The notes under the pieces were generated by a model that had not been told where the DNA came from, made no database searches, and worked only from the letters and a program-made list of their open reading frames with translations. This document shows, piece by piece, positions 1 to 61,150 of a DNA stretch of 61,150 nt; the stretch's first letter is position 1; every line of letters begins with the position of its first letter. The DNA is from a virus (Duplodnaviria > Caudoviricetes): positions 1 through 61,150 of IMG/VR virus record IMGVR_UViG_3300031704_000002; one strand, 5' to 3'. Made by a program: the position numbers and the translations under genes.

Positions 1-2963
1 TCTTCCCGCTTTCTCTGAAAGATAGCCTTACGACCACTAAGGGTAAGAGCCTCTGTACCGGGTCCAATCATAGCTCCAATCTGGGTCTCTAGCTCATTTA
101 CTGCATTGAGAGTCATTGGAGTAGCAATAGCATCATCTAAGAAGGGTCGAACCATCTCACCACCAGTAGGTGTCAGGTATCCACGGTGGTAGATACGGCC
201 ACGGCTATCCATGTATGTATCCGACCAAAAGGGTTTACCACGATTTGTCTGGTACCTGCCTGCTGTCATGAAACCAAAGCCTTGGTCACCACGTTTGATG
301 ATCTCGTGTCTAAACTCATTAAGGCCATCGTAGTAATCTGTGTTACCGCGAGGGTCACGGAACCTAACAACATCATCCATAAAGTTAAAGAACACCGGAT
401 CTGTTTGGTATTGTGTACCAGAGGCTTGGTTTAGAGCATTAGCAAAGTCTGCATCAACCTGATTTGCGTCAAAGCTAGCGTACTTACGTCTAGATATGAT
501 AGGTCTGCCGGTAACATTACCACGAGCATCAAAGGCTTCCTTCTTACCAGCGCGGACAAACTGCCTATCTCTATCAAAAGAAATACCCATACGTCTGCCA
601 ACAACAACTCGTCTTTCAGCCTTCTGTAGCTCAATAAGACGTTTGTCGATTACCTCAACCTCTCTAGAAACTGTGTCTCCCCAGAAGCCTGTGGCACGAC
701 CTGTCTCTACATCTAGAACACCTCTGCGGGTCTTACCACGGTAGTTGAGACGGATCATCTTTCTGTCCTTCATGTAATCAAGGACTCTGGAACCGTCTTT
801 GTGGTAGTCTTGTAAAGTGTGTTTCTGGAATGGGTTAACATCTTCTAGATCTTTTGCCATTTGTTTACCAATAGCAATAGCAAGACCGTCGTAGTCTGTC
901 ATTTGTCCAGAACCAACAAGCTTTACTGCTTTAGAAAGAGAGTTGAGTACTTTGTCATCCATTACCTTTGATGTAGGATTCTTCTTAGATGTAAGAAATT
1001 CAAAGTCAATAATTCTACGAATACGTTCATCGATACCACGTTCAAATCTAACAGCTAATTCGTCTGTGGGTGTTCTATACCATTTTAGGTACTTAGCAAA
1101 TGAGGTTTTCTCCCAACGCTTCTTAAGTGTTTCGGGCTTCTTGACTTTTCCTAGAAGACCTTGGAAATAAGACCTTGGTGGGCTTTTCCCTCTGAAGTAA
1201 AGCTCTTTCGAGAGTTTAGCTCCAACACCAGTACGGAAGGAATCAATAGACCTCTGATCTGCAAGAAGTCTATCCTGTAGCTGATCAATCTTGTAGTAAT
1301 CACCCATAAGCTGGACTTGAGGTCCTCCTTCTTTAGCACCAAAGAAGCGAGAAAATAAGTTGTATTTATCTCTCTGTCTAGTATCAAGAAGACGGGCAGT
1401 GTTCTGAACAGCAAATCTATTTTCTGCTCTAAGTACATTAGCAAAGTTGTCCCAAGGCTGCTTGTCTTTCCTAGCTCGCTCTATTACAACCCTAAGGTTT
1501 TCAATAGCAACTGTTTGCTGATTTGTTGACACTTTCTCTTCTAAGGAGTTAATCACAGATTCAATGAAGTCTTTATCTTCAGATTGGAGGACTTTAGAGT
1601 TCCTCATGAAGTCAAGACGTTCTTGTAGAAGTGTGTAGTTAGGATCATAAAGGTTGTTGTTTCTTGCCTCACCTGTAAGGGGGTCGAAGCTATTATTACT
1701 TTCATCGAAGATGTTAGCTGTACGGCGACGAGCGGTTTGTTTACCTTGCAGTGTTGTACCTTTAAAGTCCGTTAGAGAGTAAGTTTTACCGAGATCATCA
1801 GCATCATTGACAAATAGATCTACAACCTCTCGCTTATACTTAGCATTCCTGACGAGGGTGCTAGGGCGCGCCACAGCGATCTGTGTTACGACATCTTCAC
1901 CTATCGACTGCTTAGGGCGGAAAATGTTAGTAAGATTAGCAGCACGACGTCTCAAAGCAGTAATAGAGAGTGCGCTACCTTGAGGTGTCACAAAGTTATC
2001 GGCTTTGACTTCTCCTTTTCGGAAAAGATCTGCCTTTTCTTGACTACCAAGGATCTTTGTTTGGACATCATAAGCCTGACGTTTAAGCCACTGACCAAAG
2101 GTTTCTTTCTCTGGGGGAGATCCTGTTAAAGAACTTCCTTTCGTGGTTTCAAGAGCAGCTAAATTGATCCTATCAGACTCTTTCTTTAGCAGTTCGGCTT
2201 TGCTCTCAAATATAGGAACAAGGGTAGAACGGCAGTTAAAGTGTAGTGGAGGGGCAAAACGCCTATCACCTACATCATAGATCTTACCATCATGATAACG
2301 ACAAATGCTAGAAGTACGATTATCAAGCATTGCTTGGAACATGTAGCCTTTGATGGCTTCCTTGTTTTCCCCTACCGCACTAAACAGAGCATCGCGCTGC
2401 GTAGCTGTGATACCTGTACGAGAAAGAGTACCCGCTTGGTGGGCTGTCATCTTGGTTGTTTTGCTGACGTCACTAATAATTTGATTTTGAGACTTATTAT
2501 CTCTACGACCACGCTTCAACCAAGTTTGTACCCTAGTTGTCTCACCACGAGCAATGTTCTCTACGTTATTTTTGATAGCAGCATCACCGTTGATACTAGC
2601 GCCAGTAATATCTGCTAGATCAGCCTTGTTCTTAGGTCTACGAACGGAGAACCATCCTTTAGTGTGTTTTGAGATACTATCAGTGTAGAAATCTACCTCA
2701 GCACCATGTAGCTCTGTCAAATTTGTCTTCTGCCAAGAAAAGAGCTCTGTAGCAAAACGGTTTTGCTCTCGTCTGAATTTGTTGGCTATTTTCTTCTTTT
2801 GATCAATAGTAGTTGTTGCTAAGTCTTCCTTAACAAGCTTAACTAGAGACTCACGATGACGATTTACAATACGACTATTACCAATCTGAATGCTCTCTTC
2901 GAACTTTCTAACGTCAGTAAGGTGATCAATCACCTCGTCGTTCATTTTCTGTGTAACATCCAT
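1..2963 (-). CDS. MuF (Phage_Mu_F / SPP1 gp7-like) minor head protein fused to a T7-like single-subunit RNA polymerase; partial, runs off the left edge (>987 aa)
   Basis: ATG at 2963 with AGGAGA RBS. In the same frame: GYMFQAMLDNRTSSICRYHDGKIY...PPLHFNCRSTLVP (MuF motif, ~2210-2350) and KPFWSDTYMDSRGRIYHRGYLTPTGGEMVRPFL (~140-240; T7 RNAP DxRGRxY palm region). No stop in the first 60 codons, and the ORF track lists no closed ORF in this frame, so the frame is open to the edge. Confidence 0.85.
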   Translation of the reverse strand, partial: MDVTQKMNDEVIDHLTDVRKFEESIQIGNSRIVNRHRESLVKLVKEDLATTTIDQKKKIANKFRREQNRFATELFSWQKTNLTELHGAEVDFYTDSISKHTKGWFSVRRPKNKADLADITGASINGDAAIKNNVENIARGETTRVQTWLKRGRRDNKSQNQIISDVSKTTKMTAHQAGTLSRTGITATQRDALFSAVGENKEAIKGYMFQAMLDNRTSSICRYHDGKIYDVGDRRFAPPLHFNCRSTLVPIFESKAELLKKESDRINLAALETTKGSSLTGSPPEKETFGQWLKRQAYDVQTKILGSQEKADLFRKGEVKADNFVTPQGSALSITALRRRAANLTNIFRPKQSIGEDVVTQIAVARPSTLVRNAKYKREVVDLFVNDADDLGKTYSLTDFKGTTLQGKQTARRRTANIFDESNNSFDPLTGEARNNNLYDPNYTLLQERLDFMRNSKVLQSEDKDFIESVINSLEEKVSTNQQTVAIENLRVVIERARKDKQPWDNFANVLRAENRFAVQNTARLLDTRQRDKYNLFSRFFGAKEGGPQVQLMGDYYKIDQLQDRLLADQRSIDSFRTGVGAKLSKELYFRGKSPPRSYFQGLLGKVKKPETLKKRWEKTSFAKYLKWYRTPTDELAVRFERGIDERIRRIIDFEFLTSKKNPTSKVMDDKVLNSLSKAVKLVGSGQMTDYDGLAIAIGKQMAKDLEDVNPFQKHTLQDYHKDGSRVLDYMKDRKMIRLNYRGKTRRGVLDVETGRATGFWGDTVSREVEVIDKRLIELQKAERRVVVGRRMGISFDRDRQFVRAGKKEAFDARGNVTGRPIISRRKYASFDANQVDADFANALNQASGTQYQTDPVFFNFMDDVVRFRDPRGNTDYYDGLNEFRHEIIKRGDQGFGFMTAGRYQTNRGKPFWSDTYMDSRGRIYHRGYLTPTGGEMVRPFLDDAIATPMTLNAVNELETQIGAMIGPGTEALTLSGRKAIFQRKRE

Positions 2964-2989
2964 TCTAGCAATCTCCTGATTGGTAAGTT

Positions 2990-3050
2990 TGGTGGAATGA
3001 ACCGCACAGTCCTTGCAAAAGACCGTCGCCCCCTTAGAACATGTCACCCC
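2990..3050 (-). tRNA. tRNA-Ala(UGC)-like, T-arm missing (degenerate)
   Basis: Acceptor GGGGTGA/TCATTCC-A-CCA with G3:U70; anticodon arm GGTCT-TTTGCAA-GGACT; no TTCGA arm; 61 nt. Confidence 0.6.
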
Positions 3051-3133
3051 GTTTTATGATTTTTGCCTGCAGCTTTCTTGGCATAACGTTTTCACCCTGC
3101 ATTTAACTTGCCTAAGGCAGCAAAGAGTAATTA

Positions 3134-3209
3134 TGGCCGACCCGGAAGGACTCGAACCCTCACTTGAAGATTAGAAGTCAACTGTTCTATCCTGTTGAAC
3201 TACGGATCA
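3134..3209 (-). tRNA. tRNA-Arg(UCU)
   Basis: Cloverleaf with loop CTTCTAA, GGTTCGAGTCC T-arm and encoded CCA; two mismatches in the anticodon stem. Confidence 0.85.
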
Positions 3210-3261
3210 GTGTATAGTGTTTATAGTTTATGTGTGTCGTATCCTAGCTTAATCTTATGTA

Positions 3262-3337
3262 TGGTGGTCCTGCCGGGACTCGAACCCAGATATTACGATT
3301 ATAAGTTGTACGCTCTAACCAGTTGAGCTACAAGACA
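3262..3337 (-). tRNA. tRNA-Ile(UAU)
   Basis: TAGCTCAACTGGTTAGAGC D-arm, loop CTTATAA, GGTTCGAGTCCC, CCA; mismatch at 1:72 and one in the anticodon stem. Confidence 0.8.
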
Positions 3338-3350
3338 TTGATTATTAAAT

Positions 3351-3437
3351 TGGTACGGGTAGAGGGAGTCGAACCCCCACGTCTTTTAAAACACTAGGAC
3401 CTAAACCTAGCGCGGCTACCTATTTCGCCATACCCGC
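3351..3437 (-). tRNA. tRNA-Leu(UAG)
   Basis: GCGGGTATGGCGAAAT... loop TTTAGGT, long variable arm, T-arm, CCA. Confidence 0.92.
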
Positions 3438-3438
3438 A

Positions 3439-3515
3439 TGGTCCCCCACCCCGGACTCGAACCGGGAGAACCGGCAGTTTAAGTGCCGTACGGTTACCAA
3501 TTACGTCAGTGGGGA
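3439..3515 (-). tRNA. tRNA-Leu(UAA), short variable loop
   Basis: Anticodon arm CGGCA-CTTAAAC-TGCCG, GGTTCGAGTCC, acceptor TCCCCAC/GTGGGGG, CCA. Confidence 0.85.
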
Positions 3516-3533
3516 ATGGTACCGTGTAATTAG

Positions 3534-3608
3534 TGGTGGAAAGGGGAAGAATCGAACTTCCTACGCGCAGGGCTTCAACCTACCGCTCTACCTCTGAGCT
3601 AATCGGGT
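3534..3608 (-). pseudogene. tRNA-Phe(GAA)-like, unpaired acceptor stem (chimeric or pseudo)
   Basis: D-arm, GTAGG-TTGAAGC-CCTGC, T-arm and CCA present, but acceptor strands ACCCGAT and CCTTTCC do not pair. Confidence 0.65.
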
Positions 3609-3620
3609 AAATATAAATAA

Positions 3621-3674
3621 TGGCAGCTTAGGTAGGACTCGAACATACATGTGTTACCAGTCAGCCACTAAGCT
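3621..3674 (-). pseudogene. tRNA remnant lacking the anticodon arm
   Basis: Perfect acceptor AGCTTAG/CTAAGCT-G-CCA, D-loop-like TGGCTGACTGGTAA and TTCGAGT loop; 54 nt. Confidence 0.6.
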
Positions 3675-3680
3675 ATTAGT

Positions 3681-3827
3681 CTATCCAGCGATGAGAGCAA
3701 GAAAGATCACAAAAGCTATTGCCCCGCCACCTACAAGGAGACCAAGTGATTTAGTCTTAGACCAAGCTTTTACTTTATCTTTTGCTTCGATGACTTTTTC
3801 CTTTGCTGTATCAATGATGTCTTTCAT
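3681..3827 (-). CDS. Small membrane protein (48 aa) inside the tRNA cluster
   Basis: MKDIIDTAKEK... start with AGGAGA RBS; C-terminal hydrophobic helix. Confidence 0.6.
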   Translation of the reverse strand: MKDIIDTAKEKVIEAKDKVKAWSKTKSLGLLVGGGAIAFVIFLALIAG

Positions 3828-3850
3828 TGTATATCTCCTGATATCGAATA

Positions 3851-3925
3851 TGGTTGCGCAGAGGGGAGTTGAACCCCTAGTACAGGCCTTATGAGGGCCG
3901 CGTGTTACCATTACACCACCGCGCG
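3851..3925 (-). tRNA. tRNA-Met(CAU), initiator-like
   Basis: Loop CTCATAA, C1:A72 mismatch, GGTTCAACTCC T-arm, CCA. Confidence 0.88.
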
Positions 3926-3930
3926 AAACT

Positions 3931-3982
3931 TGGTGGGAGAGGGAGGACTCGAACCTCGCCCGGTTAAAGATTTTCCTCGCCC
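3931..3982 (-). pseudogene. tRNA remnant (acceptor plus T-arm only)
   Basis: GGGCGAG...GAGGTTCGAGTCCTCC-CTCTCCC-A-CCA; D and anticodon arms not recognisable. Confidence 0.5.
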
Positions 3983-3990
3983 AGTTATTC

Positions 3991-5604
3991 TTATTCTTGT
4001 ACTTGTCCACCGTAGTCATTCATAGATCGAGCCATTTGGGCTACAGGGTCAGCCCTAATCTCGCTTACACCCTTTTCATCGTTGTAGTCGCCCGGAATGA
4101 AATCATTCTCTTTAGCGATATTAATAAAGACAGAACGAGGAATAAGGCCCATCTGGTACCACTCTGTAACAAGACGCATACCATCTTCACCCTGAGCCTG
4201 AGGACTAAAGTCCTTAGACATAGCAAAGTCAATATTTTCTGCTGTTAGTTCAAGATCGTAGCGCCAGTTAATCATAAACGCAATAACAGACCGCATAGTA
4301 TTAGAAATCTTCATATTAAGAGTACCAAGAGTGGCTGTCTGTGATGAGTTACGAAGCTCTAGTGCAATACCCGACTCTGTTGTCTCTGGGGCAAGCATAC
4401 GAATACCCAGCTTAGCTAGTTCCTCTAGAGTTTGTTCAATAGAGTCCTTCATATCGCTAAGAGCAGCGGTAGGAGGAGTGAGAACATCCGCTGTAACACC
4501 GCTAGGAAGGAACATCATAGTACCTAAACCTTGGCTAGCAATCTTCTGCTGTTCACCCTCTTCAATGTCTCCTATAAAGATAGGTGTGTAGGTAGCTGCG
4601 CCATACATCAAGTGGTTACGCCTAGAGATCTTATTGTAAAGGCCAATTTCTCGGTTAACAAAGGTTAATAGGATAGGCTCTTCAATATGAGTTTCACCGT
4701 CGAGAGGCCAAGCAGGGATACGTGCAAGACGCTTACCAAACTGTTGTGGTTTAAAAGTTTCATAAAGTTCATAACCAGTCTCTTCAATCCCTTCTTTTCC
4801 GGGTTTAAGACTGTTGTCAGTAATTTCTCCACCTTGAGCAGTGGCTGTAGAATTATTTTCTTTACGATACTCATCAACAACTAGAAAACCTTCCCTATCA
4901 ATGTAATGATCTCTTACGGTACTGACTAAGGTAGGATGCCAAGGGTTGTCATTTTTGTATACCGGAGTATAAAAACGAGTAATAAACCGTGTCATAGCCG
5001 GTAGGCCTGTAACGGGATGATATCCCTCAATAACGTTGATCACATTCTCTGCTGAAATAAGAGAAGGATAAGGCTTTACATAGTTTGCCTGCTTTGGAGT
5101 CATGTTCTCAGTTTCTTCTGGGGATACAGAAGGAACATCAACATAAATCCATGAATATGAAGTTTGCATCTCTTCCCAGACTGCGTCATCAAGAAAGTGA
5201 AACAGAGACTGATTATCAGAAGTAAATCTGTGTCTAATCCAGTCAATCATTTCCATCCTTAGAGTCTCTGGAATTTCATCAGGAAGTTCAAGATTAGATT
5301 CTTTTCTTAATAGAGCACCAGTCATTGAACGAGCGTACTGAGCAGTAACCCCCGGTAGTTCAGCTTCATCTTTATAGAAATTGTATTGATTTTGATCCAT
5401 AGTAGGCGAGAAAGGAAGCAAGATGTTCTTCTTATTGCCATCATGATCAATGTCATGAACAATCTCATCGTGGGCCTTTACAGCCTCTTGGCCTCGGACC
5501 ACAGCTCGGCACTTCGCCCAAGTCGATCTAATAGAATCGTATTGATAGGACGGAGTACCCACACTCGACTTGTTTACAGAGGTCGAGAGAGTAATTTTGG
5601 CCAT
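3991..5604 (-). CDS. Portal protein (DUF4055-like)
   Basis: 537 aa; resembles siphovirus DUF4055 portals (VRGQEAVK...LLP...YNFYK.EAELPG; ESGIALELR); upstream of MuF as in SPP1-type head operons. Confidence 0.8.
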   Translation of the reverse strand: MAKITLSTSVNKSSVGTPSYQYDSIRSTWAKCRAVVRGQEAVKAHDEIVHDIDHDGNKKNILLPFSPTMDQNQYNFYKDEAELPGVTAQYARSMTGALLRKESNLELPDEIPETLRMEMIDWIRHRFTSDNQSLFHFLDDAVWEEMQTSYSWIYVDVPSVSPEETENMTPKQANYVKPYPSLISAENVINVIEGYHPVTGLPAMTRFITRFYTPVYKNDNPWHPTLVSTVRDHYIDREGFLVVDEYRKENNSTATAQGGEITDNSLKPGKEGIEETGYELYETFKPQQFGKRLARIPAWPLDGETHIEEPILLTFVNREIGLYNKISRRNHLMYGAATYTPIFIGDIEEGEQQKIASQGLGTMMFLPSGVTADVLTPPTAALSDMKDSIEQTLEELAKLGIRMLAPETTESGIALELRNSSQTATLGTLNMKISNTMRSVIAFMINWRYDLELTAENIDFAMSKDFSPQAQGEDGMRLVTEWYQMGLIPRSVFINIAKENDFIPGDYNDEKGVSEIRADPVAQMARSMNDYGGQVQE

Positions 5605-5650
5605 GTCCGGCCCTCCTTTCTGCTTAAATTACCTTAAATTAAGGGGTTTT

Positions 5651-5673
5651 CTCTTCTTTAACACATCGTATTT
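5651..5673 (-). promoter_or_regulatory. Phage RNAP promoter, class B (T7-like) AAATACGATGTGTTAAAGAAGAG
   Basis: Near-identical copy at 6008-6030; upstream of portal; AATACGA matches the T7 promoter upstream half. Confidence 0.6.
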
Positions 5674-5688
5674 TTGTTTTGTCTGCTG

Positions 5689-5995
5689 TAGGATCCTCTC
5701 TTGAGATCTAAGGCTTGAGGCTCTTTAAAAGTACTTGTTTAAGCTATCAACAAACAACAATGCTTTCGATTCAAGAGAGGTCCTCTTAGGGTCTCTTCTT
5801 AGCATCTACTGACTCCGATCTCGTCAGTAAGGTCCCTAGTTAGGATTCTTAAGGGTTTTCCCCTCTCTTTAACGTCACCTATTTATGTCTTTATTTACAA
5901 AGACTTATCTATCCTAAAACCATGAGTTTTGTCTAAATTTAGCCTCCTACTGACTCCGATCTCGTCAGTAAGGTCCCTAGTTAGGATTCTTTAGA
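5689..5995 (-). repeat. Promoter-linked hairpin module (2 copies of TACTGAC-GAGATCGGA-GTCAGTA core), homologous to 24060-24700
   Basis: Core actgactccgatctcgtcagtaagg at 5808 and 5949; flanks shared with the copies at 24181 and 24453. Confidence 0.9.
5863..5884 (-). promoter_or_regulatory. Phage RNAP promoter, class A (SP6-like) AAATAGGTGACGTTAAAGAGAG
   Basis: One of 7 intergenic copies; resembles the SP6 promoter ATTTAGGTGACACTATAGAA. Confidence 0.75.
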
Positions 5996-6007
5996 TTTTC
6001 TTTTTTC

Positions 6008-6030
6008 CTCTTCTTTAACGCATCGTATTT
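6008..6030 (-). promoter_or_regulatory. Phage RNAP promoter, class B AAATACGATGCGTTAAAGAAGAG
   Basis: Second copy of the 5651 motif. Confidence 0.6.
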
Positions 6031-6075
6031 ATCTTGATGAAAACAAAGGTTTTTCATTAACCTTCTGCTAAGATA

Positions 6076-6321
6076 TTAATCACAACCGGTATCGAACCCT
6101 TTGATAACTCTTACTGCTGTAATGATGACATTCGGATGGGTCTGCTCATTATACCTTAGAAGAGATTCAGCTAAATTACCAACTGGCTCTTCTAACGTTT
6201 CACAAATAGCCCCATCTGAAGCCTCTGGATTAATTGCTCCTGTCAAGGAGGTACTGCAAGCTGTCGTTAACGTTATTAGGAGCAAGGCGAAGAGACTCAT
6301 TGATTTTCTTCCTGCGTTCAT
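6076..6321 (-). CDS. Outer-membrane spanin (Rz1-like lipoprotein)
   Basis: Signal peptide with lipobox-like TTAC; overlaps the 3' end of the i-spanin; lysis cassette position. Confidence 0.7.
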   Translation of the reverse strand: MNAGRKSMSLFALLLITLTTACSTSLTGAINPEASDGAICETLEEPVGNLAESLLRYNEQTHPNVIITAVRVIKGFDTGCD

Positions 6322-6451
6322 TTTGGTTCTCCTGAAGTTCAATAGTAATTTCACTCCGCTCTGCAGTTCTAACGTACCTCAAAGCACCAAATACAGTGCC
6401 TCCTAGTGCAATAACAACCGCGATAGCAATTAAGATAGTTTTGATTGGCAT
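6230..6451 (-). CDS. Inner-membrane spanin (Rz-like)
   Basis: MPIKTILIAIAVVIALGG N-terminal TM helix followed by a coiled coil. Confidence 0.7.
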   Translation of the reverse strand: MPIKTILIAIAVVIALGGTVFGALRYVRTAERSEITIELQENQNERRKKINESLRLAPNNVNDSLQYLLDRSN

Positions 6452-6452
6452 A

Positions 6453-6731
6453 TCATTCCCACCCTTCTTCATACTTAACTTTGTCACGTTTTGCCACATT
6501 TTCTGTGATCTCATGCAATCCAAGTGCCGAGCAAACAGCAGCTAGAGTGGGCGTGAAAGTTGTTTCCAGAAAAGAAGTATCACCAGAAAACATACCCCAA
6601 CCTAGACAAGCAATAAAAGTTCCACCTGTGAACTCGCGCTTGTAGGTCTTTTTTCGGGGTCCTTGCTTTTCAGTGAATTTCTTTTTAACAAGATCAGGGG
6701 CTTTTTCTCCTGTTTCAATCTTATCGGTCAT
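6453..6731 (-). CDS. Putative holin
   Basis: Small protein with two hydrophobic segments, between endolysin and spanins. Confidence 0.5.
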   Translation of the reverse strand: MTDKIETGEKAPDLVKKKFTEKQGPRKKTYKREFTGGTFIACLGWGMFSGDTSFLETTFTPTLAAVCSALGLHEITENVAKRDKVKYEEGWE

Positions 6732-7194
6732 ACCCCGGCGCTCCCTTTGGAATCTCGAAGTGTACCCAGTCAATAAAGCTGTGGTCTGTGTGTTGACCAT
6801 CACCATCCCAGTCAGCGCCCCAACGAATAGGCACACCTAGTTTCTGACCAGCTAGCCTCATAGCAACACCAATTGCTTGATATCCTTCATACTTGCCCGC
6901 GTGGTCTACTTTGTAGAATGACTTAACGTTATCAGTATTCCAACTAATGTTACCGTTTTCCCACCAAGCTAGATCAACAGCCATACCAACAAGGTGACGG
7001 CTGTTCATTGTCTTTGATTTCCCTTCACTAACTAAACGACGCTGCCTTTCTCTAGACCTCATACCCTCAATTACAGCAAAGTCCTCTGTGGAGTACTCGC
7101 TTAGGGCAAGATATACAACGCGAATTAGATCGGGGTGCACCCCCGCGAGACGATCGCGGGAGCGCTTAGACAGAACAAATCCTGTTTTTGTCAT
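6721..7194 (-). CDS. Endolysin, M15 family L-Ala-D-Glu peptidase
   Basis: LSKRSRDRLAGVHPDL, EGMRS.ERQ, SRHLVGMAVDL, RWGADW, D.VHFE motifs. Confidence 0.92.
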   Translation of the reverse strand: MTKTGFVLSKRSRDRLAGVHPDLIRVVYLALSEYSTEDFAVIEGMRSRERQRRLVSEGKSKTMNSRHLVGMAVDLAWWENGNISWNTDNVKSFYKVDHAGKYEGYQAIGVAMRLAGQKLGVPIRWGADWDGDGQHTDHSFIDWVHFEIPKGAPGYDR

Positions 7195-7607
7195 AATTTA
7201 TCTCTTCCTTTAACTTTTTTCTTTTTAGGGGGTTCAGGCCAAGCTGGAGCCTTTGGATTAAGTGTGTTGTCAGGCAGATCTCTAAGAGCTTTCCTGTAAT
7301 CAGTCCAAGCTTTCTTGTCTGATTCCACATCTGGTAACAAGAATTTATCCGAAGCTGCTAGCTTTTTATTACGTTTTAGTCTAAATACGCGCCATTCTTC
7401 TTCTTTTCGGCGCTTGTTCTCCTCTTTAATTATGACGTCTTGTTCTTTTTCTACTAGAACTCCGTTAGAAAAGGTTAGATCCTTAGGCTTAACGTTATAA
7501 GAAAATTCTGCGATAAGTTGGCCTTCTTCTAAAACTCTCTCAAGCCACTCACGATTACGTGATGTACCTAGAATTTCTTCTTTGTTATTATACAAAATAT
7601 AAATCAT
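7191..7607 (-). CDS. Tail fibre assembly chaperone-like protein
   Basis: C-terminal R.KRNKKLAASD...W.DYRKALRDLP...WPEPP motif. Confidence 0.75.
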   Translation of the reverse strand: MIYILYNNKEEILGTSRNREWLERVLEEGQLIAEFSYNVKPKDLTFSNGVLVEKEQDVIIKEENKRRKEEEWRVFRLKRNKKLAASDKFLLPDVESDKKAWTDYRKALRDLPDNTLNPKAPAWPEPPKKKKVKGRDKL

Positions 7608-10600
7608 TTGAACCTCACAAATATAGAAGAAATACAGTCAAGAAGTTCAATATCACCAGATTCTCCCATCCAGTATACAAATACAGAAAAGAGCGCTTCT
7701 GCAGGATTTCCATTAAAAGATCTAATGTTTTCAAGATCTTTAAGAACGCTTACAACAGTAACGTAGTCGGTTTCTTGTTCTATTGGTGATAGAAGACGTT
7801 GTTTCATAACATGGTAGCCAGTACCACGGACTTTACCATCACCTTGGTATATATCAACAGTTCCTGTTCCTGTTCCTGCAGTAGTAGCAGAGAATAAATC
7901 TCCGGGGTTGTATAAAAGACCTGCTGTACCGGCCATGTTATTCCAGGTGCCTTGAGAGGTAGACCCTAATGATTTTATTATGTAAGTGACCCCAGATATA
8001 ACCGAAGTAACAGGTATGTCAATAATGTTTGTTGTGCTAATAGTACTCCCAACAGATTTAGTCTGTCCTACGGTACCATCCAAAGCATTCCAGTTTGCTT
8101 GCCCCGCACTACCAAGGTCGAGGATTGTGTAAGAGGAAAGGCTATTCATAAATCCACAGCTAACATCCATTAACACATAAGGACTACCCGCTTCAATTTT
8201 ATAACCCCAAGCATCATTATCTGCGACTAAATTAGAGTAAACATGCTCGAAGTTAACAGCAATCTGAACATCAGCATTATAAGCAGGGGGTATATCTAAG
8301 GTAGCCCCGCCCACTAGTTGTAAGAAGTTAATCCCCTGCATAGGTAGGTTTCCCCTATATAAATTATCTTCTAGCTGAGTGATATTACCACCCTTAACTA
8401 TAAGTTTACCACTACCGTCCGAGGATAAGCTTCCATCTCCAATACTGATTTTATCAGCAGTTAAAGTATCGCTTACAAGCAGATTACCATCAATGACTTC
8501 ATCTTGCTTAACCCAAGTAGATCCGGTATAGATCCATACAGATTGACTAGTTGGACTAGCCTGTGCACCTGTATAGAACCAAGCTTGATCACTTGAGATT
8601 GGTGGTGTAGGTGTATTGAGATCAGAGTTCCATCTCGTCTGGGCTGTATAAGCACTAGTAGGAAGAGAGGTAACAGGTATGTTCCATCTCCCCGGACCTC
8701 TAGCACCTACGGGTCCATCTTCACCGTCACTACCACTCATACCAACGACACTTGCCGCAGAGAACTCAGCGGTATTAATGATGTCGGTACTTTCACGACT
8801 AGCCGCCGTAGCTTGAATAGCAAAGAGATACTCTCCCGCATTAAGAGACGGAGCAGTCTGTGCCCAGTTTCCTAGGATACCTGTTAAGACGCCTGTATTA
8901 AAGTTGTAGGTCAAGTCACCAGTAGGATCCGCTGGTGGTGTAGTAGTTGTATTCTTAGCGTAGAGAGTAACAAACGCTGTATTGATACCGTCTTGGCCAG
9001 CCGAAGACTCAACAACCGGATTAGAAAACTCTGTTCCAGCTAGGGAGTTTGTCGCCGTAGTAGCTGAAGCAGTAGCTCTAGTTACCCATAGCTCTTCGTT
9101 TGGATTCAAGCTAGGGGGTAGCTTAGACCACCCGTTGAGGTTACCACCAGTAAGATCTGCTGTGCTAAAGGTATAATTAAATGTACCAGTAGGTTTAGGT
9201 GGTGGGGTAGAACCAGAGGCTAGTTTCTGGAATAACAGAACAATTGCTGAGTTAAGACCATTTTCACCGTCACTACCACCAATACCGCTAGAAACGATAA
9301 CAAACGGAAGAGATATTAGAGCAATAGACGTACCATCATTAAACTGAAAAGTAACAGTTGCAAGTTCATCATTAACACTAACACTAGGTGTAATAAACCC
9401 AACGTTTACTTCATCTGGTATATCCGCTGATCTGTCTGTAACAGGGGCAGACCAAGTATTACCAGAGCGCGACAGTCGGTAACGGTTTCTTGCTACAGTA
9501 AGACCTGCTTTAATAAAGATTACATCAATATCAAGGAATGTATCACTGTAAGTTCCTGCATTAGGATTGTATATGATCTGGCCTTGTGTGACATACACCG
9601 CATTTGATGTGATACCTGAGGTCACAGGTGCTTGGCTAGTAACCTGTATGTTGTCTGAGTAGGCACTAGAATTACCTTGAGTATCAACTGCACAAACCCT
9701 GTAGTTATACAGTGTATTTGGTAGCCTGTTAGAGTCAGTAAACTTAGAACCAACCTCTGTACCAACTAGGGTTGTTGGGTTAGCAAACACAGACCGATAA
9801 ATCTGGTACTCTTTGAAGTCTAGCAGAGGTGAGTTATCAATGTTTTGTGTAACTTCGTCCCAAGTTAGATCAATTACGGTACCCTCGGCAGTAGCCACTA
9901 GGTTTTGTGGAGGTTTAGGGAAAGTACTATCAACACCAGAAGTGAAGGCGATATGTGTAGGCTCAGACTCTAAGCCAGAGGTAAGAATAGTTTTCACTAT
10001 TGCATGGTAATCCTTACCCCCATCGAGGGAGGGTATCCTAACAGAGTTTGATACACTCGTAGCTGTTTGCCGTAATACATCATCTACCTTCTTATACTCA
10101 ATAAGGTAAGAAGCATCATTGTATACAGTATCCCAAGTTAGATCAACGTAAGAGTTAGATACTGCGCCTTTAAAAAATTCTACCCCTGTAGAGGCTTGCA
10201 AATTTGTTGGCTTACTAATAGTAAAGTCAAACACAGGTTGAGAAGTATAAGGAATATCATCTGGCACATTCCAAGCAAACATGTTAGCTGTTACAAGTGT
10301 TGCTTTGACTTTAACAGAAAAATCCACCCTGATTTCAACTTCTTCTGCTTTCCAAATACCATTTGGGGCGTTCGTAAGTTCAGAGTCAATTCTGAAGAAA
10401 TCACCGGGTTCAATCCTAAGACCTTTTCTGCCTAAAGTGATCTCAAGGTTATTTGAGTCACGAGAGATCCTTACTGTTTGCTCAGCTTCAGCCATAGCGT
10501 GGTAAGGTGTCGTAGCATCAGAAGTAATTGTACTCTCATAGACCTTATTGTTGTCTTCAGCTAGGTAAGTGTTATGAACAGTACTTCCTCGCTCGGGCCA

Positions 10601-12070
10601 AGAAATGGAATCCGAAGCAAAGTTCTCAAACTCGTTATTGAAATCAACCGTTACTCGGTTAAACCTTTGAGCGGCTTGACCAAATTCTTCTTGAATGCTT
10701 CCAACACGAAGAATATCATCATCACCAAAGGTGTTGTCTGCATTGATAAGTGCTTCTAGTTCTGCGTCAGTATCAGGATAATTCATAACAAGACGGTATT
10801 TACCATCGTTGGTCCAAACCAAATCTGCAAAAGGAATACCGCTTAAGATAGATTCAATATTATCCCTAACACTTTGGCTGGGATCAATTGTTAAGTTACC
10901 TTCAAACCTATACACATCTTTTCGAGGAGCAGAGATTTCAACGTATTGGCCGATCTCTTCTACGGGCTGACTTAAGAGAGCATAATACTGAGTGGAGGTC
11001 AGCCCGTACTGATCCCAGATCCCCCAGGACTGCTCCTGGCCCCTGGGGGGCTGATAGTCATCAATCGGATTCAGCGACCCAATCGGATCATAGATTTCTG
11101 ATACGAATTTATAGAACTTACCCGTATCAACGGCCTTGTAGATGGTAGACCCTGATGGGTGTCCAAAGTAGTCTTGATCTTTAAGAGACTGTTTAGTAGG
11201 GAAGCCAGAGAGTGTACCGTACTCACGGAGAGGGCCTAGACCATTAACACCACCACCAAACTGTTGGTCAGACATAGCAACCACACCAGCAATACCTGCT
11301 GCTCTACCAAAGGAGTCAATTTCAATTTGGCTATCAAGCAGACCTGCACCGTAGGGTGCGGTCAGATAATCAAACAGAACTTCTACGCGATTGTTAGAGT
11401 ACTCCTTGTATCCGGATATACCATATGATCCCCCTCCAAGGTCGTCAAATGTGCGAATGTGGTTACCTTTAACAAGGAACTGTAGTCGTGGTATGCCACT
11501 GTACTGAGGCTCTTTACGGTTTAGTTTGAATATGTTAGTAGAGTAAGCACAATTAGTGAATTTGTTTGTTGCCGGTTGACCGTTAGCAGTATCAAGAGGT
11601 TCTGCTGTACCACCACTGTAGTGTACGTAGAAGTTATGAGTAAACTTCTTTTTCTGATATTTATAGGTAGTTGAGTTAACAAGAATGTCTTCAACACTCT
11701 CAATTCTTGTACCTTGGGTGTTACACAGAGCAGTGTTAAACATTAGGTAAGAGTTCTTACCAGCGTTGTGGGTACCACCTTCAAAACTAAAGTCTTCCGG
11801 TTGTTTAAAGGCATTACTTGCAGCAGTAACAGCGGGTGTGATTGAGCTACGCACTCTATGGTTAAGCTCAGTACCACCAATAATCTGTTTTCCGTAAATA
11901 ATAGGAAGAGGTCCGACCTCACCCCTTACTGGAATAAAGAAGCCTCGTCTCTTATCAGCCTCCGCCTCAGCCTTTCTTCTTGCCCTGTCTTGTTTTTTCT
12001 TTTGGTTCCTGGCTGAAATAACTTGAAATGCCGCTGAAACGGCAAATAGGACTAAAGACTCAATACCCAT
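7604..12070 (-). CDS. Tail tip / central fibre (gpJ-like) with fibronectin III domains
   Basis: 1488 aa; PLPIIYGK, GIPRLQFLVKG, DYLTAPYGAGL, PKPPQNLVA..YNYRVCAVDTQGNSS FN3 motifs. Confidence 0.85.
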   Translation of the reverse strand: MGIESLVLFAVSAAFQVISARNQKKKQDRARRKAEAEADKRRGFFIPVRGEVGPLPIIYGKQIIGGTELNHRVRSSITPAVTAASNAFKQPEDFSFEGGTHNAGKNSYLMFNTALCNTQGTRIESVEDILVNSTTYKYQKKKFTHNFYVHYSGGTAEPLDTANGQPATNKFTNCAYSTNIFKLNRKEPQYSGIPRLQFLVKGNHIRTFDDLGGGSYGISGYKEYSNNRVEVLFDYLTAPYGAGLLDSQIEIDSFGRAAGIAGVVAMSDQQFGGGVNGLGPLREYGTLSGFPTKQSLKDQDYFGHPSGSTIYKAVDTGKFYKFVSEIYDPIGSLNPIDDYQPPRGQEQSWGIWDQYGLTSTQYYALLSQPVEEIGQYVEISAPRKDVYRFEGNLTIDPSQSVRDNIESILSGIPFADLVWTNDGKYRLVMNYPDTDAELEALINADNTFGDDDILRVGSIQEEFGQAAQRFNRVTVDFNNEFENFASDSISWPERGSTVHNTYLAEDNNKVYESTITSDATTPYHAMAEAEQTVRISRDSNNLEITLGRKGLRIEPGDFFRIDSELTNAPNGIWKAEEVEIRVDFSVKVKATLVTANMFAWNVPDDIPYTSQPVFDFTISKPTNLQASTGVEFFKGAVSNSYVDLTWDTVYNDASYLIEYKKVDDVLRQTATSVSNSVRIPSLDGGKDYHAIVKTILTSGLESEPTHIAFTSGVDSTFPKPPQNLVATAEGTVIDLTWDEVTQNIDNSPLLDFKEYQIYRSVFANPTTLVGTEVGSKFTDSNRLPNTLYNYRVCAVDTQGNSSAYSDNIQVTSQAPVTSGITSNAVYVTQGQIIYNPNAGTYSDTFLDIDVIFIKAGLTVARNRYRLSRSGNTWSAPVTDRSADIPDEVNVGFITPSVSVNDELATVTFQFNDGTSIALISLPFVIVSSGIGGSDGENGLNSAIVLLFQKLASGSTPPPKPTGTFNYTFSTADLTGGNLNGWSKLPPSLNPNEELWVTRATASATTATNSLAGTEFSNPVVESSAGQDGINTAFVTLYAKNTTTTPPADPTGDLTYNFNTGVLTGILGNWAQTAPSLNAGEYLFAIQATAASRESTDIINTAEFSAASVVGMSGSDGEDGPVGARGPGRWNIPVTSLPTSAYTAQTRWNSDLNTPTPPISSDQAWFYTGAQASPTSQSVWIYTGSTWVKQDEVIDGNLLVSDTLTADKISIGDGSLSSDGSGKLIVKGGNITQLEDNLYRGNLPMQGINFLQLVGGATLDIPPAYNADVQIAVNFEHVYSNLVADNDAWGYKIEAGSPYVLMDVSCGFMNSLSSYTILDLGSAGQANWNALDGTVGQTKSVGSTISTTNIIDIPVTSVISGVTYIIKSLGSTSQGTWNNMAGTAGLLYNPGDLFSATTAGTGTGTVDIYQGDGKVRGTGYHVMKQRLLSPIEQETDYVTVVSVLKDLENIRSFNGNPAEALFSVFVYWMGESGDIELLDCISSIFVRFK

Positions 12071-12633
12071 TAGATTTTCCCCCAGTTAAGTTCAATTTCA
12101 ACGTTGTCGTAGACTTTATCAAAAGAAGTATCAGTGTCTGAGTACTGATTCATACCATCCTTTGAAATCATCATAACGTTTACTGCATCAAATGCATCCA
12201 TGGGGGAACTTCCTTCTAGAGACACAATCATTTCTTCAAAGTCATTAGATATACGAGGACGATCAATTGTTCCGTTGTAGACATTAATAATGTCTGCGGG
12301 GTCAAGCATTGGTTTTCCATCAGCATCAAGAAAACCTACTTTAACGCTAATAGGCTTACCAATAACGTTATTACCTTTGATCTCACTTCTAAGCAATTCG
12401 TCGTTGTCAGAAAAAGTTACTGTGTAAGCCGCCCTATCAACAACAGAATTATTACGGTAAGAGGAAACACTAAGCACCCCCCCATCAGACACATAAACGC
12501 CACCATCAAATGTAATATCAGAAGGGAAAGAAGTAAAACGATAGGTATAGGTCAGGTCTAGCCTGATTAGATAAAATACTCGGATAGGGTCACGGTCTAG
12601 TGCCGCTTGTACATTTGGTGAAAACGTTCTCAT
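12070..12633 (-). CDS. Minor tail / baseplate hub protein
   Basis: 187 aa, ends ELNWGK; siphovirus tail tip operon position. Confidence 0.6.
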   Translation of the reverse strand: MRTFSPNVQAALDRDPIRVFYLIRLDLTYTYRFTSFPSDITFDGGVYVSDGGVLSVSSYRNNSVVDRAAYTVTFSDNDELLRSEIKGNNVIGKPISVKVGFLDADGKPMLDPADIINVYNGTIDRPRISNDFEEMIVSLEGSSPMDAFDAVNVMMISKDGMNQYSDTDTSFDKVYDNVEIELNWGKI

Positions 12634-12647
12634 GACTGCTCCTTAGA

Positions 12648-13232
12648 TTAGATTTCTTCAACCAGATTCACTGTACCAGCATTAGAAAGAATACCATCAG
12701 AGAATGTAATGCCTTTGATGTCATTAACATCACGACTATAAGTTAGAAGGCAATTAGACCCATGTTGTATTCCTGTAGATGAAGGCACGGACTGAATAAG
12801 GCCGGGGTGAATACGAGTAGAGCCAGAACCGTTCACGGTAGACTCTGTTAAATACACCTTTGAATGGTTTGAAAACTTGATGAATGATCCGGCAGGAATT
12901 AGTCCCGATCCGGAGATGTTAATAGTTGTTGTTCCTGCTGAGTAAGTAGCCGAAGCGTTCATAGAACCAGCCGCCCAAGCTTCATCTACCGAGGGAAGTT
13001 GAGGCATAATCATAGTATCAACTGACCCAATAGCATCCCTAAATACCGATCCCACAAGAGACAGAGAAGAGCTTTCAATTGTGATAAGCTGAAAAGATAG
13101 CTCCCAACGCTGTGCGTTTTGGATACTACGCTCTGTTTTAAGAGAGATAGTATCACTAGAGAACATAGGTTCATTTGATCTAAAGGTTATTGGGGCGGAA
13201 ATCCTGTTTCCATTGTAGAAATAAGCTGTCAT
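12648..13232 (-). CDS. Distal tail protein-like
   Basis: 194 aa; QRWELSF motif, ends VNLVEEI; tail operon position. Confidence 0.55.
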   Translation of the reverse strand: MTAYFYNGNRISAPITFRSNEPMFSSDTISLKTERSIQNAQRWELSFQLITIESSSLSLVGSVFRDAIGSVDTMIMPQLPSVDEAWAAGSMNASATYSAGTTTINISGSGLIPAGSFIKFSNHSKVYLTESTVNGSGSTRIHPGLIQSVPSSTGIQHGSNCLLTYSRDVNDIKGITFSDGILSNAGTVNLVEEI

Positions 13233-13678
13233 TGTTGTTGTCTCCCTATACCGACAATGGTCCTGTCTAAAAGAGGCAATACATCGCTTTGAACAACCAT
13301 ATCTCTTTCATTTATAAAGAATTCCGTATTAGAACCATAAACTAGCGAAGTATTAAGACCTGAGGCTGTTCTACGAGCAATCAAATCACCTTCTCTTACG
13401 TCCTCTAAGTTTTCTATTTTTTGTAGGCCCAACTGAACAATAAATCTATCCATAGCTGGTTGCAGGGATCTAGTCTTTGTTCCTTTCATCATCTCTAATA
13501 CAAAATGTTTGTTACTAAAAAAGGTTTGCCTTGTCCACTTGGGTTGTTGATAGCTATGGTCTACTAACTGTTTATAAACTAGGACTAACGCCCAACAATC
13601 GTTGTGGCCTATAATGATGTTCCCTGTTTTTTTTAACCGGGCTTTCATTTCTTCGATTGCCTCTAAAACTTCTTTCAT
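13229..13678 (-). CDS. NlpC/P60-like tail assembly protein (possibly degenerate)
   Basis: GHNDCWALV and EGDLI motifs. Confidence 0.5.
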   Translation of the reverse strand: MKEVLEAIEEMKARLKKTGNIIIGHNDCWALVLVYKQLVDHSYQQPKWTRQTFFSNKHFVLEMMKGTKTRSLQPAMDRFIVQLGLQKIENLEDVREGDLIARRTASGLNTSLVYGSNTEFFINERDMVVQSDVLPLLDRTIVGIGRQQQ

Positions 13679-13720
13679 ACTCTTCTCCTAGTAAGTGAGG
13701 GAGGACCCTAAGGTTTCCCC

Positions 13721-13742
13721 CTCTCTTTAACGTCACCTAATT
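13721..13742 (-). promoter_or_regulatory. Phage RNAP promoter, class A
   Basis: AATTAGGTGACGTTAAAGAGAG upstream of the tail tip operon. Confidence 0.75.
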
Positions 13743-14049
13743 ATGTGATAAAAAACAAACCCTTAGTTACTCCCTTTTTTTTTTTTTTTCACTTTGAAGC
13801 TTAAGACTTGCTCCAAGACTTGTGAGTAAGTCAATTGGGCTTCCTTTAAAGAGCCGCTAAATGGACGGCCCCGGACAGTGTGTCCTGATCTTGGTTTGTC
13901 GTGTTGTCAGGTGACTACGACGTTGTAATCGACGCCATCAGTGAACAGCGATGAAGCAGACCCAAATGTGTATACATCTATCCCGTCACTGGTTTCAGAA
14001 AACGTCAATTCTGTCCCGACGCCGCGCTGCGATTTGGGCGGCTACTGTT

Positions 14050-14313
14050 TCAGTCATCTGCCCGCCTTAACGTTTCAATTTCAGCAAGCAAGGCTTTCGC
14101 GTCGGACACGTCATTCAGAAACGACCGCTCGCAGTGGTCGGGGTTGCGCTGCCAGAAGAATATGGCGTCAATAAACCGCTCACCCCGGCGGCCCTGCCGG
14201 TGCATCCGGGCGCTAACGCTTTCGTTCGGCCCCGTCTCTGTCAAGTCAACCGCCGTCATAACGTTGCCAAGCTGCGACAGGGCCGAACCGATCATGGATA
14301 TGCGCTGCATCAT
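14050..14313 (-). CDS. Hypothetical phage protein (tail fibre-associated)
   Basis: 87 aa; PNESVSAR...IDAIFFWQ.DHC motif; coupled to the upstream gene. Confidence 0.6.
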   Translation of the reverse strand: MMQRISMIGSALSQLGNVMTAVDLTETGPNESVSARMHRQGRRGERFIDAIFFWQRNPDHCERSFLNDVSDAKALLAEIETLRRADD

Positions 14314-14714
14314 GGCCAGTACTTATCATTGGTGAAGTCTGCCGGAATCGGGTCCATGGCCTTGATTGCGTGGGCCGCAAAGATGTGCGCGCTCTCGTTC
14401 GCTGCCGCCGCATTGCCAAAGGCAAAGCACGTCTGAGCGTCCATCGTGGTCAAGCTGTTGTCGGCGGCAATCCACGTGAAGTCTGCATTGCCTCTATGCC
14501 ACCGCAGGTCGCCGACCTCTGCTCCACCACCTATGGCAAATCCGGCAAGGGTTGCCGCGCCCGTGATCCGCGCGAGGCTTGCAGTGTCGCAGTCATACCG
14601 TTTGCCAGCAAAGGCAAAAGTTGCGGTCATACGGCGGTCGCGTTCTGCGTTTACTGCGGCGCGGGCTTCGGCAAGCAGGGTGGCTGGGTCTGGTCTGCCA
14701 ATCTTGATAATCAT
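14310..14714 (-). CDS. DUF4376-like tail fibre-associated protein
   Basis: VNAERDRR..., FTWIAADNS motif. Confidence 0.7.
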   Translation of the reverse strand: MIIKIGRPDPATLLAEARAAVNAERDRRMTATFAFAGKRYDCDTASLARITGAATLAGFAIGGGAEVGDLRWHRGNADFTWIAADNSLTTMDAQTCFAFGNAAAANESAHIFAAHAIKAMDPIPADFTNDKYWP

Positions 14715-14929
14715 GCGCCCACTCCATCAGTCAAATCGGCTTCATCAACAGTCCATTCGTTACGCCATTGGCGGTCTGTTGGAATGTCAGCCACGTCTAC
14801 AATCTTGTACGCCTTTCCAGTCGGCACGTCTTTTGCGGCGATTTCCTCAATTGTCAGCCCGCAATCGGCAGGGATGATAACCGCCACGTTGCCTTCGTCG
14901 TTTTGGTAGATAATGCGTTTGTTTTGCAT
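14711..14929 (-). CDS. Conserved small tail fibre-associated protein
   Basis: KRIIYQ...IAAKDVPTG..YKIVD..DIPTDR.WRN.W. Confidence 0.7.
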   Translation of the reverse strand: MQNKRIIYQNDEGNVAVIIPADCGLTIEEIAAKDVPTGKAYKIVDVADIPTDRQWRNEWTVDEADLTDGVGA

Positions 14930-14940
14930 TGGGTCGCTCC

Positions 14941-16392
14941 TTACCTGAAAAACATAACTTCTACTGACGGGAAGTCTTCTACGTTAGCACCTGCATTGAC
15001 TGTCTTAATGCGACAAGCAGTAGTTGTTTTTGTTCCACCGTTCGTCCGACCAATTAACACGTCTTTAACTCCACCCGTATCCTCGCCAGAACCGGACATA
15101 GCGTAATTCGCATCCTGCATTGCTGTCGTAAAGTTTACAGTGTAATCACCCACGCCATTATCAGTAACGCTCGATACATTCCCGCCGCCGCGGATTGCCA
15201 CTGTTCCGGTGCCGTTGAAATTTACCCACGCGCGGCAGGCATGCATCGGGGCTGTGCCGCCAGGATCAAGCGTTGCGCCTTTTACGCTTAAACTTTTGGT
15301 AATTTGGACATCACCGCCTGACGTTATTCTCATACGTTCCGTCGGGAATTCTTCGATATCTGGTCTTGTTCCAAATGTTAAAGCCTGTTGATAACCCGAT
15401 ACGGATTCTTGGTCCCAGCCTATGTAGCATCCCGTTTCTTCAAATGAATTAGAAATTCCGAAACCAATATATCCTTTGCCAAGAGTGTCACCACTGCTAC
15501 CAGCACTGTTGATAAACTGAGCAACCATTGAATTGTTTACTTCTTCCACAACACGAAGTTTTTCAGGACTATTTGCAGAAGCCAGCCCTAAGTTAGCGCG
15601 CGCTGTCGTCGCGCTTCCCAGATCGCTTAAATTGTTGGATCGGTGGGCGTAGCGGTTGTCTGGCTGAACAGATGCCGTCCCAAGCGCCGTTCCCTGCCGG
15701 TAAGGTGTCCAGCCGCTTCCATCCTTTTTGGCGACGATAACCCATGCGCTATTTGCCTCATTGCGCACTTTCATGAGGTCGTTATTCGTATCGAACCAGA
15801 GCATGTGCGCAAATGTCGGGTTCGGCTCTGATGATCCGGCATTGTTCGTCGCAATCGCGCTCAGAGCGGTGTTTGTTGTGAAGCCGGAGTCGTTGGTCAG
15901 AAGCGAGATGTTCGATCCAGACACTAGCTTGCCGTCGAGCGCACCCTGCAGCCCCGTGACGGTCGAGATGGCCTGCGTGTGTGCTGCTGGGGCATAGTCG
16001 CTGCTGTCAAAAGACTTAACCTGAGCTAAGTTAGTTACCTCACTGTCCATAAGAGCACCAGCGGATGTCACATTAGCTGTGTCTGTAACGTCTGCGGAAG
16101 CCTCGATGTTGTCCAACTTAGTCTTGTCACCATCTACAAAAGCACCCTCAGTAGGTGGCTGTTGCGCTGTATCTGCAAGACTTCCTTGCGCTGCAGTGGC
16201 GAAGTCTTCTGTGCTAGCCGTTGCTGCAGAACCCGCGTCTGAAATACTAGAAAGGGGCTGTGTACCTGTATGTGTTCCCCTATCTCTTAGTTGAGCGTCT
16301 GTTGCGTTGGCGGTTGCGTTGGAAGCAACGCCTTGAGTCTTGCTGATCCCGGCGTCGATATCTTCACCGGTATGGATACTGTTATATGGCAT
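14941..16392 (-). CDS. Tail fibre protein
   Basis: 483 aa; NNLSDL..ARANLGL, ERMRITSGG, C-terminal RAWVNFNGTG..IR...NVSSVTDNGVGDYTVNF domain. Confidence 0.85.
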   Translation of the reverse strand: MPYNSIHTGEDIDAGISKTQGVASNATANATDAQLRDRGTHTGTQPLSSISDAGSAATASTEDFATAAQGSLADTAQQPPTEGAFVDGDKTKLDNIEASADVTDTANVTSAGALMDSEVTNLAQVKSFDSSDYAPAAHTQAISTVTGLQGALDGKLVSGSNISLLTNDSGFTTNTALSAIATNNAGSSEPNPTFAHMLWFDTNNDLMKVRNEANSAWVIVAKKDGSGWTPYRQGTALGTASVQPDNRYAHRSNNLSDLGSATTARANLGLASANSPEKLRVVEEVNNSMVAQFINSAGSSGDTLGKGYIGFGISNSFEETGCYIGWDQESVSGYQQALTFGTRPDIEEFPTERMRITSGGDVQITKSLSVKGATLDPGGTAPMHACRAWVNFNGTGTVAIRGGGNVSSVTDNGVGDYTVNFTTAMQDANYAMSGSGEDTGGVKDVLIGRTNGGTKTTTACRIKTVNAGANVEDFPSVEVMFFR

Positions 16393-16403
16393 TGTTGTGG
16401 CTC

Positions 16404-16919
16404 CTACTCTGCAGCGGTAATAAATTCTTCTCCGCCTGATGTGATCAGTTGATCCTCATACGTTGGCGGAGAGGGTATGTACCCGTAAATAATTTCCGGC
16501 TCTGCCCGCGCGACAGTCATCTGAACCCCACTCTTGCCGCTGAGCTGTTGAACGGGAGGTTCAGCGTCAAAGTCTCCGGTGTTGAAATCCCCGACACGAA
16601 TGCGAGTGACCGGAAAGCCCACGCTGAAGCCGTTAGGGGTCGGTCCGGAGGCCCGAACGATTTGCACTCGAAATGTCGCTGTGCTCGACCCGAGATCGCT
16701 CGTGCCTTCAAAGATCACCCGCACCTTACCGGCGACTCGATCTGTATATGAAATGATCTCTTTGCCGAGAATCTGCGCACTTGGGTCATAGATCCTGACC
16801 TCCCATTCTGTGAGATCGAAAGGAGCCCCTAAAGCATCTACGGTCTCCGGTGGTCCAAAGAAATTAAGGTCGACGGCCACGTCACCGCCAGCGTTGTGTA
16901 TAAGCGTAGTCATCGGCAA
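16404..16919 (-). CDS. Hypothetical virion protein (Ig/BppU-like adaptor?)
   Basis: 171 aa, beta-rich, PFDLTEW motif; next to the fibre gene. Confidence 0.45.
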   Translation of the reverse strand: MPMTTLIHNAGGDVAVDLNFFGPPETVDALGAPFDLTEWEVRIYDPSAQILGKEIISYTDRVAGKVRVIFEGTSDLGSSTATFRVQIVRASGPTPNGFSVGFPVTRIRVGDFNTGDFDAEPPVQQLSGKSGVQMTVARAEPEIIYGYIPSPPTYEDQLITSGGEEFITAAE

Positions 16920-17081
16920 TCCCCCTTCATTCTGTCGTCCGTATTAGCCATTATTTTACTCCTTTCATACAGGCCTCCACGGCAGAAGTGCAGGCCTCCA
17001 GACCAGCAGTTCAGATCCTTTTCTTGGTTATCATAAGGGTTAGCCATTTATATTCCTCAAATTTTCTAGGTGGGTTAGTCT

Positions 17082-17243
17082 TTAGTTAATAACCATTAGA
17101 TAGGCAACCAAAGTGCCAGCACCGCCGCAGGCGTTCAGCCAGTTCAAACTGCCGTAGGTTAGGGCCTCGGCAGGACCAGACCCAAAGGCCATTGCAAAGT
17201 GGTTGCCGTCGGCGCGCAGGGCGTCTGGGCAAGGGATTGTTAG
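17082..17243 (-). pseudogene. Degenerate partial paralog of 17244-17651
   Basis: LTIPCPDALRADGNHFAMAFGSGPAEALTYGSLNW vs LTIACPEALRDDANQLAMVLGYGPSDAETYVALNW, in frame just after the TGA. Confidence 0.75.
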
Positions 17244-17651
17244 TCATACATACGCCCCCACATCCACCTCAACCTCAACCTCAACCTCAACCTGCGTCAG
17301 CCCCATTGCGGCCAACGTTGCCAACGCATCGTCTCCGGCACAGGCGGTCAGTTTGTCAGGCGCTACCTCAACAGCCTCTAGCGAGAACACCAGCGCCGCT
17401 TGTGCGAGCCGTGCCGCATCCATGTCTATAATGTTGTCAGTGTCCCATGAGGGGCGCTGTAGGCCGCTCTGTGCTGTTGTGGTGAATGCGTCAGACACGA
17501 TCAAGCTTGCGCAGGCGTAAAGGTTGCCCCCCGCGTCCTGCCAGTTCAGCGCCACGTAGGTTTCTGCATCAGACGGACCGTAGCCCAGCACCATGGCTAG
17601 TTGGTTTGCATCATCCCGCAGCGCCTCGGGGCAAGCGATTGTTAGTCTCAT
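17244..17651 (-). CDS. Hypothetical protein coupled to the adhesin gene
   Basis: MRLTIACP start overlaps the upstream stop (TGATG). Confidence 0.7.
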   Translation of the reverse strand: MRLTIACPEALRDDANQLAMVLGYGPSDAETYVALNWQDAGGNLYACASLIVSDAFTTTAQSGLQRPSWDTDNIIDMDAARLAQAALVFSLEAVEVAPDKLTACAGDDALATLAAMGLTQVEVEVEVEVDVGAYV

Positions 17652-19891
17652 CAGTAGCCTCCTGTTACTGCTACGGTCCATCCGCGTGACCGTAGCGTGT
17701 CGATTGCTGCCTCACCAGCAGCGGACGGTGCCGATCCGCCCGACTGATCGAACACACGTGTTCCTGCCGCAATACCGGATGCAACAAGCGACACTAGGAT
17801 GTTGTCGATGCTGGTTTGCGTCAGTGCGGTGTTGTTAAATGCGCTGGAAAAGTCCCCGCCTTTTATATTGTCGAAGGCATTAGCTGGGAAGCTGGTCAGG
17901 CTGGTGCAGTCGCGCCACGCTAACGCAAAGCTAGTCCCCGAAGACGTGTCGATTAGGGGGAAACTGGTGAGGCTTGAGCAACGCAACCACGCTATCGCAA
18001 AGATATTCCCCGAAGACGTGTCAATAAGAGGGAAACTGGTGAGGCTGGTGCAGTCCTGCCACGCTCGCCCAAAGCCAGTCCCAGAAGATGTGTCGATGAG
18101 CGGGAAACTCGTTAGGCTGGAGCAGTCGCGCCACGCTCCCCGAAAGTTAGTCCCCGAAGATGTGTCGATGAGCGGGAAACTGGTGAGGCTGGTGCAGTCC
18201 TGCCAAGCAAAAGAGAAATTAGTCCCTGCTGACGTGTCGATCAGAGGGAAGCTGGTGATTTCCGACCAATCTCTCCAGTAAGACTCAAAGTCGGTCACAG
18301 CCCCATAGCTGGCCGTTGCACCTTCCCCTACAAAGTAAGCCTCCGTCGCAGCAGCATCCCCCGCACTCAAAGCCCCGTTGCGGATTAACTGCCCCACGAG
18401 TGCGGTGCCGGGGAAATACTGCCCGTCCCTGCCGCCAATCTCATACGGACCAGCAGGAATGTTCACGCCGTAGCTTGCTGTGCCTTGGTCCGTGCCGAGA
18501 ACCATTGTGCCAGTAAACCCGCCCGTTGGTACTGTCACGGACAGGCGGTCATCCACCTTGTCCAGCGTGGCGCGGGCGGGACCAGTCTGGTATGTCGGAC
18601 GCGCCGCAGCCGTGGCCTGCGTGGCGTGGTTGCCGTTGCCTGATTTGTCCAGCATCAGCCCAACAGGTTGTCCCGCCGTTGTGACGGGCGTGGTGCCTGC
18701 GCTATCTTGGAACAGCGTGGACAGGTCGGATGGACCGTACCATGCACCTGCCTCGCTTCCCGTGAACACGTCAGCAGGGGTGAACACGCCGTCCTGCACC
18801 GTCACGCTCACGCTGTCCTGCGCGTCGGGTGACACGCCGTTGCTTGCTGTCTCCGAGTACTCCAGAACTTCACCGACAGACGCTTCCTCCGGTATAGTAT
18901 AGTCGAGACCAGAAAGGTTCGCCGTAACGTCAACGCCATCAAGCGTAAGCGTAGGTGTCAAAGTAGGTGCAGGCGACCCGGAGTAGATGCCTTCAACGAT
19001 TGTCACTGTGCTACCCTGTGCCGGATCGCCGGTGATCTGCGGGGCGGAGGTGATCGTCGGCGCGAATGCCTTGAGACCTGCCTGTCCCCAGTTTAAGAGG
19101 TCTGTAAATTCAGACGCTGTCAGACCGCGACTGATCTCCATTCCTCGCGCTATTTCTACCTTGGCAAAAGTATCTTCGCTAAACACACCTTTGTTGCCAA
19201 ACAATTGGCTAACTCCTGTTTGCCAGTCCGGATAGAAACTGACACCTGTTTCCGAGGCAACCAGAGTTCCGTCGATCCAGAGTTTAAGAGTGCCGCTCGG
19301 TATGTCGCCCTCTACGATGATCACCATGTCAAGCGGCGGATCATATGTCGGACTGGGTGCATCGAGAACATCTGTACTGGTGTTGTCAATCTGGAACCGG
19401 ACAGGGGAAAACGAACCTTGCGGCGCATAGATAATCCTTAGTCCGTCATTAAGATCATGGGCAGTCCAGACAGGGTTGGTGTTTCCGTTTGTGTCCAGCG
19501 ACCTGATTGCAAAACATGCGGTGAAAACATCCTTGCCTGTGAAGTCTCGGGTCACGCTCGTCAGTTTATCACTGATACCGTCCGAAAGTATCGTTCGACG
19601 GTTACCCACAATCTGCAGCCTCGGACGGTCGGCGAGTACCTCCGTGCTGTGATCCACCCCGTTCGTGCTTCCGCTGTTATCTTTCCAAAGAGCCACGGGA
19701 TCGTCATGGGCCGTCGCCGGAATTGTCCCGGCATCATCTTGCCAAAGACTCGACGTAGCGTAGGCATCCACGACAAAGCCCTGATCGTTTGATGTATAGA
19801 GGGTCTGCGGGAACACAAGCACGCCGGATCGACCACTTCGGCTATAGAAAACGGGAGTAGAAGTCATGTTAAGTGCTGTCGTTAGTCTCAT
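17651..19891 (-). CDS. Putative virion adhesin: lectin-like domains plus 24-aa LRR-like (BspA/DUF285-like) repeats
   Basis: Two (L/W/F)QD.AGT.P.T...PV.L..D.SG modules; about six WxDCxSLTSFPLIDTSSG repeats. Confidence 0.7.
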   Translation of the reverse strand: MRLTTALNMTSTPVFYSRSGRSGVLVFPQTLYTSNDQGFVVDAYATSSLWQDDAGTIPATAHDDPVALWKDNSGSTNGVDHSTEVLADRPRLQIVGNRRTILSDGISDKLTSVTRDFTGKDVFTACFAIRSLDTNGNTNPVWTAHDLNDGLRIIYAPQGSFSPVRFQIDNTSTDVLDAPSPTYDPPLDMVIIVEGDIPSGTLKLWIDGTLVASETGVSFYPDWQTGVSQLFGNKGVFSEDTFAKVEIARGMEISRGLTASEFTDLLNWGQAGLKAFAPTITSAPQITGDPAQGSTVTIVEGIYSGSPAPTLTPTLTLDGVDVTANLSGLDYTIPEEASVGEVLEYSETASNGVSPDAQDSVSVTVQDGVFTPADVFTGSEAGAWYGPSDLSTLFQDSAGTTPVTTAGQPVGLMLDKSGNGNHATQATAAARPTYQTGPARATLDKVDDRLSVTVPTGGFTGTMVLGTDQGTASYGVNIPAGPYEIGGRDGQYFPGTALVGQLIRNGALSAGDAAATEAYFVGEGATASYGAVTDFESYWRDWSEITSFPLIDTSAGTNFSFAWQDCTSLTSFPLIDTSSGTNFRGAWRDCSSLTSFPLIDTSSGTGFGRAWQDCTSLTSFPLIDTSSGNIFAIAWLRCSSLTSFPLIDTSSGTSFALAWRDCTSLTSFPANAFDNIKGGDFSSAFNNTALTQTSIDNILVSLVASGIAAGTRVFDQSGGSAPSAAGEAAIDTLRSRGWTVAVTGGY

Positions 19892-19912
19892 TTCTCGACC
19901 TTTCTATTAATA

Positions 19913-20152
19913 TTAAGTTAATAGAGCGAAGATACCAACAGCTGATGTATTTGCCGCATTAAACCTTGAGACATTTGCTGTAATAAGAGTACCGCTACCT
20001 ACTTCTGCTTCAATGGTCTCTCCGGCACTGTCGAAAGAAACTACTCCACCTGCATTTACAAAGAAGCCTACACAGACATCCTCTGGAACGTAATCACCAT
20101 CACCTGTAGCTCTCCACTTGGGGGCTAAGCCTGATACTTTTGTTGCTTGCAT
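19913..20152 (-). CDS. Small hypothetical virion protein
   Basis: 79 aa, beta-rich, AAGGA RBS. Confidence 0.6.
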   Translation of the reverse strand: MQATKVSGLAPKWRATGDGDYVPEDVCVGFFVNAGGVVSFDSAGETIEAEVGSGTLITANVSRFNAANTSAVGIFALLT

Positions 20153-20203
20153 TTTTATTAATTCCTTTTCTTTTTGTTTGGTGGCACTAAACAGTATCAG
20201 AAC

Positions 20204-21541
20204 CTAGAAAGTAGAAGTCTTAACAACGCCTACACTACCGCTACGAATAGGGTAGTTATACTCTGTATAGTACCTAATAGCATCAGACCAGTGTTCGACC
20301 CCCTCGGTCTTATTGATTTGTGCTGTATCTGGGTTATTCTCTAGCCAAGACGTGCGCTCCATAGAACGAACAGTGTTAAGCATACGAGGGTGAAAGTACA
20401 TATTAACATTCCCGTTAGCGTTCTTAAGCTGAGCGTTAACTGCGTTAGTACTATCTATGATAGCTGGAGATGCCTCTCTAACCCTTACGGTTAGACCAGC
20501 CTTACGAAGAATACTGAAGTCGGTCTCCCCAGAGGCAGAGGTCTTACGACTCTTACCTGTAGGGTCCGGGTAGACGATTACCTTATGCCCATTCTTTACG
20601 TATTTACTTACGAGGGACTTAGCGACCGAATCAGTATCAGGATGGCCACTAAGTTCGTGCAGCCAATGCGTCTGATTACCACGGCGAGCGCCGATAGCTG
20701 AAGCCATAATACCGATGTTGAAGTCCATTGCAACATGAACATCTTCTCCTTTCTGGATGTCAGGTAGAGCAGAGTCTACGTGATCATTACGATTAAACAT
20801 ATAGAACAGGTTGTTACCAGAGTCTTTAAATGATGCTTCATACTCTCTTGCAAACTTAAGAGGGTCTAGAGTCATCTTAGCTCGTTGAATCTCATCAGGA
20901 TCTAGGTAGGGTGATTGTCTATAGTTAAAGTGGTAAGAACCCCAAGCGTTGTCATTCTCTTTCCTATTGAACATCTCATAGAAATAGTCATGACCCCTTG
21001 GTGTACTAATGACAATAGCACGACCGGGAAAAGGACTATTCCACTTCTTTTGCATCATAGGGGACCAACGAGTAGTAACACAAGGCTCGATTACCGACTC
21101 CCAGCTTTCCTTTAGGTTAGTACCTGCACCCTTCCAAGAACAGACCTCATCAAGAATAACAAGGTATTGTCCTGTACCACGCATACGCTCTGAAGCCTCG
21201 TAAGACCAGAGCTTAAGCATAACGTTGTTAGGGAGCCAAAACTGACCAGCAGATCTACTATGTTTAACAGCAAAGTCCTCTAGACCGAGCTGCCAAGCAA
21301 GCAGCGGATAGTAAATATCCACCACCTGCTGATAGGTAGGAGCAATAATAGCAACGTTCTTGTTAGGAACATCGGCTGGCATGTTAACTAGTTCTTGAAC
21401 TGCCTGTAGCGCCGTAGTGCCAGCGAAATAAGACTTACCCCAACCTCGGGCAGCGCAAACCACACCATAACGGTATTTTCCATCAACCATAACATCTTTA
21501 AACACTCTACTTTGACCGGGGTGTAGTTTAATACTTGGCAT
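20204..21541 (-). CDS. terL: Terminase large subunit
   Basis: LHPGQ, ARGWGKS Walker A, VILDE Walker B, ISTPRG, MDFN and HWSDAIRY nuclease motifs. Confidence 0.95.
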   Translation of the reverse strand: MPSIKLHPGQSRVFKDVMVDGKYRYGVVCAARGWGKSYFAGTTALQAVQELVNMPADVPNKNVAIIAPTYQQVVDIYYPLLAWQLGLEDFAVKHSRSAGQFWLPNNVMLKLWSYEASERMRGTGQYLVILDEVCSWKGAGTNLKESWESVIEPCVTTRWSPMMQKKWNSPFPGRAIVISTPRGHDYFYEMFNRKENDNAWGSYHFNYRQSPYLDPDEIQRAKMTLDPLKFAREYEASFKDSGNNLFYMFNRNDHVDSALPDIQKGEDVHVAMDFNIGIMASAIGARRGNQTHWLHELSGHPDTDSVAKSLVSKYVKNGHKVIVYPDPTGKSRKTSASGETDFSILRKAGLTVRVREASPAIIDSTNAVNAQLKNANGNVNMYFHPRMLNTVRSMERTSWLENNPDTAQINKTEGVEHWSDAIRYYTEYNYPIRSGSVGVVKTSTF

Positions 21542-21547
21542 GCTCTA

Positions 21548-21910
21548 TTATCCTACAACCGGTTCTGAAGACCAGTAGTCCCAAAGACTGTCTTGTCTAT
21601 TGTCTGTCTCTACGAACTCGTTTTTGTGTACTCTTTGTTTCCCTACTTTTTTAAACTCACTATACACTTTAGGTCTCCTATACTCGTATTCATGAACAGA
21701 GGTTTCAGAATCAGAAGTAGCCATAGCGCTGTAATGAGATAAGAGCTTATTATGATGGTTCTTTTCTACAGTAATAACAACAGGACTCTCTAATGCCTCT
21801 TTCCAAGGGAAGAACTCAAAGAACACAGACCCACCAATAGAGCCTGTTGGGTCCCTACGCATAATCAATTCGGCTATAAGATCGATGGTTTTCACACTTT
21901 TAAGCTCCAT
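21548..21910 (-). CDS. Hypothetical protein
   Basis: MELKSVK start overlapping the upstream stop. Confidence 0.5.
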   Translation of the reverse strand: MELKSVKTIDLIAELIMRRDPTGSIGGSVFFEFFPWKEALESPVVITVEKNHHNKLLSHYSAMATSDSETSVHEYEYRRPKVYSEFKKVGKQRVHKNEFVETDNRQDSLWDYWSSEPVVG

Positions 21911-22130
21911 AATAGTCCCTTTCGTTGTTTTCATACACTACATCGTACTCAAGGTTTATTCCATACGCCCTAACTTCCCAACTACGACCATGTGCTTTTC
22001 TACTTTTACGGGTCATGGAAATAGCTTTTTTAGCTGCTGCTTGACTCTCATAGATACCGAGTTGTTTAACTGTATTATAGTCATCAGCGGGTGATCGATA
22101 GAACACTCTGTATATAGTTTCAAAACTCAT
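21900..22130 (-). CDS. Hypothetical protein
   Basis: 76 aa ORF in operon. Confidence 0.55.
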   Translation of the reverse strand: MSFETIYRVFYRSPADDYNTVKQLGIYESQAAAKKAISMTRKSRKAHGRSWEVRAYGINLEYDVVYENNERDYYGA

Positions 22131-22261
22131 CTAATACTTTCCTTCCTTTATCTGTTAGAGAAGCAAAACCTACATGAAGGTGCCATCTAACTAGGTCTTC
22201 TCGCATAAGCTGACAGAACTCCCATGAACTATAGAACCTCTTATGGACCTTAGGTTCAGAA

Positions 22262-23023
22262 TCAGAACTCGTAGCTAGCGTTAATAGTCGTTTCTTTCTT
22301 AGAGGTCTCATCCTCAGAGAATCTTCCATCTGAATCTGAATCTGAATCTGAATCCGAGTCATTGTTGTCTTTTTCACCGAGATCAAGTTTAATAATAGTT
22401 GGAGCCTTTTCATTGATGTCCAACTCTTGCTTATCAGGTACCATACGATAACCATACCGCTGGAGATCCTTAATGATGGTCTGTTTGATCTGTAGCATAC
22501 CGTTATACTGGTGTGATCCACGAGGAACTGTATACTCATACCTATCAGGGTCGTCTGTAGGAGCGTTACGAGCTTTATCAGTCTTCTTAACTCTCACAGC
22601 AGAAAGATCTCTGTTAATCTGCTTATAGAGTTTGATCATCTCAACCATAGGATCGAAGTTAAGCTCTTCTAGCTTACCAGCAGCATTAGAGGGATCGATC
22701 TTCACATTCTTAGAGCCTTTAGGTCTACCGCCTTTATTGAATCTACGATTGTTTTCAAAGTCCCAATCACCGTTATCTACGGCATTGATCTTATCTTCCA
22801 TAGCTGCACGAGCAGCCTGCTCTGTATTCCATCTAGTTTCGTTTTCAGTACCTTCTTCCCCACTGAATAAAGGAGGATTCTCTCTCCCTTCACACCCTAC
22901 GTGGCTCATCTTGTCTTTTTCTGAAACATGGTTCTTTTTTGGCTTAGGACTCCCCGGCGGAAGACCATCTTTGCGAGGTCGACCACGAGGACGCTTAGGT
23001 TTGTCATCTTTATTATCAGACAT
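22262..23023 (-). CDS. Terminase small subunit-like DNA-binding protein
   Basis: AT-hook KRPRGRPRK, GGRPKGSKN, FDPMVEMI motifs; upstream of terL. Confidence 0.6.
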   Translation of the reverse strand: MSDNKDDKPKRPRGRPRKDGLPPGSPKPKKNHVSEKDKMSHVGCEGRENPPLFSGEEGTENETRWNTEQAARAAMEDKINAVDNGDWDFENNRRFNKGGRPKGSKNVKIDPSNAAGKLEELNFDPMVEMIKLYKQINRDLSAVRVKKTDKARNAPTDDPDRYEYTVPRGSHQYNGMLQIKQTIIKDLQRYGYRMVPDKQELDINEKAPTIIKLDLGEKDNNDSDSDSDSDSDGRFSEDETSKKETTINASYEF

Positions 23024-23236
23024 GGTCTCTCCTTATCATTTATCTGTATGTTTACTATAGGAAAATAGGGAATGAAGACAGGGTACTAAATAGCTATTAA
23101 GTTTATTAAACAATAAAAAACCCATCTTAAGTTCCCTTAACTACATGATTTCATTAGATCTTTTTTAAAGATTCTATTAAAATAAAGACCAGATAAAATT
23201 ATCAATACCTTCATCGGGAGATTACTAAAAGACCCT

Positions 23237-23767
23237 TTATTCAGGTAAATAAAAAGGACCGACCTCTTTAGAGTAATCATCGAGAGATATGCTAAAGAAG
23301 GTTGTAGACTTCACAACAAAGTTTCTAATGCGTTCATCATAGCAAAGATGGTCTGTTACAGCAGTTAGAGTGCCTTTCTTTAATGAAAAGGTATCCTCTC
23401 CACCACTGATGACATATAGCCTAAACTCCTGTGGTCCGGGTGGTCTATTACCCTCGTTTTCATTGGCTTGCCAATCTAACTCACTAGTCTCTCCTCTAAC
23501 CGAGTGATAGATCTCTAGAGAAAGAAAAGAACAAGCCCTCTTGATAAAAGACACATCAACAATGAAACTCTTTTCTTTTACCCCGAAATGAGGGTTATCT
23601 AGCCTTACCTTCGAATAAGGCTCACTTATCCTGTAGGGAAGGTTGTAGTAGTTATAAGAGCTGTAGAGAGCACTAGTTACAGCAATACTAAAAATCAAAA
23701 ATACCAGTCTTATAAACCAAGTTTTCAATGTAGTATTATATTTATATTTATATTCATATTTGGTCAT
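23237..23767 (-). CDS. Hypothetical membrane-anchored protein
   Basis: N-terminal TM helix; start overlaps the upstream stop. Confidence 0.55.
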   Translation of the reverse strand: MTKYEYKYKYNTTLKTWFIRLVFLIFSIAVTSALYSSYNYYNLPYRISEPYSKVRLDNPHFGVKEKSFIVDVSFIKRACSFLSLEIYHSVRGETSELDWQANENEGNRPPGPQEFRLYVISGGEDTFSLKKGTLTAVTDHLCYDERIRNFVVKSTTFFSISLDDYSKEVGPFYLPE

Positions 23768-24057
23768 TGTCCTATAAGTCCTCCTCTGGAGACCCAAGTC
23801 CAGACAGAAGCTATAAATGCCCCGCCAAGGATCCAGAAAAATCTGTTCCAACCTGTTCTCATCCTATCATCATTCTCTTTAATAGCATAATTAGTCTGTG
23901 CTAAGAGTTCTGTAAGAGTTTTGATCTGGGATTTCATAGTTGTTTCAGTTATTTCCATTTCTCTAACTTTTAGTTCAGTTAGTTCTATTTTTCTTTTTTG
24001 TTCCTCTACTGCTCTACATAAAGCTCTTATTTCATAGCTTTGCTTTTCTTCATTCAT
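23764..24057 (-). CDS. Coiled-coil membrane protein (XhlA-like architecture)
   Basis: Coiled coil plus C-terminal TM helix. Confidence 0.55.
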   Translation of the reverse strand: MNEEKQSYEIRALCRAVEEQKRKIELTELKVREMEITETTMKSQIKTLTELLAQTNYAIKENDDRMRTGWNRFFWILGGAFIASVWTWVSRGGLIGQ

Positions 24058-24059
24058 CC

Positions 24060-24700
24060 TAGGATCCTCTCTTTAGATTTGAGGTCTAAGGCTCTGTTAA
24101 ATTATTTATTAACAAATAATCAACAAACAACAGTCCTTTCGATTCAAGGGAAGACCCTTTAGGGTCTCTTCTTAGCATCTACTGACTCCGATCTCGTCAG
24201 TAAGGTTCCTAGTTAGAATCCTTTAGGGTTTCTTTTTACCCTCTTCTTTAACGTCACCTATTTTATTTCTTTACTTTCAATTGTTTATCTACTATAAAAC
24301 TGTAAGTTTTGTTAAAAAAGGTAAGATCCTCTTAGGATCCCTAGTTAGGATCCTACCTTAAGTCTCTGTTAAAGTATTTATTAACAAATAATCAACAAAC
24401 AACAATGCTTTCGATTCAAGGGAAGACCCTTTAGGGTCTCTTCTTAGCCTCCACTGACTCCGATCTCGTCAGTAAGGCCCCTAGTTAGGACCCCTATTTA
24501 GGGGTTTTCCCCCTTCTTTAACGTCACCTATTTTTTCTCTTTACTTTCAATTGTTTATCTACCTTAAACTATGACTTTTGTCAAAAAAGATAAGATCCTT
24601 TAGGGTTTCTTTTTACCCTCTTCTTTAACGTCACCTATTTTTTCTCTTTACTTTCAATTGTTTATCTACCTTAAACTATGACTTTTGTCAAAAAAGATAA
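24060..24700 (-). repeat. Tandem promoter/hairpin array with three class A promoters (24241, 24511, 24618)
   Basis: Repeated cttctttaacgtcacctatttt, ttactttcaattgtttatctac and actgactccgatctcgtcagtaagg blocks. Confidence 0.9.
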
Positions 24701-24701
24701 G

Positions 24702-24768
24702 AAAAAAAAAAAAAAGGGGGTATGACCCCCACCCCATCCCAATTAAGGGACAGGATGGGGGTTCATGA
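24702..24768 (-). terminator. Rho-independent terminator
   Basis: Long GC-rich hairpin (ACCCCCATCC..TCCC TTAATT GGGA..GGGGTGGGGGT) followed by T14 on the minus strand. Confidence 0.75.
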
Positions 24769-24963
24769 GTAAGGTCTCTTCATACCAGAGAGCTCCAGAG
24801 TGTACCCCTCTGGTGACTCCTCTAAGCTCTGGATACCCACCCTACTAGAAGAGTGAACCCATGTCTCTACGGTCTCCTTTGAGGCACTTTACCATAGTTG
24901 ATCGGTAACTTCAGTAAGAGGGCCACATACTAATGCTAGCCTCTTGTTCCTCATTGAAGAGCC

Positions 24964-25176
24964 TTATCTGCTCCTCAAAAAAATGCTCGTAGGATCGTAC
25001 AAGGATCTGACGGTATCTAAGACAATAGAGACAGATAGAACGATAAACACAACAGTTAGGACAAAATAGATGACTCTTTTACTATCCTTCTCGTATCCTT
25101 CGAAGAGCTTGTTCCCCGTTAAAACCAAATAGGTACCTGCTAAGACAATTGCCAGATAGAAGATAGCAGTAAGCAT
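24964..25176 (-). CDS. Small membrane protein
   Basis: Two TM helices. Confidence 0.55.
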   Translation of the reverse strand: MLTAIFYLAIVLAGTYLVLTGNKLFEGYEKDSKRVIYFVLTVVFIVLSVSIVLDTVRSLYDPTSIFLRSR

Positions 25177-25193
25177 AGCTTATTTTCCTTTTC

Positions 25194-25754
25194 TTAGTAG
25201 GAGAGACCGGTTTTCATGTTGCGGATGACTTCTGCCTCCCTCGCCATATAAGTCATAATGACAGACCATTGTATCCGAATTTCTGTAGTAGGGGCATTCA
25301 GAATGTTATGGAAAGCGAACTCAACATGACGATCTACAGACAGAGCAGCTTCTTCAAGTGCAGCATTACGCTCCCTGTCAAGGATAGTCCTAAGTTTTTT
25401 CTCCTCTTCAAGTTCAGCTTCTTCTGCCCCATATTCGTCTGCTTCAAGTTCAGCTTCTTCAGGGTTCATGCTCATGAAGATTGGGCTGTTGCCATCAATG
25501 ACGAAAAAGTCTTGATATTCCTCCTCAGGTACATCAACAATCATATCTTCACCGAGAACAATACTATCAGGCTTACAAGTGCATTTGTATTGGTATCGGT
25601 ATTGGTAGGGGGTGGCATTTTGCGGTTTGTTCATTTTAGAATTCTTCTTATCCTTAGTTTCAGCTTCAAGTTCGTCTTCTTCATCCCAGTAGATCTTTTC
25701 CGCAAAGTAGAGATCATCATCTGGATTGGTATGAGTGCGCTGGTTATTTTCCAT
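25194..25754 (-). CDS. Acidic hypothetical protein
   Basis: MENNQR start; RNAALEEAA motif. Confidence 0.5.
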   Translation of the reverse strand: MENNQRTHTNPDDDLYFAEKIYWDEEDELEAETKDKKNSKMNKPQNATPYQYRYQYKCTCKPDSIVLGEDMIVDVPEEEYQDFFVIDGNSPIFMSMNPEEAELEADEYGAEEAELEEEKKLRTILDRERNAALEEAALSVDRHVEFAFHNILNAPTTEIRIQWSVIMTYMAREAEVIRNMKTGLSY

Positions 25755-25971
25755 TTTTAGCGTCCTTACTGGTTTGGTGTTGAGCTTTTTCATAGCCTGC
25801 AAAGAAGGCTCTTCTTATGATACTATAGGTCGGTGAGGACTCTATAGTCTCTCTTACTGAGTCATCTGGCCTGAAATGAGATCCGTGGAACTCATCCCAG
25901 TACCATTCTTCAAAGAGCTGGTTTATTTGGGGTAACACGACTAGCACCTCCTCCGGGTCCAGAGGGTCCAC
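25744..25971 (-). CDS. Hypothetical protein
   Basis: FEEW...AFFAGY motif common in small phage proteins. Confidence 0.5.
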   Translation of the reverse strand: MDPLDPEEVLVVLPQINQLFEEWYWDEFHGSHFRPDDSVRETIESSPTYSIIRRAFFAGYEKAQHQTSKDAKNGK

Positions 25972-26678
25972 CGCCGCCCCCTTTAAAAAAAGCGATGATG
26001 ACGATAATAGCTATTATCGTGACAAAAAAGTCCATTATTTGTCTCCTTTAAGTTCTTTCGTTACGCTATCAGAGCAAGAATCTTTGAGAGCATCAGCCTT
26101 TTCTGTTGTTTCTTCCTGTCTCTCCTTTATTCTTTGAGATTCTCGAACAAATCTTACTGCTACGTTGAACAGAAAGATCCCCCCAAAGAGGAATAGCGCG
26201 GTCTCTAACATCCCCTTTTTTTTTTTTTCCTTTCGATTGTTAGGTGAACCTTTTTCCGAGTTTTCGTTTGGTTGCTTTAGAGCCGTCTGCTGTAGTGCAT
26301 CGACCCCAAGATTTTCCTTTAGACACCGGCCCTTTAAGCTTCTGATAGGGAAGGGTGTTATTGCCGCCTGAAGCCGCTGTCTTGAGCGTACGTACACCGG
26401 TTTTGTTCATAACTGGTACTGTTTCCATTGTGTAGTCCTTCTTCTAGTTTGTCTATAAGTCTGATCTCAGACGCTTTCATGTTGTATAGGATTTTCCTTT
26501 TATCAAAAGCGCGCCTAGCCCCACCAGCATCAGCCAACCCGCTGCGGGAAGAGGAACAGGCGCGGGCAGCATGCGCGTCAATCTCAGGGCTTATTTGGGC
26601 GGCGTACAGCTTGGCCGTCTCGGTGATGTTCATTTCTCTTTCTTCCTGTGGTAATGGGGGCGCTTGGCCCCGTTGAGT

Positions 26679-27350
26679 TTACTGTCGCTCGGCAGCGATT
26701 GCATTCAGAGCGGTGACAATTGCCATGCTTTCACGATGTTTGTGGTGCTTAGGGTGGCCCCAATGGGCTTTCGCCTCGTCAGGCGTAAAGTCGCGGCACC
26801 CAGCGACAATCGATCCGTCCGATTGCAAGGTGAACATGTACCCATCTGATCGGGTTATGCTTGTAGGCGTAGACGTGTACACCCCGCGCTTGACCAGCGC
26901 ATTGCCGGAGACCCGCGCATCGCCGTAGACAAGCGCATTGCCGTAGACCCGCGCACTGCCGGAGACCCACGCATCGCCGCGGACCCGCGCATCGCCGGAG
27001 ACCAGCGCATTGCCGTAGACCAGCGCATCGCCGCGGACCCGCGCATTGCCGGAGACCCGCGCATCGCCGTAGACAAGCACATTGCCGTAGACCCGCGCAC
27101 TGCCGGAGACCCACGCATCGCCGTAGACCCGCGCATTGCCGTAGACCAGCGCATTGTCGTGTACCAGCGCATCGCCGGAGACCAGCGCATTGCCGTAGAC
27201 CAGCGCATTGCCGTAGACCAGCGCATCTTCTCCAATGTACGCGCTATTATGTACGTTAGCCGTATCAGCCACCCACCCGTTGCCTTTAATATGCCTGTGC
27301 GCAGGAACGGGGCCGTTGCCGTCTCCGAAATTGTGAGTTTGCTCTTTCAT
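26679..27350 (-). CDS. Hexapeptide-repeat (left-handed beta-helix) protein with C-terminal AGCR domain
   Basis: (A[LRW]V[YSR]G[ND])n 18-bp repeats; C-terminal RSDGYMF...AGCRDFTPDEAKAHW. Confidence 0.85.
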   Translation of the reverse strand: MKEQTHNFGDGNGPVPAHRHIKGNGWVADTANVHNSAYIGEDALVYGNALVYGNALVSGDALVHDNALVYGNARVYGDAWVSGSARVYGNVLVYGDARVSGNARVRGDALVYGNALVSGDARVRGDAWVSGSARVYGNALVYGDARVSGNALVKRGVYTSTPTSITRSDGYMFTLQSDGSIVAGCRDFTPDEAKAHWGHPKHHKHRESMAIVTALNAIAAERQ

Positions 27351-27457
27351 CTGTCTGTCTCCTTGTGTTGATCGTCGCGCTGGCGGTCCATAATCAGGAA
27401 CAGGCGCGTGGCGAAGTCGGACATGGTCTCTCTCCGTTGTTATTTAAATGGACTTAG

Positions 27458-27838
27458 TTATTTCAGCCAAGGCTTGCCGCCGCTAAGGTCGGCACAGTTA
27501 ACAAATATGCCCGTAAAATACGTCTCAGACCCGCTAGAAACGTCAATGGTAGGGAATGCGTTTTTCTCCGCCCACTCCTTTCCTTCATCCGTTTCCAAGA
27601 ACGCGGCCTTCAGTTTGGCTTCCTCCGCTGCGCGCTTCTCTTCTTCTGCACGGTATTTTTCATCGGCGTCAATGGTGTCTTGGTGCATTGCGATATAAAC
27701 GCCGCGGTCGTCCTCGTCCTCAGTATCGTAAAGGAATGTGCCTGTTTTGTGGGTAACTCGGAGCGATCCGCGAATGTCTATCGTCAGACCTGCATCCTCA
27801 AAAAGGCGGACGACATCTGCTTGTGTTAGGTTTTTCAT
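27458..27838 (-). CDS. Hypothetical protein
   Basis: MKNLTQADV start with AAGGA RBS. Confidence 0.55.
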   Translation of the reverse strand: MKNLTQADVVRLFEDAGLTIDIRGSLRVTHKTGTFLYDTEDEDDRGVYIAMHQDTIDADEKYRAEEEKRAAEEAKLKAAFLETDEGKEWAEKNAFPTIDVSSGSETYFTGIFVNCADLSGGKPWLK

Positions 27839-27893
27839 TTGGTTGGTTCCTTTGGTTGATGTGTGGTCCCCGGCGCGTGGCCGGGGGTGGGGG

Positions 27894-28076
27894 TCATGCG
27901 TCAATTTCAACGGCGGTCATGCCGGTGGTGTCGGGGCACTCGTCGCCGTCATCGTCAATGTATGGCGTGCCGTGAAGTGTGGCTGCAACTTCCATTGCAT
28001 CTTGCTCGCTCGTGCCTTCAAACTCACCCCAGAAGATGCCGTTTGCGTAAACGCTGTATTTCAAAATCTGCATGCT
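27894..28076 (-). CDS. Small acidic hypothetical protein in the GC-rich insert
   Basis: GGAG RBS upstream; start codon uncertain. Confidence 0.45.
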   Translation of the reverse strand, partial: SMQILKYSVYANGIFWGEFEGTSEQDAMEVAATLHGTPYIDDDGDECPDTTGMTAVEIDA

Positions 28077-28126
28077 CATCTTGGTCTCTCCAGTTGTGGG
28101 CGTCTGCCCGTTTCCTTGCACCACTA

Positions 28127-28402
28127 TTACCCGTTAATACCGCACGAGTCAAGCAGTAATTTTGCAAAATCGTCGGCTGTGCAACAAAACCCACCGACAC
28201 CGCCGAAGCCCCGAACGGATTGCAGGAAAGCGGCCAGGCGCAGGCCGCGTTTGTCGCCGGGCGTCAGACGCCAGCCGGGCTTTTTGGTTTCGACCGCCGG
28301 GAACACGCCAAGCGTTTTGCCAACGTGTGACGGCTGCACCAACACGGGCAACAGCCCGATCAGATCGGACGACTTCCAGCGCGCATTCAAGGCGGGCGAC
28401 AT
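28127..28402 (-). pseudogene. N-terminally truncated VRR-NUC-like nuclease
   Basis: SSDLIG...F.AVETKKPG...FL..VRGFGGVGGF resembles the PD-(D/E)xK VRR-NUC C-terminal half. Confidence 0.6.
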
Positions 28403-28420
28403 CTGCTTGTGTTAGGTTTT

Positions 28421-28780
28421 TCATTTAGGTTTTCCTTTGCTATAATAGTATTCTTCTAGAGCATTTGCAATCTCACTAAAGGATTTACCTTTGTCATTCA
28501 TTTCTGTAGCAATTCTTGATATTTTTGAGTCTTGGGTGAATTTCATTATGTGGTCATAGGTTATCTCGTGTCCTTCAAAAGTAAAACCACTTTTATTAAG
28601 ACTCTCAACTTCCATAGGGCCGAGATGAAACAAATCATTAAGTACACCAAGGCAGCAATAACCTGTCTTACCAAACTCTGAAACACCCATAAGTGTCCCT
28701 TGTATTTGCTGGTACTTACCACTGCGGAGTGCGGCCATCCATTGATTAAATTCCTTATCAGTTATTTTAGCAATTGTCAT
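28421..28780 (-). CDS. Conserved phage hypothetical protein
   Basis: W..ALRSGKY.Q..G.L....YCCLGVL...MND.G.SF.EIA motif. Confidence 0.7.
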   Translation of the reverse strand: MTIAKITDKEFNQWMAALRSGKYQQIQGTLMGVSEFGKTGYCCLGVLNDLFHLGPMEVESLNKSGFTFEGHEITYDHIMKFTQDSKISRIATEMNDKGKSFSEIANALEEYYYSKGKPK

Positions 28781-29126
28781 AGTTTTTCACCTTACTGTAA
28801 TCCACCCTAGGGCAGAAATTGTATTTGATAGACCGGTACTTTGTATTGATAAGGCCGGGCGGTTTGGCCACGTAGTTTTGTCTCCTTTTCTCAAAAATTT
28901 CTTCATAGCCTTTAACAAATAGCCAAGATTTTTTGTTAGGTTTGTAAGATTCAATCACAGTTGTTTCCTCTCGAAACTATCGCATACCACTTGTTATCTC
29001 TCGGAGACATATATGGTTTGCGGGTTATAGTATCGTAGCCTTGCGCAGGATACTTTCTCAGGTAGTTAGAAGACGCCACAAGGGCGTCCTCCTTTGTCTT
29101 AAATGGACCAAGATCCTCATACACCA

Positions 29127-29369
29127 TTACACAGCCACGCTTTGGGACTTCTGGTGATTCTTCTTGTTGTTAGCATGGACTTCATTGGGGGTTGCAGTAA
29201 CCCAATTCCGCTTACCATGCCGATCAACTTCAGAACGAATGTTAGGCGATCGACGACGACCAGACTTAGCCGGAAGCCCGGCTTTCTGCCTAGCGTTAAT
29301 TCCAAGAGCACTCTTGTGGCTGCTCTGACGTGCCTTTGCTTTACCAATTCCAGATTTTCCACCAGCCAT
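29127..29369 (-). CDS. Small basic hypothetical protein
   Basis: AGGAG RBS; K/R-rich. Confidence 0.5.
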   Translation of the reverse strand: MAGGKSGIGKAKARQSSHKSALGINARQKAGLPAKSGRRRSPNIRSEVDRHGKRNWVTATPNEVHANNKKNHQKSQSVAV

Positions 29370-29393
29370 TGATTTTCTCCTTATCCTATGTGT

Positions 29394-29792
29394 TTAGATT
29401 ACGTCCAGATCCACCCAGCTTGCTGTGAAGACCATGTTAGGGAGAGGACCTCCTTGATCTATGATAAGCTGCATGATGTCCTCTCGATTATGGCCAGCCA
29501 GACCACAACCAATCGGTGTGATAACAAACAAGAGACCGGGGCGAGCCTCAGCATACTTGATAAACCTATAGACAAAGTTCTCAATTTTATCGAGAGACAA
29601 AGTCTGCATACTCCCGTCTTTAGTAGGGATAGCATAGCACCGGCCAGTACGGCCAGTCCCTACACCCCAAGCTGCTCCAAGGCTTTTATGTGCGTAGGAA
29701 GCCGCCCCTGCACCATGATAACCAGCGAGGTTAGAACCAAAAACAAAGCATAGGTTGCTCACAAGATCCCAGTTATAAGTCATATAAGCCAT
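29394..29792 (-). CDS. Macro-like (FVFGSN family) phage protein
   Basis: FVFGSNLAGYHGAGAA...YAIPTK...ITPIGCGLAG. Confidence 0.8.
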   Translation of the reverse strand: MAYMTYNWDLVSNLCFVFGSNLAGYHGAGAASYAHKSLGAAWGVGTGRTGRCYAIPTKDGSMQTLSLDKIENFVYRFIKYAEARPGLLFVITPIGCGLAGHNREDIMQLIIDQGGPLPNMVFTASWVDLDVI

Positions 29793-29935
29793 AAGTTAGT
29801 AACCTTTCATTTCTTCTTTTAACGCTTCGACAGCATGGATCATGTTAGCCTCTTGGCATTCTTTGATGCGCCTAAGACATTCTTCTTTGGTGAGTCGGCT
29901 ACCACCCACCGGCTTAATCCTATCTAGATCAATCT

Positions 29936-30130
29936 TCATAGTTTTGCCCTTGTTTTTCGTTGTTTTTTCTGCTCGTCCTTGACTAGGTTTTCAAGGTGAA
30001 AGTTACAGGAACAACAAAGATCTGTCCAATTTAAAGCCACCCAACCTGCCAGATCGCACCCTACCATAGGTCTCTCCATTTTAATATTACACCTATCACA
30101 AATGTAATACTCTTCTGTCTTTTTCACCAT
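29936..30130 (-). CDS. Small Zn-finger-like protein
   Basis: CDRC...CCSC. Confidence 0.5.
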   Translation of the reverse strand: MVKKTEEYYICDRCNIKMERPMVGCDLAGWVALNWTDLCCSCNFHLENLVKDEQKKQRKTRAKL

Positions 30131-30514
30131 TGTTATGGCTTCCTTCTGTTGATTTAGTATACAGTATAGTCAGTAGTAGTTGTCAAATGCAGCTTCTGCA
30201 GCCTCTTCTCTTGCTTCTCTGAGTTCTTGCTTGAGGTCTCTTATATACTCATTAAACTCTTCCTGAGTTATAAGGCCATCCTCAAGCTCTTGTTCAAGTT
30301 CTAGTTCGGCTTTATCACACCAGTGCATTGTTTTTTTTCCTTGCTTACTATAGTTGCAAAACCTTTTTGATCCCACGCGAGTTTTACCCCGCGTGAAATC
30401 AGTTCCTGTTTGTAGGAGTTAAACATAGTGTTGTAATGTCTAGCAGCGCCAAGCGCATGTAAACTAAGATACGCATCAGAGTTTCTAGCGCTCCTATTCA
30501 TCAGACTAAGAAGA

Positions 30515-30937
30515 TCAAAGTTCGGCAAGTTGCTTTCGGATTTCATCTTCGGAAAGACCTTCCAGTTTGTTTTCTTGTTTCTTATCAAGGATCTCAAGAA
30601 GCTTCTGACGCTTTTCAGCTTTAGCGCGGGCATCTTGACGAGCAGCGTTTTCGTCTTGCTTATCAGCAATTACGTCTTTAACAAGCTCAAGCTGATCTTT
30701 CCAACGAGTCAACTGGGGGTTAGACCCAGTATCAACGAAGGTCTCTTCTCCCGTTTCACGAATCTGACGAGAAAGATCAATTGCCACCTTATTAAGGCAA
30801 GCAGCACCTGTTTGAGAAGTCAGAGCCAACTTGAACAGATCCTCGACGGTCATCTGGCCCTTAGTGGAGTTGAAGCGCCAGTTTTCTTTTGCAGCACGTT
30901 TGTAGAGATTAGTCATGGTTTTGATTCCTTTATCCAA
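30515..30937 (-). CDS. Conserved phage coiled-coil protein
   Basis: RFNSTKGQMTVEDLF motif; coupled to the 730-aa gene. Confidence 0.7.
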   Translation of the reverse strand: MDKGIKTMTNLYKRAAKENWRFNSTKGQMTVEDLFKLALTSQTGAACLNKVAIDLSRQIRETGEETFVDTGSNPQLTRWKDQLELVKDVIADKQDENAARQDARAKAEKRQKLLEILDKKQENKLEGLSEDEIRKQLAEL

Positions 30938-33122
30938 AGTTTACGTTGTAAGCGGTTTTCTTACCTTTGTTGTCTGTTACCAAAAGTTCGATTTCGGCTT
31001 TTTTGGTATGAGAAAATCCAACACCAGAAAGCTGGTCGGGATCAAGCTTGCACTTAGTCTTGTTTCCAAGTACTTCAAACACCTTACGGTGCTTATAAAG
31101 CGCTGGACTTAGAAACTCATTAAAGATACCACGAGGTTCCTCATCAATCTCACACCCGTCGAGGATGAAAAAGGTGTGTTTATTACCAGCCTTATTATTA
31201 CCCCAGTAGTTAGGTGAGTTCATGATAGTACGAACCGTTGCTAGGTTGTTTGTATCTACTCCCCAAATATCTTTAGAAGACTGGGAAGAGCAAGGGATCT
31301 TGTGAGCGATAGAGAACACACCATTTTCTAGGGTTACCTCAGCAACAAGAACCCATTCTTTGTGACCAAGTTTTTTAGGATAGTCATATTCAAAGACCTG
31401 ACCATCAAACTCAATCTCGGCTTTGAAGCCACCTTCTGTAGGAGAACGAAGTTTCCAGTTATGAATGGCACAACGATATATACCATCCGACATTTTACTA
31501 CGAGACGGGTAAGTAATGTTCTCAACTGGTACATTGCCACTTGGCGCAGCTGAAGTGTAATCTACGTCTTGAACTCCTCCTGTTTGCGAATGTTGACGTT
31601 TGTTCCAGCCTACTCGCTGTTCGTTGTTACCATACTTGTCACCAACTTCAAAAGCCCTCTTGCTATTTCCGGGGTGGAAAACATGAAGATCCATAAGGGA
31701 GGCATTACGCCGACCCTCGTGGTTCCAAGAGTGAGAGAACCGGAAGTCACCATTAACCGAACCCCCTCGTGCAGCAACCTCACGGCGGAGATCAGAATCA
31801 GTGATACCACCGTTGTAGGCCCAACCAAAGTCATTGTTCCAGCTAAAGAGACCACCGGAGTCACCGTGTTTGGGAGCGGTAACTGTCATGAAGTTAGCCG
31901 TATGATCGTTACGAACCAAGGCTTCAATCTTATTGGCCTGAGGAACAACATGTTCAATGAAGTCCTCTGCTGGAATCGGCTTAGCGTTCTTGATGCTAAA
32001 GTCTGTCTTTTTAACTTCAGAAGAAAGCAAATCATTAATCACAGAACCACCGATCATCTGTTTACCAGTGTCCCGGTCAACAAACAAAACGTCGTTAACG
32101 TCCATATCTGAAGCACGAGCAAGCCTACGATCAACAGCGTGTTCCATGTTAAGCTCTTTAAGAGTCTTAACAGCATCATCAACCATACGTTGGGTGATCA
32201 AAGCTTTAGGACGCTTGTAGTTTTGAGGAGCAACTTTACTTTCAAAAGACTTTACCGCTGATTCAACCTCTTTACCCTTGGACAAGTCTGTAACAAGAGT
32301 ACCAATTGAGGTATTTCGGAAGGAAGCGAGGCCGGGGTTTGTTGCTGCTACATGCCACAGGAAACTATCCTTTTGTGAAGAAACTAGCTTATTCTTAAAA
32401 TCTTTTTTTGCCTTGAGCATGTCATTAACTTTTTTCTTATGCTCTTGACCTCGGTAGAGACTGTTTTCGTCAATCAAATCCTTTACTGTTTCAAGAGCAT
32501 CAATGGTGAATTCGTCCATTGATCGTTTAAAAACCCCATAAAGAGATTTGACTTTCCCCTGTGGATCCCCCGGAGACTTATGGTAATGGGCCTTGTCGAT
32601 GCTAGCGTGAAAATGGTAGAAGGTTTCCACGTTACCATCCGGATCAAGGTTCTTGTTAGAGGGCACCGACACCTTCCATTCAGAGGATCGGAAGATAGAT
32701 TTGATCGGCGTGGACTTTACAATACTCCTCATTGCCTTCGCTATTCTGTTGTAAGGCTCTGGAAGGTTACTACAGTTATCCCATACAGTAGTTTTCTCAA
32801 AAGTCTTCGGATCAATGGATATGACGCCGCCAACTCGACGAATAAATTGTTTATCATATGAACCATCGTGGAACGTACGTGTACGGAAGATGGGGTTTTC
32901 CTTCCCGGTAAACGCGTCGAGGTAAAAGTCAAAGAAATCTTTTTCTTCATACTTGTCTTTGATTGGTCCGAGGTCATAGGCTGGACGCCCGTAGTCGTTC
33001 TTGGCGTACACCTCTTTTTCACCAAAGTCCTGAAGTTCTAGGTCAACAACGAATAGTTCACCTTTAGACATTTTGTCGAAGCTCTTGTTTACTGTGTTAG
33101 CAAAAAGTTTGAAGTTTGTCAT
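30930..33122 (-). CDS. Large conserved phage protein of unknown function (730 aa)
   Basis: Long ORF; DLHVFHP...DVDYT...ENI segment reminiscent of YfaP/DUF2135; SPNYW..GNKH.FFIL motif. Confidence 0.75.
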   Translation of the reverse strand: MTNFKLFANTVNKSFDKMSKGELFVVDLELQDFGEKEVYAKNDYGRPAYDLGPIKDKYEEKDFFDFYLDAFTGKENPIFRTRTFHDGSYDKQFIRRVGGVISIDPKTFEKTTVWDNCSNLPEPYNRIAKAMRSIVKSTPIKSIFRSSEWKVSVPSNKNLDPDGNVETFYHFHASIDKAHYHKSPGDPQGKVKSLYGVFKRSMDEFTIDALETVKDLIDENSLYRGQEHKKKVNDMLKAKKDFKNKLVSSQKDSFLWHVAATNPGLASFRNTSIGTLVTDLSKGKEVESAVKSFESKVAPQNYKRPKALITQRMVDDAVKTLKELNMEHAVDRRLARASDMDVNDVLFVDRDTGKQMIGGSVINDLLSSEVKKTDFSIKNAKPIPAEDFIEHVVPQANKIEALVRNDHTANFMTVTAPKHGDSGGLFSWNNDFGWAYNGGITDSDLRREVAARGGSVNGDFRFSHSWNHEGRRNASLMDLHVFHPGNSKRAFEVGDKYGNNEQRVGWNKRQHSQTGGVQDVDYTSAAPSGNVPVENITYPSRSKMSDGIYRCAIHNWKLRSPTEGGFKAEIEFDGQVFEYDYPKKLGHKEWVLVAEVTLENGVFSIAHKIPCSSQSSKDIWGVDTNNLATVRTIMNSPNYWGNNKAGNKHTFFILDGCEIDEEPRGIFNEFLSPALYKHRKVFEVLGNKTKCKLDPDQLSGVGFSHTKKAEIELLVTDNKGKKTAYNVNFG

Positions 33123-33221
33123 TTGGTCTGGTCCTTTATAGGAGTTCAGTTTACAGGTTTGGTTTTGTAGGCCACCCCTCAGAAAGAGGGATGACCAATG
33201 TTTTATTACCAGTTCCGACGA

Positions 33222-34016
33222 TTAGACTCGGAACGCCCGATGACTCGGGGCCTGATCGTAATCACGATCATAAACGACCCTTGTAGAGCGTTCTTCAAGA
33301 CTATTAGGCTCAACTTCTTCAAGAACCTCGTACCGGCAGCAACGCATCTTGGCATTGTCGTAATCCGGCGGCACAGCAACCACGTCTGCCGGGTTTACCT
33401 TAACTGCAACAGTACGACTACCGTTAGAGTAGAAATGACTCAGGTAAGAGGTAGCTGCAACGTGGAGACCCTGCGAGCAGGTGTTATTGATGTTGTCATC
33501 AACCTGATGTCGAGAAACTTCGCACACCTTACCCGGACTATTGTCAAATGTATTTGAGTGGATGTCACGGTAGTTCTCGCGAACGTTCTTAAAGGCCACA
33601 AAGTGCCCATCTTCTGTGATAGGAGCCATCCAGTGCTCAAGGAATGCAAACAGAGACTGACGAGAGTTGTAGCTAGGATTCTGGTCAATGTTGCGAAGGA
33701 AGTTAGCCAAGGGCTCAATGTCAGCGTCTTCGTCAGCAAGATCAAGCATCTTATCTACGAGAACACCATGAAGCTCTTCACCCTTGTAGGTGATAGTTTG
33801 TGCTTCAAGGTCGACAATAACGTCAGAACCTTCTGCAAACTTAGACATTGCAAGACCACGGTCAATCAGACTGGTGATAAGTTCAGGGTCATGAGGCTCG
33901 TAAAGAAGGTGTTCACAAAGCTTATCAAAGTTCTTTGAGTCACTTGGGATGTTATGCGACTTGCCGTTAAAGAAGATAGAGATTGCTTTCGGGGTGTAGG
34001 TATAGGGGTATTGCAT
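33222..34016 (-). CDS. rIIB: rIIB-like protein
   Basis: PITEDGHFVAFK, VDDN...TCSQGLHV, VKVNPADVVAVPPDY..KMRCCRYEV. Confidence 0.88.
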   Translation of the reverse strand: MQYPYTYTPKAISIFFNGKSHNIPSDSKNFDKLCEHLLYEPHDPELITSLIDRGLAMSKFAEGSDVIVDLEAQTITYKGEELHGVLVDKMLDLADEDADIEPLANFLRNIDQNPSYNSRQSLFAFLEHWMAPITEDGHFVAFKNVRENYRDIHSNTFDNSPGKVCEVSRHQVDDNINNTCSQGLHVAATSYLSHFYSNGSRTVAVKVNPADVVAVPPDYDNAKMRCCRYEVLEEVEPNSLEERSTRVVYDRDYDQAPSHRAFRV

Positions 34017-36220
34017 TAAAACTTTCCTTTTTGGTTCATGACTAGGTCTTCATACTGCTTAACAGTATCTTTATTCCATCCGTTCAGTTTAGATAGGAGT
34101 GGAAACAGGGAAGATCGTTCTTTCGAGATTGCCTCAATGATACGATCGTAAGAAACAAGATGTCCTGACTCTTTAACATCAGCCCTAACTGAGTTAATTT
34201 TGTGTAGATCATCCCTCGTTATAGATGCGGTAATTTTCTCAAGTTTTTCATAGATTGGCCTTATAGCATTTATATGCCTGCTTGGCCAAAACGGAAGTGT
34301 GTAAGAATTGTAAGAGGAATTTATGATATTACTAATACGATTTTTTGCAGTTATGCAATGCCTCAGATTAACAAGACGTTTGTATTCTCCACTATTAATT
34401 ACCTCTTTAGCAGTGACATCAAGATTAATCCAATCTGGGTCTTTATCAAATCGACTCCACATAGTTTTAGGAACAATAACAACTTTATCATCAGGACTTA
34501 GCCCAAGAATACTTTTCCAGTTAGGGAGAAGAAAATTTTCCTTGAAAGCCCCGTCTTGGATATCGTTTCTAAACATGCGAAGATAGTAACCACCCTCATC
34601 AAATTCTTCAGGTTCAAGTGTAGTATCGTAACCACGGAAGCTGCCATTCCCTTTCAGTTCCCTGAGTTTTACACGAGACCTCCCCTTTTTAGGATGGGTG
34701 TAGTCTATTTCGTGGGTAAAAATAGTTCCCCTATTCTCTTTTGCACGCCTAGACTTATAGGTCTTTATCTGATCCAGAGCTTCTTTCTCGTTGTCGTCCG
34801 TTATTTCAACATAGGAAGCTCGACTAAAACCTTTTTCCGTTAGGTACTTATGTACACGTCTGGCATTATGCTTTGCTTGGGGCGCTCCCTTCCTTTGATC
34901 GGATATAATAAGAATTGGATCTGTGGTAAGCCGGTAAATTGAATCAGTAAAATGATTTGTTTTAGTAATTTTTGCGTTGGCTGTGGCTTTATGATCTATC
35001 CAAGCAAAAGAAAATTGGTCTAGCTCGGTTAGAATATGGGAATTGAGTAATTTGCCCCAAACAGAAGTAAACCTACCTTCTTTGTAAACAGTAGCATTCC
35101 CATATTGCGGTTTCTTTGGGTCATATTTTTCTAGGTTTGAGTTAGTACTAAATTTTACTATTGAACTGGCAGAAGTGAAGTATTGTTGCTTAAAATAGTT
35201 ATGTGAAACTCTACTCCGAAAGTATTTGTTAGCTTCTTCAAGCGTTTTAAATTTGTTTACTACTTCAAGAGTATCCTCTAAGATTACATCTGATACTTCA
35301 TTAATTCTCTTTTTAATAGAGTCAGCAGTAGGTTCATCTTTACCGAAAGATAGCTCCTCCCGAGACAGAGTTATCTCAAGTTCCCCCATTTCAAAGGGTA
35401 GGACAATAATGTCATCACGACCACAAAGTTTTGTTAGAGTAATAATTTCGGAAGAAGAAACATAATCGTTAGGCTTGATAGGATAAAGAACGGTACCCAT
35501 TTTAGCAAAAACAATGGTTTCGTTATACCCTATCCCTACGGGGCTTCCGTTTTTATCACAGAAATTGCCTATCTTGTAAAGACCTTTTTTATCAATGTCA
35601 TATTTGATACGCTTTTTAGGCTCAAACCCCTCTGGGATAGGGTCATAGGCGAGAGAAACCCACTCAGCAGCATCCCGGAAAGACTGAACGTCTCTAGCAT
35701 CAACAGGGAAAGTTACCTCTAGACCAGTTTCATCATTAGAGTCTTCCTCGTGCATCAAGTTAATGGTTGGTACACCGTCTCGACCAATTACTGCTGAATA
35801 GACCCTACGCTTTCCATCATGCCAAGATGTAACCCCGTATGTGTCAGTGTAGGAGAAAGGCGATTTAGAACCAAGACCCCACTTGCCCGTTTGAGAGTTT
35901 GTATCCTCTTTTGTAGATTGGAACACAGTTGTATACAGTCCCATGACATCTTCATGAGACAATCCATAGCCATAATCACGCACCCTAAACTCGTTGTTGA
36001 ACAAACTAGGAAACGTAACAGAAAAGGGGCGGTCCTTGTTACCACGTTCTGTATGAGCGTCGTAAGCGTTAGACCAGATCTCCCTAGTAATTGATTCCGC
36101 CTTGCGGGAGTATAGACCGTCAATAAGAGCCTTAAAGGCCTTTGCATTCTCAGCAATTTTGAAACGACCTTCTTGAGACACGCTCGTACGTACATCACGT
36201 TCTTCTTGCATCAACTTCAT
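34016..36220 (-). CDS. rIIA: rIIA-like protein (N-terminal GHKL/HSP90-like ATPase)
   Basis: LYS....REIWSNAYDAH, VRDYGYGLS, STK, G.WGLGSKSPFSY; adjacent to rIIB. Confidence 0.88.
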   Translation of the reverse strand: MKLMQEERDVRTSVSQEGRFKIAENAKAFKALIDGLYSRKAESITREIWSNAYDAHTERGNKDRPFSVTFPSLFNNEFRVRDYGYGLSHEDVMGLYTTVFQSTKEDTNSQTGKWGLGSKSPFSYTDTYGVTSWHDGKRRVYSAVIGRDGVPTINLMHEEDSNDETGLEVTFPVDARDVQSFRDAAEWVSLAYDPIPEGFEPKKRIKYDIDKKGLYKIGNFCDKNGSPVGIGYNETIVFAKMGTVLYPIKPNDYVSSSEIITLTKLCGRDDIIVLPFEMGELEITLSREELSFGKDEPTADSIKKRINEVSDVILEDTLEVVNKFKTLEEANKYFRSRVSHNYFKQQYFTSASSIVKFSTNSNLEKYDPKKPQYGNATVYKEGRFTSVWGKLLNSHILTELDQFSFAWIDHKATANAKITKTNHFTDSIYRLTTDPILIISDQRKGAPQAKHNARRVHKYLTEKGFSRASYVEITDDNEKEALDQIKTYKSRRAKENRGTIFTHEIDYTHPKKGRSRVKLRELKGNGSFRGYDTTLEPEEFDEGGYYLRMFRNDIQDGAFKENFLLPNWKSILGLSPDDKVVIVPKTMWSRFDKDPDWINLDVTAKEVINSGEYKRLVNLRHCITAKNRISNIINSSYNSYTLPFWPSRHINAIRPIYEKLEKITASITRDDLHKINSVRADVKESGHLVSYDRIIEAISKERSSLFPLLSKLNGWNKDTVKQYEDLVMNQKGKF

Positions 36221-36507
36221 TTTGGATAGATTCCTTCAATTATGATTCGTCTAGCATTTTCTAAAGAGTAAGTCTTGTAGATGAGGAAAATAGAGTCTGC
36301 GTCACCTATACACAACCCTTTAGAATACACCTGAGGAACAGTTCTGTGTTTTGCCACAAAGAGTGGCCGGATAGATGTTGCATTAACTTCAGTAAATTCA
36401 AATTCGAGTTCTCGAAGAATTCTCTTTACATCATTGCAGTGTGGGCAATATTCTTTTTTTGTGAATACTACTAAATCTTCTTTAGAGTAAGATAACAGAT
36501 CTCCCAT
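36217..36507 (-). CDS. Glutaredoxin
   Basis: CPHC, TVPQV, IGD motifs. Confidence 0.88.
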   Translation of the reverse strand: MGDLLSYSKEDLVVFTKKEYCPHCNDVKRILRELEFEFTEVNATSIRPLFVAKHRTVPQVYSKGLCIGDADSIFLIYKTYSLENARRIIIEGIYPK

Positions 36508-36693
36508 CTACAATCCCCCTATAGTCTGATTCAAATTTATTCCATCTCAAATCATACTCTTGACCTTTATATTTCACAGTTATAATGTCAGAGAAGAAGT
36601 ATGACAAATTTCCGCTCATACTTCCCCTAACGAATTCAGCTTTGATAAACTTCCCTTCCCTCTCAACAAGAAGAGTCTCTATATTATCACTCA

Positions 36694-37200
36694 TCAGAAT
36701 TCCTCTGCCACAATAATTTCACTGTAGTGATCCTCATAGTTGTAGTCATTTTTCCGCATCTTCAGAAATTTCTTAACTGAATCAGTTTCACCAAAGATTA
36801 GGATTTCTCCATATCCAATTCCCATTTGTGATGGATGTAAGAACTCTACACGATCCAGAGTATTAGACAAACCGTGAATCGTCCTATTCATAACTGTTGA
36901 TTGGTTATCATCAGGATCAGTAAATAGAATAAGAGAGTTAGAAGAGAGAGAAGTTACCAGTTTGGGAAGAAGAAGAAGAGTGATTGGGTCACACATATAG
37001 ACTTCGACTGTAAGATCCTCTTTACGCCCGGCCAAACTTTTGATGACGTCTTGGACAATTCGTTCATTGTCTCGTTTCAATACCATTTTTCTCCTTGCTG
37101 TTTTTCTTTGAGGGATCTTTGGATCTTCATCCCCTTTCTTTGGCCGTCCCGGTTTACGCTTGACTTTACTTGTCGCAGGCCCCTTTGTTTCGTTTTCCAT
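36694..37200 (-). CDS. Hypothetical protein with AT-hook-like motif
   Basis: KRKPGRPKK. Confidence 0.55.
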   Translation of the reverse strand: MENETKGPATSKVKRKPGRPKKGDEDPKIPQRKTARRKMVLKRDNERIVQDVIKSLAGRKEDLTVEVYMCDPITLLLLPKLVTSLSSNSLILFTDPDDNQSTVMNRTIHGLSNTLDRVEFLHPSQMGIGYGEILIFGETDSVKKFLKMRKNDYNYEDHYSEIIVAEEF

Positions 37201-37349
37201 TCTTTTCCTCTTTGAATTTAGATACAGTCATAGCCACATCGTCGTAGATACCGTCAGATCCTTGTACGAACCTACGAGCATTTTTCTCACCGTGTTCATG
37301 CTTTACGTTGTACACGTCATACAACGCCCCTTTCTCGTAGAATTGAGTT

Positions 37350-38108
37350 TCAGACAGCACACAACGCAGCTTCGAATTTGTCTTGATCATTTGATTTGTT
37401 TGACCAGAGTAGTGAGGTTCCAAACTTTCCATTTTCAATTTCCTTTCGGAATCCTATAATGTGAGAGAGATGATGTGCGGATACTTGGTATCCATCTTTG
37501 TAGTCTTTATTGTATTTAATAGCAATCTTATCACACCAAGAGTTCCACATGTGTTCTGGATTCTTCATTGGCTCGTGATAACATAGACCGATATATCTAG
37601 TTACAAGATCGCGATTACGCCAAACGTTGTATTCGTAATTAGGGTAGGGGGAATTATCGTAATTTGGCTTTTTATTTGCTTTCAAAACCCTGTCTGATAA
37701 CTTTGATATTGTCTCCCACCTAATACTTTTGTAGGGACGGGAACTAGGTAGTTCAAACTTGTGCTTTTTGTTAAAGTCCTGTATGTGATGTGTATCAATG
37801 CAACCTATGGGGTGCCCACACATTTGCAGAACAAAACCAACTTTTGTAAGATTCAGACCCTTTATATCCAGCAAGTGGTAAAACCTATCAGTGAGACAAA
37901 ACTCTTCGCTTGTTGCAGCTTCAAAGTACTTATCAACGTTGTCAACAAGATGTGACCAACCTTCTTCTGTTGTTGAGGTAATTTTGTTATCTACATCAAT
38001 TCTGTTAAAAGGGCGTCGAATTGAATGCATTGTAAACCTACACACAGCAAGGAAGCCTTCAATAGACTTCGCTTGCTGTGCAATAAGGGGGACATGTTCA
38101 TTATACAT
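37350..38108 (-). CDS. HhH-GPD glycosylase-like protein
   Basis: LLDIKGLNLTKVGFVLQMCG...CIDTH resembles a helix-hairpin-helix plus catalytic Asp motif. Confidence 0.45.
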   Translation of the reverse strand: MYNEHVPLIAQQAKSIEGFLAVCRFTMHSIRRPFNRIDVDNKITSTTEEGWSHLVDNVDKYFEAATSEEFCLTDRFYHLLDIKGLNLTKVGFVLQMCGHPIGCIDTHHIQDFNKKHKFELPSSRPYKSIRWETISKLSDRVLKANKKPNYDNSPYPNYEYNVWRNRDLVTRYIGLCYHEPMKNPEHMWNSWCDKIAIKYNKDYKDGYQVSAHHLSHIIGFRKEIENGKFGTSLLWSNKSNDQDKFEAALCAV

Positions 38109-38123
38109 GTTTAATATTTTCCT

Positions 38124-40226
38124 TTAGATTTCGCAACCTCCAGCGACGCAAGCTAGCTCTTGACTACCTTTTGTCATGTCGGTGCTTTCATAAAATGAAA
38201 GTAGAGACCAATCAACCTCTACACTACGTTCACGGCTCCATTCTCTGTATTCTTCTTCAGAGATTTCAGCATAAGGAGCTTGCTGATAAGTCCCGCCATC
38301 GTAAGGCAAGAAAGAAACACCAGACATCTTGTCAAAGTGCTCATAGACAAATTTTCCTACTTCTTCCCATTCGTGATCTTCAACTGAAATTGTCACAGAT
38401 GGTTTGTGCTCACACCAGTGATCTTGGTAAACAAGCCAAGTCTTAAGCTGATCAATAGCATTCATATCATGCCTAAAGACGGCTTTGTCTGGCGCTTTCA
38501 TTGGAAAATAGAATACAGTGCTGCTATACTCTTCTTCTCCAACTACTTGATATTCTTTCAAAAGAGTTTTAGTCTTAATATCAAAGACATAGCTGTTGTT
38601 ATTGATTTTCCCTTCTTCGTCTTTAGAAAGATTTTCATAGTCTTCCACGATAGCAAGCCCACCTTTACTGAAAAACTCCATAACATTAGGCTCCCAGTAC
38701 ACTCCTTGATCCTTCATAAGAAGGGTAACAGGGTCTTTGTTATCATTTCGTACTGTACGAAGGTAGTATGGAGCAAAACGAGTATGGATGCCAGAGGCAC
38801 TATCTACCATTTGAGACACTGTACCACTAGGCTTTACACAAGTAATAGCAACAGACTGATTAATGCCTAGCTTATTTGCCCAAATACGGTTCACCTCTAC
38901 AGCATACCCCCTGAAGTAATCAAGGGTTGCCTCCAGACCAGAGTTCTTACGAGTCATTAGAGGGTTATCCATAATACCAGTAAGAGACACGCCTAGGAGT
39001 CTTTCTTCTTCAGTATTCTTTTTCCAGATACTACGTAGATTAGGGAAATGGGTTAGAGTAGATTGGATAGTACCAAGAATCACCGCTTTGCGGATCTTCT
39101 CTTTAATATCTTCAACGGTATCTTTGGGCCGTATAACAGCCTCTGTTAAGTTACAGAACTGATAAGGACGAAGGATTATTTCACTGCACGGATTTGTGCC
39201 AAAGTCAATCTTTTCCCAACGACTTGGGTCATTAGCACTTGTAGCATGGGTCATACGACGACCGTGTTTTTTAATAATCCTTTGTGCCGCTTCTCTGTTG
39301 AAGATACCCCTCTCACCAGAACCAGATTTAATCAAGGCCTGCCATTCTTCCCAGAAAGTGGCTTCGTTTGGCTTATGGTCATATGCAACTGAGTTATTGC
39401 TCAGAGCACGTTCAGGATGTACAATATACCATTCACCCTCTTTAGCAATGCGAAGCTCAGCGTCATCAAGGTCGGAAAGCGAGATCATTGCGGATCGACG
39501 GACTCCACCAACAACAATAACTTGAGCAATCTTGCACATTATGTCATGACACTCTTGTGTTTTAAGTTGGCGACCTCTCGCCTCACGAAACACTTTAACA
39601 ACGAAATGAAAAAGATCTTCTAGCGGTTCAGGTCCACTAGCACGTCCACCAAAAGTTTTTAGTGGGGTACCAGCTTTACGGACACGAGTTGTGTCCCAGC
39701 TAGGCTCAATGCCAGAAAAGAGTAGGGATATAAGCTGATGCAAAGCATCCGCCCAACTTTCTTTGAAGTCTTCCACAATAATTTGTGTAGGGACTTTTGT
39801 CATAGTCTCTGCAACTTCAGGAAGGTCACACACAAACTTATCTTCTACAGAGAAACCAACACCTGTACCGTTTGACAAGATAATCATAGTTTCTCTAAAG
39901 GAATGGATGTTGTCAACAACAAGAAAAGCACAATTAAAGCCAGCCGTGTTATCTCGATCCAGAGCAGGTCCTGCTGTCATCATTGCCCTCATAGAAGGCA
40001 TGGCTTCAAGATCATAAATACCTTGTCGTAGTTCTGAGATCACATCAAGGTCCTCTTGGCTTAATTCGCCAATGTGACCCTTCATAACACTGATGACAAC
40101 ATTATCAATGTATCTATCTACCGTTTCATGGTAGTTTTCTCGCCTTTGGAGGAACTCAATCCATCGAGCATAACGAGAAAGGGCAATAAACTTTTGGTAA
40201 GAAGTAGGTAGTTCGGATGAATTCAT
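38124..40226 (-). CDS. nrdJ: Class II (B12-dependent) ribonucleotide reductase
   Basis: PSMRAM, GFNCAF, GGVRRSAMI, TNPCSEI, TCVKPSGTVSQ, C-terminal CVAGGCEI; no beta subunit in the window. Confidence 0.92.
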   Translation of the reverse strand: MNSSELPTSYQKFIALSRYARWIEFLQRRENYHETVDRYIDNVVISVMKGHIGELSQEDLDVISELRQGIYDLEAMPSMRAMMTAGPALDRDNTAGFNCAFLVVDNIHSFRETMIILSNGTGVGFSVEDKFVCDLPEVAETMTKVPTQIIVEDFKESWADALHQLISLLFSGIEPSWDTTRVRKAGTPLKTFGGRASGPEPLEDLFHFVVKVFREARGRQLKTQECHDIMCKIAQVIVVGGVRRSAMISLSDLDDAELRIAKEGEWYIVHPERALSNNSVAYDHKPNEATFWEEWQALIKSGSGERGIFNREAAQRIIKKHGRRMTHATSANDPSRWEKIDFGTNPCSEIILRPYQFCNLTEAVIRPKDTVEDIKEKIRKAVILGTIQSTLTHFPNLRSIWKKNTEEERLLGVSLTGIMDNPLMTRKNSGLEATLDYFRGYAVEVNRIWANKLGINQSVAITCVKPSGTVSQMVDSASGIHTRFAPYYLRTVRNDNKDPVTLLMKDQGVYWEPNVMEFFSKGGLAIVEDYENLSKDEEGKINNNSYVFDIKTKTLLKEYQVVGEEEYSSTVFYFPMKAPDKAVFRHDMNAIDQLKTWLVYQDHWCEHKPSVTISVEDHEWEEVGKFVYEHFDKMSGVSFLPYDGGTYQQAPYAEISEEEYREWSRERSVEVDWSLLSFYESTDMTKGSQELACVAGGCEI

Positions 40227-40945
40227 TAGTCCTCCTATGGTAGTTTCTAGTATTACACCCCCACCGTTAAGCGGGGGGTGATTATTATTTAAAGGTCTCT
40301 TGGGAGGTATCTCCCTTCTTTTTCAACAAGTTGCACCTCTTCTAGAGGTGGTCCGTTGTACCTTTTTTCTGCTGGTAGCCAGTCCTCAGCTAGGATGAGG
40401 GTCCGTTTAGAAAAAGGGGTTACCTTAAACAGAACTTTTTGGTCTATTCTCTCGTCACCTAGGTAGAAGAGCCCTAACTCAGCTTTTGCATTACATCTCT
40501 TTTTTGTAACTGGTAGAACTTTGAGACAAATTCCTACATAAATTCGTCCATCCATTCCACCTTTAGAATAAATAACATGGTTACCTATTCTGATCTCTCT
40601 TCCAAATCGATCAGGGACATAGTCTTTACTCTTGTCAGTCGTGCCGTTAAAGAGGTCCATCGTTGTATTCCTTTGGATTATTTGATTTACTAAGACTGAC
40701 CACACGATCAATGTATGCATCAGCAACGGCGATTAGACTTTCTGGAGCTTTGTCGTTGAAGTGTGTTTTAGGAGAAACCTTATTCGTCAACCTAACATAG
40801 CTTAACCAATAACTTCTGCATACTGCGTTTTTTTCACATACTGAAAAATGGCGTCCTGACATCTTTTCAATGACACACTTAACTCGATAGTCAACTTGGT
40901 ATATAGTTTCGGTTTTCATGCTGTATTCCTACATCAGGGTTATTG

Positions 40946-41161
40946 TTACATTCCCTTTTTAAGGTAAAACCAAATGACAACTAACACAAAGAAGATGAGG
41001 ATAATAGCAAGCGGGATCAAAAGAGGTGAAAGTACCCACCACCAAGACCATGATGCAACTACACCAACTTGGCCTAGTTTAAGACCCACAAACAGCAGGG
41101 TTAGTAGTTGCAGGAACCCTACGAACCTGTAGTTGTGTTCAACAGTTTTTTTCTCAGACAT
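40946..41161 (-). CDS. Small membrane protein (WSWWWV family)
   Basis: LFVGLKL....WSWWWVLSPL motif. Confidence 0.75.
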   Translation of the reverse strand: MSEKKTVEHNYRFVGFLQLLTLLFVGLKLGQVGVVASWSWWWVLSPLLIPLAIILIFFVLVVIWFYLKKGM

Positions 41162-41240
41162 CTTATCTCCTATATAGTTATTAGACTAATTTGTTATTTA
41201 ATGAGGCAGGTTCCTTACCCTGCCCCACCGTAGTTATTCT

Positions 41241-41262
41241 TCATCTTTAACGTCACCTAAAT
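41241..41262 (-). promoter_or_regulatory. Phage RNAP promoter, class A
   Basis: ATTTAGGTGACGTTAAAGATGA; first 11 nt identical to the SP6 promoter. Confidence 0.75.
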
Positions 41263-41438
41263 TTTTCTTTGATTGCTCATACTTATCTAGCTCCTTTAGC
41301 ACTTCTCGTGCTGTTTCTGCCGGGTAAGTCCCCATGACCCAGTGCCAATTTACAAAGCTCCTTATAGCTTCAATGTTGCCACCAAAGAAGTTAAGTAACG
41401 CCCTCAGATTATCACTTACTTGTATTGTCCTTTTAATT

Positions 41439-44156
41439 TTAGATTTCTTTCATTTCTTCTACTCTCATGAGCTTGTCTGTATCAGCCTGCATCCTTCCAG
41501 TTTTATGATTGTAATATAGCTTACCAGCAGGGCCGGTTTGGCCAGTGAAGCGACACTTGAGTACACTTAGCATCATAGTGTTTCGCTCTTTCTCGTCGTC
41601 TGACTCTTGGTTTCTTGCAAAGCCAATGACGTCGAAAGAAATCTGTTTGATAGAACCAGAATTGTGGGTGATTATATGGTTACCCAATAAGAACCTACCG
41701 TCTCCGTCTAAGGTAAAGCCATAGTATCTATCTTCATTAAGTTTCTCAATGATAATTCCTCTTTTTAGACAGTCATTACGTTTCCTACTAGGTGGTACTT
41801 TTGATGACTTTTGACAAGGTATCTTATCTATTGCACCTGAAATCGTTACTTGGTAAATAGTAGAGCCATATGAAGAATAGCTTATTGAAGTTATCTTTTG
41901 AGGGCGACAAGTACTATAAAAACCTAAAGACCTTGCAATGTTCTTTACGTCTTCCGCCATTGTTTTATCTTTCTGGTAAAAATAAAAACACCTGTCTTTC
42001 TTTGAGTAAGTTCCGTCTGTATCTATTAACCCGGCAATTAACTGGATTCTATTTTCCCTAGAGTTAAACTTATAGTCAGGAGGAATGTGTTTGTTATTTA
42101 GAACACCAATATGCCTTAATTTATTGAGTAAATCATCTTTTGTAGTAGTTACAAAGTTGAAATATTCTTTCTTTCTATTAGATGGTGTCTTCAAAGTTGC
42201 ATTCAATTCTTCGCTTACCCTTTTTGCAATACCTAAGTCAGAAGCATCCATGATCCTGAAAGCAGACTTAGAACCGTCTCCAAGCCAAACCCCTAAAGAG
42301 TAAGGGGGTATAATAAGATCCTTATTATCTAGTTCATACCCTTCCGAGAAGTGTTGTTTACACCTAACCTGAAAGCTTTTACTTTTATCTAAAAAGTCTT
42401 TAACTTTCATATCAAACATTCTATTATTTCTTGATAGAGTCAATACATGGTTCTCATTACAGATAAAATAATCTTTTGATGTTTTGTTAGATACTTTATA
42501 CATACGTTGTTTACCGGTTTTTAGGCTCATAACTGTTCTTGGTAATGAGTCTGGACCCATGAGCTTGTCACCAACTTTGATGTCTTGTACTTTTACTTTT
42601 CTACCCTTATAGCTTAATACTTCTGTGTCATAAGCTAAACAACCTTTGATGTCGTCTAGGGACGGAATACGACCTTGTTCAAAAGTTTTCTGGTCGTTGT
42701 TTCTTTTACGAAGGTGAGAGATTAGACCAATCCACACATCATACTTCTTAGCTAGATGTAAGAGATTGTTCATAATCTTGTCAATGGCTTCATTACCAGT
42801 AAGCCCGTCTGAACCTTCAGAAACAAGAATTGTAATGTGATCGATAAAAAGATACTTACAACCTTTCAGACACATGAACTCTAGGTGGTCCATAATAGAC
42901 CCGTCGCTGATAGAGCCTTGATGGTCCAACACCAGAATATCTCCATCTGCGAAGACCTTATCAAAGCCTTCTCTCAAGTCTTCCATAGGGACATCTTCGT
43001 AAGAGGGGTTCTTGTTGATAGCCATACCAGAGAGCTTCCTAGTGTACTCCTCTGGTGACTCCTCTAGGCTGATGATACCTACCCTACTAGAAGAGTGAAC
43101 CCATGCCTCTCCGGTCTCCTCTGAGACACCCTGCTGTAGGTGGTAAACGATCTCTCTCATTAGGGTAGACTTCCCAGAGCCTGTGCCAGAGGCCCAAAGA
43201 GTGATTTCACCAGTTCGTATACCTTTAAGCCTTTCGTTTAGACCCTCCATATAGTCCGGGTAAGGTACAGACTGTTTATTGTTATATGCCTCTAGCCTTT
43301 CCCAGAGGTCTTTACCGTTAAGAATAGCAGCAGGAGAATACTCTCTAGCATCAGCAATAGCCCAAACTACGTGGTCTATGCCATACTCTTTTGCATAGTC
43401 GCAAGCATCCTTTACACCATCAACTGTCTGAACAACCTTAACCTTGTCGTAGCCAAGTATCTTAGCGGCTTCTTTAGTTGCTTTTTGACCGGGTCCGTCA
43501 TTATCAAACCAGATAACAATCTCATCAAACTTCCTGAGTTCCTCTCTTACGTCAATTAAGTCTTTTGTTGCAACGGAACTTTGAATAGAGTAAACAGGGT
43601 AGTGTCTTTTATAGATGCCGTAGTTGCCATCTTGTACTTTCATACAGTCGTCTTCACCTTCGGTGATTACTACCCTCTTACCCTTGTTTGGGAACAGACC
43701 CCAACCAAACAAGCCTTTCATTTCACCTACTGTGCCTTCAGAGAAATCCTTAGGTAGAACTCTCTTCTTATAGCCTTTTGGAATACCATCATCAATGTTA
43801 TAGGCATAATAAACTGCTTCTTGGTCCCCATCATCAAAGTAGGATACTTTACAGTTGTATAGCTCCATTGTTCGTAGAGATATTTTCTTCAACTCGTATT
43901 TATCCGAGTCATAGGCATCAAATACAGCTTTGGCAAACTTAGGGTCTTTACGATCAGACCAACCCTTTGGTTTTTTAGAGTATTCCTCCTTTGTTTTATA
44001 TTCTCCGGTACCCATTTCCTCTCCAGTATCGGGATCAAACGACCCTGATTTAAACTTTGCTCCACATTCTGCATTATGACAGTAACCACCACCATCATCA
44101 AAGACTGTGAAGCTGTTACCCCCATGAGCGGGGCAAATCTGATTATACTTGGGCAT
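41439..44156 (-). CDS. T7 gp4-like primase-helicase with intein
   Basis: Zn finger CPAH..CHNAEC, TOPRIM EGEDD/FDND, Walker A SGTGSGKS, FIDH, ISHLRK, KG|SGSIKQ, LKCRFTG. Confidence 0.95.
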   Translation of the reverse strand: MPKYNQICPAHGGNSFTVFDDGGGYCHNAECGAKFKSGSFDPDTGEEMGTGEYKTKEEYSKKPKGWSDRKDPKFAKAVFDAYDSDKYELKKISLRTMELYNCKVSYFDDGDQEAVYYAYNIDDGIPKGYKKRVLPKDFSEGTVGEMKGLFGWGLFPNKGKRVVITEGEDDCMKVQDGNYGIYKRHYPVYSIQSSVATKDLIDVREELRKFDEIVIWFDNDGPGQKATKEAAKILGYDKVKVVQTVDGVKDACDYAKEYGIDHVVWAIADAREYSPAAILNGKDLWERLEAYNNKQSVPYPDYMEGLNERLKGIRTGEITLWASGTGSGKSTLMREIVYHLQQGVSEETGEAWVHSSSRVGIISLEESPEEYTRKLSGMAINKNPSYEDVPMEDLREGFDKVFADGDILVLDHQGSISDGSIMDHLEFMCLKGCKYLFIDHITILVSEGSDGLTGNEAIDKIMNNLLHLAKKYDVWIGLISHLRKRNNDQKTFEQGRIPSLDDIKGCLAYDTEVLSYKGRKVKVQDIKVGDKLMGPDSLPRTVMSLKTGKQRMYKVSNKTSKDYFICNENHVLTLSRNNRMFDMKVKDFLDKSKSFQVRCKQHFSEGYELDNKDLIIPPYSLGVWLGDGSKSAFRIMDASDLGIAKRVSEELNATLKTPSNRKKEYFNFVTTTKDDLLNKLRHIGVLNNKHIPPDYKFNSRENRIQLIAGLIDTDGTYSKKDRCFYFYQKDKTMAEDVKNIARSLGFYSTCRPQKITSISYSSYGSTIYQVTISGAIDKIPCQKSSKVPPSRKRNDCLKRGIIIEKLNEDRYYGFTLDGDGRFLLGNHIITHNSGSIKQISFDVIGFARNQESDDEKERNTMMLSVLKCRFTGQTGPAGKLYYNHKTGRMQADTDKLMRVEEMKEI
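41661..42641 (-). mobile_element. Intein with LAGLIDADG homing endonuclease (327 aa)
   Basis: Starts CLAYDTEV, block B CNENHVL, LGVWLGDG and IAGLIDTDG, ends ITHN before Ser. Confidence 0.93.
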
Positions 44157-44296
44157 TTTACTCCTTTAGCATAGCCTGCGTCCAACTCTCAAGGGAAAAT
44201 TTATTATCTCCCAAGAAAGACACCCCACCAATAGGTTTATAGCCTTTTTGCATAAGACTATTAACTTGGCTCTCCAATATATACCTATCAGAACAC

Positions 44297-44926
44297 TTAA
44301 CTACTTTGTATTTCATTTTTCTTATTCCTTTCAAGGATCTTACGTTTGATTTTAGCAGCATACTTTTTTGTAGCCGAGGAAACGTTTTCGTGAGGAACAA
44401 ATTTAATTGCTGATATAACACGATTATATGAAGCGTACTCCCCCGAAGGAAGGGTAGAGGTTATAGAGTCAGAGAGCATTTGCAGGTAAACCTCTCCGTA
44501 GTAAAGACCACCTTTTGTTTTGTAGAGATCAATTATCTCAAACTCAAATGCGTCTTTTCCTAATTTGTTTATATCGTCTTTAAGATTTTTAGACGAACCC
44601 GCATAGGTTCTCCAAGAATGTTCTTTTCCGTATTTAGGTGATTTCTTTAATCCGTTATACCTAAACACTTTCTTGCCAATGTAAAATTTACCGTCACTTT
44701 TTCTTGTGATACAATAGACAAACCCAAACCACTCCGAAGTTCTAAATTTTCTTCGGAATGACCAGTGGCCTAGGTTGTCCTTAGACAATAACGGCGTGGG
44801 AATTGGTGATTTCTTCGTATTCTTCTGGGTCAAATGTCCAAATGTCTCCTTTTGTCCTCCAGATATGAAGGAGACTACCATTGAACAAAAGCTTCTTGAA
44901 ACCCTCGTTACCGTATTTAAGACCAT
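44297..44926 (-). CDS. GIY-YIG (Seg-like) endonuclease; real start probably near 44790
   Basis: FGFVYCIT....KFYIGKK, W.TYAGSS, F.FEII, YN motifs. Confidence 0.8.
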   Translation of the reverse strand: MVLNTVTRVSRSFCSMVVSFISGGQKETFGHLTQKNTKKSPIPTPLLSKDNLGHWSFRRKFRTSEWFGFVYCITRKSDGKFYIGKKVFRYNGLKKSPKYGKEHSWRTYAGSSKNLKDDINKLGKDAFEFEIIDLYKTKGGLYYGEVYLQMLSDSITSTLPSGEYASYNRVISAIKFVPHENVSSATKKYAAKIKRKILERNKKNEIQSS

Positions 44927-45665
44927 ACTCAGAAACTACCACCTCTTTGTGTTCTTGTGGTGTTGTCAAGCCCGACAAAATCTTACCTGCCTTGATTGGT
45001 CCTATTCCTTCTATACCCGGAATATTGTCAATGGAGTCGCCGGTCAACATCTGTTTCCAGAAAAATATATCGGCTTGTTCCTCATTGACGTGCCAACGCC
45101 TCTTAGCGTTAGCCTCTGTTTTTGGGTCTAAATGATATCCGGGTATCATGTCTAGGTCTTTGTCAACCGTGACTACAACATAGTTATCTTCCCCTAGCTT
45201 GGTAGCCCAGACACCAATAGCGTCATCTGCTTCGTAACCTTGACAGTAATGGGCATCAAATACATCTACTGCCCAGAACCTTAGCTCATCAATATAAGGC
45301 GCTCTTTTCTTATTAGATGTTGCCCTTGCTTTTTGAAGCTTGTACTCTGGATGTATTTTCTTTCGAAAGTTATCCTGAGAGTTGCCAACTGCCATTGAGT
45401 ACACAGCCTCTTCTTCTGGTATGTAGTGGCTCTCGAATATGTGCTCTACAAAATGCTCAAAACGGTCTTGAGCGTGTTCAATTGAAGGCTGATAGGTTTG
45501 TTTTGCTGCTTCTATCTCCTTAAGACTTGCACCTCTCCACTCCATCTCTTCTAAGTCAGCCTTAGATGCTGGTTTTTGCCAACAAGCCATGTGAACAAGA
45601 ATATCACCATCGATTAAGAGTCTCCTGTTCTTTGGCTTATACTGGATTACTTCCTGCATTATCAT
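44781..45665 (-). CDS. 5'-3' exonuclease (T7 gp6-like)
   Basis: LIDGD, NFRK...YK..R, EADD, DKDL, GDSIDNIPGI.GIG. Confidence 0.92.
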   Translation of the reverse strand: MIMQEVIQYKPKNRRLLIDGDILVHMACWQKPASKADLEEMEWRGASLKEIEAAKQTYQPSIEHAQDRFEHFVEHIFESHYIPEEEAVYSMAVGNSQDNFRKKIHPEYKLQKARATSNKKRAPYIDELRFWAVDVFDAHYCQGYEADDAIGVWATKLGEDNYVVVTVDKDLDMIPGYHLDPKTEANAKRRWHVNEEQADIFFWKQMLTGDSIDNIPGIEGIGPIKAGKILSGLTTPQEHKEVVVSEYGLKYGNEGFKKLLFNGSLLHIWRTKGDIWTFDPEEYEEITNSHAVIV

Positions 45666-46659
45666 CTTCCTTTGAAATTAGGTCAAGATCAATTCCTTGC
45701 ATTACAGCACTTAGGATTTCAGTCATCACCCCCTCATAAGCCTGTTGAAAAGCAACATCTTTTCCAATTGGGAAATCCGATACAATCTCAATTGGGTAAT
45801 CTGTCCCTTTCTTTGATGCTAGTTCATTAAGAGCAACTGCAACATTTGGAAAAGACTTTACCTCTAGTCGGAATCGGTAAGTGTATTCTTCTTCCTCACC
45901 CTCTTCGTGGGTAATTTCGTATTCGTATTTGTTCATATTAGTATCCATTGTTTACTTTTTTGCCCCGCGAATAGTCTTTGGTTTGAACCATTTCCAGTCA
46001 TTGACTCTTTCATTTTCAAAAGGTCTTGGACGTAGCTGTCCTGTAACCGGGTGATACTCTTTTTCTCCATTGAGAGGATGCAACCTATTAACCTTTTTGA
46101 TATTCTTTGGTTTCTTCTCCACTGCGTATTCTTTTATACCTTCTCCCCATACTTTTGGGGGTGTAGAGAGAAGTTTCCTTCAAGTTCATTTTCCCAATCT
46201 ACACCTAGAGCCTTTAGGAGTGCTGCAAGACACCTAACGTCAAACCTGACTGTGTCTACTCCAAAGTCTGTGTTTTGAACAATTTGAAGAACCCCATCTC
46301 TTGATATGTACACTTTCATAGGGTCTCCAGTAGGTTGCCTTTGGAAGTCTATAATTCTGACTCCAGACTTATTCTCAACGTTAATCAATATGTCTGGTAG
46401 CCTGTTTTCTTTTTTGTTTTTAGTCTTATGGGACATTTAGACCTTTCGATTTTACGAACTCTTCAAGCTCTAGAATTCTATACCACATAGAAAGAGTGAA
46501 GTTTGGTAGGTCATGGTGAAAGTTCAGACCTGTGTAGTAACCATGTCTCAAGACTCTACCGGGTTTATCATTAAAGTTTTTGTTGAACTCAATGCTATAA
46601 GTGTCGTCAATCTTTTTAACTTTGGTCATTGATTGTGTACCCTATCTTTCTTATTATGA

Positions 46660-48687
46660 TTAGTGGACTTCAAAGTAGTCTTTTCCAGCTTTACAATCCC
46701 CGCATACCATAATGTCAACACCGAATTCTTTCGGGGCTTCCTTAAAACTCTCAATGATGATTTCTTTTGCTCTTTCAACGTAATCGTTTCTTACTTCAAT
46801 ATTGATCTCATCATGATAGAACAATAGGAATCGGTAGGCAATGCCCTCTTCTTTAAACCTACGCCAAATCATGGAGATAGTTGCCTTCATAACGATCGCC
46901 TCAGCACCTTGGATGAGGTAGTTGAGAGCTTTATGAGGCTGATTGCAATAGATATGTCGATCGTCTAGACCTACGATAAATCCTTGCTTTTTTACGATAT
47001 TTTTAACACGATTGATCAAGCTATCGAGGTTTGGATAAGCCTTTTGGAACTCCTCTTTAAGTTGGAAACCAACAGACTCGGGAAGCTTTAGAATCTTGGC
47101 AAGTTTAGGCCCTCCGGCACCGTAAAGAAATGCAAAAATGAAGGGTTTGGCATCTGCTCGGCTGACAATAGTTGATGACTTAAGAATAGATGTAGCACTA
47201 CGAGAAAGAATATTAGCATTGTTCTGATGCATGTCTCCTTCGAGAAGTTCTTTTAGGAACTCATCATCTTTCATGTAATGAGCTAGAAGCCTTAGCTGAC
47301 AACCAGCGGAGTCAGCCGACACAACAGACCAACCCTCTTCAGCAATAAAGAGGCTTCTGACTTCTTTCCCAAGTGTAGCATTACCTGATGGTAGATTTAC
47401 AATAACGGACTGAGTCTGTCTAAAGGTTGGTGTACCAATATTAATAACATCTCCGTGGAGACGATCATCATCAGAGAAATGATCTTCCCATCCATCCATA
47501 ATTGATTTACGAGACCTTAGAGTGTAAAACTCATTAATGTCTCCTGCGTTATCAAGCAACTCTAACGAAGTACTAGTAATTTTTGGGGAAGTCCTTTTCC
47601 AATAACGTTTACCTCTTTCGTCAAACTCCCACTTACCATTCCAGTCATCTGGCTCCCAGCCAATTTTCCATAGATATCGTTTAACTGAGTCTGTAGAACC
47701 AATATCAGCATCACGGAATGTTACACGACAGTAATCACCCCAAACACCGTAGTTGTTCTTCTTACCTGCATCCTTTGGTAAGTCAAAGGTTTCACGAAGT
47801 GCTTTCGAGAACAGACCATTCTTTTGAACAGCCCATTTCTTAGCAAAGCCACCAGTGAAGTTGTCGTGATCGTACTCGTCTGTGTATCTTATGGTGTCAG
47901 ATTTATACCCTTTCCGATCTCCACTGATCTTCTGAGGCTCTTTACCAAGACGAGGATTAACTTCTGATGTAATCTCATCCATACGTTTGTCAATTTTATC
48001 GATAACATCACAAACGCTTTTCCGATCAATTAACCAACCGTTAATGAGTTGTTCTGCGGCAATTCTAGCAGAGTCTGTCTCAATTTGGATAGCTCTTACA
48101 ATGTTCTTCTGCCCTGATTTGACCATATGGGTTACTTCGCCTAGTAGTTCTTTATAAATAGGAACCATAAGACGAACGTCTTGTTTCATATACTCAAACA
48201 TTTCTTTACTGAACTTAGTAAAGTCTGTCCATTCACCTTTGTAGTTGTCAAGGTGAATACCCCATCGGGCAAGGCTGTGGCTATCACCCATGACAAGCTT
48301 AGGTTTTTTAAACAAACCAAAATCACCCTGTTCATTCCGCCATTTTAGATAGTTTTGGTAGTTCTGATCAGAAGCATCAAACCTATTATAATTGAGCACT
48401 CTAGACATAACATGGGTATCAACAAACTTATCGTGATTATGCTTGTACCATGTTATACCGTTAAGTCTTGCTAGCTTAATAAGTAGGTATTCGTCGTAGC
48501 CCGCGCCGTTATGAGCAGCGCGGACATCGTATGTACATAGGTCTCTTAAAAACTTTTCAAATTCGAGAGGACCGTACCATTTTTCTTCCTTAGTATCAAG
48601 GTCTATAATACCGCCGCAGAACCATCTGTCTGCGCTTCTTAGGAACCCGTTTGCTTCAGTGTCGTAGACACACCTTCGTCTAGCCAT
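46660..48687 (-). CDS. Family A DNA polymerase (T7 gp5-like)
   Basis: Exo DTEANG, AHNGAGYD, YMKQDV; pol DSAGCQLRLLAHY, AKPFIFAFLYGAG, YHDE. Confidence 0.95.
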   Translation of the reverse strand: MARRRCVYDTEANGFLRSADRWFCGGIIDLDTKEEKWYGPLEFEKFLRDLCTYDVRAAHNGAGYDEYLLIKLARLNGITWYKHNHDKFVDTHVMSRVLNYNRFDASDQNYQNYLKWRNEQGDFGLFKKPKLVMGDSHSLARWGIHLDNYKGEWTDFTKFSKEMFEYMKQDVRLMVPIYKELLGEVTHMVKSGQKNIVRAIQIETDSARIAAEQLINGWLIDRKSVCDVIDKIDKRMDEITSEVNPRLGKEPQKISGDRKGYKSDTIRYTDEYDHDNFTGGFAKKWAVQKNGLFSKALRETFDLPKDAGKKNNYGVWGDYCRVTFRDADIGSTDSVKRYLWKIGWEPDDWNGKWEFDERGKRYWKRTSPKITSTSLELLDNAGDINEFYTLRSRKSIMDGWEDHFSDDDRLHGDVINIGTPTFRQTQSVIVNLPSGNATLGKEVRSLFIAEEGWSVVSADSAGCQLRLLAHYMKDDEFLKELLEGDMHQNNANILSRSATSILKSSTIVSRADAKPFIFAFLYGAGGPKLAKILKLPESVGFQLKEEFQKAYPNLDSLINRVKNIVKKQGFIVGLDDRHIYCNQPHKALNYLIQGAEAIVMKATISMIWRRFKEEGIAYRFLLFYHDEINIEVRNDYVERAKEIIIESFKEAPKEFGVDIMVCGDCKAGKDYFEVH

Positions 48688-49094
48688 TCGTCTCCTCCTT
48701 GGAAAGTCTCGTTAGGAATACCGGGATAAAAGAGATTCATGTCTACACCAAGGTCTTTACACTGTTTAATCTTTCCCATGTGTGCCCAAGGAGCAAATTC
48801 CCGTGGCTGTTTCTGTGTATCAGAAATGCGGTTGTGAGCATCCATAAGATACCAGATTGCCTTTTCTAGCTCAATACGCTCATCATCTTTTCGACCGAGA
48901 CGAGTTTGATACTTTAGTGCGTTGACCACACTCGGTGTAACATAGGGATTGATCTTACTACCAATGTAGGCAGCAAGGTCATTGTATCCAATGTCCCTAC
49001 CAGTTTGCAAGGCTCGGATCATTTCCTCTGCCGGAATCAGTTGGTGATGCTTAGCTTGCACCGAGTTTTGGCCTTTTTCACGTTCTGTTGTCAT
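48639..49094 (-). CDS. DUF3310-like protein
   Basis: NALKYQTRLGRKD....LEKAIWYL. Confidence 0.75.
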   Translation of the reverse strand: MTTEREKGQNSVQAKHHQLIPAEEMIRALQTGRDIGYNDLAAYIGSKINPYVTPSVVNALKYQTRLGRKDDERIELEKAIWYLMDAHNRISDTQKQPREFAPWAHMGKIKQCKDLGVDMNLFYPGIPNETFQGGDEWLDEGVSTTLKQTGS

Positions 49095-49118
49095 ATAATA
49101 CCTCTTCTTTAGTTATAG

Positions 49119-49420
49119 TTAAGACTGTTCCTTCTCACTCTGGAGAAGGTCTGTTTTCTTAGCGTACACTGGGATTGCCTCTTTTTTGTGGTGGTTATAA
49201 AAGTTTGCGCGTCTCTCTGTGTCATACATCTTTCCTCTAAGTCCTATCAACGCTGAAGTTTGTTCTTTCTCTGTTCCGTTTCGGGCAACTACATCTCTCC
49301 ACCTCTTGACACTGAATACGTGGGGGACCCACCAACCAACACAGACCTCTTCATCTTTAACGTCTGCTAATTGCTTTTCAAACGGCGCTTTTTTTTTTTA
49401 GTTTCAAAGATATCATCCAT
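49119..49420 (-). pseudogene. ~100-codon gene frameshifted at an A11 run
   Basis: ATG at 49420 (MDDIFETKKK), A11 at 49389-49399; the other frame is open from APFEKQL to TAA at 49119. Confidence 0.55.
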
Positions 49421-49928
49421 TATAAGCTTCTTCTTCAATTTCATCAAGTGCCTTAGAGAGATCATAACGCAGGGCTTCTGCGCTAATGTATCCGTAGAGA
49501 CGTGCTACTTTGTCTGCAGCAAAGTCTTGAGACCAGTGGTTACCCTCTGCCATGATTGCCGCTCGTTCTTCAAACTGGTCACGACACATCATAATTTGTT
49601 CTTTTGTTTTAAGCTCTACTAAAGCCATAGGATTGTCCTTCCATTCGTTGCCATAAGTTTTCCCAAAGAAGAAAGCCCATTTATAAGGATCGTCTAATAC
49701 TTCACAAGAGCACCATTCCCAGTTAGAGATGTCGATATTATTGTAACGAGCATTCGATTCTATTAAAGACATATGCGCTCGCATATCAACCATAGTATAA
49801 CACCCATCTCTAATAAGCATGATGTAACCCTTTTGGGCACAGGGTCCACTCTCAATAAAGTGTAGGCTGTAATTTTCATCTACTAGGCTTAGATTACCGC
49901 TGTAGAACTCCATGAATCTTTCAGACAT
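49413..49928 (-). CDS. Hypothetical protein
   Basis: 171 aa ORF; FEERAAIM motif. Confidence 0.6.
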   Translation of the reverse strand: MSERFMEFYSGNLSLVDENYSLHFIESGPCAQKGYIMLIRDGCYTMVDMRAHMSLIESNARYNNIDISNWEWCSCEVLDDPYKWAFFFGKTYGNEWKDNPMALVELKTKEQIMMCRDQFEERAAIMAEGNHWSQDFAADKVARLYGYISAEALRYDLSKALDEIEEEAYNG

Positions 49929-50089
49929 ATTCTCAACCCTTTCAGTTGTTTGGGGAGGCTATTATAGCCCCCCCTTGTTTTTGTTATTTATACTTTCGAG
50001 CCGGTAAGCATTACACGACCTTCTAAACTAACCATGTAATCGGTCAAGCTGGGGGATAGACGCCACTCTTCGGTGGTATTCATGGCCTA

Positions 50090-50737
50090 TCACCCTTGGT
50101 CAAAAGGGATTTCGTCATCAAGATCTTTTGGTGTAGTCTTTTTACTCTTTGGTGCTGCTCGACCCTTCTTTGGTTGGGCGTCAGCTTTCTCTAGTGCCTT
50201 AGAACCAACATCACCATCTTCGTCACCATCTGGATCAACAACCTTCATAGAGTTGACGTGCTCAAACTCTTCTTTAGGCCGAGGTACATAGCGGTGAAGC
50301 TCTTTAACAGAGAGACCAAGAAAGTAATGAACGTGTTTAGTCACACCATCGTGCGTGTATTCTCGTGTGAAGATACGAACATCACCAATCGATCCATTAC
50401 CAACGATCTTAGGATCGCTGAAGGCCTCTCCTGTATCACCGCGAAGGATCTCAGGCGGGCTGGATTCTTGGCCGTTTGCCTTAAACTGGTTACGACGAAG
50501 CTTCCAACGATAGAAAAGAATAGTCGACTCTTCATCGTCTTTGTCTTCTCGAACAGCTTTTACATGTTTAGTAGCGTTATACTCTTTACGCCACTTATTG
50601 GCCTCTGCCTTGTCCTCTGTTCGCAGTTCGACTTCCCAACCCATACGAGGATTACCATCGTTATCGTCTCCGATTTTGACAGGGTTGTTAGGGTCAGCCT
50701 TCAACCAGAAAATGGTAGCATCTTTGATAATTGCCAT
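50090..50737 (-). CDS. Single-stranded DNA-binding protein (T7 gp2.5-like)
   Basis: IVGNGSIG motif, acidic tail ending DDEIPF; replication module position. Confidence 0.75.
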   Translation of the reverse strand: MAIIKDATIFWLKADPNNPVKIGDDNDGNPRMGWEVELRTEDKAEANKWRKEYNATKHVKAVREDKDDEESTILFYRWKLRRNQFKANGQESSPPEILRGDTGEAFSDPKIVGNGSIGDVRIFTREYTHDGVTKHVHYFLGLSVKELHRYVPRPKEEFEHVNSMKVVDPDGDEDGDVGSKALEKADAQPKKGRAAPKSKKTTPKDLDDEIPFDQG

Positions 50738-50806
50738 GTTTTATTACATCCTGTGTTTCGAGAGCTTATAAATTTTGCTCTCTTATAGTGCGCACTTAGC
50801 GCTGTC

Positions 50807-50829
50807 CTCTTCTTTAACGTCACCTAATT
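50807..50829 (-). promoter_or_regulatory. Phage RNAP promoter, class A
   Basis: AATTAGGTGACGTTAAAGAAGAG heading the replication module. Confidence 0.78.
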
Positions 50830-51513
50830 TTATGTTACAGGCCAAGCAACTAGAATACGTCCTTCTCTTCTTTCTGGGTGTATGTAAGGTATAGCACCCC
50901 AGAAGAGTATATCACAAAATTCTGATCGCTCAAATGCTTTCAAAAGTTTAGCGTGCTGGTTAGCGGTTGTTAGTTCTACTGCAACATAGTCTTTTTTAGA
51001 GTGGGGAGGTAAAAAGAGTCCAACGTAGACTAGCTTAAGATCCTCGCATATTTCTTTCAGTTCGTCAAGTAGCTCATCTAATTCTTCTTTTCTCATCTTT
51101 TCCTTTCAACCAGTGCTGAGCGTCGTCAAACGGGTCAATGAAGACACTGCCTAACTGCAACTGTAGGCCACAATCCAAACGGAATTGCGACAAGTTTCTC
51201 TCTTGAGTCGGACTCTGGATCATAGGTGACCATCCCAACGATAGCTCCTTCAATATCAGCCCTCCCTATTACTTTGAACAGACAAACAGCATCTTTAGGT
51301 AAAGTACCTTGGAATGCACCCGGTGCTTTTATCCAGAACATCATACCCTTAAAAACTATGGTAGGCTCTACACAGGGATCTAGGCTGTAAATTGCTATTA
51401 TTTCAGACTCCAGTTCTTCAATGCGTTCAAGCAAAGCAATATGAATATAATCCGCACAACCAAGAGACCTTAACTTCTCAATTCGTTCTCTTGATATATT
51501 TACTTTTACTTTA

Positions 51514-52908
51514 TTATGCAAAGGCATAGTCTGATTCCTCTATTTTGCTAAGATCTAGTTTGCCTCTTTCTGGCATTAGATCTAAAGAGTTAAGTTCTTC
51601 TAAGATCTCTCTAAGAGGATCTATTTCATGTAGCCGTCTAAACGTTTTGCGTACCCTGTAGAAGAGATCTTCCATATGGGCGGCATGACAACCGAAAGAG
51701 TCATGTACCACAACAACTGAAAATGAGCAATCATGTACAGTATGGGCCAAGTGTGCAGCATCCAACGAATGTACGATGTTTGGTGCAGCCCCTGTTTTTT
51801 GCTTGCTTTCGTTAAGAGTACTCTCTTCCCAAACTTGAATTTGGACCCACAGAGTTTTGGGTCCATGTTGTAGGCGTACGCGTACAGCCTTTGCTTTTCG
51901 ATACTCTTGTACCACTGGAAACCCAGTAGTTGGTGTATGCCATGTGAGCGGCTTATTTTCTTCATTTGCTCTCTCCGCAAGGGTTTCAAACAGCCTGAGC
52001 ATTCTAGCTGGGCCTTTTAGTTCATCATAACAGGTACGATATACTAAGTCTCCTAACATTATACCCCAGAGATAGTCCTTGTCTCTCAGATAATCGCTAA
52101 TACCTCTGGTGTCCTCAATTACTTGTTGACCCATACCGTAGGGGGTACCGCCATAACCGAGTGTCATAGTATTTCTCTTGACGCTTGATCTCCTCTGTTT
52201 CTTAGTTAATTTGAGCCAATAGACAGGGAATAGCTTTTCTCTAAGATCCCTATTACTCTGTTTCCATTTCATAAGATTCTTATAGGCAATTTCCTTACGA
52301 TCTGACCCAAGAGGAGCTTCAGAGTACTTCTTTTGCAGCTCTATACCCTTACTTTGCACAGCACTAAATCTATTTACTACTTTCTTAGGTAGTTTGCTAC
52401 GCATGTCTTCTAACCTAGACCATACCTTATCAGCAATGAACATGTATACATCGCCGGGGGTAGCTTGAGGTACAAGATTGACAAGAGGCGCAACCTCTTC
52501 ATCACGGGACATAGCAGCAAGGTGTTGAACACCATTGTTACTACCGTCTATGAAGACCGGTAGGCAAGACGGGAAATCTTCTGATTCTTCACCTCGCTTT
52601 TCCCACGCAGTCAAGGCTTCAATTTCAAAGCAAGAGGCTAAGAAAGAGAAAGGTTTATCAGCTTTCATCCATCCACGATGAGAAAGCGGATCGCGCGCGT
52701 AATCTTTAATATAATGCAAGTTATCTTCTACCCACTCAACTCTTTCTTTTAGCGGTATCTTGTCTTCTCCCCATACATTTGCAGCATAGGTGCATAACCA
52801 CTTTTGGCCGTTAGGACCTAGCGGGACTGGTTCGTCCAGCATTAGGATACCGCGAGCGTTATCTGAAGACTGTTCATGTAAGAATGCCGTGTTGGGATAA
52901 ATCCTACC
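51514..52908 (-). CDS. T7/SP6-like RNA polymerase, exon 2
   Basis: GRIYP; motif A DGSNNGVQHL; motif B RSSVKRNTMTLGYG; PNIVHSLDAAH; motif C VHDSFG. Confidence 0.95.
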   Translation of the reverse strand, partial: GRIYPNTAFLHEQSSDNARGILMLDEPVPLGPNGQKWLCTYAANVWGEDKIPLKERVEWVEDNLHYIKDYARDPLSHRGWMKADKPFSFLASCFEIEALTAWEKRGEESEDFPSCLPVFIDGSNNGVQHLAAMSRDEEVAPLVNLVPQATPGDVYMFIADKVWSRLEDMRSKLPKKVVNRFSAVQSKGIELQKKYSEAPLGSDRKEIAYKNLMKWKQSNRDLREKLFPVYWLKLTKKQRRSSVKRNTMTLGYGGTPYGMGQQVIEDTRGISDYLRDKDYLWGIMLGDLVYRTCYDELKGPARMLRLFETLAERANEENKPLTWHTPTTGFPVVQEYRKAKAVRVRLQHGPKTLWVQIQVWEESTLNESKQKTGAAPNIVHSLDAAHLAHTVHDCSFSVVVVHDSFGCHAAHMEDLFYRVRKTFRRLHEIDPLREILEELNSLDLMPERGKLDLSKIEESDYAFA

Positions 52909-53629
52909 CATATTGTTCGCAGAAGATCGTTAGTCTTCTACCGTAACATGCGACCAAGTTTTTCCAGCCCTTATTTGTTTTATGCACCACTCCGTGACAT
53001 TAAACTTTTTTGCAAGAGCCTTCCTCCTCATATTAGGTCTCTTCTTTACTTCTATTACTTCTAGTTCTGTAAGTTTCCTCATTGGGTTTTTCCTTCCATT
53101 CATCCTGTAAGAATGAAGTTGATTGTGAGGAGGAGTACATCTTTCTAGATTACAAAGGCTGTTGTTGAGCGGGTTTCCGTCTATGTGGTTAACCTGTGTC
53201 AGGCTAGGCACCTTTAAGATAAAACTATCCGCAACAAGCTGATGAACTGTTTTTGTGCATCTCTTTGATTTATAACATAGAACTAAAGTCAGGTAACCTT
53301 TAGAGTTTTTAGTAGGCTTGAGATATCTACCTTTTCTTAACGCCATAGTTCCACTGAAGGGAACAAGAGTATCTAAACGACGTACTTCTCCTTTATTAGA
53401 TACTTGGTATACGGTTTCAAAGCCTTTAATATCTTTCCATATTCGCATGTTCTGCTCCTTATTACTAAGAAGATCGGACTATATCATACCTATACTAGGC
53501 CTCTGCGCTTCGAGCCACTTGGCTCTACATAATAGTCTCTACACCTTCTAATTAAAAATTAGCTTGGCTCGGTATTGTCACATTGGATGTTTACCGAATT
53601 CACAGAGTTTTACTTCCGCCATAGGATTA
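52909..53629 (-). mobile_element. Group I intron (721 nt) in the RNAP gene
   Basis: P1 ACTTCCGT/GCGGAAGT with U.G at the splice site; P10 AATCCTA/TAGGATT; core AATTCGGT..ACCGAGCCAAG, GTAGAGACTA..GATATAGTCC; terminal G; splicing restores DFR|GRIYP. Confidence 0.92.
52930..53448 (-). CDS. Intron-encoded NUMOD4-HNH homing endonuclease
   Basis: IWKDIKGFE..YQVSNKGEVR (NUMOD4); VHQLVA..F, VNHIDGNPLNN..CNLE (HNH). Confidence 0.92.
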   Translation of the reverse strand: MRIWKDIKGFETVYQVSNKGEVRRLDTLVPFSGTMALRKGRYLKPTKNSKGYLTLVLCYKSKRCTKTVHQLVADSFILKVPSLTQVNHIDGNPLNNSLCNLERCTPPHNQLHSYRMNGRKNPMRKLTELEVIEVKKRPNMRRKALAKKFNVTEWCIKQIRAGKTWSHVTVED

Positions 53630-54430
53630 ACGGAAGTCGAAGTTATATAAGTGGTAGAAAGTTTTATCGAGGTGGAGATTTGCAAGCTTTTGGACGGCTT
53701 CCGCTTCTATTAGCATAGACCGTCTTTTCTTGTTGTCGACCTCTTTATAATATTTGAACGGAGACTCACTATAGTCTTCGGATTTTTCCATGAAGTGTTC
53801 ATAGACTGCAAAGACATCCTTGTTGATCCTCCATCCAGTGCTGCTTAGTTTATTTAGAACATAGAAAAGCACTTCCATTTCTTCGCTGGGTCTTTTAAAT
53901 GGGTCAAGTTGCATGGCAGACCCTCTTTTAACAATTGGTGTGCCAGTAGTTGAATGATATGGATATCCCTTGACCCAAGGTGCTGGGACGATATTGACAG
54001 GAAACATGTCACAATTGTCCATATCAATTGTATCAATCAGAGTCTTGAGACGTTTCCAATCTTCTGCTACAATAACATAGGCTCTGTGCTTAGAGACCTT
54101 TGTATTTCGATTTGTCTTTTCTTTTGTGTAAGAAATCAAGCCAATGTCTATGAAACTTATTACAATAAACCACCCAGCATGGATTTCCATAATAGAGTCT
54201 TGTGGTAGCTTGTTCTTTTGTCTTAGCCTACGACCAATAGAAGCAGATAGCTCTACCAGCGTTCCTCTTCGCTCAATTGCTCTCAGAACATGGGGGTAAC
54301 TGAAGGCGATAAGGTTTTCCGCAGATAGTTTCTCTTCCGTGAGCCAGTAGGCACCATTTCTGGTGTCAAGATTTTCAAGACGGTAACTTAGGTCTTGTTC
54401 GAGGGCTTCTAGAGTTTCTGATGCTTCCAC
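53630..54430 (-). CDS. T7/SP6-like RNA polymerase, exon 1
   Basis: LNKLSSTGWRINKDV and FYHLYNFDFR immediately before the intron; spliced product about 731 aa. Confidence 0.9.
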
Positions 54431-54446
54431 ACCGCCTCCTGTTATC

Positions 54447-54980
54447 TTACTTATGGAAGTAGTTATGAGTGTTATCGTAAACTTTTAACCAGTTATAAAT
54501 AGAATCCTTACTACATCCAAACTTTTCTGCGGCTTTAGTAGGACCTACTTTAATAGCCTCTTGACATGCTCTCATACGAAAGGAATCATCGTAGTCTCCG
54601 ACGACCTGAAGGATATCTCCAGTTTTACCGAAAGTTGGTTCCCTTAGCCTTGTAGTTCTCCAAGCAGTAGATTTCGAAACCCCGTAACGAGCTGCAGTCC
54701 TAGAGATAGAGAAACTAAGGGGCTGATCGTTCTTGATTATGTTTTGGTTATTTCCCCAACCAGAGAAGTTAAACCTAAGGTTTACCGATCCTTTAGTCTG
54801 GTCCTGCGTCTTGGCCTTACCAGAACATGCTTTTGAAGATTTCTTCGACTGGCCTTTCACTATCACTGTTTTCGTAGGTGTGTGACAGTTTGTCGTTGAT
54901 GAGTCCAACGACGACTGGGAACTGAGCGTTTTGTTTTGTGACTTCTGCCTTGCTGGCTTCAACTTTTCTAGTAGGCTCAT
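54447..54980 (-). CDS. Putative HTH DNA-binding protein
   Basis: Two HTH-like segments (TAARYGVSKSTAWR; AAEKFGCSKDSIYNW). Confidence 0.65.
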   Translation of the reverse strand: MSLLEKLKPARQKSQNKTLSSQSSLDSSTTNCHTPTKTVIVKGQSKKSSKACSGKAKTQDQTKGSVNLRFNFSGWGNNQNIIKNDQPLSFSISRTAARYGVSKSTAWRTTRLREPTFGKTGDILQVVGDYDDSFRMRACQEAIKVGPTKAAEKFGCSKDSIYNWLKVYDNTHNYFHK

Positions 54981-55296
54981 AAGGAATTACTCCATTCTTA
55001 ATAAATTCTTTATTGATTTCTTCAAGTTGATTTTCTCCAAGAAACATTTCATAACCGTTTCTAAGCGTAATTACTTGATATTCGTTTTTCATAGCTTACC
55101 CTTTCAGATAGTTTCTCTTAGAACCTTGGACCGAAGCCGTCTTTGTTAGATAGTATTAATAAGAACACTAGCACTAGGCCTGAAACAACGCTAGCTAGTC
55201 CAAATGTGGGGTAATCAATCCACCAAGGTGCATCGAAGTACCATACTATGGTGTAGACGACCCAAGATAATATGACGGGAATCCAGTAGAATATAA

Positions 55297-55911
55297 TCAT
55301 ACTCGATACGCCTCCGATTGCATTTCCATATCACTTGTCTTTGGGTTTGATCCGAGGTCATAGTTTGATCCGTAGAATCGGAAAGCTCGTACGATCAAAA
55401 GACCCACGTCTTGACGAACACCAAGTTTAGATGCCTGACTAAGGATGCCAGCAATCAGAGTTAGCTCTTGATCCATGCGTTCTGGTTTTATAGAAGCTTG
55501 AAAAAGAAGGCTATCAAGTTGATCCAACATTCTGACAATATCTTTCTGGCGGTCTGTAACTGCTGCGGGGTAAGTAAAGCTCCTTGAACAATGGAATTCA
55601 AACCTCTTCATTTCATTAGATTCTAGATTGTCAAGAGCTTTCTTTAGTTCAGGAGATTTGTTTTTAGCATGATGAGGTGAGTCACCTGCTGCAAACTCTG
55701 GTGCATCATGCATAATGATATACAAAACTGTTTGTAGGTCAACTTCTTTTTTAAAAAGAGACAAAAGCAGCTTCACCATACGAGCAGAATGTGCGTCTGT
55801 GAGATCTGCCGAGTTTCTGAGGCTATGCTCATGGTGTGAGTGATAACGATTTACGAAACCAGATCGCCACAACGTGAACGTTTCTACTGCGTTTTCAATT
55901 TCTTTAGACAC
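55297..55911 (-). CDS. HD-domain phosphohydrolase (YfbR-like)
   Basis: VNRYH...HS, MHDAPE..GD.P, DQLD motifs. Confidence 0.8.
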   Translation of the reverse strand: MSKEIENAVETFTLWRSGFVNRYHSHHEHSLRNSADLTDAHSARMVKLLLSLFKKEVDLQTVLYIIMHDAPEFAAGDSPHHAKNKSPELKKALDNLESNEMKRFEFHCSRSFTYPAAVTDRQKDIVRMLDQLDSLLFQASIKPERMDQELTLIAGILSQASKLGVRQDVGLLIVRAFRFYGSNYDLGSNPKTSDMEMQSEAYRV

Positions 55912-56105
55912 TGTGTGTAATCCTCATACGCTTGATTGGTTTATTAAGATAGGCGCGACATTCAAAGAATTCAAGGGGATTTACCCCGCCATTTGGGCGA
56001 ACTTTCATAATGTATTTAGCGACTTTACGCTCAAGACTTTCGGTGTTTGTAGCAGTAATCTCCTTAGTTTTCAGGATTTTGTTATTTGTCATTATTTGCC
56101 TCTTG

Positions 56106-56148
56106 AAAAAAAATTAGGTATTTACCCCCCGCCCCGAAGGGCGAGGGG
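56106..56148 (-). terminator. Terminator hairpin with UUCG loop
   Basis: CCCCTCGCCC-TTCG-GGGCGGGGG, then TAAATACCTAATTTTTTT. Confidence 0.65.
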
Positions 56149-56265
56149 AAAGAGACATCACTCACATTACCAGATTTGCACGGTTTTATTAGGATTCTTG
56201 GCACATTTGTGCTAGATAGTTGTAGGTGTGGTTACGATCAAACTTCCCGATAGACACGTCATAAC

Positions 56266-56640
56266 TTATTTTAGCATCTTTTCGTTGATTTGACACAGAT
56301 AGCCATAACCAAACCCTATTGGGATAGTACACATCCTTTTTAGGATTCCAGCGTCTTCGAGAGCTTTAGCAACGCCCTCGTTTTCTGAATATTCTTTAAC
56401 TAGGGCAAAAGAGCTACGCAGGGGTTTGGGAACAGCTTTTTCCATAACACCAGCTACAAAGGCTGTAGGCCTAGACCACAGTTCTCCGTCTTTGGAGATA
56501 TGAATAGCTAATGAGCCATCTTCATATGTCTCAGAAACATCAACATCATACTCTCCTTTGGGAATATATTTGCTATGCAGGAACGCCTTTATTTTTGCCA
56601 TGTCATCCTCCGATTCCATGAGTGATGTAAAAACCTGCAA
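56266..56640 (-). CDS. Hypothetical phage protein
   Basis: VKEYSENEGV..AL..AGI motif. Confidence 0.65.
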   Translation of the reverse strand: MQVFTSLMESEDDMAKIKAFLHSKYIPKGEYDVDVSETYEDGSLAIHISKDGELWSRPTAFVAGVMEKAVPKPLRSSFALVKEYSENEGVAKALEDAGILKRMCTIPIGFGYGYLCQINEKMLK

Positions 56641-57217
56641 TAAGCAGGGTGAATAGGGCGCTTACACCCAGTAGATCTACTAAGAAGTTCCGCATCGGAG
56701 TTTCCATCTTGGATTGTTTCATTGAATTTTTCTCTGTGCCCGTAAAGAACGGAAACAGCGTTATCTCTATAGCGTCGGTAGGGTGATTGTTCCACCCTCT
56801 TACATCCTATTCACGGTCTCTATGGTGGGAGTTGTTATCCGTATCACGCTATTTGGATATCTTGTATTCCTACACAAGCCTTTAACATGACTTGCAGCAT
56901 CTTAAACAGTCGGGGGCCGATATGGATAACCAGTAGACCGATTCCCTTCCTGATAAGACGTTTAAGGAATTTCTCTAGGGAAGGCCAGACATACTTGAAG
57001 AACAAGTACTCAACAGCTTTCTCTATCAAAACTACAAGACACCCGAAGAAGCTCATTAGCTTAACCTCGGGTGTCTGTCAGAGTTTCCTTCATTGAACCT
57101 CTTACTTCTTTGCGCAGATTACCTCTGACACCACTAGCGCGATGGTATAGACAGCTACAATGACTGATGCAGCCATAATAGTGACTATGATTGTACAGAG
57201 GGTTGAAATGAAATTTA

Positions 57218-57613
57218 TCATGCCAAGACCACCTTGACAAGAAGTTTGCTCGTTTCCCATGCTGTGATCAAGATCGACATGGGGAAGATCAGCGGCATCA
57301 TCATTAGAAACACAGTCAAAACTGCAAAACCGTTTCCAGCCCAAGTAGCAAGCCCGTGAAGAGAGGGATGCTCGATGTGGACGTCATAGAGACGAGTGAT
57401 GAAACACAAGCTGAGAGTCACAACGGTTGCAACAGCCAGAGCTAGAGCCGAGCTAGCCACGCTGGCAAAGATATCAAAAGCCATTACAACCGAGAGGTAG
57501 ACTGCAACCCCCATAACACAGGCCACAGAGATTGCCATAGCTGCACGAGCAGCAGGCTTACGGCGAAGAGTGTTCCACTTGTTGCGGAACCAGAGTTTGA
57601 TACGATTAATCAT
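57218..57613 (-). CDS. Multi-pass membrane protein
   Basis: Several hydrophobic helices; AGGA RBS. Confidence 0.65.
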   Translation of the reverse strand: MINRIKLWFRNKWNTLRRKPAARAAMAISVACVMGVAVYLSVVMAFDIFASVASSALALAVATVVTLSLCFITRLYDVHIEHPSLHGLATWAGNGFAVLTVFLMMMPLIFPMSILITAWETSKLLVKVVLA

Positions 57614-57624
57614 TGTTGTGTCCT

Positions 57625-57930
57625 TTATTTACGAGGCTTGCGGTTGGCTTTACGCAGAGGTTTAGTCTTACGTGCTTTTTGACGAGTAGAATGAGGATCG
57701 AAAGCTTTTGCTCTCTCCCCGGCCTCTGCAGTTTTAGCAGCAACCAGTTCTTCCAGTTTGGAAGACTCATCAGTGGAAGTCGAGGCGCTTTCCTCCGCCT
57801 GAGTTTCCTCTTTAGGAGCGTCCTCTTTCGTCGTCTTGAAGAACGACTTCAGAAAGTCCAGAAGCTGGGTCTGAAACTTGATTGTTTTGTCCGTAACTTT
57901 ACGAACGATTTTTTTGATGAAGTTGAACAT
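57625..57930 (-). CDS. Hypothetical protein
   Basis: AGGAG RBS; charged C-terminus. Confidence 0.6.
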   Translation of the reverse strand: MFNFIKKIVRKVTDKTIKFQTQLLDFLKSFFKTTKEDAPKEETQAEESASTSTDESSKLEELVAAKTAEAGERAKAFDPHSTRQKARKTKPLRKANRKPRK

Positions 57931-58303
57931 GTCGTGCTCCTTTTTGTATGACGACGATTGATTTTGCCCAGCATTCTAGTGCTGACTTGTTAGTTATTTT
58001 TTGGACAGAATTTAGTTTCTGCCTTTTATCGTGGTTTATGCTGCTTCGGTCTTCGAGAATACAAGAACCATCAGGGTGATCAGCCCTATGATATTCTTTG
58101 CAATACCCAGCCCAAGGAGCACACTAGCAACCCACCCAAAGGTGACGCTGACTGCGAAAGCTCCGTAGATGAGGGCGATAGCGATAGTGACACTAGCAAT
58201 AGTGCTGATGATGGCCATAGTCATAGTAATGCTCCTTGAGCTTAGTGTGTTTGACATAGTGAACAGTTTATACACATGTTCAGGTGTTAGCTTTCAAAGC
58301 CCG

Positions 58304-58558
58304 TTAAAACTGAGAAAGCTCGTAGGTCATGAGCGTGAACTCAAGAGTGTCCTTGTAAGACATATAGACTTCCCCTTCATTTGCAAAGCTGAAAGGATCA
58401 GACCCATCGTCAAACATGAGATCACAGTAGATCCCTTTCTTGTTGATGACAGTTGCGTACGCTGTAGACCTACCATCTTCTTTGATGATACCAGTGAACA
58501 ACTCTGTATCTATATCTTCGTGCTTACTGGTCCCGGTTTGGATGATCTTGAGTGGCAT
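58304..58558 (-). CDS. Hypothetical early protein
   Basis: Follows the repeated leader with GAAAGGG RBS. Confidence 0.55.
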   Translation of the reverse strand: MPLKIIQTGTSKHEDIDTELFTGIIKEDGRSTAYATVINKKGIYCDLMFDDGSDPFSFANEGEVYMSYKDTLEFTLMTYELSQF

Positions 58559-58562
58559 GGTC

Positions 58563-58639
58563 GTGCCCTTTCATTGAGCGTTGGGTTGATGAACGATGAA
58601 CTTTCGTTCATTATAGATGCTTCTTTTTTCTCACTTTTT
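58563..58639 (-). repeat. 77-bp early leader/promoter repeat (second copy 60929-61005)
   Basis: One mismatch between copies; contains TATAAT, ATGAAC-GAAA-GTTCAT hairpin and RBS. Confidence 0.88.
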
Positions 58640-58679
58640 CTCGTACGTTTTTCCACCTTGTTACATGGCAACCTTGCGG

Positions 58680-59024
58680 TCAATGTTTATCATCATCACC
58701 CGAAAACCAAACAGTGTTGCTAGGGCCTTCAACCGTATAGCTTTTTTGGCATAGCCCCTCACAAAGAAGTTTTGCAAGTTCGTTGGTTCGCTTAAGTATG
58801 TCAGCCTCACTGATCGGAAAACGTGGGTACTGGATGCGACTCACACAAAACCCAGCTTCGTCGCCATCGGTGTATATATAGTCCAAAGAGGTGACCGCAT
58901 AACAGTCACCGATCTTGTCGCAGTATTCTCGGACAATTATCTTTGCCAGCGTCACGTCACCCGCCATCCAAATTTTATGGGTGCAGGATTTGTTTGTTAG
59001 TGATGTCATTGTCTCAGTTTTCAT
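58680..59024 (-). CDS. Conserved phage hypothetical protein
   Basis: IWMAGD...YC...YIYT.G.E.G....I.YPRFP motif. Confidence 0.7.
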   Translation of the reverse strand: MKTETMTSLTNKSCTHKIWMAGDVTLAKIIVREYCDKIGDCYAVTSLDYIYTDGDEAGFCVSRIQYPRFPISEADILKRTNELAKLLCEGLCQKSYTVEGPSNTVWFSGDDDKH

Positions 59025-59851
59025 GTTGGCCTCCCAGCCACAAGATTGGGGAGATGAACAGCTTGCGCTTCGATAAAGTTTACAAAGCTTATCCGCTCCG
59101 CTCCCAGTGATGTACCGCCGCGAGTCTTGTTCCAGTGAGTCCGGGCATCGTCAGATGTGAACCATCGGCAACCGGCTTTAATCCATACTTGGTCATCCCT
59201 GACCACGCTGAAAAATTCATAGCCGTCGACGCTCGGCCCAACACGCAAAATACCATGAGCCTTACTTAGGTCGGCACCACTCAGATTAGCTTCACGCAAA
59301 TTGGCACCACTCAGATTAGCTTCACACAGATCGGCATAACGCAGATCGACATAGCTCAGATAGGCATAACGCAGATCGGCATAGTGCAGATTGGCATAGC
59401 ACAGATTAGCCTCAGTCAGATCGGCCTCATTCAGATTGGCATAGCTCAGATTGGCACCATGCAGATTGACATAGCGCAGATTGGCACCACTTAGGAGAGC
59501 ACCATGCAGATCGGCATAGCGCAGATTGGCCTCACTCAGATTGGCATAGCGCAGATTGGTCTCACGCAGATTGGCATAGCTCAGATCGGCATAGCGCAGA
59601 TTGGCACCACTTAGGAGAGCACCATGCAGATCGGCATAGCACAGATCGGCCACAGTCAAATCGGCCTCACTCAGATCGGCATACCGCAGATTGGCACCAC
59701 TTAGGAGAGCACCACTCAGATCGACGCCGTTTTCTATAGCCCATCTTACGGCCAGACCAATTTTTGCTGGGTCCGAAACGTCGTCGGTGCAGCCAAAGTT
59801 AGCTGTGAACTGGATTTCTCCGGTGTGGCGGTTTTGGATATCGTATTTCAT
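59021..59851 (-). CDS. Pentapeptide-repeat protein with C-terminal AGCR domain
   Basis: A(D/N)Lxx repeats; C-terminal DGYEFF...KAGCRWFT.DDAR.HW. Confidence 0.9.
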   Translation of the reverse strand: MKYDIQNRHTGEIQFTANFGCTDDVSDPAKIGLAVRWAIENGVDLSGALLSGANLRYADLSEADLTVADLCYADLHGALLSGANLRYADLSYANLRETNLRYANLSEANLRYADLHGALLSGANLRYVNLHGANLSYANLNEADLTEANLCYANLHYADLRYAYLSYVDLRYADLCEANLSGANLREANLSGADLSKAHGILRVGPSVDGYEFFSVVRDDQVWIKAGCRWFTSDDARTHWNKTRGGTSLGAERISFVNFIEAQAVHLPNLVAGRPT

Positions 59852-59988
59852 TTTGGCCTCCTAGCCACAAGATTGGGTTGATGAACAGTTTATACACATG
59901 TTTAGGTGTCATAATAAGACCTGACTAATCAGATCTTATTGGGTAACATCTGTGCTTCGATAAAGTTTACAAACGTTATCCGCTCCGC

Positions 59989-60642
59989 TCAAGAGTGGCC
60001 GTCGGCGCTCGGCCCAACACGCAAAATACCATGAGCTTTACTTAGATTGGCCTCACTTGGGAGAGCACCATGCAGATTGGCCCCACGCAGATTGGCCCCA
60101 CGCAGATTGGCCCCACGCAGATTGGCCCCAGTCAGATCAGCCTCACTCAGATTGGCATAGCTCAGATTGGCACCATGCAGATCGGTCTCACGCAGATTGA
60201 CAACATGCAGATTGGCACTATGCAGATTGACATAGCGCAGATTGGCATTACTTAGGAGAGCACCATGCAGATCGGCATAGCGCAGATCAACATAGCTCAG
60301 ATCGGCATAGCGCAGATTGGCATGGCGCAGATTGGCATGGCGCAGATTGGCACCATGCAGATCGGCATAGCGCAGATTGGAAACATGCAGATTGGCCTCA
60401 CGCAGATTGGCACCACTTAGGAGAGCACCATGCAGATCGGCATAGCGCAGATTGACACCACTCAGATTGGCATAGCGCAGATTGGCACCATTTAGGAGAG
60501 CACCGCTCAGATCGACGTCGTTTTCTATAGCCCATCTTACGGCCAGACCAATTTTTACTGAGTCCGAAAAGTCGTTGGCGCAGGCAAAGTCAGCCGTAAA
60601 CTGGATTTCTCCAGTGTGGCGGTTTTGGATATCGTATTTCAT
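59989..60642 (-). CDS. Pentapeptide-repeat paralog, C-terminal domain deleted
   Basis: Same N-terminus MKYDIQNRHTGEIQF; stops at VGPSADGHS; remnant of ERI.FVNFIEAQ at ~59950-59990. Confidence 0.85.
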   Translation of the reverse strand: MKYDIQNRHTGEIQFTADFACANDFSDSVKIGLAVRWAIENDVDLSGALLNGANLRYANLSGVNLRYADLHGALLSGANLREANLHVSNLRYADLHGANLRHANLRHANLRYADLSYVDLRYADLHGALLSNANLRYVNLHSANLHVVNLRETDLHGANLSYANLSEADLTGANLRGANLRGANLRGANLHGALPSEANLSKAHGILRVGPSADGHS

Positions 60643-60732
60643 GTTGGCCTCCTAGCCACAAGATTGAGCGTTGGGTTGATGAACAGTTTATACACATGTT
60701 CAGGTGTTAGCTTTCAAAGCCCGTTTATTGCT

Positions 60733-60924
60733 CTAAACCAGAGCAACAATAAATGCAACAATTGGAAACTGTGCAATTATTGCAGTAAAAGCATAAGCTA
60801 TTGGGGCTGCCCATACTGCGTTATAAACGGTTGCTCCAACAACAGTAGCAATTTTCATTGCAGCAAAGTTGATCCCAAAAGAACCTAAGATCGCAACGAA
60901 ACCAGAGATAGCAATAGCAAACAT
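60733..60924 (-). CDS. Small hydrophobic membrane protein
   Basis: 63 aa after the repeated leader; its 3' end recurs at the window edge. Confidence 0.55.
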   Translation of the reverse strand: MFAIAISGFVAILGSFGINFAAMKIATVVGATVYNAVWAAPIAYAFTAIIAQFPIVAFIVALV

Positions 60925-61023
60925 AGTTGTGCCCTTTCATTGAGCGTTGGGTTGATGAACGATGAACTTTCGTTCATTATAGATGCTTCGTTTTTCTCAC
61001 TTTTTAGTGGGCTTTTTAGCAAC

Positions 61024-61150
61024 TTGAGCGTTGGGTTGATGAACAGTTTATACACATGTTCAGGTGTTAGCTTTCAAAGCCCGTTTATTGCTCTAAACCA
61101 GAGCAACAATAAATGCAACAATTGGAAACTGTGCAATTATTGCAGTAAAA
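61024..61150. repeat. Exact 127-bp duplicate of 60664-60790
   Basis: Direct sequence comparison. Confidence 0.95.

What the first reader, a model, noticed from the sequence alone, without database searches (positions are those of the whole stretch)
1..2963. MuF minor head protein fused to a second T7-like RNA polymerase: candidate capsid-delivered virion RNAP
Seen: one open minus-strand frame from ATG 2963 to the window edge, absent from the ORF track. It carries the MuF signature LDNRTSSIC...PPLHFNCRSTL (ending ~aa 248). Further on it reads FANALNQASGTQYQTD and DSRGRIYHRGYLTPTGGEMVRPFLDDAIATPM (~aa 919), collinear with T7 RNAP DWRGRVY..FNPQGNDMTKGLL. Known: SPP1 gp7/MuF proteins are portal-associated, packaged in few copies, and can carry C-terminal toxin cargo. 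Virion RNAPs are known from N4 and other phages in different architectures. Inference: MuF serves as a packaging/ejection tag for a polymerase that starts transcription on infection, while the separate RNAP at 51.5-54.4 kb handles middle/late genes. I do not recall this fusion being characterised. The ~550 aa between the domains is unassigned, and catalytic motifs A/B/C would lie beyond the window.
Basis: partly seen in the sequence, partly recalled or inferred. Interest (0 to 1): 0.95.

Follow-up and report, generated by a model that had tools for sequence, protein, structure and literature searches.

The report
Head-anchor protein fused to RNA polymerase
This long-tailed phage fuses its portal-associated minor head protein (MuF) to a complete T7-type RNA polymerase, so it probably carries its own transcription enzyme in the capsid; here the gene is cut off by the contig end and also interrupted by a self-splicing intron.

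Summary
The minus-strand frame from ATG 2963 to base 3 is open for 987 codons and stops only because the contig ends. Residues 1-347 are a MuF domain. Residues 359-987 are the N-terminal half of a T7-type RNA polymerase.

Near-identical contigs supply the rest of the gene. It holds motifs A, B and C, and a 277-nt group I intron sits inside motif B. Splicing would give a 1464-aa protein 61% identical to the uninterrupted 1463-aa protein of roseophages DSS3_VP1/PM1.

The fusion is widespread, with 388 coding stretches in IMG/VR. The portal gene lies directly upstream in 41 of 41 loci. Catalytic residues are conserved in 101 full-length relatives. A model of the polymerase module matches T7 RNAP at E 1e-19.

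Packaging and ejection are inferred, not shown. I found no paper describing the fusion. Other agents of this scan reached the same reading on other genomes. The intron and its recurrence are new here. The closest analogues are N4 vRNAP and the tape-measure-fused vRNAP of P23-45.

The parts
3..2963 (-). First 987 codons of the MuF-RNA polymerase fusion gene. The spliced product is 1464 aa. The gene is cut by the contig end.
   Evidence: Open frame. The window is the whole record. It is collinear with the 1821-aa P0002 and with the 1463-aa DSS3_PM1/VP1 protein.
1923..2963 (-). MuF (SPP1 gp7-like) minor head protein domain, aa 1-347. The Pfam match covers aa 157-248, bases 2220-2495.
   Evidence: Pfam PF04233 at 44.4 bits. 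phrog_241 matches aa 6-343 at E 1e-44. The LD..TS..C and PP.H..CRS residues are conserved in 101 relatives. The AF2 model is confident to about aa 347.
1890..1922 (-). Predicted flexible linker, aa 348-358, between MuF and the polymerase module.
   Evidence: pLDDT is below 50 for residues 348-358, between two confident blocks, in the AF2 model of the window's own 987 aa.
3..1889 (-). N-terminal half of the T7-type RNAP module, aa 359-987: N-terminal domain, thumb and the start of the palm.
   Evidence: A Foldseek search with the window's own model gives T7 RNAP as the top four hits (E 1.5e-4 to 9e-4), followed by the small subunit of N4 RNAPII. The ortholog's whole module matches T7 RNAP at E 1.4e-19.
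189..209 (-). DSRGRIY, aa 919-925, the counterpart of T7 RNAP's DWRGRVY palm motif.
   Evidence: Translation. The family profile aligns this stretch to T7 RNAP residues 415-467. D.RGRVY is conserved at 97% or more in 101 sequences.
3134..3925 (-). Cluster of five or six tRNA genes between the portal gene and the fusion gene.
   Evidence: ARAGORN finds 5 tRNAs. Rfam finds 5 tRNA hits. DSS3_VP1 has a tRNA in the same place.
3991..5604 (-). Portal protein gene, the expected docking partner of the MuF domain.
   Evidence: phrog_145 portal, E 2.5e-43. A portal gene lies directly upstream of the fusion gene in 41 of 41 related loci that have more than 1900 nt of upstream sequence.
5651..6030 (-). 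Three T7/SP6-like promoter-like sites upstream of the portal-tRNA-fusion operon. Class B has its cores at 5651-5662 and 6008-6019. Class A has its core at 5866-5873.
   Evidence: Sequences are shown. GTTAAAGAWGRG occurs 6 times against 0.10 expected.
51514..54430 (-). The separate canonical T7-like RNAP gene, split by a group I intron that carries an HNH endonuclease ORF (52930-53448).
   Evidence: Pfam RNA_pol scores 276 bits on the ORF at 51514-52911, and NUMOD4 plus HNH_3 hit 52930-53448. Rfam Intron_gpI scores 53.4 bits at 53455-53639.
50819..61150 (-). Presumed early region, which includes the canonical RNAP gene. It has no T7/SP6-like promoter site and is the candidate template for the capsid-borne polymerase.
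   Evidence: No promoter-like GTTAAAGA site lies above 50818; the one match at 56400 has no promoter-like upstream half. Sigma-70-like sites are at chance level, 9 found against 9.8 expected. A 46-nt element is repeated four times.

Best explanation
The gene encodes one polypeptide of two parts: a MuF (SPP1 gp7-type) minor head domain (aa 1-347), a short flexible linker, and a complete, deeply divergent T7-type single-subunit RNA polymerase (aa 359-1464).

Shown:
- The fusion exists.
- It is the norm for a large family of long-tailed phages.
- The catalytic residues are conserved.
- The polymerase module has the T7 RNAP fold.
- The gene sits in the head module directly after the portal gene.
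- In this phage a 277-nt group I intron interrupts motif B.

Inferred:
- The gene is expressed late with the head genes.
- The intron self-splices after U of ...AACAU and before GGUAAG, rebuilding the motif B sequence K-A-Q-N-M-V-S-F-Y-G.
- The MuF domain docks on the portal and brings a few copies into the procapsid, as SPP1 gp7 does.
- At the next infection the protein leaves with the DNA and transcribes the early region. That region lacks T7/SP6-like promoters and contains the gene for the canonical phage RNAP.
- The canonical RNAP then reads the ten T7/SP6-like promoters of the middle and late genes.
For: The frame is real and is truncated only by the contig end. The MuF domain is identified by Pfam at 44.4 bits and by PHROG at E 1e-44.

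Near-identical contigs continue the gene. P0002 aligns residues 1-1171 in one frame and 1170-1487 in another, 272 nt further on. Rfam Intron_gpI scores 103.1 bits against a gathering score of 50 at that gap, and its P1 helix ends in a U-G pair at my splice site. The exons joined in a script give 1464 aa with no internal stop, 60.8% identical to P0005 over residues 1-1463.

Of the 121 stored relatives, 101 are full length. Most of the 120 listed carry PF00940 plus PF04233. D.RGRVY, NDAS.SGAQ, AK..NMV..YGAG, GVNGNH..DA..VR and IHDAF are conserved at 97% or more in those 101. The family profile hits T7 RNAP in three collinear stretches at E 1.4e-3.

The AF2 model of ortholog aa 350-1463 has pLDDT 81.4 and pTM 0.74. 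Foldseek matches it to T7 RNAP at E 1.4e-19 over about 950-1030 alignment columns, with TM 0.49-0.57 normalised to the target. The window's own model has T7 RNAP as its top hits.

The portal gene is directly upstream in 41 of 41 loci. Scaffold-position and coat genes and a tape-measure gene follow downstream.

This polymerase clade was seen only as MuF fusions. Long hits in 1.84 billion cluster representatives begin about 330-370 residues into the protein. All 6 remote members tested carry Phage_Mu_F. They keep the motif A Asp, the motif B Lys and Tyr-Gly, and the motif C Asp.

A second, canonical RNAP co-occurs with the fusion in 4 of 5 related records and in the window.

Precedents:
- N4 injects a vRNAP that transcribes early genes (abstract of PMC4496689, listing).
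- The siphovirus P23-45 carries a vRNAP fused to its tape measure protein. It transcribes pre-early genes, including the gene of a second RNAP (abstract of PMC10770324).
Against: There is no direct evidence that the protein is in virions or is ejected. The paper that described DSS3_VP1/PM1 does not contain the words 'RNA polymerase' or 'minor head', and it reports no virion proteomics.

The SPP1 passages say that gp7 supports the start of infection. They do not say that it enters the cell.

In this phage an active enzyme needs splicing, and no RNA data exist to show it.

I found no promoter that can be assigned to the fused polymerase. The 46-nt early-region repeat is absent from 5 related records at up to 3 mismatches. 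Sigma-70-like sites are at chance level, which argues neither way.

The idea that a deoxyuridine genome forces the phage to bring its own polymerase does not fit this window. It has no dCMP-deaminase-family gene, nor does an 88%-complete relative, whereas DSS3_VP1 has one.

Sequence similarity to T7 RNAP is very low: phmmer finds nothing, and only the family profile reaches E 1e-3.
Confidence: 0.6

Rival explanations
1. The fusion is packaged, but its main job is mechanical rather than regulatory. A polymerase tethered at the portal or at the leading DNA end would grip the genome and pull it into the cell by transcribing, as RNA polymerases do for T7 genome entry. Gene expression would be secondary.
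For: The packaging evidence is the same as for the best explanation. SPP1 virions that lack gp7 assemble normally, but only about 25% are infectious, which points to a role at the start of infection. The T7 entry mechanism is recalled from the literature and was not checked here.
Against: A canonical second RNAP gene lies in a region without phage-type promoters. That region needs some polymerase to read it first. The full promoter-binding N-terminal domain is retained. This reading overlaps with the best explanation rather than excluding it.
Confidence: 0.12
2. The protein is not delivered. It works in the producing cell, for example as a late-gene polymerase or as a transcription-packaging coupler at the portal. 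The MuF part does only its usual head-morphogenesis job.
For: The gene lies in a late operon behind T7/SP6-like promoters. Two promoter classes exist in the window, and two in DSS3_VP1, which could serve two intracellular polymerases.
Against: MuF/gp7 domains are targeted to the procapsid interior by the portal, so a covalently attached polymerase would be taken along. The clade was never seen without MuF, which is hard to explain for a cytoplasmic enzyme. The early region still lacks a phage-type promoter.
Confidence: 0.15
3. In this particular phage the intron is not removed. The product is then a 1140-aa MuF protein with a dead polymerase stump, possibly with a separate C-terminal fragment.
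For: Gene callers report the 1140-aa form (P0003, 49 member sequences). Of the 20 short relatives, 19 end within motif B. No RNA run holds the locus.
Against: The Rfam group I intron score is 103 bits. The splice site has a U-G pair, the intron ends in G, and the frame is restored exactly. Exon 2 keeps the conserved motif C and the C-terminus under evident constraint, at 42% identity to P0002 with no stops. The ATG-initiated ORF downstream (L005 13893-14672) would lack the Tyr-Gly of motif B.
Confidence: 0.05
4. The polymerase module is a catalytically dead structural relic, used as bulk cargo or as a DNA-binding plug.
For: Sequence divergence from T7 RNAP is extreme.
Against: The catalytic Asp of motifs A and C and the Lys and Tyr-Gly of motif B are invariant or nearly so in 101 relatives. 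They persist in members only 24-37% identical.
Confidence: 0.03

Closest known systems
Coliphage N4 virion RNA polymerase gp50 and the N4 polymerase relay (Schitoviridae)
   Same: Both are T7-family single-subunit RNAPs made late and carried in the capsid. In N4 the enzyme is proposed to transcribe early genes, which encode a second T7-like RNAP (abstract of PMC4496689; passages of PMC5512222).
   Different: N4 gp50 is about 3500 aa and comes from a short-tailed phage. Its own N- and C-terminal regions serve for injection and encapsidation, and it has a metallopeptidase domain. The protein here is 1464 aa in a long-tailed phage and its carrier is a MuF domain. Structurally it is nearer to T7-type phage RNAPs (E 1e-21 to 1e-16) than to N4-like vRNAP segments (E 1e-12 to 1e-10).
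Tape-measure-fused virion RNAP of Thermus phage P23-45
   Same: It is a long-tailed phage in which a virion structural protein is covalently fused to an RNAP. That RNAP transcribes pre-early genes, including the gene of a second, non-virion RNAP (abstract of PMC10770324).
   Different: The P23-45 enzyme is a two-barrel RNAP related to cellular RNAPs, and it is fused to the tape measure protein. Here a T7-type right-hand polymerase is fused to the portal-associated MuF protein.
SPP1 gp7 / MuF proteins with C-terminal cargo (MuF polymorphic toxins)
   Same: The N-terminal MuF domain sits in the slot after the portal gene. Cargo is fused to its C-terminus, and the logic of portal-mediated capsid targeting is the same (passages of PMC5512222).
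   Different: Known or predicted cargoes are toxins and small enzymes such as RelA/SpoT, RNases and ADP-ribosyltransferases. No RNAP cargo is named in the passages of PMC5512222 that I read. That paper states that N4-like vRNAP modules occur only in N4-like phages.
T7 / SP6 RNA polymerase
   Same: The whole fold matches, including the N-terminal domain. The counterparts of DxRGR, motifs A, B and C and the HSQDG-type motif are present. The genome carries SP6-like promoter sequences.
   Different: Sequence similarity is marginal: phmmer finds nothing in the PDB. The protein is fused to a capsid protein and is encoded in the head module, not the early region. The phage's other RNAP is the close T7 relative, at E 1.8e-58 for the DSS3_VP1 ortholog.

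Membership tests
Phage_Mu_F / SPP1 gp7 minor head proteins (PF04233) | Profile match above the curated cut-off | tested here: met
   44.4 bits against a cut-off of 29.6, aa 157-248. phrog_241 at E 1.2e-44.
Phage_Mu_F / SPP1 gp7 minor head proteins (PF04233) | Gene placed directly after the portal gene in the head module | tested here: met
   In the window the portal gene is at 3991-5604, then the tRNAs, then the fusion gene. The same order holds in 41 of 41 related loci.
Phage_Mu_F / SPP1 gp7 minor head proteins (PF04233) | Binds the portal and is present in procapsids and virions in a few copies | not testable with these tools
   This needs virion proteomics or pull-downs. None were found in the papers read.
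T7-like single-subunit RNA polymerases (PF00940) | Profile match above the curated cut-off | tested here: inconclusive
   The window fragment itself gets no Pfam RNA_pol hit, only phrog_414 at E 1.2e-3. Full-length relatives pass: P0002 at 35.8 bits and the DSS3_VP1 protein at 28.8 bits, against a cut-off of 22.
T7-like single-subunit RNA polymerases (PF00940) | Catalytic Asp of motif A, Lys and Tyr of motif B, Asp of motif C | tested here: met
   All are present in the near-identical contig L005 once the intron is removed. They are conserved at 97% or more in 101 relatives. They lie beyond the window edge.
T7-like single-subunit RNA polymerases (PF00940) | Right-hand polymerase fold with the T7-type N-terminal domain | tested here: met
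   AF2 pLDDT is 81.4. Foldseek matches T7 RNAP at E 1.4e-19 over about 1000 alignment columns. The window's own model also hits T7 RNAP.
T7-like single-subunit RNA polymerases (PF00940) | Promoter-dependent RNA synthesis | not testable with these tools
   This needs a biochemical assay.
N4-like virion RNAP (Schitoviridae gp50) | Giant protein of about 3500 aa with a metallopeptidase-containing C-terminal encapsidation region, in an N4-like podovirus genome | tested here: not met
   The protein is 1464 aa. Pfam finds only MuF and RNA_pol. A tape measure gene is present downstream, so the tail is long. The protein may work like an N4 vRNAP, but it is not a member of that family.
Group I intron (RF00028) | Covariance-model score above the gathering score | tested here: met
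   103.1 bits against 50, E 1.3e-27, at L005 13392-13621.
Group I intron (RF00028) | The 5' splice site follows a U paired with G in P1, the intron ends in G, and excision restores the host frame | tested here: met
   P1 pairs GAACAU with GUGUUC. The intron spans L005 13402-13678 and ends in G. The spliced frame has no stop and reproduces the motif B sequence of intron-less relatives.
Group I intron (RF00028) | Splicing actually occurs | not testable with these tools
   This needs transcripts of the locus or an in vitro self-splicing assay.

The most novel reading that the evidence does not exclude
A whole, isolated clade of T7-type RNA polymerases exists only as C-terminal cargo of the portal-binding MuF protein. 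On this reading, a large and globally distributed group of long-tailed phages (Naomviridae and relatives) injects a single-subunit RNA polymerase and runs a two-polymerase relay that is independent of the host enzyme from the first minute. This delivery route would be distinct from those of N4 and P23-45. In a sizeable minority of these phages, production of the active enzyme would also depend on self-splicing of introns that have repeatedly invaded the codons of motif B.
Probability: 0.5. Interest if true: 0.8.

Novelty: new variant of a known kind. Interest (0 to 1): 0.68.

Why it matters
Virion-borne RNA polymerases are known from only a few phage groups: N4-like, phiKZ/AR9-like, crAss-like (recalled) and P23-45. 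Each has changed how we think phages take over cells.

Here the cargo-carrying logic of MuF proteins, so far linked to toxins, is applied to a complete T7-type polymerase. This occurs in an abundant family of long-tailed environmental phages that includes the cultured, non-pathogen system DSS3_VP1 / Ruegeria pomeroyi.

That makes several questions directly testable:
- whether MuF cargo really enters the host cell;
- how a protein of nearly 1500 residues passes through a long tail;
- what promoters such an enzyme reads.

It would also provide a new, compact, highly divergent single-subunit RNAP for study. The repeated intron invasions of the motif B codons add a clean example of homing into the most conserved site of a gene.

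Tried and rejected
Portal-MuF complex prediction (portal 537 aa with MuF aa 1-350, both given as alignments): no verdict, score 0.00. This is not used as evidence either way.

Expression and splicing evidence. The look-up of sequencing runs listed 24 DNA holders, from lake and salt-lake metagenomes that may be the source, and no RNA holder. Read laying on 4 DNA runs showed one contig spanning L005 12900-14700 without differences and no joint, so no intron-less DNA form was seen. Contigs of the other three runs break at about 13591-13636, inside the intron.

phmmer of P0002 against PDB sequences found 0 hits. Only the family profile reached T7 RNAP.

Candidate early promoter. The 46-nt repeat of the early region occurs 4 times. 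It was not found in 5 related records at up to 3 mismatches, so I do not claim it as the fused polymerase's promoter. The sigma-70 scan was at chance level.

Deoxyuridine rationale. The window has a YfbR-like HD hydrolase at 55297-55911. It has no PF00383 deaminase, unlike DSS3_VP1. I therefore dropped the argument that a dU genome requires the phage's own polymerase for this phage.

A recent duplication as the origin of the two RNAPs. BLASTP of the canonical DSS3_VP1 RNAP against the fused module gives only 20% identity over 184 residues, E 0.011. They are not close paralogs.

Literature. Searches found no description of a MuF-RNAP fusion. I read passages only of PMC8323127, PMC5512222, PMC12669031, PMC11806420, PMC6316719 and bioRxiv 10.1101/2025.10.29.685362. 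For PMC12697855 I saw a term search with no hits, the abstract and section 2.2. For PMC10770324 I read the abstract. For PMC4496689 I saw only the start of the abstract in a search listing. The annotation tables of PMC8323127 could mention the polymerase domain. Subscription-only papers were not searched.

The related-loci result keeps the best 80 of 388 stretches, and all 80 are uninterrupted. That set therefore cannot give an intron frequency. The figure of 19 of 121 comes from the protein list and depends on the length window searched.

Full report
WHAT IS IN THE WINDOW. The window is an entire IMG/VR virus record of 61,150 bp, classed linear and estimated 87% complete. On the minus strand a frame runs from ATG 2963 to base 3 without a stop, 987 codons, and is cut by the contig end. 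Relatives start at the same methionine. Pfam finds Phage_Mu_F at aa 157-248 (44.4 bits, cut-off 29.6). PHROGs finds 'head morphogenesis' over aa 6-343 (E 1e-44) and a weak RNA-polymerase family at aa 908-967 (E 1.2e-3).

The gene follows the portal gene (3991-5604) and a cluster of five or six tRNA genes (3134-3925). All large genes are on the minus strand. They include a terminase, tail fibre genes and a 1488-aa tail protein. They also include rIIA-like, ribonucleotide reductase, primase-helicase and DNA polymerase genes.

THE REST OF THE GENE. Four IMG/VR contigs are 99.7-99.8% identical to the window over the overlap, and three of them run on past its edge. In L005 the frame meets a stop 153 codons beyond the window, giving 1140 aa from the ATG. 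The full-length relative P0002 (1821 aa) aligns residues 1-1171 in that frame. It then aligns residues 1170-1487 in another frame, 272 nt further on.

The gap is a group I intron. Rfam RF00028 scores 103.1 bits against a gathering score of 50, E 1.3e-27. Its P1 helix pairs GAACAU with GUGUUC, so the 5' splice site follows a U paired with G. The intron (L005 13402-13678, 277 nt) ends in G and has no ORF longer than 54 codons.

Joining the exons in a script gives a 1464-aa frame with no internal stop. It is 60.8% identical to the DSS3_PM1 protein over residues 1-1463. The codon split by the intron becomes the Met of K-A-Q-N-M-V-S-F-Y-G, exactly the motif B sequence of intron-less relatives. Motif A (ENDASSSGAQ) lies in exon 1 and motif C (IHDAF) in exon 2. 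The 'stop between the domains' that would have refuted the idea is explained by the intron.

WHAT THE MIDDLE 550 RESIDUES ARE. An AlphaFold2 model of ortholog residues 350-1463 was built from the IMG/VR copy of DSS3_VP1 with a 39-row alignment. It has mean pLDDT 81.4 and pTM 0.74. Foldseek against the PDB gives 74 matches at E <= 1e-3. T7 RNAP is on top at E 1.4e-19, aligned over about 950-1030 columns, with TM 0.49-0.57 normalised to the target. The mitochondrial RNAPs follow.

Against predicted viral structures the best foreign hits are T7-type phage RNAPs (E 1e-21 to 1e-16). Segments of N4-like virion RNAPs score lower (E 1e-12 to 1e-10).

The model of the window's own 987 residues has pLDDT 79.2 and a disordered stretch at 348-358 between two confident blocks. 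Its top four PDB hits are T7 RNAP (E 1.5e-4 to 9e-4). The small subunit of N4 RNAPII, which is the N-terminal part of a split T7-like enzyme, follows.

The architecture is therefore MuF (1-347), a short linker, and then a complete T7-type polymerase including its N-terminal domain. The 'unassigned' stretch is part of the polymerase.

HOW COMMON AND HOW CONSERVED. A word-indexed search with aa 400-987 found 171 proteins at E <= 1e-3, and 120 were listed. Most are 1450-1480 aa with precomputed PF00940 plus PF04233. Their sources call them 'SPP1 gp7 family head morphogenesis protein' or 'minor head protein-like protein'.

In an alignment of the 101 stored relatives of 1400 aa or more, the following are conserved at 97% or more:
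- the MuF motifs LD..TS..C and PP.H..CRS;
- D.RGRVY;
- NDAS.SGAQ (motif A);
- AK..NMV..YGAG (motif B);
- GVNGNH..DA..VR;
- IHDAF (motif C).

A profile of 39 members hits T7 RNAP in the PDB at E 1.4e-3, in three collinear stretches covering DxRGR, motif A and the motif C region. A single sequence finds nothing.

IMG/VR holds 388 stretches that encode a relative. In 41 of 41 loci with more than 1900 nt of upstream sequence, the portal gene lies directly upstream on the same strand, at a gap of 29-624 nt.

Among 50,697 deposited phage records only four cover 80% or more of the query. These are DSS3_VP1 (two records), DSS3_PM1 and EBPR siphovirus 1. In DSS3_VP1 the gene (DSS3VP1_00028, 1463 aa, 'minor head protein-like protein') lies between the portal gene plus a tRNA and the coat gene. 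A tape measure gene lies further downstream.

An exhaustive phmmer search of 1.84 billion cluster representatives with the polymerase module gave 144 hits at E <= 1e-3, 104 at 1e-10 and 62 at 1e-30. In the long hits the match begins about 330-370 residues into the protein. All six remote long members tested (24-37% identity) carry Phage_Mu_F at the N-terminus. They keep the motif A Asp, the motif B Lys and Tyr-Gly, and the motif C Asp. Ordinary RNAPs of about 800 aa appear only at E around 1e-4 to 1e-5. This polymerase clade was thus seen only as a MuF fusion.

THE SECOND POLYMERASE AND THE PROMOTERS. The window also encodes a canonical T7-like RNAP at 51514-54430. Pfam RNA_pol scores 276 bits on its second exon. 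A group I intron (Rfam 53.4 bits) carrying an HNH endonuclease ORF splits it. Four of five related records hold both polymerases; the fifth is a 49%-complete fragment that shows only the fused one. The two enzymes are not close paralogs, at 20% identity over 184 residues and E 0.011. The canonical one is the close T7 relative, E 1.8e-58.

Following coordinates from another first-reader note, I confirmed SP6-like sites of the form TAGGTGACGTTAAAGA (7 copies plus 1 variant). I also confirmed a second class, ATACGATGYGTTAAAGAAGAG, with 2 copies, both upstream of the portal gene. The core GTTAAAGA occurs 21 times against 3.6 expected. The SP6-like element recurs in DSS3_VP1, with 15 hits on the gene strand against 1 for the control pattern, and a second variant occurs there too.

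In the window every such site lies at or below 50818. The presumed early region 50819-61150, which contains the canonical RNAP gene, has none. Some other polymerase must read that region first. Sigma-70-like sites there are at chance level, 9 against 9.8 expected. A 46-nt element repeated four times in that region is not conserved in five relatives. I therefore cannot name the early promoter.

MECHANISM. The following are shown: the fusion, the fold, the conserved active site, the head-module position and the intron.

The following are inferred. The protein is made late. Its MuF domain docks on the portal and takes a few copies into the procapsid, as described for SPP1 gp7, whose relatives are thought to carry toxin cargo into the host in this way (passages of PMC6316719; PMC5512222). 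At the next infection the protein leaves with the DNA and transcribes the early region, including the canonical RNAP gene. The canonical enzyme then reads the T7/SP6-like promoters.

The same two-step logic is established in two other systems. One is N4 (abstract of PMC4496689, in the listing). The other is the long-tailed Thermus phage P23-45, whose virion RNAP is fused to the tape measure protein (abstract of PMC10770324). I put the full chain at about 0.6, the fusion with an active enzyme at above 0.9, and packaging at about 0.75.

WHAT SPEAKS AGAINST IT. There is no proteomic, expression or biochemical evidence. The paper that described DSS3_VP1/PM1 does not contain 'RNA polymerase' or 'minor head'. 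Neither do two later papers on this family. In this phage activity depends on a splicing event that I could not observe. The tempting argument that a deoxyuridine genome, shown for DSS3_VP1, forces the phage to bring its own polymerase does not carry over. DSS3_VP1 has a dCMP-deaminase-family gene (PMC12697855 section 2.2). The window and an 88%-complete relative have none.

THE INTRONS. Of 121 stored relatives, 20 are shorter than 1300 aa. Nineteen of these end inside or right after motif B, at four or more different points: after AKA, after QN, after NMV, and after FYG or LYG. EBPR siphovirus 1, only 25% identical, is broken at the same motif. Its break holds an HNH endonuclease gene and a group I intron-like match of 40.5 bits, which is below the gathering score of 50 (E 1.2e-8). 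The motif B codons therefore look like a repeatedly invaded homing site. In this window both RNAP genes are interrupted by group I introns within conserved polymerase motifs.

NOVELTY. Both ingredients are known: virion RNAPs, and MuF as a cargo carrier. I found no description of their combination in eight literature searches. The survey of polyvalent proteins states that N4-like vRNAP modules occur only in N4-like phages. New here are the truncation, the motif B intron and its recurrence. I rate the finding as a new variant of a known kind.

Noticed in passing
L005 13402-13678 (440 nt beyond the window's left edge); relatives P0003-P0120: A 277-nt ORF-less group I intron sits inside the motif B codons of the fusion gene. 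Nineteen of 121 stored relatives end at four or more different points within motif B, and EBPR siphovirus 1 is broken at the same place with an HNH gene. The site looks like one that introns have invaded repeatedly.
   Followed up: yes
window 52909-53639 (-): The canonical RNAP gene is also split by a group I intron (Rfam 53.4 bits). The intron carries a NUMOD4/HNH endonuclease ORF at 52930-53448.
   Followed up: partly
window 41439-44156 (-): The primase-helicase gene (Toprim plus DnaB_C) contains an intein at about aa 506-775, with Hom_end_hint, LAGLIDADG_3 and Hom_end domains. PHROGs mislabels this stretch as terminase.
   Followed up: partly
window 44297-44926 (-): A free-standing SegE-like GIY-YIG homing endonuclease gene lies beside a 5'-3' exonuclease gene. 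Together with the two introns and the intein, this makes the genome rich in selfish elements.
   Followed up: no
window 5651-50818 (-): There are two classes of T7/SP6-like promoter-like sites that share GTTAAAGA. The SP6-like class (TAGGTGACG...) has 7 copies plus 1 variant. A second class (ATACGATGY...) has 2 copies, both upstream of the portal gene. The SP6-like element is conserved in DSS3_VP1 (15 hits), which also has a second variant, TAGGGTGCG.
   Followed up: partly
window 58260-61150: The early region is built from repeated cassettes. A 46-nt element containing a TGAACA/TGTTCA inverted repeat occurs 4 times. A 127-nt exact repeat lies at 60664-60790 and again at 61024-61150, touching the contig end. 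The 46-nt element was not found in five related records.
   Followed up: partly
window 59214-60480: Two ORFs (59021-59851 and 59989-60642) show 15-nt periodic repeats, as expected for pentapeptide-repeat proteins.
   Followed up: no
window 55297-55911 (-): This ORF is a YfbR-like HD 5'-deoxynucleotidase, of the same enzyme class as the DSS3_VP1 dTMP phosphatase. However, no dCMP-deaminase-family gene occurs anywhere in the window, so it is open whether this phage has deoxyuridine DNA.
   Followed up: partly
L005 13591-13636: In three of four metagenome runs the contigs break inside the 3' part of the intron, with loose ends leading into other sequence. This suggests that the segment is shared with other elements in the same communities.
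   Followed up: no

Follow-up and report, generated by a model that had tools for sequence, protein, structure and literature searches.

Which RNA polymerase (RNAP) reads which promoter in a phage genome that appears to combine two single-subunit enzymes with two promoter classes built on one initiation half? The question is raised by the stretch of DNA analyzed here (the window, 61,150 nucleotides), an entire 61-kb IMG/VR contig in which every gene, like every feature given below, lies on the minus strand. The window is kin to the roseophages DSS3_VP1 and DSS3_PM1 (Naomviridae; VP1 and PM1 hereafter), with which it shares gene order, 64% identity in the RNAP C-half and 58% identity in the MuF protein. 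Related stretches number 405 in IMG/VR, and the group is globally distributed. The phage is marine and its relatives are uracil-DNA roseophages, uracil DNA having been described for cultured group members (PMC8323127). The available passages of that paper, which describes VP1 and PM1, do not discuss RNAPs or phage promoters and contain no virion proteome. A first-pass annotation had proposed a two-polymerase genome, suggested class A promoters for an intron-split RNAP, and considered orthogonal RNAP/promoter pairs possible, with the assignment of class B left open; the first two elements are supported, class B as promoter of the second polymerase is not.

The gene of the first enzyme, a T7-like RNAP, is interrupted. 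Exon 1 (53627..54430, 267 aa) matches PHROG 414 RNA polymerase (E 1e-11), and its last codons enter a group I intron (52912..53639; RF00028, 53.4 bits versus a cut-off of 50; 3' boundary approximate), which comprises the Rfam core (53455-53639) and encodes an HNH/NUMOD4 endonuclease (ORF 52930-53448; Pfam NUMOD4, HNH_3). Exon 2 (51514..52911, 465 aa) scores 276 bits with PF00940, contains motifs A, B, and C and carries the specificity loop KAVRVRLQHGPKTLWVQIQVWEES; the loop sequence quoted earlier, RVRLQHGPKTLWVQIQV, is present in this exon. Together, the exons encode 267 + 465 = 732 aa, the length of the unsplit VP1 RNAP. The RNAP genes of VP1 and PM1 are unsplit, unlike that of the window.

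At the opposite end of the contig, an ORF cut by the contig end (3..3047; first 1015 aa; PF04233) encodes a MuF domain of the head-morphogenesis type that is joined through a linker to the N-terminal portion of an RNAP with T7 fold; the catalytic motifs are located outside the window. Its continuation is seen in the near-identical contig L109, where motifs A, B, and C read DASSSG, K..YG, and HDAF. The whole MuF-RNAP fusion comprises ~1460 aa with the polymerase as C-terminal ~900 aa, and in a near-identical contig this gene is intron-split, too. Homologs of full length combine PF04233 and PF00940 on one protein, and Pfam RNA_pol scores of 27-34 bits (cut-off 22) were obtained for four of the five homologs scanned, the fifth being the exon-1 product of the window lineage. 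The family profile matches T7 RNAP in the PDB. An AF2 model of the last 902 residues of the VP1 homolog, not the window's own protein, has a pLDDT of 81.8, and Foldseek aligned it over ~900 columns, its whole length, with T7 and mitochondrial RNAPs (8c5s, 3e2e, 1cez; E ~5e-19, TM ~0.5). These were the best structural matches, and no N4 chain was among those listed. The complete VP1 genome contains exactly two RNA_pol regions. On account of the Pfam and PDB profile matches, the catalytic motifs, the fold match, and the two RNA_pol regions of VP1, we conclude that the second RNAP is real and that the genome is indeed a two-polymerase one. No third RNAP was found, with one PF00940 region in the window and two in complete VP1. 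In the MuF-RNAP, too, a hairpin aligns with the specificity loop of T7, and the loop of the window lineage, QERIEF.DP.TGRK, is the majority type among relatives.

Judging from the MuF domain only, the fusion would presumably be packaged into the capsid and enter the host along with the phage DNA. Coliphage N4 similarly uses a virion RNAP followed by a T7-like RNAP II, with separate promoter sets, paralleled here by presumed virion carriage and a second T7-like RNAP. The N4 virion RNAP is, in the passages available of PMC5512222, a protein of ~3500 aa in which a metallopeptidase is fused to a centrally located polymerase domain, and N4-like virion RNAPs are stated there to occur only in N4-like phages. 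The MuF-RNAP does not have this architecture, being less than half as long, with its MuF domain N-terminal and its polymerase C-terminal. Fusions of MuF to effector domains are likewise described (PMC5512222); like these, the MuF-RNAP joins an N-terminal MuF domain to enzymatic cargo likely delivered with the DNA, but its cargo is a complete RNA polymerase. No description of a MuF-RNAP fusion or of TTAAAG promoters was found in the literature searched.

Ten sites in two main sequence classes, nine listed in the first-pass annotation plus one variant, are probably duplex promoters of the T7 type. In each, an A/T-rich block (-17 to -13) precedes the recognition block (-12 to -7), and the block for melting and initiation, GTTAAAGA, is common to all, transcription presumably starting at its G. 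Against an expectation of 3.55, the window has 21 copies of GTTAAAGA, of which 16 lie on the minus strand. All ten sites are located between ORFs and are co-directional with the genes. The nine listed earlier are all exact; their start coordinates were given there 3-4 nt lower, transcribed bases having been included. Downstream of the inferred starts, purine-rich transcribed sequence is followed by 5' hairpins. The same architecture, TA-N7-TTAAAG, is present in VP1/PM1 and other relatives; as a point against our reading, no such promoter was found in a group at 49% identity with the loop R-T-W. Exact, strand-specific, intergenic repetition and an architecture shared with relatives hence speak for promoters. 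The window also shows further characteristics of T7-type systems: a conserved motif of ~20 bp repeated between genes in gene orientation, a series of promoters that begins downstream of a single-subunit RNAP gene of its own genome, and covariation of the recognition block with the specificity loop, here across few independent lineages. SP6 and T7 (Autographiviridae) likewise repeat ~23-bp promoters in gene orientation, the first after the RNAP gene, with an upstream recognition block read by the specificity loop. Their start block is ACTATAG versus GTTAAAG in the window, and the window RNAP is only ~33% identical to Autographiviridae enzymes. Unlike SP6 and T7, the genome is of siphovirus type (~70 kb), encodes a second RNAP, and has a group I intron in an RNAP gene.

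Class A, TAGGTGACGTTAAAGA, has seven exact copies, all on the minus strand; allowing up to three mismatches, nine matches were found versus 0.63 expected, a number reached in 0/100 shuffles. The exact 16-mer at 50811..50826 is the first downstream of the T7-like RNAP gene, with the predicted +1 at G 50812 and 75 nt from there to the start of the following ORF; the gap between gene end and first promoter measures 688 nt versus 170-230 nt in relatives. It is followed by the intergenic variant TAGCAGACGTTAAAGA (49354..49369), a class A sequence with C at -11 and A at -10 that the first-pass annotation had missed; L040-L042, contigs near-identical to the window, keep it, and L043 has it in the form TAGCAGATG. 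The site at 41244..41259 separates a primase-helicase gene from a ribonucleotide reductase block, three sites (24622..24637, 24515..24530, and 24245..24260, in this order) lie in a 900-nt non-coding stretch (24058-24963), and the one at 13724..13739 precedes the tail genes, its inferred +1 47 nt before the ORF start at 13678. The last, at 5866..5881 between the two class B sites, is part of a 141-nt unit missing in two variant contigs. A structured leader RNA module, detected through repeat families D4, D7, and D13 (5700..5867; consensus fold of 52 pairs), would be transcribed from the class A promoter at 5866, and further copies (24345-24516 and 24073-24246) follow the second and third sites, respectively, of the 900-nt stretch. 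Apart from tRNAs and the group I intron, nothing in the window, the module included, matched Rfam; CTGACGAG, a leader sequence considered as a possible hammerhead, was dropped as such for want of an Rfam match and because it folds as a plain hairpin.

Covariation across relatives bears on the reader of class A. Promoter positions -12/-11 vary together with the loop residue aligned to T7 N748: GG is found where this residue is R or K, CC where it is E, and GT where it is L. Loop R-T-E is accompanied by TACCTGAC[GC] in 25 of the 31 loci having at least 600 nt downstream, the remaining six being without match; three more E-loop loci with missing downstream sequence were left out of this count. 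Loop R-V-R is paired with TAGGTGAC in the window and four near-identical loci, R-L-K with TAGGGTGC in VP1, R-T-K with CAGGGGAC in G004, and R-T-L with TAGTGGAC in L072, so that the pattern comprises about five loop types, equivalent to few independent events. The window loop had been called SP6-like, and the T7/SP6 alignment confirms the R-V-R triad as common with SP6 at the positions aligned to T7 R746-N748. Class A also equals the SP6 promoter at TAGGTGAC in the SP6 genome record; identity is confined to this segment and does not extend to the full consensus of the SP6 family (Zindervirus), which includes ACTATAG. Position and covariation fit an assignment of class A to the intron-split T7-like RNAP, as proposed earlier and now supported by the loop triad. 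This enzyme would read the seven copies and the TAGCAGAC variant and drive middle and late genes.

Class B, TACGATGYGTTAAAGA, occurs exactly twice in the window, ahead of the portal/MuF-RNAP/head operon as annotated before: B1 (TACGATGCGTTAAAGA, 6012..6027) is followed by a partial copy of the leader module (5947-6008), and B2 (TACGATGTGTTAAAGA, 5655..5670) has its inferred +1 52 nt before the portal ATG at 5604. With up to three mismatches, 21/100 shuffles reached two matches, a statistic that alone is not significant. B1 and B2 nevertheless agree at 23/25 positions from -17 to +8 with otherwise unrelated flanks, and the chance that two of the nine non-A minus-strand GTTAAAGA sites share one preceding 7-mer is ~0.002 by hand arithmetic. 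From class A they differ only at -12, -10, -9, and -8, B2 also at -7, that is, at four (B1) or five (B2) of the six recognition positions. The earlier label “T7-like” holds for the identity of TACGA with the T7 genome record, which beyond the TA common to every class amounts to just three bases, CGA (-12 to -10); the recognition block of the T7 promoter family (Teseptimavirus), TACGACTC, is not shared, class B continuing with TGY.

In promoter context, class B was found only in near-identical contigs (3/27 from IMG/VR, 4/103 metagenome stretches). It is absent from 147 loci of relatives, 1.71 Mb in total, where TACGATG occurs 124 times in forward orientation and is never followed by GTTAAAG. 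Nor was another lineage with class B as main promoter found: IMG/VR and metagenome matches outside the window lineage are single and lie in unrelated, mostly coding contexts. Limitation to one lineage, a recognition block far from every class in relatives, and the placement of B1 within a tandem unit of 141 nt, a paralog of the class A unit, would suit inactive sites, namely decayed or decoy copies of class A, tolerated as class A at 5866 and 13724 serves the portal operon. We regard such inactivity as quite improbable: the common core of B1 and B2 persists despite unrelated flanks, the changes spare the A/T-rich and start blocks, both sites are unchanged in all contigs seen of the same lineage, and the same five-base block is not expected to arise twice from random decay.

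Most likely, judging from sequence comparison, class B is a variant promoter of the T7-like RNAP, a lineage-specific pair that would act as an alternative, probably weaker or differently timed, start ahead of the portal/MuF-RNAP/head operon. A precedent for one enzyme reading several variants is given by genomes that carry several: VP1 has TAGGGTGC, TAGGTTAC, TAGGTGAC, and TAGGGTAC, and SP6, with one annotated RNAP, has five, including TACGTGAC, with TAGGTGAC in 6/11 sites. B1 differs from the VP1 main class at just two positions. In T7, class II and class III promoters are read by one RNAP with differing strength and timing and deviate by few scattered bases. The window resembles T7 in having two classes, but these differ at four to five of six recognition positions. 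In mutagenesis of T7 and SP6 promoters, a single change at -9 or -8 costs most activity. With so many positions differing and single changes this costly, it is biochemically doubtful that one loop reads both classes well, and the assignment of class B to the T7-like RNAP is the least secure step of our reading.

Alternatively, class B could be the cognate promoter of the MuF-RNAP, resulting in two orthogonal polymerase-promoter pairs with one initiation half; newly made MuF-RNAP might, for example, boost its own portal/MuF-RNAP/head operon late in infection. The second T7-fold enzyme exists, with its hairpin aligned to the specificity loop, and both class B sites precede the operon encoding it. 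Moreover, all four B1 differences from class A between -17 and +2 fall within the 5-nt block -12 to -8, a clustering with a chance of ~0.001 (hand arithmetic) that would be expected for a change of reader. In two variant contigs, B1 and B2 are present without the intervening class A unit, which could also reflect assembly collapse of the 141-nt repeat. Against this assignment, all sampled relatives are without class B, though G001 and most others share the MuF-RNAP loop type. The MuF-RNAP is furthermore distant from the T7-like enzyme (Pfam E 1e-6 to 1e-8), and identical blocks at -17 to -13 and -6 to +8 would be unexpected for so different a reader. The lineage restriction, the absence in relatives with the same loop, and a better placed and better conserved candidate, E1 (below), led us not to favor this assignment; class B probably does not belong to the MuF-RNAP, and we judge cognate orthogonal pairs of this kind to have little likelihood.

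A third explanation invokes a further reader or co-factor, such as late retargeting of the T7-like RNAP by another phage protein, or a one-base shift of the start register (TA-N-GRTG-CG, the form of the VP1 main class, versus TA-GGTG-A-CG). The main class of VP1 and PM1 is TAGGGTGC, and class B is absent there. The layout TA-N-G-R-TG-CG is common to class B and this main class, TAGGGTGCG, class A corresponds to the VP1 minority class TAGGTGACG, and the two layouts occur next to each other in front of the portal gene, in VP1/PM1 as in the window. The basis of this explanation is purely pattern, and the arrangement is no family rule: the portal gene of L114 is preceded by two promoters of identical sequence, and most relatives have a small conserved gene abutting the portal gene and no promoter there. 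An additional factor or shifted register appears unlikely, and the notion that the promoter nearest to the portal gene is always of the other class was rejected on the same two observations.

Upstream of the T7-like RNAP gene, an early motif E1 of the form AAAAAGTGAGAAAA-N6-CATCTATAATGA is found at 60974..61004 (AAAAGTGAGAAAAACGAAGCATCTATAATGA) and, as a second copy, at 58608..58638. E1 is conserved family-wide, including VP1/PM1: CATCTATAAT occurs 67 times forward and once in reverse in 67 RNAP-centered loci, compared with 10 forward and 0 reverse in 80 late loci, exclusively at their far 3' ends, and the E1 sites comprise 43 distinct 55-mers with a single consensus. The early element E2, ACACCTRAACATGTGTATAAACTGTTCA, is lineage-specific, with four copies (61040-61067, 60680-60707, 59882-59909, and 58260-58287; span 58260..61067). 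Because E1 is conserved across the family and placed where an injected polymerase would need to start, it, rather than class B, is most likely the promoter of the MuF-RNAP. Unlike N4 promoters, E1 is a conserved duplex-type motif with no obvious hairpin. In G004, an E1-like motif is kept despite a MuF-RNAP loop carrying S at the position aligned to T7 R746, an arginine in most others, which argues against the MuF-RNAP loop reading E1; no repeated motif was found in the early region of G005, whose MuF gene is cut by the contig end. E1 holds a perfect TATAAT and could instead serve the host as a sigma-70-type promoter that lacks a -35 element. A sigma-70 reading was considered for E1 as well as E2: a consensus scan of 54000-61150 yielded 11 sites versus 11.6 expected, hence no excess, and by hand count no -35-like hexamer lies 16-18 nt from the E1 TATAAT, although the host RNAP may use these sites all the same. 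Taken together, T7-type promoters, with class A and variant class B sites read by the T7-like RNAP and E1 most likely by the MuF-RNAP, form a combined reading to which we assign slightly less than an even chance.

A broader view, which we offer tentatively and expect to fail in some part rather than to hold throughout, is a host-independent relay of two T7-fold RNAPs. The MuF-RNAP would be delivered from the capsid as C-terminal cargo, read E1, and turn on the T7-like RNAP, whose loop would evolve fast and whose promoters, class A in the window, would differ by lineage. Class B would represent a third specificity, with either a retargeted T7-like RNAP or, at a late stage of infection, the MuF-RNAP as its reader. 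A complete RNAP fused to a MuF head protein would constitute a second, independent route of polymerase injection besides that of N4. Molecular biology relies on single-subunit RNAP/promoter pairs as core tools, and there is demand for new ones that are mutually orthogonal; a natural loop/promoter series on one start block is provided by GGTGAC, GGGTGC, CCTGAC, GTGGAC, and GGGGAC. If the relay holds true, nature would offer, in this widespread family of marine phages, many polymerase-promoter pairs that are orthogonal to one another and possibly adapted to uracil-DNA.

Minus-strand genes make up all substantial ORFs of the window, a linear sequence of 61,150 bp that spans an entire IMG/VR virus contig with an estimated completeness of 87%. 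At the 5' end of the minus-strand order, an early block encoding two pentapeptide-repeat proteins precedes the T7-like RNAP, followed by DNA polymerase A, a 5'-3' exonuclease, an intein-bearing primase-helicase, ribonucleotide reductase and rIIA/rIIB homologs. Next come the large terminase, tail genes, endolysin, portal, five tRNAs and a MuF-domain ORF running off the contig end. Gene order is identical in the nearest named phages, DSS3_VP1 (VP1) and DSS3_PM1 (PM1) of the Naomviridae, at 64% identity in the C-half of the RNAP and 58% in the MuF protein. The pentapeptide-repeat early proteins (59021-59851 and 59989-60642, minus strand) are possibly DNA mimics and have no annotated VP1 counterpart. 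A 127-nt exact direct repeat (60664-60790 and 61024-61150), inside which the contig end falls, probably explains the assembly stop at 61150; sister contig L043 reaches further into the early region. Within the primase-helicase gene (41439-44156, minus strand), the intein combines a Hint domain with a LAGLIDADG homing endonuclease; the 635-aa ortholog in VP1 lacks it. An HD-family (YfbR-like) nucleotidase (55297-55911, minus strand) shares 44% identity with a VP1 gene, and tblastn gave no match to the dCTP/dCMP deaminase of VP1; the presence or absence of uracil DNA, which its cultured relatives carry, would bear on any promoter assay. Among the five tRNA genes lies a partial sixth tRNA-like match (3545-3601, minus strand; Rfam 34.4 bits, model positions 8-63), for which ARAGORN gave no call.

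Exact searches recovered the common promoter type, class A (TAGGTGACGTTAAAGA), seven times and the rarer class B (TACGATGYGTTAAAGA) twice, all on the minus strand and wherever the first-pass annotation had placed them. These counts confirm its description of two classes built on one initiation half, to which we add a tenth intergenic site, TAGCAGACGTTAAAGA (49354-49369), a TAGCAGAC variant absent from that list. With up to three mismatches, class A yields 9 matches against 0.63 expected, a number reached in 0 of 100 shuffles; the two class B matches obtained at this tolerance are reached by 21 of 100 shuffles. For the shared half GTTAAAGA, 21 occurrences were counted where 3.55 were expected, and the minus strand holds 16 of the 21. 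The class B sites B1 (6012-6027) and B2 (5655-5670) match each other at 23 of the 25 core positions, while their wider flanks are unrelated. Each of the ten sites lies between genes and points in the gene direction, with 47-566 nt between the inferred +1 and the next ORF start, and the predicted transcripts open with purine-rich sequence and continue into hairpins. A structured, multi-hairpin leader of ~165 nt recurs, in three and a half copies, after four of the promoters (5700-5867, 24073-24246, 24345-24516 and, partial, 5947-6008, minus strand); this RNA, without a match in Rfam, might serve in transcript processing or stabilisation. The non-coding region ahead of the class A promoter triplet includes a 120-nt stretch (24781-24900) that is 84% identical to 43023-43142, inside the primase-helicase/intein gene. 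Several relatives carry a palindromic element, TATACTTTAAAGTATA, some ~370-400 nt ahead of the portal gene (L121:8028, L132:8028, L138:7883, G001:11295 and G003:25816); it fits the TA-N7-TTAAAG pattern but could as well serve as operator or terminator.

A genome with two polymerases had been proposed in the first-pass annotation, and this view proved right. The window contains a single Pfam RNA_pol region, and MuF is the sole match of its 1015-aa MuF ORF. Full-length homologs of ~1460 aa, including the PM1 'minor head protein-like protein', carry MuF at residues ~140-245 and RNA_pol at ~1050-1425, the latter scoring 27-34 bits (cut-off 22) in four of five proteins scanned; the fifth, with no RNA_pol above cut-off, is a truncated product of the window's lineage. 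Contig L109, near-identical and with a 100% identical portal, shows how the window's MuF ORF continues: it extends to residue ~1160, meets a second group I intron inside polymerase motif B (L109:14216-14445, beyond the window's left end; RF00028, 103 bits) and picks up again in an exon that bears motif C (HD). The catalytic part of this MuF-RNAP, a polymerase fused behind the MuF head-morphogenesis domain, is thus outside the window contig. The T7-like RNAP gene consists of two ORFs of 267 and 465 aa. The group I intron that separates them (RF00028 at 53455-53639, 53.4 bits) contains an HNH/NUMOD4 endonuclease ORF, and exon 2 encodes motifs A, B and C together with the loop KAVRVRLQHGPKTLWVQIQVWEES; both RNAP genes are therefore intron-split in this lineage. 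About a dozen MuF homologs of ~1140-1180 aa are devoid of an RNA_pol domain, suggesting that the MuF-RNAP gene is split in other lineages as well. A profile of 22 MuF-RNAP homologs returned T7 RNAP as the best solved relative; the aligned region takes in motif C and the T7 specificity loop. For the VP1 copy, residues 562-1463 were modelled with AlphaFold (pLDDT 81.8, pTM 0.75), and the model matches yeast mitochondrial RNAP and T7 RNAP over ~900-1000 columns (E ~5e-19), and the complete VP1 genome has exactly two RNA_pol regions. Relatives of the fusion are encoded by 405 IMG/VR stretches. No description of the fusion or of these promoters was found in the literature searched. A survey of polyvalent proteins (PMC5512222) describes MuF fused to effector domains and places N4-like virion RNAPs in N4-like phages only. 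In the portions available, the paper describing VP1 and PM1 (PMC8323127) contains no occurrence of 'RNA polymerase' and a single one of 'promoter', concerning a terminase intron, and a 2025 study of dU enzymes (PMC12697855) has no match for RNA polymerase, promoter or transcription.

To relate promoters to polymerases, T7-like RNAPs were aligned with those of T7 and SP6, and specificity loops were taken from the window and 67 loci. Promoters of VP1 and PM1 have the same architecture: GTTAAAG is preceded by the recognition block TAGGGTGC in the main class and by TAGGTTAC, TAGGTGAC or TAGGGTAC in the others. The promoter of most other relatives reads TACCTGAC[GC]TTAAAG; that of L072 is TAGTGGACG and that of G004 CAGGGGACG. 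Promoter positions -12/-11 track the RNAP residue at the T7 N748 position. GG is found with the loop triads R-V-R in the window line (block TAGGTGAC), R-L-K in VP1 (TAGGGTGC) and R-T-K in G004 (CAGGGGAC), CC with R-T-E in the majority of relatives (TACCTGAC) and GT with R-T-L in L072 (TAGTGGAC). Among 31 loci with an E-type loop and enough downstream sequence, 25 have a CC promoter and the other 6 no match. The direction of the amino-acid/base pairing at the N748 position agrees with T7/T3 work only. In SP6 RNAP, the triad aligned with that of the window line's T7-like RNAP is likewise R-V-R, and 6 of 11 SP6 promoter sites carry the class A block TAGGTGAC. The loop equivalent of the MuF-RNAP does not follow these recognition blocks, since it is of one type in both the window line and the CCTGAC lineages. 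Because of this covariation, drawn from few independent lineages, and because the first promoter of the series sits just after the T7-like RNAP gene, we assign class A to the T7-like RNAP as its probable reader, bearing out the first-pass proposal for the intron-split enzyme.

Between -17 and +2, B1 differs from class A at -12, -10, -9 and -8 only, and B2 additionally at -7. This is the pattern of a changed reader, hence the earlier idea that class B serves the second polymerase. The distribution of class B does not support that idea: in exact-motif scans, class B in promoter context was confined to same-lineage contigs (3 of 27 IMG/VR stretches, 4 of 103 in a metagenome collection), and TACGATG preceded GTTAAAG in 0 of 124 forward occurrences in 147 loci of relatives (1.71 Mb), whereas these relatives mostly share the MuF-RNAP loop type of the window's lineage. 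VP1 has four recognition variants in one genome, differing at no more than three positions, and SP6 has five, including TACGTGAC; both are precedents for one enzyme reading several variants. B1 differs from the main VP1 class at just two positions. L109 extends past the window by ~10 kb, in which one more class A site and no further class B site occur. In variant contigs L027 and L253, the 141-nt unit with the class A promoter that separates B1 from B2 is missing, which would leave the portal gene with class B promoters alone nearby; the missing unit may be a collapsed repeat in the assembly. Our best estimate is that the T7-like RNAP reads class B, at a different strength or time.

A family-wide early motif, E1 (AAAAAGTGAGAAAA-N6-CATCTATAATGA), is present in 1-4 copies upstream of the T7-like RNAP gene in nearly all relatives with enough sequence (among L044-L101), and 43 distinct 55-mers yield a single consensus. 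The sequence CATCTATAAT occurs 67 times forward and once in reverse in 67 RNAP-centred loci, at least one copy being found in 34 of them; in 80 late-region loci it occurs 10 times forward and never in reverse, at far 3' ends only, where the early region starts. Copies are located at 60974-61004 and 58608-58638 in the window (minus strand), and a sister contig has four. A lineage-specific early element, E2 (ACACCTRAACATGTGTATAAACTGTTCA; 61040-61067, 60680-60707, 59882-59909 and 58260-58287, minus strand), stands ahead of early ORFs, contains a 6-bp inverted repeat and has CAT..TATAA in common with E1. The perfect TATAAT in E1 would also suit a host polymerase; our own count found no -35-like element at proper spacing, and E1 is conserved among phages with only ~50% protein identity. 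A caveat to pairing E1 with the MuF-RNAP comes from G004: an E1-like motif persists there, yet the MuF-RNAP loop of this relative carries serine where T7 R746 aligns. Given the absent -35 element, the wide conservation and the site upstream of the T7-like RNAP gene, E1 appears a likelier promoter of the MuF-RNAP than class B, and it is placed where an injected polymerase must act to turn on the T7-like RNAP.
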